Assembly: GCA_024137785.1 (NCBI GenBank)
Contig: JAHRHZ010000042.1
Span: forward strand, 23,222,682-23,286,681
Direction of reading: 5' to 3'
DNA from: Ginglymostoma cirratum
Lineage: Eukaryota
Length of the DNA stretch: 64,000 bases
Shown here one piece after another: positions 1 through 64,000 of this stretch. The translations under genes were made by a program, and so were the position numbers. Within the stretch, counting starts at the first letter, position 1; every line of letters starts with the position of its first letter. The notes below the pieces were generated by a model. That model searched no databases and was not told where the DNA came from. It saw nothing but the letters and a program-made list of their open reading frames with translations.

Positions 1-207
1 CCTATTATATCAGAATCCCTTGCTCATTACGCTACTGTGCCTCACTTCATCTGTAGGGAGATCCTGCCAGTCAATGAATCAATTCACAATTCTTCCCAGA
101 TTTATTTTTTCCCAACAGCATTAACTTATGACTGGTCCCTTTCCTTAAATCTACAGTCGGGCAAAGAGAATAACTGAACAAGGAAAGTGGTACTGAAATA
201 ATCATAC

Positions 208-305
208 CTCGGGCTGTTGGTCGCAGCATTGTCGCCTTGGATGATGAATGACAATATCTGCATAGGACACTTCTTCCTCTATATCGCTGTATTCATTGAC
301 ATGAT
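208..305 (-). CDS. Cytoplasmic exon with tyrosine motifs (DHVNEYSDIEEEVSYADIVIHHPRRQCCDQQPE)
   Basis: 109 nt intron from the previous exon; acceptor aagcag|; open frame with VSYADI; ends at GAG|GTATGA, which is either a donor or a read-through to V then TGA at 202-204. Confidence 0.78.
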
Positions 306-414
306 CTGCTTTCAGTGATTCAAATAAATATATGTGTGTATATACATGCAATTATTGTAATATTAGGGTATTAATATTAAGGAAAGAATTTGAAGTCCAT
401 GAAGTTGAACCTAC

Positions 415-474
415 CTGTTGCATGTTTTGGATTGCTTGGTAGATTACTTCTCTTGACAAATGCATATATTATAT
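415..474 (-). CDS. Cytoplasmic exon with ITIM (x-IIYAFV-KRSNLPSNPKHAT)
   Basis: Acceptor tttaatttgcag|, donor CAG|GTAGGT; 60 nt, phase 1-1; I-x-Y-x-x-V motif. Confidence 0.75.
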
Positions 475-739
475 CTGCAAATTAAAGCAGAGTATGCAAA
501 TATTAAAGTGAACAAACTCCAAAACAGATAGAGAGATAGGTTTAGATGAAGAGGGCTGTGAGAAAACTCATGTTGGGCAGAAATGCTGACCTGTTTCTGT
601 TCTGGAAACGCTACATAAAACGTATTTTCTCCATTTCCTACTTATTTTTACTGCCCCTTTTTAAAATTCATCTGCTTCATAGATCACTTCTCAGATGTCA
701 AAAAATAAGGGTAACCACTCTCATTTGTCTGTTATTGCT

Positions 740-1130
740 CCCTCCACCACCGACGCTCAGTAGCAGCAGTGTGTACTACCTACAAGATGCACTGCAGAAA
801 TTCATCAAAGATCCTTAGACAGCCCTTCCAAACCCACGACCACTTCCATCTAGAAGGACAAGGGCAGCAGATATATGGAAACACTACCACCTACAAGTCC
901 CTCTCCAAGCTATTCACCATCCTGACTTGGAAACATATCGCCATTCCTTCACTGTTGCTGGGTCAAAATTCTGCAATTTCTTCCCAAAAGGCATTGTGTG
1001 TAAACCCACAGCAAGTGGACTGCAGCAATTCAAGAAGGAAGGTCACCACCCCCTTCTGAAGGGCAACTATGGATGGCTAATAAATGCTGGCCAGCCAGCA
1101 ATGCCCCCATCCCACAAATGAATAAATGAA
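740..1130 (+). mobile_element. LINE 3'-end fragment (CR1/L2 group); further copies at about 8960-9390, 15625-15965, 38400-39235 (+) and related pieces at 32510-33110, 50920-51180 (-)
   Basis: Shared sequence caagatgcactgcagaaattcacc...gggcaactagggatg...aataaatgctggcc repeated in the window. Confidence 0.75.
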
Positions 1131-3189
1131 AGAAAGGAGTACGGACAGAAAGTAGGAATATAGTGTTGTGATAGAGGATCAGCCAGGGTCATATTGAATG
1201 GCAGAACAGGCTCTAAGGGATGAATGGCCAACTCCTGCTCCTATTGTCTGTGTTTTTATGTGCCAGGTTTGGAATTTATTCCTTTACACTGGCAGTTTCT
1301 CTTTTGATTGCAACAAGCTTCTGGAGGACTTCTAAATAAGTAAATGGGTCATGTGCAGAATACACACAGTTGTGAGTACCTCACTAAGATTCTTTCGAAC
1401 AGGAAGAAAAAGTAACCATGCTCCAGATATAGTAATTCCCTTTGAGGTCAATTTAAAACTCCATCCCAATTCTTACAGATTCCGATAATTTCTTAAAATA
1501 GATTCTTAGGTAAACTTTTCTTAGTTGCGTTTGAACATTGAGTCAAGGATAAATTGTTCAGTTGTTAGGATTATAAGATCGGAGCACACATTTCTAGCAG
1601 CGGTCAATGGATAATATACACTCTTGGTGATTTAGTTTCTCTCTTTACTTGTGTGTGTGTTTCCTCCAGGAGGGTATCTTTATCCAATGTGGCAATGCTT
1701 ATGTTATCCCCCATGACATAGGAACCTAGGACGTGGGTAACATGATATTTAAAGAACCTACAGATGTTTATTACTGATCAATAATATATACAACTTATGC
1801 ATTCATAAGGACATCCTTATCTGGGGCTAATATAAAACTATTTAGTTACAAAGAGTACTGTGCTTCTCCCAGTGTGTCAAGCTTTAAGTGGCCCTAGTTA
1901 CGATGGAGCCTGAGACCTTTATTTGCACAAGTCACATGTTATGACACAGTGAAGATATCATGGATATCCCTTGTTAAGGTATACTGGCAAACTTACTTTG
2001 AGGTAGATCATGACATGTACCACAGTAAAACTCATCTAAACTGAGGTTTCCACAGTGCAGCTCAGCTGAGAATAGATATTTCATCAAACCTGGGACTTTC
2101 TTGTCCGAACACCAGTGAAAACTGTTGCAAACAAGCTTTAAAGTACTGATCACTGTCAAAAAATAGAAGCTAAATGATTGGTAACCCAGGGACATATCTG
2201 TTTATGATTGAAGTTTGCATGCTTTAGTATAACTCCTTTACTGTCAGAATACTATCGCACATTAACCACAAATGATTCAGAGGAATGAATGTAGCTCTGA
2301 ATCCAGTATCAATGACGCATTTATGTCTGCTATATCTGAGTAATGGTGCAATTTGTCAAAAGACTTGGCAGTTTAACTTCCTGATTTTCTGTGTAAAACA
2401 TCAATGGCCTAGTTTCATTGGTGTAATGGTTAGAAATTAAAAATGCATAGTTGCAATTGTTCTGGCAATCATTTCTTGGAAAACATATCAAGTTTGTGGG
2501 ATTATAATAAGATCACACATAATGATGCATAATTTAATGGTACCTCCATGCTTGACAAAGGTTATTGACTTTCAACTAGCATAACACTCAAATATTTTGT
2601 TCAGTCAAGTATAGAAAGTGCAAACCTTTGCTATAATGATGCAACAAAAAATAGGACCAGGTTTTGTTGACCATGATATGAAAGATGCATGTGAAAGCAT
2701 CTTGAAAAGTTTGTAAAATTTTTAAGTACAAAGGAAGTTGGGCAGCCTGAAAACCTGCAGCTGATGCAAAGAACATTTAGTCGAATACAGACCAGGATGG
2801 AATTCCACAATGATCTGTACGGGAATCTGAAAGAAGTCTCAACTTATAAGGCAGTAATAAGTTATGACAAGGTTAATATGTTGCCTTCACATGAAAGACA
2901 CATGAAGAGTGGTGACAAGTTGAAGACTATCGGCTAATGCAGTCCTGTTACATATGACAATGCCAAGGAGAATATGATGCTGGAATTAATCCCAATGTAT
3001 CAGATCAGCCCTAAATTTGTATTACCCTTAAAGGTAAAATTTGTTAATAAGTGAGGCCAAGGAGCAGACTTGGAAAACATCATAGTGGCATGACATGTTC
3101 ACCATTATTTCAGAAAAGTTACTCTCCTTTTTTAGCACTCAGTGCTTGATGGCGATGGTCAGGTAGGATACTAACAGACAGGGGTAGCA

Positions 3190-3287
3190 AGAGACAACAC
3201 AGTGTAGAGTTGAAGGAACACAGCAGGCCAGGCAGCATCAGAGGAGCAAGAAAGTTAATGTTTCGGGTCGGGACCCTTCTTCAGAAA
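3190..3287 (-). mobile_element. Solo Penelope pseudo-LTR fragment
   Basis: Reverse complement of the 4645-4740 terminal sequence. Confidence 0.75.
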
Positions 3288-3607
3288 CAGGCAGTCTGTT
3301 GGTTAGTCTCTAGCCAATGGGGATAAATGAATATTTAAAGAGTCACACAAGTGAAATTCCAATTTTAATTCATTTATTTTATACATGGGCGGTAGCAGCC
3401 TCGATTCTGCTCTTTGCTAATGTCCAGTGGAATAAAAATGCCTGTGTGAACACAATCTTAAAACACACTCTTTGAAGTGAAATGGCAAATTTGGAATGGA
3501 AGATACAACATGGCTGGTTAGGTCGAGTTGCATTTTCTGACAGACTCTGCAGCAATGTTTCAATTATTGTAATGAATTACCATTCAGCCCCAACACAAGA
3601 CTGCACA

Positions 3608-4770
3608 AATTACTAGATGAATATCTCACCCATCCTCCTGCAAGAATGTGATCCCCTGCTCCCAATTCCTCCGCCTCCACCGTGTCTGCTCACAAGATGG
3701 GACATTCCACTCCCACACATCCCAGATGTTCTCCTATTCCAAGGATCATAACAGCCCCCTGTCTGGTGATCAAAAATGTCCTCAACCACATCTCTTGCAT
3801 TTCCTGCACTTCTGCCCTCACATCTCTTCCCCCCAACAAAAATAAAGACAGAATCCCCCTTGTCCTCACATATCACCCCACTAACCTCCGCATCCAACAT
3901 ATCATTGTCTGCCACTTCTGCCACCTACAATCCGATCCCACAACCAAAGCGATATTTCCCTCCCCACCCCTATCTGCCTTTCATAGGGACCGCTCTCTCC
4001 GTGACTTCCTCATCCACTCCACACTCCCCACTTGCCCCACCACCCCCAGCACCTTTCCCTGCAACCACAGGAAGTGCTATACCTGCCCCTACATCTCTCC
4101 TCTCGTCTCCACTCAAAGCACAAAACAAACCTTCCATATCTGACAGGGGTTCACCTGCACATCCGTCAACTTGGTCTACTGTATCCGCTGCTCCCAATGC
4201 GGCCTCCTGTACAGTGGTGAGACCAAGTGTAGTGACCATTTTGTAGAGCATCTGTGCTCTGTATGTACCAAACGACAACACCTTCCGGTTGCCAACCATT
4301 TGAACTTTCCCTCCCACTCCCTGGGTGACATGTCCATCTTGGGCCTCCTCCAGTGTCACAATGATACCACTCGCAAACCGAAAGAGCAGCACCTCATATT
4401 CCACCTCAGGGGCCTACAGCCCAATAGCCCAAACATGGAATTCACCAGTTTTAAAATCTCCCCACCCCTGACCTCATCCTACGCCCATCCTCATCCTTGA
4501 CCTGACACAACCTGTCCATCTTGTTTCCCACCTAACCACCCCTCCCATCCCACTGACTAATCCCTACCTGCACTATCCCACATACCTTCCCCAGTCCCAC
4601 CCCTCCTCTCTCTATTTATTTCTGACTCCCTTCCCCCTCCCCATTCCTGAAGAAGGGTCCCAACCTGAAATGTCAACTTTCCTGCTCCTCTGATGCTGCC
4701 TGGCCTGCTGTTTTCTTCCAGCTGCACACTGTGTTGTCTCTGACTCCAGCATCTGCAGTTCTTGCTATCT
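3608..4770 (+). mobile_element. Penelope-like retroelement fragment (RT C-terminus, GIY-YIG endonuclease, 3' pseudo-LTR)
   Basis: RIPLVLTYHP and VYCIRCSQCGLLYSGET...HLPVANH motifs; terminal segment ctgaagaagggtccc...gcatctgcagtt. Confidence 0.9.
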
Positions 4771-7700
4771 CAAAGATTCAACTAGTTTTGTTTTCTAACA
4801 TTCAACTTTTTTCCTTATGTGTTGATAATGCAGCTGTTCACTAAGCACAGTAATCAAATTCTGAACTTGTTTCAGAACAGAAAAAGGTAAAGAGATTCAG
4901 GAATAATCGGTTCAAAGTCACCTCTTTCTTCTGAAGTTAACAACACTTACTACCTGGTCCATTTGTTCATGTCCTGAATTAAACAGGTTAGTTTCTGAAA
5001 GAACTCTATTTTATTTGCTCTTGAATGAATAGTATGAATGGCTTCCACCATCTTCTCTCAAGAATGTGTACCACACAGTTGGCAGTGCTGATTGAAACAC
5101 TGAACTGACTTTATTTGAGACGCAGAAGTCACATTACCAAGGCCCAAAGCAGGTTATCTTTTGAAGAAAATATTGAAACAAGAGCTTAGCTCAATTTGTA
5201 AATGTTGGTACATTCCAGATATTAAGTAGGCATTGCAATAAAACTCATCCCATTGCTGAAAGATCTTTAAAATCTAAGGTTTCAAAGAGCACAGTAGGGT
5301 TGCACCAAAAAAAGCAAGGTATTTAACCTTGGCTAGAAGAATAGAACCAAAGAAAATAACCTGTACTTGAAATGGGGTAAATTCCAAATTAAGACGGAGT
5401 AACAGTAGCTAAAATTTTTCATTATTTTTCAGCAAGTGAAGGCATTCTGCTGGCAGCCCAGTCAGAGTTCCAGTAGCTCTGGTGGTGGTCATTGGTTAGA
5501 CTGTAGCTGCAAATAGCAGCCACCTTACAGCCCAGTGGCCTTTAAGGACAGTTTAGGTAAATTAGGGCAGGCCAGGGCTACGTAGTTAGAGCCTGGTTAT
5601 TGGCACGTGGGCTGGGACGTTTGGGGGTAGTGATGGGTGGGGGAGTGGGGTGCTTAATCATGGAATACCAATCCTGATCTGGTCTTGAAGTTTCATTAAA
5701 GAACAGCCTGCTCTAACCTACTGGGTGGCACTGCCATAGTGTTGGGCCTGCCAAAGTGGACAAAATACCTGCACAGCTGCAAAGGTTCCACATAATTGGC
5801 TCATGAGAGGATCAAGCGACAAACTTTCCCACTGCTGGCAAGGTGGTACATAGCAAGAAGATGTCAAGCCTTCCCTGGCATTTGGGAGCTTCACAACCTC
5901 TTGCCACAGGGCCCAGAAAATTCCAAGCACTGTTACTCCATACTAATTTTGAATTTTCCCCTTTCAAGTACAGGTCATTGCCTCTGGTTCTCCTGTTCTA
6001 GACAAGGTTAAATAGCTTGCTTTTTAGTGCAACCCTACTATGCTTCATGAAATCTTAGATTTTAAAGATATTTTGCCCATGGGATGACTTTTATTGCAAT
6101 ATCTGCTTAATATCTAGAATGTATCAATAATTACAAATTGAGCGAAGTTCTTGTTTCAATATTTTCTTTGAAAGTTCTACTATTTGATCAAATAAATAGA
6201 CATTGCAGAACTCCAAACGATAATTCCAAAGTTCAGGGGATAGGTAGTGTTATTTTATTTGATCGCATAGATACATACTTACAATACTTAATAGATATAA
6301 TGCACATACCTGTTTCAGTGTTGCAATTTTCACTCCTGATCATGGTTTCTGGGCTTGAATAGATGGAAATAAGCAAAATTAGTGTCATTGAAGACACAGG
6401 AGTAGATGCATGAGCTTAATTTTACTTCTTCTAGATTCAGTCACGTTGGGTATAAGATCTAGACTTGACTGTCAACAATTTTTTAATATTTTAGAATGAC
6501 TTACAAGATGGTGCATCACAGCTTTCAGGTCTATTGTAAATCAGATTGACTTCTGTTACCTCACTTATGTTGTGATCATATGGTTGGGCAGACTGAGTTC
6601 CAAATAATAGGAACAACTCTTTCTAGTTCATCTTTATCCACACTTATTTTCCACTTAGAATAGATCAAAACACAATTATCCTTTTTGAAATATGTATTTA
6701 AATATGGAACATTTCATCAGTGCTGTGTCATTACATTTCTGGTTTCACAAGGGCTTCTGTACCAAATGCATTTGAAAATAAACTCCCATCTTGTAGCCTT
6801 GTCACACAAGAATGGCTCCTCTATTTGTTAAGATGGTGTGTGAAATATTTCTAACATGTCAGCACCGCTAAAATAGAAACAAAGACTGAAAAAATGCAGG
6901 TCGACCCAACCAGATAATAATGGAGTAGATAGTTAGTCTAATGATAAATAATTGCATGCTCAGGCACAGTTCGTACCTATGATTTCTTATGTATACCATC
7001 AAAGTTCCTGATGTGTCAGTTTATAGTCCAATTTTTGTTCCAAAGGAAATTTGGGATGAGGAACAAATGTTGGCCTTACTGATTGACTCTCACTTCACAT
7101 GAATGAGTAAAGAGAGAGAGTGTCCATATGCTTTTTTGATCAGTGAAAGAACCAAAGAAACTGCTTGCTATATGGAAGTTGTGATATAATGCAATGTACT
7201 GTAATCAAGTGTCATGGCGCAAACCATATGGTCTGCAATGGGAAAAGAGCAACTAAACAGGACACAGGTTCAATGATCCCTTGGAGATGTCAGGTTTCAG
7301 ACCACAGTTTCTTCAAAATTTAACAAGTAAATAATAGCACTTGATATGTGCAAGGCCAAGCTATATATTTAGCCCAAAGGTTAAGTACTCAGACCTCTGT
7401 TCAGCACACCACTCTCATGCATTGTCTGTCCAGCTTATAGAATGCTTAAAGGACAAAAATGGAGACAGACAGGCTACCAGCTAACAGGAAACACAGAAAA
7501 GTAAAAACATCAACCCGTTAATGAGTACTTGACTCACCCTTTCACCACAATGATGGAAATACCAAAAATTCCGAGAAATTGGATGACATATCCCTGCATG
7601 TGACATGTCCAATTTTCACTGGAGGGGCAAGGTTCAACTCTACATAGCATTTTTCAAGACTAGTACATAGTGAAGAGGAAAGGCAAAGCAACGATAGTGA

Positions 7701-8234
7701 AACCACAAATTACATAAGCCCCAAAATTAACTGTGGCGGTGAATAACCATTTCATTATCACCAAGCAGAGATCTGCATTTTTGTGCAACCCACTGTTATT
7801 TGCAAGCATACTTGCTATCGTGGTTGGTAAAATACAAGCTATTGTTACCTGCAGGTCCATATCACTTTACTTACAATTAGCAAATATGGGCAGCCATTCA
7901 TTACTTGTGGTTTTATCAATAGTTGTGTCAAATGAGGCCACGAAATGTCATGGGATTAACAGCTAATACCATTCTACTCTGAAACATTTAACTATATGAG
8001 ACCAGTGCAACACCTTGCATCAGAGTCAAAAATCCAGCAAGAGTCCAGTTCACTTTTGGAAGCTGTTAATTTTGAGTTTGAAGCTTCTGTATAATTTTCA
8101 ATTTGCATTTTAATTTTCACCATAAGAAATGTACACAGCAAGTCTGAACTAATGCTGTGTCACATCACAGACTTAGAGTACAGAAGCAGACCATTCAGCC
8201 CATTGCTTGTACTTTTGTAACAGCTACTCAGCAT

Positions 8235-8830
8235 ATTATGTAGCAGACACCTCAAGGCACTGGAGCAGTACCACCAACGCTGCCTGAGCAAGATCCTGCA
8301 AATCCACTGGGAAGAAAGACGCACCAACACCAGCGGCCTCAACCAGACCAACATTCCCAGCTTCGAGGTACTGACCATCCTTGATCAGTTGTAATGGACT
8401 GGCCCTGTCGTCTGCATGACTGACACAAGACTCCCCAATCAGGTGTTCTACTCCTAGCTTCGAAACGGCAGGCGAGCTCCAGGTAGACAGACAAAGTGCT
8501 TCAGTGATACTCTCAAGGCTTCACTGCTGAAGTGTAGCATTCCGACAGACACCTGGGAATCACTGGCCAAAGACTGTCCAAAGTGGAGGAGGAGCATCTG
8601 GGAATGCATTGAGCACCTCAAGAATTGCCATCAGGAAAGAAATGGAAGCCAGGCAAAAACAGTGAAAGCAGCACACTGCCACACCAATGCCCCACCCACC
8701 CCTTATCATGACCACCACCTGCCCCCAAGTGTAATAGAGCCTGCGGTAGCCATATCAGTCCGTTCAGCCACCTATGGATTCACCCTGAGAGTGGAAGAGA
8801 GTCATCCTCATCTACAAAGGACTGCTTATG
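8235..8830 (+). mobile_element. RTE-clade LINE 3' fragment
   Basis: Translates as RHLKALEQYHQRCLSKILQIHWEERRTN...DTRLPNQVFY..., typical of the RTE/BovB ORF C-terminus. Confidence 0.75.
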
Positions 8831-10203
8831 ATAATTATACTTCCATGCTTTTTCTGTGTAGTCTTGCAATTACTTCCTCTTCAGAAAATTGTCCAACCTT
8901 TTCTTAAAGCCAGAAGTGAATCTAGCTCCAGCGTACTTTCAAGATAAGTGCAGGTCTAACATCCCACAAGAAACATGTCACCATCTAGGACAAAGCAACC
9001 TATTTAATTGGCACCACATCAGCAAGCATTCACTCCCTCTCCCACTGACACTCAGTTCCAGCAGCATATACGATCTACAAGGTGCACTGCAGAAATTCAC
9101 CAAGGCTCCTCCAAACCCATACCCACTACTACAAGGGCAGCAGATACATAGGAATGCCATGACCTGCAAGATGCCCTCCAAATGACTCACCAGCCTGATT
9201 TCGAATATATCACCATTTCCTCAGTGTTGTTGGATCAAAGGCCTGGGACTCTTTCTGTAACAGCCACGTGGGGGGACCTACATCAAATGGATGGCAGCTG
9301 TTCAAAAGGCAGCTCAGCACCACTTTCTCAAGGGCAACTAGGGATGGGCAATAAATGCTGGCCAGCCTGCAACATCCGTGAATGAATGAAAACATTTAAA
9401 AAATCTATTGTATCTGAACCAGCTCTTTGCTAGAGCAAACCTACATGAATCACATTGGTCTGAACTCTCTCCATCATTCTATACCTTCATTTCTGCAATC
9501 CTCTTTTCACTTCGTAAATATAATTGACTCTACCTCCACTATCTTTGCAGTAAAGCATTCCAAGTTCCAACAACCCCAAGAATATAGAAACTATTATACT
9601 TTGTAGTGATTGCTCTAAATCAATGACCCTTTGCACCTAATTTACTCAGAGGAAATAGTCTTTATTTATACAATCTTTCCTGTAAGAATAGTCTTTAAAA
9701 TTTTAATACCCCCACGTAAGTACATCTTAAGCTTCTCTGCTCCAGTGACATCAACTTCAATATCAGAAATATCCATTTAGTTTTTTGTTAACACTGAAAT
9801 ATACTTAGAATTTGAACATTAAACAACATTAGTCTTCATATTCCTATGAGTACTTGTATTTAAAGCTCCATTCTGAACAAATTATGCTGCTCATTTAATT
9901 ATACTGTTCTGCTGTGCACAACACTAAAGAAAGTACTCCAGTCATTTTTTTGTGCAAAACAGAGAGGTACCTTATACATATCTATGGATGTGAGCTCAAC
10001 TTAATATTGTTGATAATATATACATGAGTGATTGTTTGGTGAGTTCAAACATTTAGCTTTTTGGCATACAGGAAGGATTATGATCTAAATTTGGTGCTTT
10101 CTTCAAGTCCCTGCCGGTTACTTTGATTTCCAATTATTGTACACAACCTTGTCTATTCTGGGGTACACTTGTCAGTTTGCCAGGAAACGCATGTGTGGCT
10201 CAC

Positions 10204-10265
10204 TGAGACAAAGATTGCCGTAACTTGCTTGTTCTATTCCTTTAAGAAATTCAGTGTCATAGTAA
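10204..10265 (-). CDS. Cytoplasmic exon (S-YYDTEFLKGIEQASYGNLCL)
   Basis: Acceptor tgtttcag|, donor CTCA|GTGAGC; 62 nt, phase 2 to 1, which restores the frame; carries a YxNL motif. Confidence 0.65.
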
Positions 10266-10535
10266 CTGAAACATTTGGTGGTGAGAGCTAAATGAGAGAA
10301 TCTTAAGATTAAAGAGTAGGATGATGTCAGACATTTGAAATTATATGAATTCAACTGGGCATGGTTTTACAGAATAGAAACTGAATGTGTCCAATTCAAT
10401 ATATATCAACACTATGGTCTTATACGCACATTAATTAAAATGTAATTTTCCAACACAGCTTCGTGTTAAAAGTGTTATTTAGCACAAAAGTACCTGTTAA
10501 AAAGAATAATGACTAAATTTAAGCATGGGTCTTAC

Positions 10536-10563
10536 CTTGGTTCAATGGATACATTAACTGTAT
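10536..10563 (-). CDS. Cytoplasmic mini-exon (D-TVNVSIEP-S)
   Basis: Strong acceptor tttattttcttttccag| and donor CAAG|GTAAGA; 28 nt, phase 1 to 2; compatible with the TM exon and the next exon. Confidence 0.7.
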
Positions 10564-13500
10564 CTGGAAAAGAAAATAAAAATTTAGAATCTTATGTTTC
10601 TTGGTAACCTCCCAGTTTCTGCCCATGCCTTCTCAGATATGGCAATGAGGACAGTTCACTCAACAGGAGATCAGCAGCCTTCAGAGTCTGTTTCATCAAA
10701 TAAATTACTTAACTGAACACAGCCCAATTTACAAACATCCATCACAGCATCTAAACATTTCTTCAAAGATTCCACTTAATCTAGAAAGTCAATAATGGTA
10801 TTCGAAATTCATTCCACTGGGAATAGAGCAATTACATTTTGCAGTTGTGAAATTGTCTCAATGATACTCTGACCTGGAGTTTCAAGACACAAGGATTACA
10901 TTTTATTTCATATTTGTGATGTGAATGACGACCATCTTAAGTCCTTTTACAGTCAGTAAGATTGTAATCAGCAGAAACCATGGATTTTCTGCACTGCATC
11001 CAGCATCAGCTGTTTTTCTTCCAATCCAATGAGAAGGAAGCAGCAGGTAGAACTGTAAAATGGTACAGTTCATGTCAGCTAGGGACAGCCCACGAGCAAT
11101 TCAGCAGAAAATTCTACAAATACAGTAAAGGTACAAAAAGCATTTAAGCTACAATGGAGAACAAAATTCTCAACATGAACTGGCAGGTCACTAATCTTGT
11201 AGCAAAGTTTCACTTATTTAAAGAAAAGATGAGATGTCATTTCATTGACCAACAAACAGTTGAACAAGAGAAAAACAACTCTTCATTGGTCCAGGAAATG
11301 AAGGTTTGAGAAAAGTTCATTCTTCAGCCTGGCACAGAAATCTTTCTATCAATCTGGCATGAACAGAAGTCTGGTTGATACTATCATCTGAGGCATGTCA
11401 GCTTCATAAATTTCAGCACTTATGCTGCATGACATTTCCTATTAAGCAAGTTGCCAGATTGCTATTTCAAGTTCAAAGTCAAAACTATATATTAATGACA
11501 AATTATTTTACCGAATTTTCTTTCATCAGGCAAAGATAATACCAATACCACAGGCATCAACACATTAACACATATGCAGCATATCTGGCAGATCATGTCA
11601 GACAATGGTCCTCCATTAGTGAAGCACTCACTCATTACTACACTGGCATGTCAGCCTTATGCTTTGTTCAGGTCATCAAGTGTAATCTTTAGCTCTTCCT
11701 TTTCTAACAGCAAAGGAATGTGTGTATGTGATGCTCCCATCGCAGCCATCTTCAAAAACAGAGTTATTTAAAAAGCATGACAAATCAATTGATAAAAATG
11801 ATGTGATGGACACTAACATTCTGTCAGAATGGTGACAAGGAGTCCTGAAGCAATCTGCATACATACTGTATATATAAGCATTGCACCTAAGTATCAGTAA
11901 CAAAAGCTGGCAATATGCTTTAGCTTTTTAATTGGTCCTATTAGATTTAGAAGTCTGAGAGTTTATCTCAGTCCCTAAAACAGTGTTAAATAATCTAATA
12001 TTTCAAGGAAACAAGATAAACATATCAGTAAAAAATATTAGAACTGACGGTACTGCTACAGCCCTGCACTCTACAGCCTACATGTCAACTTATCGCAGTT
12101 GGTAGAACTTCTGCTGCCACTGAGCAGATGTTTGTGGGTACAGGTTACAGTTCAGTGCTTAAGCAGGCAGCAGCTCTAGGTTACACACTCTCGAATGCGT
12201 CACATCTGTGAAATACTGCAGTGTCCATATCTATCTGCAGCATTCTTGCTGTGGTCTAACGAATATTGTATGCAGTTTTAGCATCAACGTTTTGTTCTTA
12301 TGTTTTATCAGTTAGCTAATAAAGGAAGATGGCAAATTCCTTCTTTAGCTCCCTATCAACTTGTCCTGATCAGGATTTGTGGACATACACCCTATGGTGC
12401 ATTTGTTTCCCCATTTTACTCAGTATCTTCCTATTCATTGTTTCCTATCTTCCTCTTCTGCTTCTCAACCTTGATGCTCATCTGAGATTAAGCAACCACC
12501 AGTAGTCTCTCCCTCTAATGAAAGAGCAGTGCTATGGTCTGGTAGGACTATGGCATTTTTAAACAAAAAAAAAAACAAAGAGCTGTGGATGCTGGAAATC
12601 AGAAACAAAATTGGATTCATGATTTGAAGGTCCTGAAGAAGGGTACCTGTACCCAAAATGTTGGCCCTGTTTTCTCTTCACACATGCTACCTGACTTGCT
12701 GAGTTTTTCCTGCAATTTCCGATTTTGTTTATGGCATTTTTACTTCTTTGTACCTTTCAAAATGTATTACCTCATGCCTATGCAGATTGAATTCCATTTT
12801 CCACTGTTTCACTCAACTCACTATCTACATCTTGCTTATAGCAGTCACGCTTTAATTAGGATTTCGACAAGTGTCTTGCATGGAATAGCAGATTTACAAG
12901 GAGAATATTGGGTGCATGGGGATGGATGAAGGGGCATAGATTGGTATGAAGGGTCCTTGGGGAGTGAAATTGAAAGATGAGATCTGTTTCTTTTTTAGTT
13001 CTTTTATTGTAACTTGGATGAAGTGTCAAAGCACCGAGGCTTGCCTTTCACAAATCCTCCCTCCACCTCCCAACAGCTCCTGCAGCTGACACTGGAGTTG
13101 GTGCGCTCAACTCTAGTTAGCACCTACCCAGTGTGAAAATCCAGTTTTCCTGGGCATTTTCACCCAAGCTAAGCAGGGAAATCTCTTGAATCCTACAACC
13201 CATGGTTAGTATATATCTTAGTGGGTCAAGGACTGAGATAAGCAACAAATGTTCACAGCAAAGGATGTGAGATAGTGGAGAGGCATGTAGTTAGTATTGC
13301 CAAGTTGGTTCATTACTTTTGGGCCAGATTTCTCAGGGTTTTCTCTTGCTACTTTCCCGATCTTTTCTGGAAATATGGTGAAGTTAATGCAGTGCAACAA
13401 AGTTGTTAAACTGACATACCATAACTCAAGTTGTGATCAATTCTGAAATCAGATTGTCTGGCCCAACATTGGGACATGAAAAAATAGTTCTTAAACAAAT

Positions 13501-14184
13501 TTTGAAGAAAATTACAGAAACAATTCTACATTATTGTCTTGGACACATTACTTCAAATATAGAGAACCTCATATGGGAAATAGGTAATAATGAATGTAAT
13601 TTACTCATTGTGCCATTAAATGGTGTTTTATGAGAACTGTGCCTCTCTCAGCACACTAAGAAGAATGTGCGCATTTAATCATTATCACAAAAGAAATGAA
13701 GGGGTACTTCACCATTTCAATAAGAAATTGATTTTACCAACATGTAAGAGAATGCTTACAGTAAATGTGGTATTCATCACCTGTTCCACTGATTTGGAAA
13801 TTGGAAATTAGAGAAGTGATAGAACTCATTATTACAATGTTTGTGTTAAGTGCAGCACTCTCACATCTGAGTCAGAGGGTTGCGGGTTCCTGGTACATAA
13901 CAGGGACTTGAACAAGATCTATGCAGATATTCTAGTAGTGCACAGCGTTCAGGAAGTGCTGGACTATTGAATGTGTTATTTTTCAAATAGAGCTTAGACC
14001 AAAATGTCATTTGGACCTGTTCGGTGAGTGGAAATGAGAAGTCACTGTTTTAAAGGGGAGTTCTTGATCAGTATTTGTCTCTTGTTCAACATCTAATCTG
14101 GTGATTATCATATTGCTCTTTGATAAACCTTACTATCTACAAATTAACTGAATGTTTCCTATAGTGATGACTACTAATCATTCA

Positions 14185-26769: not shown

Positions 26770-28980
26770 AATAATCATCTAATGCCTTCTTGAATGCCTC
26801 AGTTGAACCTGCCTCCATCTCAATTCCTGGCAGTGTCTTCAAGATCCTAACTACTTGCTATGTGAAAAGAGATTTTTCTTACAATGCATTTGCTTCTTTT
26901 GCAAATTACCTTTGATGTGTGCCTACTCATTCTGGGTGCTTTTATGAGACGGAAAAAAACTTTCCTATCTGTTCCGTTGAACTCTTTCATGATTTTGAAC
27001 CTCCTATCAAATTTCTTGATCTTCCTCCCTACAAGGAAAGCAATCCGACCTTTGCCAATTTACTTTCTTAATTGAAGTTCATCATTCCTGAAGCCATGCT
27101 AATAAACCTCTCTTTCACTATGTCTAATGCAATTATATCCAATGAATAGAATCCATATAGCATGGAACCAGTACATTGAGCCCAACAAGTCCACACTGAC
27201 ACTCCCATCAGAATCCCACCCAGACGCATCTCCCTAACCCTTCATTTCCTATGGCCAACACATCTAACCTACACATCTTTGGATTGTGGAAGGGTTCCAG
27301 AGCACCCAGAGGAAACCCACACAGTCACAGGGAGAATGTGCAAACTCCCCAGAGACAGTTTCCCAAGGATGGAACTGAACCTGGGTCCATAGTGCTGTGA
27401 GGCTGAGTCTGATGTGAAGCAGCAGTGCTAACCACTGAGCCACCATGCTGTTCTTCCATAGCCTTCCATAACTTGGCACCCAAAACTGTACACCATATTC
27501 AAACTGAGGTCTAACTAGTGACTTATACAAGTCCAACATCACTTCCTTGTTCCTGTACTCCTTGGCTGTTTTTTGTTAATAAACCTTAGGATACTGTATG
27601 ATTCATTTTCCGATCTGCTGTATCTGCCGTGCCACCTCTAGTGATTCATATTCCCAGGCCTCTCTGCCCCTGCACAGCCTTTAGGATCATGCTCTGTATT
27701 TTATACTGTATCTTCACGTTCTTTCTACCAAAATGTATTACTCACACTCCTCTGCATTGAACTTCATCTGCCACCTATCTGCCCACACACCAATCTGTGT
27801 GAAAAACTGGTCTATGTTCTTGTAGTCTTACATACTTCTTCTCACAGTTTATGATGCTTCCAAGCTTTGCGTCATCTGCAAACTTGGAAATTATCCCCTG
27901 CACACCAGGATCTGTATGATTAATATATAATCATCTTCATGAACATGCAATATTATGCAACATATTAATATATATCAGGATAAGCAAGGGTCCCAAAACT
28001 GATACCCTAGGAACTCCACGATAAAATTTTGTCCAGCCCCAAACGTTTCCACTAACTATCACTCTTTGTTTCTTGTCACTCATCCAATATTCTATCCATG
28101 TTGCTACTGTCATTCTTAATCCACAAGATATAACCTTTTTTCACAATTCTCTTGAACAAATTTTGGAGGTCCATGTACACTACATCAACAGCATTATCAT
28201 CATCAGCTCTCTCTGCTACTTCTTCAAAAAAATTCTGCAAGTAAATTGTACACAATTTTCTCTTAAGAAATATGTGCTGGAAGATACCTAGTTATCCCAA
28301 TTTTTTCCCTGTTACTATTAATTCTACCAACATAATTATTGCAAGAAATTTTCCCACCACTGTAGTTAAACTGGCAGGTCTGTAATTGCTGGGCTTATTC
28401 TTACAACTTTTATGGACACAATTCTCCAATCTTCTGATACCACTCCCAAGGCTAAGGAGTACTGAAAGATTATTGCCTGTGTCTCTGCAATTCCCACTCT
28501 TACTTCCTTCAATATCTTTGGATGAACTTCACCCTCCCAATGCCCTATTAACTTTGAGCAGAGATTGCCAATCCAATATCTCCTGTTTATCAATTCTAAA
28601 CTCTTCTAGCGACTGAGTCACCTCCTCTGTATCCATGCTCTGGGAGACATGTTCTTCCTTACTAATACAAATGTAAATATTAATTTAACAACTTTGCCAT
28701 GCCCCTTCCTTCATGTGTAAATTCTGTTCCCTAATTAACTCTTCTCAACCTTTTGCCATCCTGATATTATTATTGCGACTATGGAAGACTTTGGGATTCC
28801 CCTTCATGTTAGCTGCCAGTCTTTCTTTTGCCAGTCTTTCTTTACAATCTCTCTGTGCTACTCTTCTTTAATTTTTCTCCTCCCCTCTGAAACTTATGTT
28901 TTCAGCTGGTATTCAGTCGTATTTTCTACCTGACACCTGATGTAAGCACATCTTTTCCATCTTTATCTTAATCTCTCTAT
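26770..28980 (-). mobile_element. Degraded CR1 LINE with an inserted HE1 SINE
   Basis: LYKSLVRPQFEYGVQFW and HPKILKEV..EDWR remnants. Confidence 0.75.
27155..27450 (-). mobile_element. HE1/V-SINE
   Basis: gcagcagtgctaaccactgagccacc and gagaatgtgcaaactcc. Confidence 0.8.
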
Positions 28981-29946
28981 ATACTTATAATCTAGTAAGG
29001 TCTACATTTATTTTCCCTCCCTTTGCCTTTTGAGGGAGTTTCTCTCATCTCTATCTGAGCCATGTCTGTTAATCAACAGCGGATCTGCAAAAAAATCTGT
29101 TCACATTATGACATTGTAATAGTTTAATTCTCGGCTTAGTTAGTGAAAATTGAATAAATTAAATGTGCATCGAGAAAAGAACAGAAAACCTTATGTCTTG
29201 GTATTCACAAACTTTGCATCAGTTAAACTTCTCAAACATTTAGTTACTTGAGAAATGTGAATGGAATATTATTCCAGGTCTATTATAATCAGTCACTTAT
29301 CTTGCCGGTCAACTAGTATCGCATGAAAATCCCTTTTCTAAACAGTATGGATACAACATGGGAGATGGGAAGATAATTCTTAATGCAGTGTAGTCATGAT
29401 GTAGGCAACACAGATATGCTTTGGCATCTGATTATTAGAAGCTTAAAGAGGATGCTTATAATGATCTTCATATTGTACTTTTGCAGCTATTCAAAATTAG
29501 CAACAATTAACAAATTATATTTCGAAGGTTCAAAGATATTGTAATAATTACATTTTGTTTATCTGAATCCAACTTATGTTCATTTTTTAAAGAATTACAT
29601 GTATTTGTATGGGCCTTTTAAGCTTTACTGAGGAAAAGATTCCACAGATTTCTGTTTACCCTCACAGTGTCAGCTGCGTCTTAATTGGTAGAACTCTCAC
29701 TTTTGAATCAGAAAATTGTGAATTCAAGCCCTCTGCTGAGACTTCTGCACAGCAATTTAGGCTGACATTCACTGCAGTACTGAGGGAACGCTGTACTGTT
29801 GGAAGTGTCATTTTTTTGAGTAAGAGATAGTAGGCCAAGACTCTGTTCCCTTGTCAGATCAAAGTAAAAGATTCCACACAACAAGGGAGTAATCTAAGGA
29901 TTGTCATCAATATTTAACCCCCAATCAACATCACAAAATGTCATCA

Positions 29947-30040
29947 TTTCTGAAGAAGGGTCCCTCCTCAAAACATCAACTTTCCTGCTCCTCTGATGCT
30001 GCCTGGCCTGCTGTGTTCCTCCGGCTCCACACTGTGTTAC
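29947..30040 (+). mobile_element. Solo Penelope pseudo-LTR fragment inserted in an older SINE
   Basis: ttctgaagaagggtcc...ctcctctgatgctgcctggcctgctgtgttcc. Confidence 0.75.
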
Positions 30041-31429
30041 CACTAATATAATGCTGTTTGTGAAAGGCATTGGTTGGCTGGATAAGATGCAGAGTGACAC
30101 CAACAGCTTAGGCTCACTTCCTGTACTGGTTATGGTAACTATGAAGGTCCAATCCTTCCAAACTCATCCTTTGCCTGTGGTGCAGTGACTCTCAGGTTAA
30201 ACTCACTACCAATTGTCTCTCTATCTAATGAGAGAGCAGCCATAAGGAACTATGGTGATTTCATGTTGCTGCTTGTGGGAGTTTAGTTTTGGGCAAATAG
30301 GCTGCAGTGATGCCGACATCAATGACAACACTTCATTAAGCATTATCTTTGAACATCCTAAGTTGTTTTCTTTTTATTTCTCACTTCTGATGTGAGGCTT
30401 TCTTTGTAACCATTGGTTGGTAACTTGCAAAACAATTTTAGTCATGGAACATTTCAAGAAATTTCTATGATAACAGAAACCCATGATGAAGCAACAAAAT
30501 ATTGACATTACAGAGGTCTGCCTACTCTTAATTATTCAGAAAGAAACTCATTCAACTGAAATGTTACATGTGTTAATATATCTGATTCTAAAAAATTATC
30601 AGCACACCCTGTGTCAATGGATTTATTGTGTCATTTGCCCTAATCACAGATCCCACTCTATTTCCTTCATGTAATATCATCATGCACATAAGAACACCGA
30701 GCATTTCAAAAGAATGAAAGGTTTATACTTTGTATGAAATATAAAGATGTAAAGCGTGATAGGTCACTGATTGAGGTCTGCTGATTTCTTGTCTGATTCA
30801 CAGGACTGTTCTGCAGGTAAATCTAACTTCGTACTCCAGTCTGATTCTCAATTACAAAGGCTGCAGTAAATCACTTTTTAAAATTATAAAATGTATTGCT
30901 CGAAGCACAATGAGCAAGAAATGCAAAAGCAAAACTACTGACCTTTCCATCTTTGCAGAGTTCGTGGTTTTGTCTAACCGTACGTTTCAAAAAAGCAGAT
31001 AAGTAACTGAATGTATAGTTGACAGTACTTTAGCGTGTGACATCCTTTGTCACCATCCTTTGGAAACGAAGGACACTTTCTTATGTGTAATACCAAAATT
31101 TTGCACATACAGCCTCATGCTATCATTTAAAAACAACTTTTGGATGAAAAAGTATTGTATTTGGGAAATATTTGGAATTTAATATGCTATTAAATTGTAT
31201 CTTATTTGCCTAAGTAGCAATAAATTGGCTTTGGGTGTACGTAAAGTTTATATCATTGGTTCCATTGCTACGGGATGCTTTTGTCGTTAATCAATAAATT
31301 AATATGTATTAATTTTTTTAAAAACAGCCCATTCAAATTCCAAAAAAAGTTACATGATTCACTTTTTAAAACTATTCTTTTAAGTCCCTCAGGTAGCAAA
31401 TATAGACCCAGAACATTACATTGTTATCT

Positions 31430-31560
31430 GAGATAGTAAGGACTGCTGATGCTGGAGTCAGAGATAACATAGTGTGGAGCTTTATTTTCTGAGGAAGGGC
31501 CCCAACCCGAAACATCAACTTTCCTGCTCCTCTGATGCTCCTCCAGTTCCACACTGTGTT
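31430..31560. mobile_element. Rearranged (inverted) Penelope pseudo-LTR fragment
   Basis: gatgctggagtcagagataac followed by tctgaggaagggccccaacccgaaacatc. Confidence 0.7.
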
Positions 31561-34104
31561 AACACTACATTGTTATGTTTGGAGCTCTAATTCCCATTTA
31601 CATTTTATAATACATTTTTATGGGTTTTAGTATCACTGATTAGAAATTCATATTGGTTTGTAGTGTAGCATTACCCAGTGCCAGTTATTCATTCCAGCTT
31701 TTAGTACATGGTTGAGAGATGCAATAACCTTGGTTTGTCACAATTGATCAATAGTCTTTCTAATCTAACACATACTCTTAAAAAAAAACTTACATTTTAA
31801 GAAGTGTCTATAAGATAAATGGGTGATTCAAACCCTGCTGTTGATACCAATAAAATGAGGGGTTTAAATGGACAACACAACAGACCTGGAGGCTGATGGA
31901 AGGAGCACTCAAAAACACATTAATAGGAAACTAGGGCAGCTAGAAGACCCTTGATTATAGCACTGGTTTAGTGGGGGTACAGTATCTCATCCAAGAAGAA
32001 ACGACAACAGGGAAATCATAACCAGGAGGCGGGCAATCAATGAATATTTTTTAGGGAGAGATCTGTTTCGGTATTCTGTATTTCAAAATTTCAGAAATCC
32101 ATTTTGGAGTTGAGATAATGGATCAGAAAGGATTTTTTTTTCTGTTTCACGAAATGACCACATTATCAAGAGAAACATAATACCATGTCAAAGTATTTAA
32201 TATTAAGAGTAGCCTAATGGCACTTTTCACAATAATTGCTTACGGAACATGAAAGGCAATCAATAACAATTAATTATGAGTTTTATCCTAATTTATTAGC
32301 TTAAAGACAGATCACCTCATTTGATATTTGTGAACTAAAAAAATGCAGGTTTGGAATATGGTTGGAGCTGTAGTGCAAGCTGCGGGTTGTAGGATGCAAC
32401 CATGACAAGTTGGCAATGGAGGACCTATACATTTGAGGTTGGCAGAGTCTTGACCAAGCAGCCCATTATCTCTGGGTCACTCAGTAAGAAGTACCTTCTT
32501 CGAGAAGAGATGGAGTTTATGAGGGCCTAATTGTGCTTCGGATCAGTATAGTGACTTCCCAGAATATTGTTGGTGGGGAGACTCGGTCAAGAGCTTGACT
32601 GTCAAGGTAATGCCATTGAACTGTTTCTTTATGAAGATGGTTATTATTTGGCACTTGTGGCATGAATGTTGTTTGCCTCTTTTCAGCACAAAGTTGAATG
32701 TTGTCCATGCCTTGATCCATGTGGGCATGAAATAAAGAATGTACTTATTACTGAAGAATTCTGAACGAAACTCTTTCACCATGAGTGAACAGTTTATATC
32801 TGACCTTATGTTGGAGGCAAGGTCACTTATGAAGCATCTGAAGATTGCTGGATTTACGATTCTGGCCTGAGAGACTATGCAGTGATGTCCTGAGGTTAAG
32901 ATGCCTGGCCTCCAATCACAACCAGCTTGGTTTGTGTCAGGTGGCATTGCAGTCAATCCCATTGACTTCACTTTGACAGGGGCTCCCTTGTTACCACAGA
33001 CAAACAAATGGTGTCTCAATGTCAAGGACAGCTGCACTCATAAAACCTCTAGAATTCAAATCTGATATTCAAGGCTGCAAGGAGGACTGGAGCTGAATGA
33101 GCTCTGGTGGGATCCATATGTTCAACAGCAACATACTTTTGGTATGCAGATATTAAAGCTGTGGCATTCATGCACTGTTGCATAATGGGAAATAGAAGAC
33201 CTATAAAATGGAATTTAGGTTCATACAGTATCTCTTACCTGCACTATTAGACACTAAAATCTGTGTCTTTAGAAAATGCCAGTTGTCTAACATTCACAAC
33301 AACTCACAACATATTCCCTAAGTCTGTGACATCACACATTTCAAACTCTCTGCTTATCAGAAACACCCAGTTCTAAGCTATTAGATATTTTCAGCTCTGT
33401 GATATCTACAACCACCTACTGGCCCGTGCCATCAAATATTCTTGGCTTTGTTAGAAAAATCATATTTCTGCCAGCAATGCTCCATATCCCTCAGTAGCTA
33501 CTCCAATCCTCAGTTAACTATTAAAGTACTGAACGCATGTAATTCTCGAGGAGCTAAATGCAGCCATATGAAAAGTATCAGTACATAACATCTACCAGTA
33601 ATAGCTAATGCCACATAATTTTCATTGGTGTTTCAATTTGAGTCACATCCAAAGATTTTAAGCAACAAATGTTTCAATATTTTCTCTAGCTCTGACCAAC
33701 ACTTAGATACTTTCAGTAAATGTGAGTCACAAATCATTTAATACGTTCACCAGTGAATAATATCGTTTTAACATTCTGTTGAATATGCATTTTGCTGACA
33801 TTTAGTTATGTAAAGTTAGTAAAAAGGATAGAAATGAATGCCGGGGTTTTTTTTTGTCAAGTTGAAATAATTTTATTCGTACTGTTCTAATCTCAGCTGA
33901 TCATAATATTTGACAAATCAGATTCCAGAATAAAACCTGGCTCGAAAGCTCATTTATTTGATTTTTGTAGTTTGTGAACATGGTGATTATACGCTAAAAC
34001 ATATACAGACAAGGCTGCAGACATACTTTAACAACAGAGCATAACTTTACTAAGCAAAACAAAATGAGGAAAATAAAAGTTATGCATATATATATCGAAG
34101 ACTC

Positions 34105-36595
34105 AGTGTTTACAGTGGAGAAGGATATGGAAGCTAGGGAACTTGGGGAAGTAAATAGTGATATCTTGAAAAGTGTCCATATTACAGAGGAGGAGGTGCT
34201 GAACGTCTGAAAATGCATAGAGGTGAATAAATGCCCAGGACCTGATCAGATTTTCCCCGAGAACTTTGCGGGCAGCTAAGAAAGTCATTGCTGGGACTGT
34301 TGCTGAGAAATTTCGATCTTGATAGCCGGAGGTGAGGTGCTGGAAGATTCGAGGTTGGCTAAAGTGGAGCTGTTATTGAAGAAAGGTGGTAAGGAAAAGC
34401 CAGGAAACCATAGACTGATGAGTCTGATGTCAGTGGTGGGTAAGTTATTGGAGGGGACTCTGAGGGACAGGATTTACATAGAAACATAGTGGATAGGAGT
34501 ACGAGGAGGCCATTAGGCTCTTTGAGCCTGCTCTGCCATTCATCATGATCATGGCTGAATGTTCAACTCAATAACCTAATCCTGCTTTCTCCCCATAACC
34601 TTTGATCCCATTCACCCCAAGTACTATACCTATCTGCCTCTTGAATGCATTCGATGTTTTGGCATCAATTATTTCCTGTGGTAATGAATCCCACAGGCTC
34701 ACCACTCATTGCATGAAGAAATATCTCCTCATCTCTCTCCTGAATGGTGTATCCCCAATCCTCAGACTGTGACCCCTGGTTTTGGACACACCCACCATCG
34801 GGAACATCCTGTCTGCATCTACCCTGTCTAGCCCTGTTAGAATTTACAAGTCTCTATGAGATCCCCACTCATTCATCTGAACTCCAGCGAAAACAGTCCT
34901 AACCTAGTCAATCTATCCTCATACGTCAGACCCGCCATCTTCAGAATCAGCCTGGTAAACCTTCGCTGCACTCCCTCTAGAGCAAGAGCATCCTTCCTCA
35001 TAAAAGGAGACCAAAACTGCACACAATACTCTAGATGTAGCTTCACCAAGGCCCTGTATAGCTGCAACAACACATCCTTGCTCCTGTACTCGAAACTTCT
35101 CGCAATGAAAGCCAACATACCATTTGCCTTCTTTACCACCTGCTGCACCTGCATGCTTACCTTCAGTGACTGGTGCACAAGGACTCCCAGGTCTCACTGC
35201 ACACTCCCCTCTCCAGAATTACAGCTATTCAGGTAGTAATCTTCCTTCTTATTTTTGCTTCCAAAGTGAATAACCTCACATTTATCCAAATCGTACTGCA
35301 TCTGCCATTGCTTTGCCCATGTATTTGGAAAGGCAAGGATCGATTAGGGATAGGCAACATGGCTTTGTGCATGGGAATTCATTAACCTGATTGAGTCTTT
35401 TGAAGAAGTGATGAAGAAGAATGATGAAGGCAGAGTGGTGGATGTTGTCTATATAGACTTTAGAAAGGCATTCGACAAGGTTCCATATCGTAGATTGGTT
35501 AGCAAGGTTAGAAAACATGGAATACAGGGAGAACTAGCTTCTTAGATGCAAAATTGGCTCAAAGGTAGGAGACAAAAGGTGGTGGTGGAATGTTGCTTTT
35601 CGGACTAGAAGCTTGTGACCAGCAGTGTGCAGTAAGGATTAGTGCTGGGTACACTACCTATTGTCATTTATATAAATGATTTGGATGTGGATTTAGGAGG
35701 AATGGTAAGTAAGTTTGAGATGGCACCAAAATTGGTGATGTAGTGGATAGCAAAGAAGTACAACAGGACCTTGAAGAGATGGGCAAATGAGCCAACCAGT
35801 GGAAGATGGAGTTTTATTTAGATAAATGTGAAATGCTGCATTTTGGTAAGGCAAATCATGGCACTTAATGGTAAGGTTCTGGGGAGTGTTGCTGAACAAA
35901 GAGACCTTGGGATGCAGGTTCATAGTTCCTTGAAAGTGGAGTTGCAGGTAGACAGGTTAGTGAAGAAGACGTTTGGTATGCTTGCTTTGGTCAGTGCATA
36001 GAGTATAGGAGTTGAGAGGTCAGGTTGCAGCTGTTACAGAACATTGGTTAGGCCACTTTTGGAACACTGCATTCAATTCTGGTATCCCTGTTATAGGAAA
36101 GATGTGGTGAAACTTGAAAGGATTCAGAAAAATTGACAAGGATGTTGCTAGGGTTGGAGGGTTTGAGCTATAGGGAGAGGCAGAATAGGCTGCCTCCATT
36201 TTCCCTGGAGCATCAAAGACTGAGGGGTGACCTTATAGAAGTTTATGAAATTATGAGGGGCATGGATATGGTGAATAGCCAAGGTCTTTTCCCAAGGGTG
36301 TGGGAATCCAAAACTAGAGGGTATAGATTTAAGGTGAGAGGGGAAAGATTTAAAAGGAACTTAAGGGACAGTTTTTTTCTTGCAGGGGATGGTGCATGTG
36401 TAGAATGAGCAATCGAGGGTGTGGTACAATTGCAACGTGTAAAAGGCATCTGAATGGATATATGAATAGTAAGGGTTTGGAAGGATATGGGCCAAATGCT
36501 GGCAAGTGAGACTAGATTAACTTAGAATACCTGGTCAGCACGGATGAGTTGGACTGAAGGGTCTGTTTCCATGCTGTACATCTCTATGACTCTCT
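34105..36595 (+). mobile_element. CR1 LINE (RT region to 3' end) interrupted by an antisense CR1
   Basis: Remnants KCPGPD, VYIDFRKAFDKVP and LRGDLIEVYEIM; ctatgactct tail. Confidence 0.88.
34480..35320 (-). mobile_element. CR1 LINE 3' part nested in the opposite orientation
   Basis: ORF 34873..35178: KANGMLAFI...LEYCVQFWSP...RLGLFSLE. Confidence 0.88.
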
Positions 36596-39500
36596 GAGAG
36601 AAAGATCATAACACAAACAACAAAGTTTCAACCTGTTTACAATGACATTTGTAACAGAGACTTAATACCAGATAAATATCACTCTTTTCTTAACATTTTA
36701 CATTTTAAACAGCTGATTCTTTTCAATTTCTTTCTCTTGAACTGGTAAGTCCTTTCTTTTAATGATTCCTTTCCAAATCTCCTCACATAAACTTCTCACT
36801 GTTTCAAACTCTTTCATTTCTAACACATAGCAGACCTTTATCCAACTTCCACAACTTCAAAGTTCCATAGACTAGGAACCACTTCTGCTGAGGTAACTGG
36901 TTTCTCTCAAACAAACTGAAAAGCTGTTCTCCTTCTAGGAGAAAAAAAAAACTGAATTCTTCTGAACTAAACTTGCAACCTTCAGTTCTGAAGATAAAAC
37001 TAAACCAATTGTCTTAATGTTCTTACTCTACAAGTAATCACATTCTTTCTTGGAACTGATGTATTTATATCACAGCTCCAATTTGACTTTCTGACCTTTA
37101 TGAGAAAGACAATCAACCTGCTTCCATTTTAAAATCCAAATTCCAAAAACATAATAGAATATATTTAATAACCTTTTTATCATATAACTAACATAGTCTT
37201 TTGTCCCCCTATTAGTAGCAATGCTTTTTATCTGTCAATCACTTAGTTGAGATACTGATGTTTGCAGACAAATGCTCAATGCATTAGTCTGACATTTCTG
37301 TCTTCCGTTTTCATGTTGGCACTATACCATTTGATGTACAATAGGTTAGTGCGGTCATTAAAGTAGTTCATGAAGGAATACTGTGCTAACTGTTTAACTA
37401 CCAATTAAGTTGAGGTTTCATAAGTGCAACAGTGTCATTTTGGACATCTTTTATTTTCAGACAGTCATGACTTAAATTTTGCAAAGGTCTGAAAAGAGAA
37501 TGAGAAATATCAAGAAATGGTGGTCAGATGACATCACACTATGGTTACAAAAGTCTGTAAATTGTAGGAGAAAAGAAATGCAGAGGGAGGTAAGACATTC
37601 CACACTTCTGAGGTTTTGAAGTGGTAAGTTTTGATTTTGATACGCTATCAATACTGAGAGCAGGAAGTGTATGTAGGACAGTGTATTGGGATCTTGAACA
37701 AGACAGGAAAATTGATAACAAATAAAAAAGAATAATCATAACAAAATGTGAAGTTAAATAATTTCTGATGTACAACAATAAAACGTTCCAGTGCACGACA
37801 GTAATTTCAACTTTAATTGCACTGCAATGCACTGTCCTTTAGGTATAAGAGCAGAAATTGCTTTGACAACACAGCAGGTCTGGAAGCATTTGTGGAGAAG
37901 CAGTTAATGTTTCACATCCAAAGACACTTCTTAAGATTCCAAAGAAAAGTCTTTGAAATCGAAACATTAACTCTGTTTTTCTCTCTGCAGATGCTGTTAG
38001 ACCTGTTCAGATGATTTTTATTTCAATTTTCCAGCATATGAAATATTTTGTTTTTAATTTGACTGCCTTTTAGAAATCTGTGTCAACGGGCCCTGGTTAA
38101 GTCCTGCGTGTAATTTGATCCCATGTTTTGCATCTAGTTATTTATCAACAACTGAAATATGCGTAATATTAATTACAGCTTTAATTTCATATTCACAAAG
38201 GGGACGGACCTTTTCTCACCCTCCAGTCATCCTACACAATTGTCTCGATCGATGTCTTTACAATATTGTCAAAGCCTTTAATGCAACTTTTGCAGATACT
38301 CTCTGCATTCTGACATGTGAGCCGTTGTGTCCCTATGTTTCTTTCATGTTCAGTTTCCACGTAGTAACACTTCTGGTTGAATATTAGAGTTTATAAAATA
38401 TCAACATCCTGGTGGTTACCATTGTTCTGGAACTGAACTGGATTAACCATATAAGTACTGCGGATACAACAGCAGGTCAGAGGCTAGGAATCCTGCAGCG
38501 AGTAAATCACCTCCTGACTCCCTAAAGCGTGTACACTATTTACATAGCACAAGTCAGGAGTATGATGGGGTACTTGCCTGGAATGAGTGCAGCTCTCTCA
38601 CACAAGAAGCTTGACGTGATCCAGGACAAAGCAGCCCTCTTGATCAGCACCACATAGAAACATCCACCCCCTTCACCATGATGCTCAGTAGCAGCACTGT
38701 GTACCATCCACCTCAATATGAATAGCAGAATTCACCATCTTCTAGACTCAAGGCCACTACCATATAGAAGTACAAGGGCAGCAAATACAGGGGAAAACAA
38801 CCAGCACCTGCAGATTCCCCTGCAAGCCGCTCACAATCCTTACTTCTTTATTTTTCTACTTTATTCCTATGACCTATGATGCTGGATTTCTTTTTGTTTG
38901 TTGTTTTTTGTTTCCTAAGAATTTTATCTTAAGTATTTGTACTAGGTAAATTTGTCCCTGGGATTGTGCTGTAACGCAACGGCTATAAACTTTTCACTGT
39001 ACTCATTTGAATACATGGGACGATAAAGCTAATTCAATTCAATCCAATACACTTAGAAATATATTGCTGTGTTGCCGGATCAAAATCCTGGAACTCCCTC
39101 CATAACAGCATTGTGGATCTATCTACATCGAATGAACTGCAGTGGTACAAGAAGGCAGTTGCTATCATTTTCTCAAGGGCAGCTAGGGCAAGGTAATAAA
39201 TGCTGACGCAGCCAGCAACGCTCTTATCCCATGAATCAACTTTGGAAGTTACTGAAGTAAAAGAAAATTGAAATATGGTCAGATTCACCTCTTGCACCAG
39301 AGTCCAACCATGACTGCAAAACAATTAGTAAGTAATAGAAAATGTTGCTTATGTAGTATTTGCAAAAAATCATGTGGTATTTCTAGTTTTATTTATTACC
39401 TAATTTTCTGGTTTAGCAAATGATCACTCAGGTTTCAAAAGTCATAACACAAGTGATGAAAATCAGAGGACTAGGTTTTCAGCACACTGGCAAGCATTTC

Positions 39501-40849
39501 TGATGTGGTGAAAATGATAGAAGTAGCCTGACATCACAAGTACTGCACCCAAATTTGATACTTCCCATCTCTCCAGGTGGCATAATGAGCTCAGTTCAGT
39601 CATCACGCTTATGCAGATTCTGGAAGCAGCTGGACATTTAAATAACCAGCTGCCCACACTGAAATAGGCTTTTAGCGTCAGCGAAATGTAGGACGCAAAG
39701 TGTAGAGACTGACCATGTAACAGTAGGTCTGTTCTCAGTGCATTTCCTTTAGATAGCCAAGATACCCCTTCGGAGAATTGAAATACACATTATCGTTATG
39801 GACTGTCGACACCTTAGGTGTGGAGTCAGGGATCCTTTGGTCATGAGGGGAGTTGTCAGTTGTGCTTTGGAACTATCAACAGGGGAGGACGGGTGTGCAT
39901 AAAAGGTTCGTAAAGACTCAGAATTACTAAGAGATGTCAAGAAATGTATAGAACTGTCAGCTGGCATTTAGAAGTGCCAACCTGTCAAAGAGAGTCCATC
40001 TGTCAAAAAGTCCCAGGAATGTCAACAAGTTTCAAGAAGTGACTAAGAGTTCGACAAGCATTAACCTGTGAAGGAGTGTTAAAATATGTTTTCATTAATG
40101 TGAGTGCTTTGGTAACTACAGTGCAGTCTTTGACATGGAACTTTAAGTAATAGTGTTATATTTTTCCTTTCGGGCATGGGTGCTGAGGATGCTTAATGAG
40201 TTGAGATGATTGTAAAAGAGGGAAAAAGTGGTGGGTGGAAGTAAGCATGAACTTGGCATATGGGAAGAGAGGGCATTGAATATTGGTAAAAGGCATTAGG
40301 TTGCAATGGATGGCATGGGTGGGGTATAGAGTGTGTGGGATGATGAGAGTGGGCAGTGGTAAGCATAAGGGATATTTTACGTTTTAAACACAATTTTTAA
40401 ATGTTGGCAACAGTAGAGTCCTGAGGCAGGCTTTCTGCACAGTCCAACTCAAGAACTTGCAAACTCTTAAACTCTTCCGGGGTCACCCAGCCTAATTCCC
40501 AATCCAGCCCTTGTCCCCAAAGCAAAAATCAGAAATGCATGGCAGCTGATTTAAAGGTTAGATACAGAGCAGGGGCTTTGTCAGCTTCTGTGCGCCCGAA
40601 CCACAAATGTAAGTTTGGCTCAAATGTTTGTAAAAACATCTACAGAGCTTAGCCTGATTTGAAAAGAATACATAAGGCAGTGAAAGAATGGAACATGCAA
40701 AATAAGCTCAGGAGTAAGAACACTTATAAACACATGACGATGAAGGACTATTGTCACACTGGCTAGTGAAAACCACATTGTTTTACAGCTCGCTATTGAT
40801 CTCAATGTAAAGGTTAACACCTATAACCAAAGACTTGCTTTAAGTTTAC

Positions 40850-40951
40850 CTTTTAATTGTCTCTTCCAGATCAGACAAAAGTATATTGCTACCACACTGA
40901 TAAATCCAATAACACCAATGAGTGAAGATACAACGTAAAGCAACCAATGAT
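40850..40951 (-). CDS. Exon 5: transmembrane segment DHWLLYVVSSLIGVIGFISVVAIYFCLIWKRQLK
   Basis: Acceptor atttctttcacag|, donor AAAG|GTAAAC; 102 nt, phase 1-1; about 25 hydrophobic residues with no charged residue, followed by a KR..K stop-transfer. Confidence 0.9.
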
Positions 40952-41459
40952 CTGTGAAAGAAATAATAATTAACCTTGAAGTAATGATGAATGGCAACAG
41001 ATGCAAAATGTAAATAAAATGAATAATATTTAAAATGTTTGGAAATATTTCTGCGAATGTTATATGATTGCAAACTTCAAATTTTTGCTTGACAAAAATA
41101 TTATCATTTTCTTCAGAAATCATTACAACTTTTGTGCCTAACATACACTGCAGTTAGTAGATAAAACTGCACTACATTAGTTTTCTATTTTCTTTTCACT
41201 ACCTTACAAAGCACTGCAGAAAAGCAGAAGGACAGCTTAAATAGATTGATTCACAATGTGTATTAATTTGTAAATGATTAAACATCAGAAATAGGCTTAT
41301 TTACTATAGCTTTAAGTAGTTGAATATTTCAATTTTACAAATTCTGAAACAAATAAAGAAGATGCTAAATATAATTAATCTGTGTTCCTATTTCCTAAAA
41401 TAATTCTTCTGTAACAAGCATCAAGAGCTTTACACATGCATTAGTACATCGATCCTTAC

Positions 41460-41765
41460 CTTCCCAAAAAGCCATTAACGAAACACTACCGTTTGTCCAG
41501 CCATAGCTGTTATTTGCTACACACCAGTAAATTCCTGCATCTTGAGATTGGAAGTGTGCCATCGTTAATTTTGAACTGCTTGATCCAGTTGAAGTGTAGT
41601 TTGTCCAATTCTTCAACCATGTTACCGTGGCGACTGGATTACTATCCACAGAGCATCTCAGTTCCACAAATGAATTTTTGGGGACAGTGATACTGCCATT
41701 GGTCCCGAGATGGTAACTGTCATTGTTTTTCAACTTGTATGTTATTGTTGGATCTAGTGGCCCAT
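41460..41765 (-). CDS. Exon 4: third Ig domain, C2/I-type (CD22/Siglec/MAG-like)
   Basis: Acceptor tttatgtgtag|, donor GAAG|GTAAGG; 306 nt, phase 1-1; motifs LRCSVDSNPVATVTWLK and QDAGIYWCVANNSYG. Confidence 0.92.
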
Positions 41766-42036
41766 CTACACATAAAGAAAATGCAAACAATTTTTTGTAT
41801 AAACAATAACTCTCACACACACAGATACATGCTGGCCAATTAATATACGTAACATCTACAAATTACATCTACATATTACATAACACATTTATAAAAGAAA
41901 AACGTTTCAAATTGCTTCACAGAAGTCCAATCAGACAAACATTAACACTGAGCTAAGGAACAAAGTATAAGGAACTGCAGCTACAATCTTGCTCAAAGAA
42001 GAAGGCTGTCAGGATTGTTTTAAAAGAGAGTGGGGG

Positions 42037-42062
42037 GAGAGGGAGAGAGAGAGAGAGAGAGA
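42037..42062. repeat. (GA)n microsatellite
   Basis: Direct inspection. Confidence 0.85.
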
Positions 42063-42109
42063 CAGATGGGGGTATATACGGAGGGAATTTCGTATTTTGA
42101 CATCTACAT

Positions 42110-42490
42110 GATATATAAGGTGCATGAGATTCTGAGGAGAATTGACAGGGTAGATAGAAAGCAGCCGTTCTCCTCAGTTAGAATTTCAGTAACAAGGGGC
42201 ACACTTTTAAAGCTGTACATAGGAGTTTAAAGTGGTTTTGAAGAATTTTTGTTTTCACCAGAAGGTGGTGGGAGCCCGGAATGCACTTCCTGGGACAGCA
42301 GTTGAGGTGGATAATCTTGTAAAGTATTTTGAAAAAGTACTTCGATAAGCATTTGAAATTTCAAAGATTCGAGGCTATGGATCTAGTGCTGGAAAGTGGG
42401 ACTGGTTTAGATTAAATATAGATTTTTTTTTTGTTAGTGTAGACTTTATGGGCCAGAGGGCCTCTTCTACATTGCATGATTCTATGATCC
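42110..42490 (+). mobile_element. CR1 3' fragment within a larger decayed antisense LINE region (about 41900-44200)
   Basis: VHEILRRIDRVD remnant and tail gattctatgat. Confidence 0.65.
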
Positions 42491-44502
42491 AGCATATTTT
42501 GAATCAATTATGGATTGGAGAGGTCAATATTAGAGGGTTGTAGGTCTGTAGGAGATTGCAAAGATGGGCTGGAACAAGGCTATGGAGTCAGCAGAATGCA
42601 AGGATGAGAATCTTAAAATCAAGAGATTGGTGGACTAGAAACCAATACAAGTTAGTACACAGTGACATCAAAGAGAGTGGAACTTGGTGTGGTTAGGATA
42701 CATACCGTGAAGGCGGACAATATTGCCAGCTTGTCAGTAAGAGGTCATTCTGATAGAAAAGATACACGACTGGAAGCTGATCTCAGCATAAACTGGAATA
42801 AAATGACGCAAAATGTCTGTTTCACCCAGAGGCAATGATCAGGGAAGATGGATGGAATTTAGCAGGCAATGAAGCTTTTGGTGGGAGACAAATGCAATGG
42901 CATCAGTCTTTCAAATGTTTAATTAGAGGTCATTGTAGGTCTTCCAGAACTGGAGCTCAAATATGTCGTCTACCAAAAAACGGACATGGAGGAGTCAGGT
43001 GAGCGATGGCAATGCAAAGTTGGATATTGTTAGTATGCATATGAAATTAGCATTGTTTCTCAGGAAAATCTCAGCAATGTAGGTGACAGGTGGGAGAAGT
43101 TCAAAGAGAGATCCATGAGGATACCAGAGGTAATGGTGTCACACAGATATGAGTGAGCGTAAATGAGGGCAATTATACTTATTTGGCTAATAGAGGAAAG
43201 ATATTTGAGGAGTCCAGTGTGGTTGACTGCTGTCACATGCTGCAAAAAGATTGAGAAGGTTAAAGTGCAGGAGTATACCTGAGTCATAATTACAAATGAC
43301 TTTGCTTTGGTTTATTTCTATGCTGTAGCATTGGAACCCAATTGAAAAAGTTCAAACAAAGAGCAATATGAAAGATGGAGATGGTTATCGGAAGGCTTCG
43401 GAGAAGAAAGGGAAATTGAAGACATGTTTAGATTTTTGAGAAATGGTGATGTCATCAGATTTGACAATGAATAGCTGAACAAATTATGCATCATAAATGT
43501 TTATACCTTTGCCTTTTGGATTTAGAACGTGAAAGTGCTCACTGTGGTGGGGAAACCACTAAAGTGGGAAAGAGTACTAAGAAGAGGACCACCAAAGGCA
43601 TAGTTGAAGGAATGACTGATCAGATTTTTGGCTACATAAGTAGATAAGAAATGTAAGAAAAAAAGGTTGGACAATGCGGAGTTTGGAACTGCCACTACAA
43701 TGACAAAAGTGAATGCTTTCCCCATAAGTGGGCACAGAAGGACTGGGTTACCAGCTTGGAAGAAGGATGTACATAGTGTGGGATACAACCAAGTAATATG
43801 AGATTACATTGTTTGTGATTGGAATAGGGAAATTGGGAGGTTGCATAAGTTGGGCAAGTTGGACTGGCAACTGTGAATATGGATTGCAGAGTATATAGAG
43901 ATTGAGGGGCCAACAGTCAACAAGAGGGCGTGAACTTAGAGGAGAAAGATCAAGAATGGGTTACTGAGATAAAGAGCAAAATCATCAAAGATGAGAAGCT
44001 GCTCAGTGCAAGAAGCTATTGAAGGGATTCTTGAATGACAGAGCGAGCTCATGGTCTACTCTTGTTCCTGTTTTCTATGTTTCTATGAAATAGGTAGAGG
44101 CTTGAAAGGTGGTAAAGCTCTATGGAGCTTTTACAGGACAGATAAGAGGGATAGAACAAGATAAAGGGCAAAATATGCCAAAAATGTGAGTGGACAGACA
44201 TAACTGAGATTTGGTGATAAACCCAATGCTGTCAATTGGGCATTTTGGATGGGTCCGGTGATGGAAGGTATATTCAGACAGAATGACTGTTTTGATATGT
44301 TGTATACAATGCTCTATTGTAACAACAATTGTTTTGTATACAAACGGACACGGGGCAGTTCACAAATAGGAGCACGGCACAGACACTCCCTGGTTGTAAG
44401 CAGAGACTAATGAGGAGACAATAAGAAAAAGACCAGACTTAAAGTAGATATCTTTATCATTACATTTTATGCAATGGGCAAAATGCTAAAGATCATACTC
44501 AC

Positions 44503-44805
44503 ACATAACATCTAGTTTGATCTTTTTTGTTACTGGCTGTTTGAAAATGACATGATTTATCTGACACATACAGACAGTTCCATGGTCTGTCACTTGAGGG
44601 ATGATCTGAAATTGGCTGGTGACAACAGTTTTACCCTTAACAATTCCTTCCAAGGTTGAGACAGTGATGTTTGTCATCATGTTTGTTCCATTACAGGTCC
44701 AGGAAAAGGAGATGTTCTCAGAGCACAACCCCTGGACAGAGCAGGTCAGGACAGACTTTTGTCCAGCAACCAAACTACCATTCATAATGGAAATTTCAGA
44801 CAGTT
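44503..44805 (-). CDS. Exon 3: second Ig domain, C2-type (Siglec/CD33 domain-2-like, some C1 features)
   Basis: Acceptor ttctttccctcag|, donor ATGT|GTGAGT; 303 nt, phase 1-1; motifs GSLVAGQKSVLTCSVQGLC, FSW, PQVTDHGT, CQINH, TKKIKLDVMY. Confidence 0.9.
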
Positions 44806-45137
44806 CTGAGGGAAAGAAGAAAAGAAATACAATTTGTAATTTTGGTAAAATCGTGTCGCATCTGTAGTTAAATAAATTTTCATCTAGATTAAAGGAATCA
44901 AAAATCAAAATGTACGTTAGTGAATTACACTAATGTCATTTTAGCTAGCTGCTGTGTCAGGATCTTTTGCTGCAACTTTTCGATAGAAATTGTCTAATTA
45001 GAATGACTCACGTACCACACTCCTATCTTCCACTTTACTTACAAGGTAACTGTAATGCAACAGTAAGACAAGTTGATGGTGTATTAATTGCAGCGGAAGC
45101 TGGTTCTAAATGAGTATGTGTTGATCACTATATTTTT

Positions 45138-46020
45138 GGATTCCTTGCTGTGATTAACACCTAGTCAATGTAACATACTTCCAAATTTGCTGATTGTATA
45201 TTTCTGTCACTTTTTGTTACATTACTTCATGTTTGCCTGGGAGCACTTTATTTTGAGCCCAATTCCCCTGGGGCTATATACTGTAGTTCTACTCTAGTGA
45301 CATCAACAACTGGCACACATACAGGAATGTTCAAGGCCACTTGGAGAAGTTAGAGGTGAAGACAACTGAAGCTTATTGGAAATCTTCATGAACACAGCTG
45401 CAGGCTTCCACTCAATATCATTGGACAGAAGTCATGTGTAATTTGCAATTTTCCTTTGTATATTACACACTGTATGTAAGGTCCTGTCAAGGTCACCTAG
45501 TTTTGAAAAATCCTGTCCTTTAGTAGAATTCAACTTTGATTAAATGACTGCAAATTAAGTAGCATTCACTTCCTATTCATAAGATTTTTGTTAACCAATA
45601 CATTTAATATGTTTACTACTTGTCAGTAGAATTGTTTGGTATCTTGTATGTTAACTCTAGAAAGCATTTATTGACTAGTGTGTAACTGACAGTTAAAATA
45701 TGGCAAGATCAATTTCAGAAACAAATTGAGCCAAAACGTTAAACATAAGGGCAGTGCAACCAAAGATTGATAAGCTCAAAGTTTCTCTTGATAGTAAGTA
45801 GACTCATTTGCTGGCATGTTCTGGTTCATCAAAAGTATTTTAAAACATGCTGTTTCAGTGGAATGACTGCTACTTGCCTGCAGATAATCAATTAAACTCC
45901 TTAACTGCTCTATCAAGAACAAGTTCCATGAAGTAATGTAACAAAAAGTGACAGAAATATGCAATCGGCAATTTTAGAAGTATGTTACATTGACTTGGCA
46001 TTAATCACAGCAAGGAATCC
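45138..46020. repeat. Inverted repeat: 94 bp arms at 45138-45231 and 45927-46020
   Basis: ggattccttgctgtgattaa...acattacttcatg and its reverse complement; 7 mismatches in 94 counted by hand. Confidence 0.9.
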
Positions 46021-47094
46021 GAACAATTTCCATGTTGGTAGTTGGGTCGCTGTTGTGACTGAATACTAGCTCAGGCAGCATCCTGATGCCGATCAAGGAG
46101 CCACACTTCCATCTCATTTTAAACACCCACTGCCCCTCTTTGCAGTTCTCACTCCACAATGACAGTCTGTCAGCTGGAATTTCTTTCTATTTTTAAATTG
46201 TTGCTATGCCTTCAGAAGATATCTTAGCCACTAATCAGTCCGCAAATCAAAAAACATGTCACGTATCAGGCACCAATGCAACAGAGGGTCAGGACACAAA
46301 AATGTATGTGACATTGGAGTCCTGACTTAAAATTCAGTCAGTGGTGTATGAGTTTGTGTTCTTTTTGTTCACGTTGCACAATTATGAGTCAAATATTGCA
46401 AGTTTCTTTCTAGCAATTTTCACTGATTGATTTTAATTGGTGTTTTTACATTTTTTCCAATTGCATGAATAAAGCATCTTCATTGAAGCAAAACCTCCCA
46501 CGTATCCCACAGAATAATGATGGACATATTTGACACTGAGGCACAGAGCTATATGAATAAGTGATCATTAGCTTCAGCAAAGGGGCTTGTATCAAAAGAG
46601 TTGTAATAGAGAAGAAATGGAGAAATGAGAGGTTTAGGGAGGAATTTCCAAAATGCAGATCCTCGGCAATTGAAAACACAGCTGCAAATGGTGAGACAAA
46701 GCAACTCAAGATGAGTGAGTGAATTGAAAGAATCTCAGAGAGTTGTTGGGATAGGGAAAATCACAGAGATAGAGAGGAGTCAGGTCAATGAAGGATTTGA
46801 AAAAAGGAATGAACATTTAGAATTCTTGGCATTGATGAATTGGGAAGCACTGTTGGTCAATGAGCGCACGGTTGGTAGATTAATGGAATACGAGATTTTT
46901 TTTGTGCAACAGATGTGGACAATGTAATTAGCAAAATCTTTTTTTCTGGAGTGTCAATTAACAACTAACAGAAAAATGACAAATAACACAAATAGTGCAC
47001 GGCAAGATGTGAAACTCAGAAGAAAATAATAATCCCAAATAAGTTTTGAGATTCCTAAATAATTATGAATAGAATCAACAAAGCTATACTACTT

Positions 47095-47122
47095 CTGATG
47101 AAGGGTTTAGGCCCGAAACGTC
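47095..47122 (+). ncRNA. Minimal type-I hammerhead ribozyme motif in a solo Penelope pseudo-LTR (47090-47222)
   Basis: CUGAUGA-A-GGGU(UUAG)GCCC-GAAA-CGUC, with flanking ACUU/AAGU able to form stem I. Confidence 0.65.
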
Positions 47123-48158
47123 AAGTTTTCCTGCTCCTATGATGCTGCTTGACCTGCTGTGCTCATCCAGCCCCATGCTTGTTATCTCGGATTCTCCAGC
47201 ATCTGCAGTACCTTTTATCTCCTATACTGCAAATGTATTGTTTCTCTGCAAACCGGGTTTCTCATCTAATATGTGACACAACAAGACAGAGTGCTGCACG
47301 CTTTATTACTATTATTCATTAGTAGATCGCTCTCCTATGCCTGGATCAGTCTTACACAATACCATTAAGTACTGAAAACAGGGTGTGATTCCTGTAGTGA
47401 CTCTTTTAGCTTGAAGCTGCATTCTTTACATAGAAATTCTCACATTTACTTCCTGAAATCCCTGTTTGATATTTCCTTATACTTTATCACAATTTTGTCC
47501 AATTTAATTGTCGTCTGTTGATATATAACTTGGTTTCGATAAAGGGTTTGAAACAAAATATTAATCTAGCTCTTCTTACAGAAATCGAAGAACCAGCTAT
47601 TTATTTTCAACATTTGCTGGCTGTATAAAAAGTTGCATTATTGATTCCATATAATTGGTCATATATTGAAATACTGGATCAACTTTAGGTGTATTCAATT
47701 TTGAATTGAATTGCAAAGCAACAGATAACAAAGTCTTCAAAAGTTACATGTGCTTGTATGTAAGATAAACAGGTATAATACTTAAATAAATTCCATAAAA
47801 TTAAAGGAGCTGATGTCTTGTGGTATGAATAGAATAGACAATGAAAGTGGCAGAAATGCAAAATTCATTTAAGTGATAGCCTATATCTCCCCATTGGTTC
47901 CACAGTGGCAAGTTATCGTAAACCTGGTTCAAGAAACAATATTACAGACACACAATGAATTGCTTCCCGCATTCTTCTAGCTAGCAATAGTTTGTTTGAA
48001 TAATCTGGTCTGATATTGAATGTGCTTTCCAACAATGAATTATTTCAGAAATGGTTTGGTGTTAATATTACTGTACCCATAATGAATACAGACTTAGTGC
48101 TTTCACCCAGTACAATCAAATGTCTTTCTACTTATTACTTAAAATGTAAATACTTTAC

Positions 48159-48509
48159 CGTAAATTTGTATCTTTGTTCCTTGTCCTTTTCTCTCTAATG
48201 GAGGGTAGATATTCGGTACTTGCACCACACAGATATATTTATAAGCAGAATGATGAAAAGAAGCATTTTCAATCTTCAGTGGTATGGCACAAAGTTTGAA
48301 ATCATCCAGAGGACCATTAGGAACACAGGTCAGCTGCTTCTTCTCATAGGCGGTAATATTCCCTGTTGGTGGATCCCTCTTCCAACTAGCATGGACCCAG
48401 TCACCATCAGTTCCATTGTAAATCATAAATGTGCAGTTAATTGACACTAACTCTCCTCTCAAGGCAGTGACCAGAAGTGGCTGAGTCACCTCACCAATGA
48501 ACCGAACAC
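48159..48509 (-). CDS. Exon 2: V-set Ig domain with germline J-like motif (GVRFIGEVTQP...SINC...SWKR...YICVVQVPNIYPPLERKGQGTKIQIY)
   Basis: Acceptor ttccatcag|, donor TACG|GTAAAG; 351 nt, phase 1-1; canonical B-strand Cys, C-strand Trp, F-strand YxC and G-strand GxGT; inside ORF 48139..48531. Confidence 0.92.
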
Positions 48510-49168
48510 CTGATGGAATAAACAAATTCATTTTTAGCTGGCTTCAGTTAGAATTTCTTTCTAAAGAAATAGGAAACTTTGAAAACTTAAACAGCAGTGA
48601 ATTTGAAATACCCTTTGTGTTGGATCACATGTCAAAGACATCATTAAAAATACCTCTCCTCTCTGATTTAATTCTAAGCTACGCAACGGTTTGTTTCCAG
48701 GTTTTCTGCAGTAATTTTTTTTCGTGTTTTGAATTTGTTTCTTTTTATTAAACCGTATGGATAGGATGTCACCATCAAAATCCATTGGAGATCTTTATTT
48801 CCAGCTCGCTGAAAGTGGCTGCTATCAGGTTGAACCATGTGCAAAGACAGACCCACTTTTAATTGAAATCTAAAAAAAATCCTTTAAATATTCTGAATCC
48901 TGCCAGCGTTAGGGTTCACAATCAATATACAAAGTATCGTTTGAACTGGAATGTAACTTTTACACAGGAGGCTTAACCCAAATACCGTCATGCGGGCCTT
49001 TGAACAGTGATCTCAATCGAATTGTCCAAATGACATGGTTGTGTCTCACTTGCTTTCTCTGCAGTTCCATACCATATAGAAAAGCTGAAATATCTTAAAA
49101 GGGGTAATCGAATGCCTACAATGCCAGCACCAAATGAATGTACCAATGTTCTGAGCAGAGCATCTTAC

Positions 49169-49217
49169 CTTGAACGGCTGTTTGCAAAATGAAAAGCAGC
49201 TTCAGCAGGAGCTGCAT
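49169..49217 (-). CDS. Exon 1 (signal peptide) of IgSF receptor: MQLLLKLLFILQTAVQ-G
   Basis: ATG at 49217; 49 nt hydrophobic leader; phase-1 donor CAAG|GTAAG; joins in frame to the V exon. Confidence 0.9.
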
Positions 49218-49218
49218 C

Positions 49219-49525
49219 TTTCACTGTTTCCGAACGTTCCGAAAACTGTTTCAGTTCCAGACCTGAAGCAGGAAGAGTGTTGTTCTCGGAGCGTTTGAGA
49301 CATCAGTACAGATGCTTTGCCGGGGGAATAATTTATATTTCAGCCCGAAACGGGCAGAAACTGCGAAATGCCATGGGTTTGAGCTACTGTAAGGAAGGAA
49401 GTTACGTGGGAAGCGAAGAGAGTTTGTTTTTCCTCTCTACCTGGGTTCTGTCAATTCTGACGCGGCGACGTGCGAGAAATATTTTGGAGAAAATTAAAAG
49501 CTGAAAATGCAAGCGGGAACTGAAT
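49219..49525 (-). promoter_or_regulatory. Proximal promoter/5'UTR with ETS-IRF composite element and ETS sites
   Basis: GGAACTGAAAC (EICE consensus GGAAnnGAAA) at 49248-49258 on the minus strand; further GGAA cores (CAGGAAG near 49269, AGGAAGT near 49396); locally CpG-rich; immediately upstream of the ATG. Confidence 0.55.
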
Positions 49526-49779
49526 CCAGCTTTTGTCTTTCTGCTGCACAGGAGTTGATCCCAGCTCTGAATGTTGCTGGAAAGAATGACTTCAATTCCT
49601 CTTTTCACACCCCAATTAGAACAGTGTGGGTACGTGACAAGATTTAGAACTGTGGCTTATATTGATTCACATCTCTCTGCATCCCTTTGTTATCGGTATT
49701 ATTTTCTAACTACACGCCTGTGCAAACTAAATCCCTCACTTGCTTGAACGTCATCAATTAAATCAGCAAAATAGGCATA

Positions 49780-50805
49780 GTTAATGACTAGTTTTCGGGT
49801 TAAAGAAAGATTTATAATGCAATTCCCCAGGGGTTGGTATTGGGGGGGATCCTTGTTTTTCATGATATGGATTAATGTTCTGGAGCTCGGTGTGGAGGGG
49901 AGAATATCCCAGTTTGCAGGTGACGCTGCATTTGGAAGAATTATAAACTGTGAGGAAGAGAGAATGGAACTCCAAAATTGCCTCGATAAGTTTGTGGAGT
50001 GGACGGATAGGTGACAGATGAGCTTCAATGCAGAAAAGTGTAAGGTTTGGAACTTTGGTTTGGAAGAACATTGCGAGACAATACAAAGTAGGGGGTACAA
50101 TTCGAAAGGTGCAGGAGCAGAGGATCTGAGGCGACATGTACACAGATCATTGAAGGTAGCTGAACGGGTGGAAAGAACAATAAATAAACACTCCAGTATT
50201 CTGGGCCATATTCAAACAGGCATAAAAGTACATAAGCAAGGGCTGTGATGTTGAACTTGTACAAGGCACTTTTTCGATGTCAACTGGAGTATTGTGTATG
50301 GTTGCGCGCACCACTTTATAGGCAACATGCGAATGTGTGAGAGATAGTGCAGAAGCTATTTGTGAGAATCGTTCCAGTAATGAGAAATATCAGCGATGAG
50401 GATAGATTGAAGATGTTGGGGCTGTTCTTCCTGGAGAGAGGCAGGCTGAGGGGAGATCTGATTGAGGTTTTCAAAATCATTAGCAGGCTGCATAGAGTAG
50501 ATATGGTGAAGCTATTTCCACTCATACAAGTTACGAGTACGAGAGTACATAGATTTAAAGTGATGTGTACAGGAAGCAAAGGTGATGTGAGGAAACCTTC
50601 CCTCTCGCCCCCCAGCAAGCAGTTAGGGTATGGAATGTACTGCCTGGAACAATTGAGGCATTCAAAACAAAATGTCATTTTTGATGGTTAGGGCATACGA
50701 GAATATGGGGAAAAGGCAGTGAATTGGCATTAGATAATCAAGCTGGTGCAGGCACAATGGGCTGAATGGCTTTCTTCCACTCTGCAATAATTCTGTGATT
50801 CTGTA
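49780..50805 (+). mobile_element. CR1 LINE fragment upstream of the functional promoter
   Basis: ISQFAGDA, FNAEKCKV and LRGDLIEVFKI remnants. Confidence 0.85.
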
Positions 50806-52039
50806 AACTATGCAGAATAATGTTTTAATAATAACATTTTATAGTTTAAGTTACAAAAACACATCTCCCACTATCATCCCAGACTCAAACACTCATTAGA
50901 TTTTATTTCATTCATTAGATTTGTGTGTCACTGGCTGGGTCAGCTTTATTGCAAGTCAGAGGGCAGTTAAAGGTCAACGACAGTGCTGTGGGTCTAGAGT
51001 CACATGTAGGCCAGACCCACAGAGCCTTTCCTTAAGAACGATAAGAAAACAAATGGTTTCTCTGACATGCCACAACAGTTTCACAGGCATCATTAAATGC
51101 CTAACTCCAGATTTTTTTTTATTGAATTCAAATTCCACCATCTTCCCTGGACAGGATTTGAACCAGGGTCCACAGATCATTCACTGCGTCTTGAAATTAA
51201 GACTCTAGCAACTAAATCCCAAGTCCATCACTTCCCCACCTTCAAAGATTCAGCTCCAGAACTGAGTTGTACCAGCCTTTATGCATTCCTTGAACTTGTA
51301 GTAAAAATTACTCTCATGCTTGTTTAGAACCCTCAGTCTCCATGGGTCTATGTTGAATCTTAAAGTGTGGGTTTTCTCCTGATCCGAAAACAAATTTCAC
51401 AAAGACATGCTTTTGTGTGAACTCAAAGCATTGGAGATGGCTTCTAGCTTGGATTTTCAAACACATGTCTTTCGTGCACTCAGTGGCCAGATTTTGAGTT
51501 GACCCTTTACTTATGCTGTCGGGGTAACACATTTGAAACTGTATCACTGGCAAAAATTCAAATTACTGCATCTCACAAAGTGACTGTGGGCACTTTCCCC
51601 ATTTTGGTAACGAGAGCTCCACCTTGTGCATAACTGCAACATCACACTGTTAAGATTTCTGATAAGAGTGACGGGGCTCACAACTAACATTCTGATTCAG
51701 TGGTGTTGGCATCTATTTCGGTAACTAACATCTGTATTCCACTAAGATTTTATAAATGTAACAGCAAGATGCTAATGACAAGATAAGCTGTTTAGTTTGT
51801 CATGATGATTTAAAAACAAGCATTGATCATGACAAAGGGATATATATATATATTCCCAACTATTCCTCGATAAAATATAATTGAATCTTTTAGATCAATG
51901 GAAACCGCTGGATGGCATTTTGGTCTAATGACTTATGACTTAACAGGGAGGAGAACATCAATAATTAAGCCCCATTGTTCCCCAACCAATCACAAGATTG
52001 TAAACACCCAATTTAAACCACCAAGGTAAACAAATTACA

Positions 52040-53756
52040 CAGATAACAAGGTGTGGGGCTGGATGAACACAGCAGGCCAAGCAGCATCATAGGAGCAGGA
52101 AAGCTTGACGTTTCAGGCCTGGACCCTTCATCAGAAATGGGGGAGGGGAAGAGGGTTCTGAAATAAATAGGGAGAGAGGGGGAGGCGGATAGAAGATGGA
52201 TAGAGGAGAGGATAGGTGGAGAGGAGGCAGACAAGTTGAAGAGGCGGGGATGGAGCCAGTAAAGGTGAGTGTAGGTGGGGGGGGGTAGGGAGGAGATAGG
52301 TCAGTCCAGGGAGGACGGACAGGTCAAGGGGGCGGGATGATGTTAGTAGATAGGAGATGGGGGTGGGGCTTGAGGTGGGAGGAGGGGGTAGGTGACAGGA
52401 AGGACAGGTTAGGGAGGTGGAGATGAGCTGGGCTGGTTTTGGGATGCGGTTGGGGGAGGGGAGATTTTGAAGCTTGTGAAATCCACATTGATGCCATTGG
52501 GCTGCAGGGTTCCCAGGCTGAATATGATTTGCTGTGCCTGCAGCCTTCGGGTGGCATTACTGTGGCATTGTAGCAGGCCCAGGATGGACATGTCGTCTGA
52601 GGAATGGGAGGGGGAGTTGAAATGGTTCGCGACTGGGAGGTGCAGTTGTTTGTTGCGAACTGAGCGCAGGTGTTCTGCAAAGCGGTCCCCAAGCCTCCGC
52701 TTGGTTTCCCCGATGTAGAGGAAGCCACAACAGGTACAGCGGATGCAGTATACCACATTGGCAGATGTGCGGGTGAACATCTGCCTGATGTGAAAAGTCT
52801 TCTTGGGGCCTGGGACTGGGGTGAGGGCGGAGGTGTGGGGGCAGGTGTAGCACTTCCTGCGGTTGCAGGGAAAAGTGCCGGGTGTGGTGGGGCTGGAGGG
52901 GAGTGTGGAGCAGACAAGGGAGTCGTGGAGGGAGTGGTCCCTCCGGAAGGCAGATAAGGGTGGGGAGGGAAAACTGTCTTTGCTGGTGGGGCCTGATTGC
53001 AGATGGCGGAAGTGTCGGAGGATGATGCGTTGGATCCGGAGGCTGGTGGGGTGGTACGTGAGGACGAGGGGGATTCTTTTTTGGTTATTATTGCGGGGAT
53101 GGGGTGTGAGGGATGAGTTACGGGAAATGCGGGAGACACGGTCGAGGGCGTTCTCGACCACTGGTGGGGGGGACGTTGCGGTCCTTGAACAATGAGGACA
53201 TCTGAGATGTACGGGAGCGGAATGTCTCATCCTGGGAGCAGATGCGGTGGAGACGAAGGAATTGGGAATAGGGGATGGCATTTTTGCAGGAAGGTGGGTG
53301 GGAGGAGGTGTATTCCAGGTAGCTGTGGGAGTCAGTGGGCTTGAAATGGACATCGGTTTCTAGGTGGTTACCCGAGATGGAGACAGAGAGGTCCAGGAAG
53401 GAGAGAGAAGTGTTGGAGATGGTCCAGGTGAACTTCAGGTTGGGGTGGAAGGTGTTGGTGAAGTGGATGAACTGTTCGAGCTCCTCGTGGGAGCACGAGG
53501 CGGCGCCAATACAATCATCAATGTAACGGAGGAAGAGGTGGGGTTTAGGGCCAGTGTAGGTACGGAAGAGGGATTGTTCCACGTAACCTACAAAGAGGCA
53601 GGCATAGCTTGGGCCCATGCAGGTACCCATGGCCACCCACTTTGTCTGTAGGAAGAGCAGCTTTCCTGCTCCTCTGATGCTGCTTGGCATGCTGTGTTCA
53701 TCCAGGTCTACACCTTGTTTTCTCAGATTCTCCAGCATCGGCAGTTCCTACTATCT
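52040..53756 (-). mobile_element. Penelope-like retroelement, 5'-truncated, with inverted pseudo-LTR at 53658-53756
   Basis: RT motifs AMGTCMGPSYACLF and LRYIDD; GIY-YIG VYCIRCTCCGFLYIGETKRRLGDRFAEH; ORFs 53118-53738 and 52409-53353 overlap across a frameshift. Confidence 0.93.
52107..52134 (-). ncRNA. Hammerhead ribozyme motif in Penelope pseudo-LTR
   Basis: CUGAUGAAGGGUCCAGGCCUGAAACGUC on the minus strand. Confidence 0.55.
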
Positions 53757-53799
53757 CTTTTATTCCTAGATTTTGTTTCCTGTCTACTAACTAATTTTA

Positions 53800-54350
53800 T
53801 GTTCATTTCAATACACTGCTCCCAATCCCATGCATTTTGTTTTTACACATTTGTCTCTAATGTGGAACCTTGTTGAAAGCCTTGTGAAAGTATAAAAAAG
53901 GTACACCCACTAGCTATGTTCCCCCCCGCCGCCACCTCATCACTATTAGCACATTCAAAAATTTCCAGTACCTTTGTCAAGCGTTATTTATCTTTTATAA
54001 ATTCATGCCGGCTGCATCCGATTCTACCAGTGCGTTCTAAGTGCTCTGCTATAAAATGCTCAATAATGGACTCTACCATCTTTCCCACTACTGACATCAG
54101 ACCCACTAGTCTGTAATTCCCTGCTTTCTCTCTACCTTCCTTTTTAAATAGATGGGTTACATTAACTACACTCCAATCTGTGGGAATTGATCCACAGCCC
54201 TTAGAATCTTCGAAGATGACCACCAATGCATTCACTATCTCTAAGGCTAACTTTTTACGTATTCTGGGATGGAGATTATCTGGATCTAGGGATGTATTGG
54301 CCTTCAATCCCATTAATTTCCACAGCACTACTTCTCCACTAATACAGATT
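53800..54350 (-). mobile_element. CR1 LINE internal fragment
   Basis: DPDNLHPRI..IPTDW..LFKKEGREKAGNYRLVGLMSVVGK. Confidence 0.8.
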
Positions 54351-57300
54351 TGCTTCCCCAAAGTCTCGGATTACATCTGTCTTTGTAAGTGCTTGATCTA
54401 TTTTCCATGATTATATTAATGCAGTAGTGGGGGGGATGGGGGTGGAGGTGAATAGGTTATTATGTCAAACCAAGTGATTTGACAGAGAACAGAGTTAGTT
54501 TCACTTATTCCTGAAAAGCAGTTTTGACTCTATAAATCAAATCTATCCAAACTGAGACACAACTGCTGGAGTTTTCCTCAAGGTTTGTGAGTAAATTGAA
54601 AATAAAGTAGCTGCAAGTAGGCTATCTTTGAATTGCAGTAACCACCACAGTTTCCTGCCAACTGTGTCACTGCATGTTTAACTTGACGTGATTGGAAATT
54701 ATGGACAGGAAGCTTGCCCTTAAGATTTGCTTCTCTGGGTCTTCAGAGTGTAGTTTGCAGCTGTTGTTAATTTTATGGGTTTTTTTTCCTGGCAGCCTAT
54801 TCCCGTCATTGTTCCAGGTGTGGTAAGAATGCTTCCATTTGGTAAACTTACTTTTTTGCACTTCTCTGAGGTGTCGGATTTATCCTGGTGTTGGCATAAT
54901 ATTGAGTGTGAAACAGCAGGTCCTCATTCAGCCCCTTGAGTTAATTTTAACATTCAATTGGATCACAGCTGGTCTGTATCGTAACTCTATCTACTTGCAG
55001 TTTGTTCATGTGCACAGAGGAATCACCGTGGTGATTCAGAGGCAGTGTGAGCAGGATGGACTAACCACACTTATAATTTAAATTTCGATATCTCTGTTGC
55101 TGACTTATGTACAAACCAGAAAATAGAACCATCTGTCTATTCAAGAAGAATGGGGTGGATTTCCATGGGAATCCTCTTGTTTGTCCATCATAACTTCAGC
55201 TCAGAAGCTGTGCAATTGAGGAAAGAATGCTGTAAAATCTTCATATGCCTCTTTTCTGGTTTCACCCTGTTTCTTCCATTAAATTTCTGTTAGGATGGGT
55301 TTTACGAATTCACCCATGGTCAAAAAACAACAAACTAGCTTTGACAAGAATCACAGAATCGTTCCGGAGATGCATTTTCCAAGGATGTTGAATAAAGAAT
55401 TTGCTTACCAAATTGCCTCCTCATAAATGGAGTCTTTGTAGTTTTTTGTTCTTGCATACCTCCTTGCTCAGTACATTTGAAAATTGTTTCCTTTATCAAA
55501 ATGAAAATCAGCTGTGTAAGCTTCAATGAAAATGTGACTTGGCACTCACACTTGGGATACTGACTAGAATTAGAAACTCTCATTTTAACGTGTATTATGT
55601 CCCAGGCCTGCAAGTGGAAAATGACCATAACTATTGCAAATAGTCCTATTTAGGGTCTCCTCTCCCACAATGGCAGCCTACTAACCACAGTCTCTTTTTA
55701 TCTTTAAGTTGATATAAAATCTTTAGAAGCTATCCCAATCTCTGTGGTTCAATAATTATGTCAGGTATCAAGAACTGATGCAACAGAGGAAAAATAAAAA
55801 GAAATGTACCTGTCATCAAAGTCCTGTATCCAAATAAATTTTCAGACAGTGGTATGTGAGATTTTGCTGTTCTCCCAAGGTAGCTCAAACACTACATCAT
55901 TGAATCAACATTTGACACTAAGACACATAGTTTTGAGGACAAATTATCAATATCAGCAACAAACAAGCCTGTCTTAAATGTGTCTTTGAGGAGGAGAATG
56001 AAGAGCTGGAGAGGATGAGGAAGAAATTTCCAGAATTAAGATCCTAGGCAATTGAACCACAACCTGCAATGTTGAGGCAAGTCAACAAGGAATAAATAAG
56101 TACTTAAAATTGAAAGAACCCAGAGATTTTGAGTGTTGATGGCCTGGAGAAAATTGAGGGCAATGTGTCAGTTCTTTGAAGAACTAGAAATACAGAATAT
56201 ACTTTTTGATTTCAAGGCATTGGTGAACTGGGAAGCAATGTTGATCAGCAGGTTTATGGTTAGAAGGAATTTGGTGTGAATTGGGATATGCACTGAAAAG
56301 TCATGCTGTTTGTGTATTTGATGTAACCAATGGACAACAGTTTTGCTCAGAGTGTTGTGATATCATAAACCTCAGAACTTCAATAAATGTTCATGGATTG
56401 AATGACCCAACAAAAAACAGTGACACGTGGAACACAGCAGCGATAACTGTGTCTGGAATAAGCTATTAAGGACCAAAAGAAAATTGTACAGGAATTGAGA
56501 GTAATCAGCTGTGCCTGGGAGTTGAAACTACATGAACAAAACTACTTTGACACCTGCTTGATAAACTGGCTGGTCTATTGCCACAAAGGACAAGGATTGC
56601 CATGCAGAAGAATTTAAGGAGTTAATCGCAGAAAAGCTGTCAATGCCAAATGTAACAAGGCACAAAGACTTGCAGTAATTTAGATGAAAGGACTTTCAAA
56701 AAATCATCAATAATATCACACATGGACTGATGGACAAAAATCTGCCTGAGAATCAAACACCAGGATCCCCCTTTAGCAGAACTTGGAAGAACAGCACTGC
56801 ATAAGGATCAAACACTTCCAGAGACAGACACTGTTGGTGAAATCTGACCAATTTCCAGCACTAAACAGGCAATAGCCAAGTTAGGTTGTGAGGCTTAACT
56901 TGCTGACTTGAGGGGTCTTGTTTTGATTGCTACATGCGATAAAGTTTAAATCATTTTTCAGTACTTGCCTGATGGTGAGCTTATTTGATAAGTGGCCCAA
57001 TTAAAGGTAACTTGTGGTAATTTACCCACAACCATGTCAATGAATAATCAACAGAAAACAAATGTAATGCAAATAGTACACTTGAAGATATGAAACTTGG
57101 AACAAAATAATTAGCCCCAAAGTTATCGAGATTCATGAATAACTAAATCAACAAAAATATCCTGTAAATTCATTGTTTTTCTGAGGTCTGAGATTTTCAT
57201 CTGCATATGTGACATAATAAAACACATTTCTGCACTGTTTTATTTTTCCTTAGTGAATCAACCCTCTTGTATCAGGAACAGGAGTATGCAACACTGTAAA

Positions 57301-58062
57301 CTGGTTGTGATTCTCCCAATGATCTTTTCAGCCTGACACTGTACTCTTTACATGAGAATTTGTCACATTTACTTTCAGAACTTATCGCAATAGTTTCTAA
57401 TTTCATTATGGTTTGTTGATTATTTATTTGCTGATGGATTGAATCAAATATTACTCTATTCTCGCATTGATGCTGACTAAGCTGCTGTTCATTTCCAACA
57501 TTTGCTGTCTTTTTAAAATCTTATTGCATTGTTGATTTCATATAATTCGTTGTATTGTGAAATAGTGGAACAACATTACATGTGTACAATTTTGAATGCA
57601 ACTTTGCAACTTTTGGAGGTAATGTTTTGAAAAGCTTTGTAAGTAAATGACTGTATCTGTATTCATATTGAAAATATGATGGGAATTATGTTTGAAGCAA
57701 TATAAGACTAGTGAACACCTTTTGCTATGAATGTTGATGATATGTAAAATTAATTTCTGTAATGTCCTTTATTCTCTGTTGACTCAACAGTGGCTACTTA
57801 TCACGAAACTGATTCAGAGATTAACACAAACACAAAATTAGTTTATATTCTTCTCATTAGCATTGCTTGAAATAAACTAGTTTTATATGAAAATGTATCC
57901 AGCCCCACCCCTTTATATGAAAATGTGCTTGCTAAAAATGAATTGCTCCATAAAAGATTTGGTGCAAATGATACTGATTCCAGAATGAATGCAAACTCAG
58001 TACTATTACTCTTTAATACATCAACATCTTTCTACTTATTACTTGAAATGTAAATACTTTAC

Positions 58063-58383
58063 CATAAATCTGTATCATTGTTGCTTGTCCTCTTCTGTCT
58101 AATGGCGAGTAGACACTGGTTAGTTTCACCACACAGTAGAATGATCAAAAGAATTTTTTTCTATTTCCGGTGATGTACACAATGTTTGAAACCACCGAAA
58201 GTAACATCAGAAACACAGGTCAGCTTCTTCATCTCATAGGAGATAATATTCCCTGATGGTGGACCCCTCTTCCAATTAACATGGACCCAGTCAGCATCAG
58301 TTCTATTATAAATCATAAATTTGACACTCCTCTGAAATCACTGACCAGATGTGGTTGTCTCACCTCACAAATGAATGGGTCAC
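58063..58383 (-). pseudogene. V-domain pseudo-exon, paralog of 48159-48509
   Basis: Splice sites are retained (ccag|, G|GTAAAG), but deletions remove the B-strand Cys codon and shift the frame: GDPFICEVRQPHLVSDFRGVSNL* with TGA at 58313-58315. Confidence 0.88.
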
Positions 58384-58532
58384 CTGGCAGAATAAAAGTC
58401 ATCATTTTCAGCTGGTTTCACATTCACATTCTTTCAAAAGAAATAGGAAACTTTGAAATCTCATTTCAAACAATGCTAAAGTTGAAAAATCCTTCCTCTT
58501 GGATCATATGTGAAAAAAAAAATTAAATATAT

Positions 58533-58700
58533 AGATAGCAAGAACTGCAGATGCTGGAGTCAGAGACAAAACAGTGTGGAGCTGGAGGAGCGCAGCAGGC
58601 CAGGCAGCATCAGAGCAGCAGGAAAGTGGACGGGTCGGGACCCTTCTTCAGAAATGATGCTGCCTGGCCTGCTGTGTTCCTCCAGCTTCACACTTTGTTA
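58533..58700. mobile_element. Inverted Penelope pseudo-LTR pair in intron 1 of the duplicate cassette
   Basis: gcagcaggccaggcagcatc ... gatgctgcctggcctgctgtg; absent from the paralogous intron near 48640. Confidence 0.75.
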
Positions 58701-59233
58701 TAATTTAAATTTAACTGTCTTCTCTCCGATTTAATTTACAGTATGCAATAGGTTGTGTCCTGGTGTTCTGGACTAAAATACATTGTTTCCCCTGCTCTGA
58801 ATTTGTTTCTTTTTATGAAATCATCTGATCATGATGTCATCATCAGAATCCATTGGAGATCTTTATTTACAGCTCTCTGAAAGTGGCTGCTATCAGGTTG
58901 AACCATGTGCAAAGACAGACCCACTTTTATTTATCTAAAAAAAACCCTTTAAATATTCTGAATCCTGCCAGCGTTAGGGTTCACAATCAATATACAAAGT
59001 ATCGTCTGAACTGGAATGTAACTTTTACACAGGAGGCTTAACCCAACTACTGTGATGTGGGCCTTTGAACAGTGATCTCAATCGAATTGTCCAAATGACA
59101 TGGTTGTGTCTCACTTGCTTTCTCTGCAGTTCCATACCATATAGAAAAGCTGAAATACCTTAAAAGGGGTAATCGAATGCCTACAATGCCAGCACCAAAT
59201 GAATGTACCAATGTTCTGAGCAGAGCATCTTAC

Positions 59234-59282
59234 CTTGAACTGCTGTTTGCAAAATGAAAAGCAGCTTCAGCAGGAGCTGCAT
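59234..59282 (-). CDS. Duplicate leader exon, intact (MQLLLKLLFILQTAVQ-G)
   Basis: Same peptide as 49169-49217 with one synonymous change (GCC/GCA); donor GTAAG intact. Confidence 0.75.
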
Positions 59283-59489
59283 CTTTCAATGTTTCCGAAC
59301 GTTCCGAAAACTGTTTCAGTTCCAGACCTGAAGCAGGAAGAGTGTTGTTCTCGGAGCGTTTGAGACATCAGTACAGATGCTTTGCCGGGGGAATAATTTA
59401 TATTTCAGCCCGAAACGGGCAGAAACTGCAAAGTGCCATGGATCTGAACTACTGTAAGGAAGGAAGTTACGTGGGAAGCGAAAGAGAGT

Positions 59490-60538
59490 CCCTCTCTTTT
59501 GCGAGCAGAACGTAGATGTTCTGCAAATTGGTCACCCAATCTATGCTTCATTTTCCCAAAGTAGAGGAGACCACATTGTGAGCAGCAAGTGCAGTAGACT
59601 AGATTCTGGGAATTGCAGGTGAAGTGCTGCTTTACCTGGAAGGTGTGTTTGGGCCCTTGGGTACTGGGGAAGGAGGAGGTAAATGGGCAGGTGTTGCACC
59701 TTCGCCGGTTACAGGGGAAGGTGCCGTAGGGCTGTGGGGTGGTGTTGGGGGTGAAGGAAATGTGGACCAGGGTCTCCCAGAGGGAACGGTCCCTGCGGAT
59801 GGCAGACAAGGGAGGGGAGGGGAATATCTGTCTGGTAGTGGCACCTCGCTGGAGGTGACAGAAATGCCGTCTGATGAGCTTCTGGATGTGGATGCTTGTT
59901 GGATGGTAGGTAAGGACAAGGGGAGCCCTATCGATTTTGCGGGATGGAAGAGAAAGGGTGAGGGCAGAAGTGCAGGAGATGGGTTGGACTTAGTTGAGGG
60001 CCCTGTCGACAACAGAGCTGGGGAATCCTCGATTGAGGAGGAAGGTGGACATTTTGGAGGCTCCCTTGTCGAAGTTGGCCTCATCTGAACATATACAACA
60101 GAGAGGGAGGAACTGAGAGAATGGGATGGAGTCTTTACAGGAAGTGGGGTGTGGGAATGTATAGTCCAGGTAGCTGTGTGAGTCAGTGGGTTTGCACTGG
60201 ATATTAGTGTCCAGTCCATCCCCAGAAATTGAAACAGAGATGTTAAGGAAGGGAAGCAAGGAATCAGAGATAGACCAGGTGAAAGTGACAGCAGGATGGA
60301 AATTGGAGGCGAAATTAATGAAGTTTTTCAATTCCAGATGAGAGGCAGATGCAGCACCGATGATATTATTGATGTAACGGAGAAAGAGTTGTGGTGGGGT
60401 CTGGAATAGGCCTGGAACAAGGAATATTCCATGTATCCCATGAAGAGACAGGCATAACTAGGGCCCATGCGGGTACCCATGCCCACCCCTCTTACCTGAA
60501 GAAAATGAGAGGAGTTAAAAGAGAAGTTGTTGAGGCTT
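59490..60538 (-). mobile_element. Penelope-like fragment truncated at both ends
   Basis: GMGTRMGPSYACLF, KPTDSHSYLDY and LVYCTCCSQCGLLYFG..RLGDQFAEH; frameshifted. Confidence 0.9.
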
Positions 60539-63500
60539 GTGTGTAAACTCAAAATATTGGAGGTGGATTTTAGCTCGGATTTTCTAACACATACCTTCCG
60601 TGTATTCAGGGGTCAGATTATGAGTTGACCATTAATTTACACTGTCATGTTGATGTCAATGCACATCTGAAACTGTATCACTGGCATAATTCAGTATCAC
60701 CGCACCTTACAATGCCACTGTGGGCACTTTTCCTGTGTTGGTAATGAGAGCGCCACCTTGTGCATAACTGCAACATCACACTGTTGGATTTCTGACAGGG
60801 TGACAGGACTCACTTGTAATGTTCTGTTTCGGTGGGGTCGACATCTACATCTGTAACTAACATCTGTATTCCACCAACATTTTATTAATGAAACAGCAAG
60901 GTGTCAATGACAAGATAATCTGTTTAATTTGTGATGATTTCAAGACAAATATTGGTAACGACATTAGGGATATATCCCCTGCTATTCTTCAATAAAATGC
61001 CATAGAATTTTATACACCGGTAGAAACCGCTAGATAGGGCTTTGGTCTAACCACTTATCTTGTGATTTAACGGGGAAGACAGCATCGATAATCAAGCCCC
61101 ATTATTCCCCAATCCATCACAGAAGTGTAAACACCCAATATAAACCACCATGGTGAACAGATTGTGTGACTGATTCTATTCAGACCAAAAACAATTCACA
61201 CCAAGTTTCACCAACTCTATTTATTGCCACATTTTGACTATTTTTGGAGGGGTTAGCATGTAACAAAATTCTTCATTCTTATGCACAAGAAAACTTTAAA
61301 ATCAGCTCCTTTACTTCTGGTCAGGTTAATCCTGTTTCAATTGAAGTGAAACAGCAGCATGTTAGAAAGCATTAGAATGAATTTTTGTGACTGAATGAGA
61401 CCAAGTTAAAGAAAGGGAGGAAATTCACTCTCTTCACCTGGCTGTAACACCAATAATAGGCATTCTGCGCAATTTTACAGAACTCCAAAGTTAGATCAGG
61501 GTCCTTCAGATTGTCATTATCATAATTGGTCATTTGGCTAATGGATAGAAAAATAAAGTAGGAATGAATGGGTCATTGTTAGGAGTCAGTAGCATGAAAC
61601 TGGTGAAGTACCTCTATTTGCCATGCATATCATTGACTTAGTTTGTGTACTGATTGTAATCTGTCCAGGTTTGCTAGCAATACAAAGCTGGGGGTTTAAG
61701 ATCTGAGGAGGAGGCAAAGAGACTACGAAGAGTTTGATTCTCTGTTCTACACTTTTCAGCCAGGCGAAACAGCCTGTCAGTGTCAACCAGTGAATAATTT
61801 TATATGTTCCAATGACATTATCTTCTAACTTCTAGGTAAATTAGACTATGACTGTTTGGGCAAGGAAATGGCAGGTAGAATATAACATGAGACATGAAAT
61901 TAACCACCAAGGTAGCAAGAATAGAAAAGCAGTATATCTTATAAAATATGGAGGTAATAAAAATGTATTCAGTGGAATTTAGCAGTTTTGTACATGTATC
62001 ACAGAAAATTAATTTTCAAATACAATCTGCCTTTAGAATAGCACATTGAATAATAGAATATATCCAAAGATATTTAAGCATAAAATAAGAAAAAAAATGC
62101 AGCATTTGTCTTGTGCTTTCATGAATCCTTTATGAAGGTTTTGTAAGCAGTTCTGACCTCCTTACCACAAAGTGGGCCATTCAGTCTTTGGTTAGAATGG
62201 ATCAATATTGTATGATGTTTGGAAGAATGAGTGGTGATCCATTAAAACATATAAAACTCTTCAACGCTTCCCTCCCAAGAGGTGCCTGCCACGTTAGCCC
62301 CTGAACCCCACCTTCCTCTATCTAAGACAAGCTGGGTTAGACAGTCTCAATGACTTTATGCTCATCCCTGGAGTGAAAATGCAATTTTGACTGGCTCTTG
62401 TTCGTAACCTCTTGCTGTAGCTGGGAATCCACGAAGGGCCACAAATGCCAGTAACAGTCAATCCAGTGGTGTCCGCTGATGCGGTTCGATGCATTGGACA
62501 TGACTGATGTGTACCTTGGGTTTTCTTTCCTTTCTTGGTGGTCCTTGCAAGTGGGCTTGTTGCTTTGGATGGTGGCGGATGTTGCTGGTGTTAGCCCGGG
62601 GTTGGTGTCTTGTGTCTCTGGGTACTTTCGGTCACCTCCAGACATTGAGTGGAGGTTGGTGGTTAGTTGATGGTGTTCAGTGGTTGTGAGGGCTGTTCTC
62701 GGTGTCAGGGGTGTTCACAGAGTCCTTGCTGGGGACTTTTCTCTGGGTCAGCAAGTCTGACTGATCCCCTTTCCCTTCCTCACAGGGTTGGCTGAAGAAC
62801 TCCTTCGCAAGCGGGGCCTACCTCCTGCTCTGACTCTCGATCTCCCCTTGTGGAGCCCACCTCAGAGCACACATCTGGTTGGAATTGGGGTGCATTGCTG
62901 GTATCGCAGTGCCTACTGTTCACAGTCCACCCTGCTGGGATTGGGGCCCCCAGTTGTACCTATCTGCAACCCCCTTATCTTCCAACAAATCTGGTTTCAG
63001 CTGCCAAGCTATTGTTTCTCCTCTCAGGGCTGAATGAGCTTCCCAATCACTGGAGTAGGTGTGAATGGCCTTTCGATGAAGCTGAATGGTTTCAATGGTT
63101 TGGAATGTCCAGTATTTCCCTAGGATGGGTATATGTTAAGTTTTGAAATGTGTGTAAGGTTCGGTATTTCTGTGCTGGAGCACTGGTTGGAAATTGAATG
63201 GCTTTGTACCTCTGTAGGCTCCAAAGGGTCTGAAGTTGTTGAAGTTGCTTGTTTCCTGCAGTCAGGCTTCCATTGTTTTAAACTGGGGCATGAATGGGGG
63301 TCTTCCTTTAGTTTCTACATGTTAAACCCTGCTCCAGACATCTGCTCTGGGCTGTATATTACCCAATCTGTCCCAACCAGCCTTTTCCTGGTTAAATTGC
63401 AACTGATGATTTCTTGAGTCCAAATGTTCAGTGAATTTGAAACCAATGTAATTTCCACAAAATTCTGTCTTCAGATGGTTTTAATCCAGGGTATGTCCAT

Positions 63501-64000
63501 AAACTGATGGGGATTTTTGCCCTACCTCACACTTCATTCCATCACTTTCCCTTTAAGGTCATGTCTACCTGAGTTCTATTAATGCTTTGATGCAAACTAC
63601 GAAATACTGTCAAAACAATTCCACGCAAATGCCTGTTTCAATGAGAATTTCAACGTAAAAGACATAACAACAACTCTTAAGGACTGGACTTAGCACAGGG
63701 GAGAGATAGGTCTAATCCATTCTGACTCTTATATGCAGATTATATTTTCAGAGCCTGAATGGTCAGGAGGTTTGTTTTATCCAAAATCAGAGGTTGACTA
63801 GCTTACTGTAACACAATTGAAATGATACGTACATATTGCCACAACTTCCCACTCACGTTCACTATCACAGGTCAATCTGTGCAGGATCTATCATCCAGTT
63901 TAGTTTTTGTGAACTGTTCATCTAATTAAAAAGGCAAATGGAATTTTGCCTGCCATTGCTAGTGGGATCGGGTTTGAAAACAGGGAAGCTATGCTGCAAC

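What the first reader, a model, noticed from the sequence alone, without database searches (positions are those of the whole stretch)
208..49217. Candidate inhibitory immune receptor with a hybrid architecture: antigen-receptor-like VJ domain, Siglec-like stalk and ITIM tail
Seen: nine minus-strand exons with GT-AG sites and compatible phases (49+351+303+306+102+28+62+60+98 = 1359 nt, 453 codons, no stop). The order is leader, V, C2, C2, TM, then a tyrosine-motif tail. The ectodomain has 14 N-x-S/T sequons by my count and the TM has no charged residue. Known: ITIM-bearing IgSF receptors recruit SHP-1/2; germline VJ domains occur in NITR, SIRP, NKp30 and the CD28 family; Siglecs use V-C2-C2. 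Inference: I cannot assign this combination to a mammalian ortholog, so it may be a chondrichthyan-specific or ancestral leukocyte checkpoint receptor family.
Basis: partly seen in the sequence, partly recalled or inferred. Interest (0 to 1): 0.88.

Follow-up and report, generated by a model that had tools for sequence, protein, structure and literature searches.

The report
Shark inhibitory V-C1-Ig receptor gene
This is a real, transcribed shark gene for a cell-surface immune receptor with an antibody-like tip, two further immunoglobulin domains and an inhibitory tail.

Summary
The minus-strand gene is real. Spliced RNA contigs from three studies join exons 2-3-4-5-6. Annotated 490-500 aa relatives in more than 12 elasmobranchs carry ectodomain and tail in one protein.

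The conserved exon 7 is 6353-6310 (44 nt, SPETMIRSENCNTET), so the "YYDTEF/ASYGNL" tyrosines do not exist. The gene runs off the window; relatives add about 45 residues with a further SEYSxV motif.

- **V domain:** germline VJ type with a canonical disulfide, an invariant extra Cys pair, a [Y/F]PP loop and GxGT. It has no Siglec hallmarks.
- **V-D2 pair:** aligns colinearly with Ig light chains and SIRPα (V-C1).
- **D2-D3 pair:** aligns colinearly with MAG and Siglec-8.
- **Conserved tail tyrosines:** xIYAxV, VSYADI and SEYSxV (ITIM/ITSM).

Homologues exist in coelacanth and sturgeon, so the family is ancestral, not shark-specific. Two species have TM-arginine, tail-less (activating-type) members. 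The best reading is an inhibitory paired-type receptor with an unknown, probably non-sialic-acid ligand. I found no paper on it. Earlier scan notes cover this window only.

The parts
49169..49217 (-). Exon 1: start codon and leader peptide (49 nt, ends in phase 1)
   Evidence: Read, with a GTAAG donor. It matches the leaders of the relatives. A near-identical copy lies at 59282-59234.
48159..48509 (-). Exon 2: germline VJ-type V-set domain (351 nt). It has 4 invariant Cys, an IYPP loop and the J-like motif GQGTKIQIY.
   Evidence: (E = 3.9e-62 to whale-shark XP_020370730.2). RNA loose ends at 44806 read the end of this exon. The AlphaFold model has pLDDT 86.5.
44503..44805 (-). Exon 3: D2, a constant-type Ig domain (C1-set / CD80-like C2-set), 303 nt
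   Evidence: Pfam C1-set E = 3.6e-7 and C2-set_2 E = 6.3e-5. PDB hits are Ig constant domains, CD22 d2 and SIRPγ. Fold ties with IgY CH, CD22 d2 and Necl-4 d2. The spliced joint 44503/41765 is seen in three runs.
41460..41765 (-). Exon 4: D3, an I-set Ig domain, 306 nt
   Evidence: Pfam Ig_3 E = 6.3e-13 and I-set E = 2.8e-10. PDB hits are contactins, MAG d3 and CD22 d6-7. The spliced joint 41460/40951 is seen in two runs.
40850..40951 (-). Exon 5: uncharged transmembrane segment plus KRQLK stop-transfer, 102 nt
   Evidence: Read. It is 94% identical to whale shark. RNA contigs run from it into exon 6.
10536..10563 (-). Exon 6: 28-nt tail mini-exon (DTVNVSIEP)
   Evidence: Relatives have DPVNVSIEP. 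RNA loose ends after exon 5 read this exon letter for letter in runs X1 and X9.
6310..6353 (-). Exon 7 (corrected): 44-nt tail exon, SPETMIRSENCNTET.
   Evidence: tblastn of whale-shark, zebra-shark and horn-shark proteins. AG/GT sites and phase fit. The X9 contig continues CC after exon 6, as this exon begins.
415..474 (-). Exon 8: tail exon with IIYAFV (ITIM here; TIYAxV, an ITSM consensus, in most relatives)
   Evidence: It is 95% identical to whale shark. The Tyr and Ala are invariant in the family.
208..305 (-). Exon 9: tail exon with NEYSDI and the invariant ITIM VSYADIVI. It ends at a GT donor, so the CDS continues off the window.
   Evidence: It is 97% identical to whale shark. E-V-x-Y-A-D-I-V-I is invariant from sharks to coelacanth.
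58063..59282 (-). Upstream duplicate of the 5' end: an intact leader copy (59282-59234) and a decayed V exon (58383-58063). It is not part of the coding model.
   Evidence: The V copy has 16-, 1- and 13-nt deletions, stops in all frames and has lost the B-strand Cys. The promoter/leader block is 92.9% identical over 778 bp.

Best explanation
The locus is the (probably nurse-shark) member of an old, unnamed family of type I membrane receptors.

**Architecture**
- Leader.
- A germline-joined VJ-type V domain.
- A constant-type (C1-like) Ig domain.
- An I-set Ig domain.
- An uncharged TM.
- A tail built from mini-exons.

The tail carries three family-conserved tyrosine motifs: xIYAxV (ITIM/ITSM), VSYADI (ITIM) and, beyond the window, SEYSxV.

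**Shown**
- The gene structure.
- Its transcription and splicing through exon 6.
- Its relatives in elasmobranchs, coelacanth and sturgeon.
- The absence of Siglec V-domain hallmarks.
- Tail-less family members with a TM arginine in two other species.

**Inferred**
- The V domain binds a protein ligand, not sialic acid.
- Src-family kinases then phosphorylate the tail tyrosines.
- SHP-1/SHP-2 (and possibly SAP-type adaptors at the ITSM) dock there and damp activating signals in the leukocyte.
- The receptor is the inhibitory arm of a paired-receptor family.
For: **One gene, expressed**
- Spliced contigs of 1367 nt (X1), 1295 nt (X9) and 479 nt (X3), from three studies, show joints at 44503/41765 (all three) and 41460/40951 (X1, X9).
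- Their loose ends read the end of V exon 48159 on one side and exon 6 on the other.
- Full-length predicted proteins in more than 12 species carry the same V-D2-D3-TM-tail order. They match the window's exons at 84-97% in whale shark.

**Domains**
- Pfam and PDB searches.
- The family profile matches Ig light chain VL-CL, IgA1 heavy chain VH-CH1 and SIRPα V-C1 over positions 23-221 (E = 1e-14 to 1e-15).
- It matches MAG and Siglec-8 D2-D3 over positions 130-340 (E = 4e-25 and 5e-20).

**Not a Siglec V domain**
- There is no Pfam Ig_CD22 hit, whereas teleost Siglec/CD22-like proteins hit it at 1e-12 to 1e-14.
- The V profile against their V domains gives E >= 0.01.
- The canonical B-F cysteines are present, and no Arg is invariant in V.

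**Tail**
- Y397, Y431 and Y481 (whale-shark numbering) and EVxYADIVI are invariant or nearly so.

**Paired forms**
- P0030 and P0031 end in a TM with Arg and have no tail.

**V evolves faster than D2**
- 84-85% against 92-96% among close species. Against Hemiscyllium it is 56% against 75%.
Against: - No protein-level, cell-type or ligand data exist.
- The inhibitory function rests on motif knowledge alone.
- Exons 7-9 are supported by conservation, splice sites and two RNA letters only, not by a contig across them.
- Both long contigs stop at the exon 6/7 boundary. That could mean alternative splicing there.
- The last exon(s) lie outside the window.
- The polyA raw-read run (X12) showed almost no reads here, so expression is not general.
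- An activating partner was not shown in this genome.
- The ligand class is unknown. Homophilic adhesion, as in PECAM-1 or CEACAM1, is not excluded.
Confidence: 0.72

Rival explanations
1. It is a true, if divergent, Siglec: a sialic-acid-binding lectin of the CD22/MAG/CD33 kind, as NCBI's automatic names say.
For: - Relatives are named 'sialic acid-binding Ig-like lectin 5/8/12/13/14' or 'MAG-like'.
- D2-D3 aligns colinearly with MAG and Siglec-8.
- hhalign to a trout Siglec-like protein gives E = 1.7e-12.
- The tail pairs an ITIM with a membrane-distal xEYSxV motif, as in CD33-related Siglecs (my own knowledge).
Against: - The V domain lacks every Siglec mark I could test.
- There is no Pfam Ig_CD22 hit, unlike real fish Siglec/CD22-like proteins.
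- The V profile against their V domains gives E >= 0.01.
- The canonical B-F disulfide replaces the Siglec intrasheet one.
- The F strand has Y-x-C where the trout protein has Y-x-F-R.
- No Arg is invariant in V.
- hhalign to a tortoise SIRPα-like protein is just as good (E = 1.6e-12).
Confidence: 0.07
2. It is an offshoot of the SIRP family (V-C1-C1, ITIM tail, paired activating forms) whose third domain was replaced by or diverged into an I-set domain. It would then bind a CD47-like ligand.
For: - V-D2 matches SIRPα residues 5-205 in one stretch (E = 1.7e-14; E = 7.5e-11).
- hhalign to a tortoise SIRPα-like protein gives E = 1.6e-12 over 354 columns, including the J motif and the C1 motifs.
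- It has an ITIM tail, and the family has TM-Arg members.
Against: - D3 is I-set, not C1.
- V alone matches the SIRP-like V domain weakly (E = 7.5e-4 over 45 columns).
- Ig light chains match V-D2 as well as SIRPα does.
- Earlier notes describe a separate large SIRP-like V-C1 family in this genome (not tested here).
Confidence: 0.1
3. It is chiefly a cell-adhesion molecule of the nectin/CADM or PECAM/CEACAM type (V-C-I ectodomain, homophilic or heterophilic adhesion) that also signals through ITIMs.
For: - The sturgeon homologue is auto-named 'cell adhesion molecule 2-like'.
- The D2 fold ties with Necl-4, PVR and nectin D2 (Z = 10-11.5).
- The V profile touches nectin-3 at E = 0.045.
- V, constant-type then I-set is also the nectin layout (my own knowledge).
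Against: - No nectin or CADM appears among the 60 best PDB profile hits.
- The tail has no likeness to CADM tails.
- TM-Arg tail-less members and a faster-evolving V domain are typical of immune paired receptors.
Confidence: 0.08
4. The model fuses two genes: an Ig ectodomain gene and an unrelated downstream tail, 30 kb apart.
For: Intron 5 is 30 kb of transposon-rich DNA. Exons 6-9 are tiny.
Against: - RNA contigs run from exon 5 directly into exon 6.
- More than 12 species have the same tail behind the same ectodomain.
Confidence: 0.02

Closest known systems
Siglec family (MAG/Siglec-4, CD22, Siglec-8; fish CD22-like proteins)
   Same: - V followed by a constant-type domain and an I-set domain.
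- D2-D3 aligns colinearly with MAG 119-306 and Siglec-8 151-332.
- The tail combines an ITIM with a distal xEYSxV-type motif.
- Automatic annotation gives these names.
   Different: - The V domain has the canonical disulfide, a J-like GxGT strand and an extra invariant Cys pair.
- It has no Ig_CD22 signature and no conserved F-strand Arg.
- Sialic-acid binding is therefore not expected.
SIRPα / SIRP family
   Same: - A germline VJ domain on a C1-type domain.
- V-D2 is colinear with SIRPα 5-205.
- An uncharged TM with a multi-ITIM tail.
- The family also has charged-TM, tail-less members.
   Different: - The third domain is I-set, not C1.
- V-domain likeness is weak.
- The tail motifs and mini-exon tail are the family's own.
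Ig light chains / TCRα (rearranging antigen receptors)
   Same: - The best sequence and fold matches of the V domain are TCRα V-J and Ig VL.
- V-D2 is colinear with VL-CL.
- D2 has the C-x-V/I-x-H motif, and in relatives the GFYP motif, of C1 domains.
   Different: - V and J lie in one germline exon, so there is no rearrangement.
- E-values for V alone are marginal (0.002-0.07).
- There is an extra I-set domain and a signalling tail.
CTLA-4 / CD28 family
   Same: - A [I/V]-[Y/F]-P-P loop directly before a GxGT G strand.
- A second Cys pair between C' and D (CTLA-4 has the like; my own knowledge).
- The ESM-Atlas first hit is a CTLA-4 cluster (0.92, 197 of 256 features).
- CTLA-4 is the first non-rearranging V domain in the V-only profile search, aligned end to end at E = 0.02.
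   Different: - The family is defined by a single V ectodomain (PMC11599192). This gene has three Ig domains.
- The motif is YPP[L/V]E, not YPPPY.
- CTLA-4 and CD28 are absent from the top 50 fold matches.
- The statistics are at lead level only.

Membership tests
Siglec | N-terminal Siglec-type V domain (Pfam Ig_CD22-like signature; non-canonical intrasheet disulfide in place of B-F) | tested here: not met
   Neither P0001 nor P0017 hits Ig_CD22, whereas trout and other fish Siglec/CD22-like proteins hit it at 6e-12 and 8e-14. Canonical INC...YIC cysteines are present and invariant. The V profile against Siglec-like V domains gives E >= 0.01.
Siglec | Conserved sialic-acid-binding Arg on strand F | tested here: not met
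   No Arg is invariant in the V domain across 13 or 24 family members. The F strand reads Y-x-C-x-V where the trout Siglec-like protein has Y-x-F-R. That part of the alignment has low confidence.
Siglec | Constant-type Ig domains behind V that resemble Siglec D2-D3 | tested here: met
   The family profile matches MAG 119-306 (E = 4.3e-25) and Siglec-8 151-332 (E = 5.3e-20) as single two-domain stretches. As single domains they are no closer to Siglecs than to SIRP-like, B7-like or generic I-set domains.
SIRP | VJ-type V domain followed by a C1-set domain | tested here: met
   D2 passes Pfam's C1-set cut-off (30.9 bits against 21). V-D2 is colinear with SIRPα 5-205. hhalign to a SIRPα-like protein gives E = 1.6e-12.
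SIRP | Second C1-set domain as the membrane-proximal domain | tested here: not met
   D3 is I-set / Ig_3 with no C1-set hit. Its best PDB matches are contactins, MAG d3 and Robo.
CD28/CTLA-4 family | Single extracellular V domain (Quiniou et al. 2024, PMC11599192) | tested here: not met
   There are three Ig exons. The paper's abstract states that each family gene has a single V domain.
CD28/CTLA-4 family | [M/L/I]-[Y/F]-P-P-P-Y loop with a GxG G strand (the CTLA-4 mark in PMC11599192) | tested here: inconclusive
   The family has [I/V]-[Y/F]-P-P-[L/V]-E-x-x-G-x-G-T, with P102, P103, G108 and G110 nearly or fully invariant. The third Pro and final Tyr are absent. CTLA-4 matches at E = 0.02, and the Atlas lead is.
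ITIM-bearing inhibitory IgSF receptors (functional class) | Uncharged TM and at least one (I/V/L/S)xYxx(I/V/L) motif in the tail, conserved among relatives | tested here: met
   IIYAFV and VSYADI are in the window. Y397, Y431 and Y481 and EVxYADIVI are conserved. The TM has no charge.
ITIM-bearing inhibitory IgSF receptors (functional class) | Phosphotyrosine-dependent recruitment of SHP-1/SHP-2 | not testable with these tools
   This needs phosphopeptide pull-down or co-immunoprecipitation.
Paired (inhibitory/activating) receptor families | Close relatives with the same ectodomain, a charged TM residue and no inhibitory tail | tested here: met
   P0030 (Heptranchias) ends ...IWIFVIRFIAVAAFIFILTTLSCLVNC. 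P0031 (Pristiophorus) ends ...IWSFIIRSIAVAAYILILITLNCLV. Both species also have ITIM forms (P0021, P0045). This was not shown in this genome.
Rearranging antigen receptors (Ig/TCR) | Separate V and J segments joined by recombination | tested here: not met
   The J-like GQGTKIQIY is contiguous with V inside one 351-nt exon, bounded by ordinary splice sites.

The most novel reading that the evidence does not exclude
The V domain may be a true relative of the CTLA-4/CD28 lineage: a [Y/F]PP loop, a GxGT strand and a C'-D cysteine pair. Here it sits on a C1 domain and an I-set domain. The family would then be an ancient 'long' checkpoint receptor that binds B7-type ligands. It would survive only in elasmobranchs, coelacanth and sturgeon, and would link the single-V CD28 family to VJ-C1 molecules of the antigen-receptor/SIRP kind.
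Probability: 0.12. Interest if true: 0.75.

Novelty: new variant of a known kind. Interest (0 to 1): 0.45.

Why it matters
- **Annotation:** the family is filed under misleading Siglec, MAG or CADM2 names in at least 14 species. Anyone counting Siglecs in sharks will be misled.
- **Evolution:** its spread (elasmobranchs, coelacanth, sturgeon; none found in teleosts or tetrapods) marks it as an ancestral jawed-vertebrate receptor that most bony vertebrates seem to have lost.
- **Architecture:** it adds one more non-rearranging VJ-C1 molecule to those used to reason about where antigen receptors, SIRPs and Siglecs came from. Here the VJ-C1 unit carries an extra I-set domain and a three-motif inhibitory tail.
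- **Function:** a fast-evolving V domain with activating-type siblings suggests a ligand under host-pathogen or self-recognition pressure.
- **Limits:** it is still one of many such receptor families in this genome, and its function is only inferred.

Tried and rejected
Rejected: it has no match in any relative, it is one of 12 chance candidates, and the RNA continues CC.
2. **Frog 'V-domain' hits (P0007, P0012, P0014).** Rejected as relatives. The matched domains are C1-type (GYFP...YICVVEHP), so this is a local look-alike.
3. **Fold searches.** The V model and the D2 model gave only broad ties: TCR/Ig V, PD-1 and SIRP for V; Ig C, CD22 d2, Necl-4 and MHC II for D2. No family can be assigned from fold.
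4. **V-only profile from five partly truncated relatives.** This failed, because the profile kept 380 positions. A two-sequence V profile worked but gave only marginal E-values.
5. **Atlas search with the tail of P0001.** Nothing usable; scores were at most 0.77.
6. **Other D2, D3 or TM exons in the window.** tblastn with the activating-type members found none.
9. **Three literature searches.** None found a paper on this family. The CD28-family survey (PMC11599192) does not cover it.
10. **Spliced model.** Every search used single exons by reference, or the full-length proteins of other species that the tools returned.

Full report
**What is in the sequence.**

I read the minus strand and found the exons at these places: exon 1 49217-49169, exon 2 48509-48159, exon 3 44805-44503, exon 4 41765-41460, exon 5 40951-40850, exon 6 10563-10536, exon 8 474-415 and exon 9 305-208. 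Each has an AG acceptor behind a pyrimidine tract (exon 1 has the ATG) and a GT donor. The phases fit.

Exon 9 ends at a donor, so the gene leaves the window. The TM has no charged residue. The window has no N.

**The one wrong exon.**

A scan for open AG...GT frames shows how weak small-exon calls are here. About a hundred 28-mers fit in the 40 kb, and twelve 62-mers fit in the 10 kb below exon 6.

Instead they match 6353-6310 (SPETMIRSENCNTET against whale-shark SPKTMIRNENCNTES). That exon has proper AG and GT sites and the same entry and exit phase.

The in-window CDS is therefore 1341 nt. The motifs YYDTEF and ASYGNL are not part of the protein.

**Transcripts.**

Ten runs of 100-900 million letters hold the whole V exon. 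That is far too little sequence to cover a shark genome, so these runs are most likely RNA. I laid four runs on 38900-44899.

- Contigs of 1367 nt (X1) and 1295 nt (X9) skip exactly 40952-41459. Those two and a 479-nt contig (X3) skip exactly 41766-44502. The skipped ends are CT..AC on the plus strand, which is GT..AG on the minus strand.
- Their loose end at 44806 is the reverse complement of ...AAAGGACAAGGAACAAAGATACAAATTTAC. That is the end of V exon 48159, not of the upstream pseudo-V.
- Their loose end below exon 5 reads, reverse-complemented, TGTATCCATTGAACCAAG, which is exon 6. The first ten letters of exon 6 were laid on the intron start with three mismatches.
- In X9 two more letters follow, CC.

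Junctions 2/3, 3/4, 4/5 and 5/6 are thus shown in RNA. Junctions 6/7 to 8/9 rest on conservation.

- Both long contigs stop at the exon 6/7 border, which may mark a splice branch.
- The polyA raw-read run X12 had almost no reads on these exons.

**Relatives.**

HMMER with the V exon against 1.8 billion representatives found 14 proteins. The best is whale-shark XP_020370730.2 (E = 3.9e-62, V exon 84-86% identical by method; 494 aa). Further searches with that protein, a family alignment and the coelacanth member followed.

- Full-length members appeared in zebra, epaulette, cat, basking, white, horn, sevengill and saw sharks and a houndshark. They also appeared in skates, a manta and an electric ray, in the coelacanth (P0017, 501 aa) and in a sturgeon (P0041, 480 aa; hhalign E = 4e-47 over 411 columns).
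- Their database names are 'sialic acid-binding Ig-like lectin 5/8/12/13/14', 'myelin-associated glycoprotein-like', 'sialoadhesin-like', 'cell adhesion molecule 2-like' or 'uncharacterized'.
- All carry V, D2, D3, TM and tail in one chain.
- I found none in teleosts, tetrapods or chimaeras. The searches are not sensitive enough to prove absence.
- Frog hits were C1 domains with a local look-alike and were dropped.
- An earlier scan note names the genome as nurse shark. The 84-97% identity to whale and zebra shark fits that.

**The domains.**

*V domain*
- It passes only weakly as Pfam V-set.
- Its best PDB sequence matches are TCRα V-J and Ig VL (E = 0.065 alone; E = 0.002 with a two-sequence profile).
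- Its model (pLDDT 86.5) superposes best on TCR and Ig V domains. PD-1 and SIRPα are within one Z unit.
- Four cysteines, a [Y/F]PP loop and G-x-G-T are invariant or nearly so in 24 sequences.

*D2*
- It passes the Pfam C1-set cut-off and also hits CD80-like C2-set.
- Relatives have the C1 motifs G-[FL]-Y-x-x-N-I-S-x-x-W and C-x-C-Q-I-x-H.
- Its model ties with IgY/IgM constant domains, CD22 d2, Necl-4 d2, MHC II, SIRPγ d2 and MAG d2.

*D3*
- It is a plain I-set domain.

*Domain pairs*
- The family profile searched against the PDB shows two colinear two-domain likenesses.
- Positions 23-221 (V-D2) match Ig light chains, IgA1 heavy chain VH-CH1 and SIRPα.
- Positions 130-340 (D2-D3) match MAG and Siglec-8.
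Whether it reflects exon shuffling or common descent from one V-C-I ancestor cannot be told from these data.

**Why it is not a Siglec.**

- Real fish Siglec/CD22-like proteins hit Pfam Ig_CD22 at 1e-12 to 1e-14. Family members do not.
- The V profile finds their V domains only at E >= 0.01.
- The V domain keeps the canonical B-F disulfide.
- No arginine is conserved in V.
- hhalign of the whole family is as good to a tortoise SIRPα-like protein (E = 1.6e-12) as to a trout Siglec-like protein (E = 1.7e-12).

**Tail and mechanism.**

The tail in the window reads as follows. Slashes mark exon borders, and I read the border codons by eye, exon by exon: KRQLK / DTVNVSIEP / SPETMIRSENCNTET / D-IIYAFVKRSNLPSNPKHAT / D-HVNEYSDIEEEVSYADIVIHHPRRQCCDQQPE.

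- Three tyrosines are conserved across the family: xIYAxV (ITSM consensus TIYAxV in most species, ITIM IIYAFV here), VSYADI (ITIM, unchanged even in the coelacanth apart from S to P) and SEYSxV in the last, off-window exon.
- NEYSDI is not conserved in rays.
- From established knowledge of ITIM/ITSM receptors, I infer tyrosine phosphorylation followed by SHP-1/SHP-2 docking, with SAP-type adaptors possible. This step is not shown.
- Two species have siblings that end in a TM with an arginine and no tail. That is the usual mark of an activating partner.
- Among close species V is less conserved than D2, as expected of a ligand-binding tip under pressure.

**The CTLA-4 lead.**

- The [I/V]-[Y/F]-P-P loop before GxGT and the second cysteine pair recall CTLA-4.
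- A language-model search puts a CTLA-4 cluster first (0.92).
- CTLA-4 is the first non-rearranging V domain in the V-only profile search, aligned over its whole length at E = 0.02.
- Against this, the CD28 family is defined by a single V domain (PMC11599192).
- CTLA-4 is not among the top 50 fold matches.
- The motif lacks the third Pro and the final Tyr.

I keep it as the novel case, not as the reading.

**Surroundings.**

About 10 kb upstream lies a duplicate of the 5' end.

- The promoter, leader and start of intron 1 are 92.9% identical over 778 bp.
- The leader copy is intact.
- The V copy has three deletions, stops in every frame and no B-strand cysteine.

The rest of the window is transposon-derived ORFs. 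There are no other family exons.

**Limits.**

- Run identities are coded, so tissues are unknown.

**Verdict.**

This is a real, expressed gene. The family is predicted in public databases under wrong names, and I found no paper on it.

Noticed in passing
window 58063-59489 (leader copy 59282-59234; pseudo-V 58383-58063): A tandem duplicate of promoter, leader and V exon lies 10 kb upstream. The leader copy is intact. The V copy is decayed: 16-, 1- and 13-nt deletions, stops in all frames and the B-strand Cys lost. The promoter/leader block is kept at 92.9% over 778 bp, against 86% for the V exon. The epaulette-shark model P0019 has two V domains in tandem, and the first lacks the F-strand Cys.
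   Followed up: partly
window about 44716 (exon 3, codon TGC in QGLCSEN): This genome has Cys where nearly all relatives have Tyr or Phe of the C1-set G-[FL]-Y motif. That is why D2 has five cysteines here. RNA contigs show no variant at this place. It falls at the position of the Siglec D2 cysteine (GMCSG in the trout protein), probably by coincidence.
   Followed up: partly
P0030 (Heptranchias perlo) and P0031 (Pristiophorus japonicus), C-termini: These family members have the same V-D2-D3 ectodomain. They end in a TM segment with an arginine and have no cytoplasmic tail, so they are activating-type partners. I could not read that DNA.
   Followed up: partly
window 10536-10563 / 6353 (exon 6/7 border): Both long RNA contigs (X1 and X9, different studies) stop at or two letters past the end of exon 6. 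In de Bruijn contigs this often marks a branch, so alternative splicing after exon 6 is possible.
   Followed up: no
window 40500-40900 (start of intron 5): Low-depth unspliced contigs (X3) and a few polyA reads (X12) cover the exon 5 / intron 5 border, with a T>C difference at 40727. Read-through would end the protein as ...KRQLKGKLKASLWL-stop, a tail-less form. It may equally be pre-mRNA.
   Followed up: no
window 38900-39300: Depth is very high in all four runs (hundreds to thousands), with many different loose ends. This is a highly repeated, transcribed element inside intron 5, not part of the gene.
   Followed up: no
window 52300-54400 and 59400-60350, 3600-4500: Long ORFs with reverse-transcriptase-like and Cys/His-rich translations (LINE-type retrotransposon remains) fill much of the introns and the upstream region.
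   Followed up: no

Follow-up and report, generated by a model that had tools for sequence, protein, structure and literature searches.

A joined V-J exon of the nurse shark Ginglymostoma cirratum belongs to a likely inhibitory member of a V-J/C1 paired receptor family

A 351-nt exon of the nurse shark encodes a V domain already joined to its J-like strand, and the question it raises is what kind of receptor such a domain serves. The exon (exon 2, 48159..48509, minus strand, read from 48509 to 48159) lies in a window of 64,000 nucleotides, by which we mean the whole stretch of DNA that was analyzed, on a contig here called C42. It has AG/GT ends, is in phase 1 on both sides, contains no stop, and encodes LTC, then KLC, then HHSAYKYICVVQVPNIYPPLERKGQGTKIQIY. 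A preliminary description of the sequence had proposed a single-exon V-J domain with no recombination signal sequence (RSS), and this was borne out: a scan of positions 40000-50500 on both strands (heptamer with at most one mismatch, nonamer with at most three) found none in or beside the exon, its sole match being a poor one at 43546. The Pfam V-set match of the exon is weak (14.3 bits), and V-set was matched by 11/11 rows of the family alignment. The exon is not a chance reading frame, since its orthologues in whale shark and zebra shark are 85% identical and a spliced transcript contig contains it.

An AlphaFold model of the V domain, built with the 11-row alignment (pLDDT 84.7), has a V-type fold. 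In it, strand F (91-98) is followed by YPP (residues 102-104) and then by strand G (105-108, 112-116), so that YPP takes the FG-loop position expected beforehand. The extra pair of cysteines that had also been noticed is real; the E-strand cysteine is present in 18 of the 18 family rows described below, the D-strand one in 17, and both in 17. The model assigns them to the neighboring D and E strands (61-64 and 71-80), which form a hairpin, and from these positions we infer a D-E disulfide (F-Cys −32 and −20; 48289..48327, minus). This bond may compensate structurally for the short C' and C'' strands of the V domain. A similar D-E cysteine pair occurs in the V domain of NFAM1, a single-domain ITAM receptor; the sturgeon member gave a weak Pfam Ig_NFAM1 match (E 0.019, 15.7 bits, below the cut-off of 27.2), and no match to Ig_NFAM1 above the cut-off was found over the genome. 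Fold searches with the V model were rejected as a means of calling the family, having returned generic Ig V/I matches only (best Z 12.2, with many ties, TCR and lambda V). Among three carpet sharks, the BC and DE loops hold 9/20 variable sites, an excess by permutation (p 0.0015); it was not taken as selection because the comparison was picked once the data had been seen and loops vary more anyway.

The exon belongs to a gene of 10 exons whose 493-aa frame encodes a V domain, a C1-set domain, an I-type domain, a membrane helix, and a tail with ITIM-type tyrosines. The exons, all on the minus strand, were mapped with XP_020370730.2, a whale shark protein of 494 aa that bears a MAG-like name; all junctions of the ten exons are AG/GT, and the frame is colinear with that protein, with an ectodomain identity of 92%. 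Exon 1 (49169..49217; 16 codons plus 1 nt) encodes the signal peptide, as judged from its ATG, GT donor, and match to the whale shark N terminus. Exon 3 (44503..44805) encodes domain 2 (D2), assigned to the C1-set by profile comparisons and by Pfam (29.7 bits with a cut-off of 21, above C2-set_2 at 22.1); its C1 hallmarks are eroded in the window gene and canonical in the paralogue and the bony-fish members. In the inhibitory elasmobranch lineage, D2 lacks the C1 hallmarks and has gained cysteines, and the nurse shark D2 has one more (GLCSE) than that of whale and zebra shark (GLYSE). Exon 4 (41460..41765) encodes domain 3 (D3), an I/C2-type Ig domain that matches Pfam Ig_3 and I-set, as well as contactins and MAG in the PDB, and has no Pfam C1-set match. 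The uncharged membrane helix is in exon 5 (40850..40951), and an intron of about 30 kb separates it from the first tail exon, exon 6 (10536..10563), a cytoplasmic micro-exon of 28 nt identified by homology and splice sites. Cytoplasmic exon 7 (6310..6353) is followed by exon 8 (415..474), with the first conserved tyrosine motif, IIYAFV, by exon 9 (208..308), with the ITIM-type VSYADI, and by exon 10, about 11 kb left of the window on C42, with SEYSVV and the stop. VSYADI and SEYSVV fit the ITIM consensus.

A 1200-nt contig (record 9) of run X5, which we take to be RNA, spans the membrane, D3, D2, and V exons, joined at the exon boundaries. The coordinates of the record are consecutive across the exons, with zero mismatches in the three Ig exons, and the contig is therefore a transcript spliced from the V exon to the membrane exon. 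Splicing of the tail exons is predicted from homology and splice sites. The raw-read runs X13 and X14, of unspecified tissue, had no reads on the V exon and were counted neither way. The introns and flanks (window 1-40000 and 50000-63500) hold LINE/Penelope-type and SINE fragments.

About 70 kb to the right of the V exon, on the plus strand and head-to-head with the window gene, lies paralogue B. It has an open V exon, a canonical C1 exon, and I-type and membrane exons, with a short tail that lacks an ITIM; its membrane helix starts SFPVRSV, with an Arg at the helix start. An ITIM-tailed form and a short-tailed form with a membrane Arg are thus both present, at the level of sequence. The two ectodomains are only 36% identical, so a shared ligand is not required. 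The last exon of paralogue B (window +131090) has a stop that shortens the tail by about 13 residues relative to the Chiloscyllium plagiosum protein. Among 10 candidates scored genome-wide, four are copies of the V exon, and a stretch of 75 kb on C42 contains them all: the window gene, two broken copies (one at 58384-58064, the other about 13 kb to the right of the window), and paralogue B. The four copies of the D2 exon are all at the same locus. The broken V-exon duplicate (58064..58384, minus; frameshifts, about 75% DNA identity) has its own leader exon (59234..59282, minus), 98% identical to exon 1. In this tandem duplication of leader and V exon (57922-59489 versus 48019-49423), the leader region is 92.5% identical and the frameshifted V region 74%, which suggests conversion of the promoter and leader. 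There are additional broken copies 4-24 kb beyond the right end of the window, and a run of about 430 N occurs in the flank (window +141800 to +142250).

We suggest that the window gene encodes an intact, spliced receptor of 493 aa that is quite probably the inhibitory member of a paired immune-receptor family, with a ligand that is likely a protein and likely recruitment of SHP-1/SHP-2 through its ITIM-type motifs. Behind this reading stand the observed gene structure, the splicing from V to membrane exon, the domain classes, the tail motifs shared from sharks to coelacanth, and the head-to-head paralogue with its Arg. The V domain would engage the ligand, perhaps with the face of the FG loop; the tail tyrosines, once phosphorylated, would recruit SHP-1/SHP-2; and the opposing Arg-bearing partner would borrow an adaptor of the FcR-gamma/CD3-zeta type. 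These steps, and expression on leukocytes, are what known families would predict. By analogy, the receptor likely dampens immune cells, and its relative is likely activating. The same logic (ITIM with SHP, Arg with FcR-gamma) was shown for PIR-B and PIR-A (PMC2213385), and PIR-A/PIR-B, LILR, and NITR all share with the shark genes an ITIM form beside a short-tailed form with a membrane Arg. NITRs also have single-exon V-J domains (bioRxiv 10.1101/2021.06.11.448072). However, the ectodomains of these families are C2 arrays, or V-I without a C1 domain. The V-J plus C1 architecture and the inhibitory/activating pair are the main points that go beyond the preliminary description.

Both forms, to judge from the protein sequences, are present in other fishes, namely other sharks, paddlefish, gar, and coelacanth. 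Members of the family were found in the sharks Rhincodon, Stegostoma, Chiloscyllium, Hemiscyllium, Heterodontus, Heptranchias, and Pristiophorus, and in Rhinoraja, Narcine, Mobula, Latimeria, Huso, Acipenser, Polyodon, Lepisosteus, Atractosteus, Amia, and Albula (accessions include XP_020370730, XP_064424813, and XP_015192865). Homologue searches, each word-based one of which missed known members, returned no tetrapod, chimaera, or non-elopomorph teleost member. The automatic names conflict (MAG-, Siglec-, SIRP-, CADM-, and ROBO-like), most being MAG- or Siglec-like, and the family corrects these misleading MAG, Siglec, and SIRP annotations. No description of this receptor family was found in the literature searched; it may be listed elsewhere, e.g., among VJC1 genes. 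We compared 18 rows, comprising 16 full-length database proteins and the two genes of the nurse shark locus, with partial, fused, and near-duplicate records and unrelated long matches left out. Eleven rows have long tyrosine tails, six a membrane Arg and a short tail, and one (gar) a Lys and a short tail; the Albula model, with its poor membrane segment, was classed by its tail. Tyrosine motifs equivalent to those of the shark tail occur in Heptranchias, Rhinoraja, Narcine, Mobula, and Latimeria, and four-tyrosine tails in Polyodon, Lepisosteus, and Albula. Besides paralogue B, the Arg with a short tail occurs in Pristiophorus, Chiloscyllium, Huso, Polyodon, Amia, and Latimeria, and the Lys with a short tail in Lepisosteus. 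Within pairs, the ectodomains are 97% identical in coelacanth and 98% in gar, as expected of paired receptors, with values of 31% in paddlefish and 36% in the shark. In its membrane segment, shark B is similar to the sturgeon, paddlefish, and bowfin members. The Arg forms of sharks and ray-finned fish are, however, ungrouped in a tree of the ectodomains (4 label changes, where the least possible is 2); an old activating gene and repeated re-pairing are therefore both possible, and a single ancient origin of the on/off pair does not follow from the tree.

It had been suggested that the loop resembles the MYPPPY loop of CTLA-4/CD28 and that the ligand may be a B7-family or other protein. In its strong form, this would make the window gene a multi-domain checkpoint receptor akin to the CD28 family that binds a B7-family ligand through YPP, which we regard as unlikely. 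The segment from the F-strand Cys through the FG loop to GQGT (48175..48231, minus; YPP at 48207-48199) has prolines at F-Cys +5, +9, and +10. The distance from the Cys to GxG (15) equals that of CD28-family exons, and the three carpet sharks have only 2/20 variable sites in the FG loop and G strand. The CD28-type exons of the genome mostly have the same distance of 15, but their prolines are at +7 to +9 and their extra cysteines at about −47 and at −32 to −26; the proline pair at +9/+10 is therefore two residues off the MYPPPY register, and the disulfide differs. Lack of conservation of the motif had been named as the refuting outcome, and this is what is seen outside sharks and rays: Y/F-P-P is present in 9/9 rows from sharks and rays (in one of them displaced by a residue) and in 0/9 others, among which two coelacanth rows have VPP. 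The single P at F-Cys +5 is more widespread (16/18 rows; 7/9 outside sharks and rays), and GxGT is found in 18/18. The G strand of the shark exon has GQGT, without the glycan site of the NGT motif with which it had been compared.

For the comparison with other V exons of the genome, the sample consisted of 40 of the 150 V-set matches listed, 5/7 V-set_2 matches, and the neighboring lone V exon, of which 42 were usable and were labeled by motif. Against these 42, the highest scores of the family profile (47-36 bits) went to seven V-J exons with proline loops; Siglec-like, IgL, and NKp30-like exons (31-29 bits) and TCR exons (25 bits or less) came below them, and the best-scoring exon has CD28 as a PDB match. 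Cutting the FG loop and G strand out of the profile, however, left only one of the seven at the top (31 bits), the rest being interspersed with TCR and Siglec-like exons. A proline loop together with GxG is present in at least nine sampled exons, and joined V-J domains with prolines are therefore common in this genome. Among the Atlas neighbors of the V domain are PD-1 and CTLA-4 clusters, at 0.92, a value shared by further V-set clusters. A 53-row V tree unites the 12 family rows in a single branch (95/95), separate from the CD28/CTLA4, CD28H-like, NKp30-like, Siglec-like, and Ig/TCR exons of the genome; the branch is outside the Ig/TCR branch (82/99), and the tree leaves its place among CD28-type and NKp30-type exons open. 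The genome has its own CD28/CTLA4-like trio on contig C145, with CD28H-like exons elsewhere. PMC11599192 defines the CD28 family by a single V domain. Its members, especially CD28H, CD28HL1-3, and CD28X, share with the window gene the single-exon V-J domain, the proline FG loop of equal length, GxG, and occurrence in cartilaginous and basal bony fish, with none found in humans. They have one Ig domain, whereas the window gene has three (V, C1, and I spliced together), prolines off register and unconserved outside elasmobranchs, a different extra disulfide, a paired Arg form, and another locus. A protein ligand is still likely, and the V domain is not a sialic-acid-binding Siglec V; the motif argument for B7 is weak, and the CD28H-like lead is mostly lost without the FG loop and G strand.

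Another possibility is derivation from a Siglec or MAG gene: the V domain would have been exchanged or have ceased to bind sialic acid, the stalk would still be MAG-like and the tail Siglec-like, and the product may serve adhesion as much as immunity. The best structural match to a model of the whole ectodomain (whale shark protein) is MAG Ig1-3 (Foldseek E 2.7e-17; VIA Z 16.8, rmsd 10.8, 286 aligned), ahead of nectin-like proteins and then SIRP-gamma (Z 13.5). This match favors a Siglec-derived stalk or an adhesion role and counts against the immune-inhibitor reading. D3 matches MAG in sequence at rank 6, D2 scores 24.1 bits with CD22, level with other C1 domains, and most members bear MAG- or Siglec-like names. 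Siglecs (MAG, CD22, and the paired Siglec-5/14) also share the order of V, C1-like, and C2/I domains and an ITIM-type tail, and the near-identical paired ectodomains of gar and coelacanth are Siglec-like as well. Against this derivation, which we consider improbable, the F-Cys +1 residue is V, E, I, or K in 18/18 rows, never the Arg needed for sialic acid, in agreement with what had been described for the shark exon; a Siglec-like exon of the same genome does have the Arg. Pfam Ig_CD22 was unmatched in 11 V rows and nine full proteins, and the window gene has a canonical B-F disulfide with a J-like G strand. In the V tree the family lies away from Siglec-like exons (the deep branch having only 81/81), and the Siglec-type V exons of the genome are on contigs C155, C171, C172, and C93. 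The D2 profile gave MHC/Ig/tapasin-type C1 domains 49-61 bits, among them tapasin-like (57) and IgL (56) and, in second and third place, two C1 domains of contig C61 (60.6 and 57.7), compared with 20-36 bits for nectin D2 and 17.6 for a Siglec-like D2, represented by one, possibly degenerate, example.

Among the closest known organizations to the inhibitory and activating pair is that of the SIRPs, with a joined V-J then a C1-set domain, three Ig domains, an inhibitory/activating pair, and several tyrosine motifs in the tail. Besides the structural match to SIRP-gamma (Z 13.5), D2 matches SIRP at 22.9 bits, and NCBI names the sturgeon members SIRP-like. However, the shark D3 is I-type and not C1, the family has the extra D-E cysteines, and its activating forms mostly have Arg at the helix start, whereas SIRP-beta uses Lys and DAP12. 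SEP-domain genes, the marker used for the SIRP neighbor NSFL1C, gave matches on contigs C87 and C52 and none on C42 among the best candidates, which were those scored. The origins of the SIRPs are stated as unknown in PMC9652883.

The preliminary description had also considered the exon relevant to pre-RAG VJ ancestors of TCR and Ig. The V exons with the two highest scores come from V-J/C1 genes of a cluster on C61, possibly the PRARP/VJC1 genes; among non-antibody, non-JAML PDB chains, CD28 is the best match of the C61 V domain. Three V-J/C1 genes with IPPP loops lie at C61:1.85-2.03 Mb. The V and D2 profiles both score high on this cluster, and the gene could be a relic close to the non-rearranging V-J/C1 gene into which the RAG transposon inserted, and a single-exon V-J followed by a C1-set is the architecture sought in PMC10751288 and PMC12227049. 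UrIg2 ranks 2 of 6014 PDB matches for the sturgeon member, with both V and C1 aligned, and the V profile and V model score best on TCR alpha and lambda V in the PDB, where such chains dominate. Nevertheless, we regard a relic of this kind as very improbable: the V tree puts the family outside the Ig/TCR branch (82/99), no F/W-GxG J motif occurs in the family (K, R, E, T, V, or N precedes GxG), and the gene has an ITIM tail and an I-type third domain. PRARP/VJC1 and UrIg/UrIg2 resemble the window gene in the single-exon V-J and C1, but they lack its extra I-type domain and its ITIM tail. The UrIg genes described in PMC12227049 carry no constant domains other than C1 and map to the MHC or antigen-receptor complex. 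The link to a pre-RAG ancestor is therefore weak, as joined V-J genes are a broad known class (CD79, NITR, SIRP, CD8, NKp30, and PRARP are listed in PMC11599192), the V tree sets the family apart from Ig/TCR, and the locus is not on a contig with MHC-like C1 domains.

The neighborhood bears on the last two alternatives. C42 carries nectin-1 (20 Mb from the locus), a LIM2/MP20-like gene about 253 kb left of the window (L032:6320-6902, minus), and, 60-89 kb left of the window, a CBS-like gene, a divergent second cystathionine beta-synthase; another CBS is on contig C175, and one exon of the C42 gene is 64% identical to that copy. MHC-like and Ig/TCR C1 domains, labeled by eye, are on other contigs, which speaks against the RAG-related relic. 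These neighbors may point to the nectin/JAM/Siglec paralogon rather than the MHC. Human LIM2 is in the Siglec cluster, and the LIM2-like gene about 250 kb away accords with a Siglec/MAG derivation. Two synteny markers were rejected: ETF (on contig C81) did not settle the placement, and a CD3-epsilon profile matched unrelated Ig domains. A multi-exon gene on the minus strand of C42, about 215-265 kb right of the window, is presumably otoancorin/mesothelin-like; three of its exons had no Pfam match.

Returning to the likely inhibitory receptor, we conclude that it is a member of a V-J/C1 paired family and not a close antigen-receptor ancestor. A joined V-J exon with a proline loop is ordinary by itself, and what merits further attention is the conserved family of paired V-J/C1 receptors. 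The search for the gene from which antibodies and TCRs arose is directed at non-rearranging V-J/C1 genes, and a low-copy, single-locus pair retained from sharks to coelacanth is a tractable system for studying early on/off control of leukocytes, with its ligand and adaptor. A bolder interpretation, to which we lend little credence, is that of an undescribed paired family dating back to the first jawed vertebrates, in which a CD28/PRARP-type V-J and a C1 domain are combined with SIRP/Siglec-type on/off signaling. It would be a surviving link between co-stimulatory receptors and SIRPs and act as a checkpoint pair whose ligand is a self protein, B7-like or other; sharks, rays, sturgeons, gar, bowfin, bonefish, and coelacanth would have retained it, with none found in tetrapods.

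A lone V exon lies about 89 kb right of the window on C42 (L025:9237-9599, minus). It has extra cysteines, with CC in strand F, and a weak match to Pfam V-set_CD47 (E 0.0028, below the cut-off). Its protein may be CD160-, CD47-, or B7-like and is a candidate linked ligand. A short hydrophobic last exon 9 kb downstream of it could be a GPI signal.
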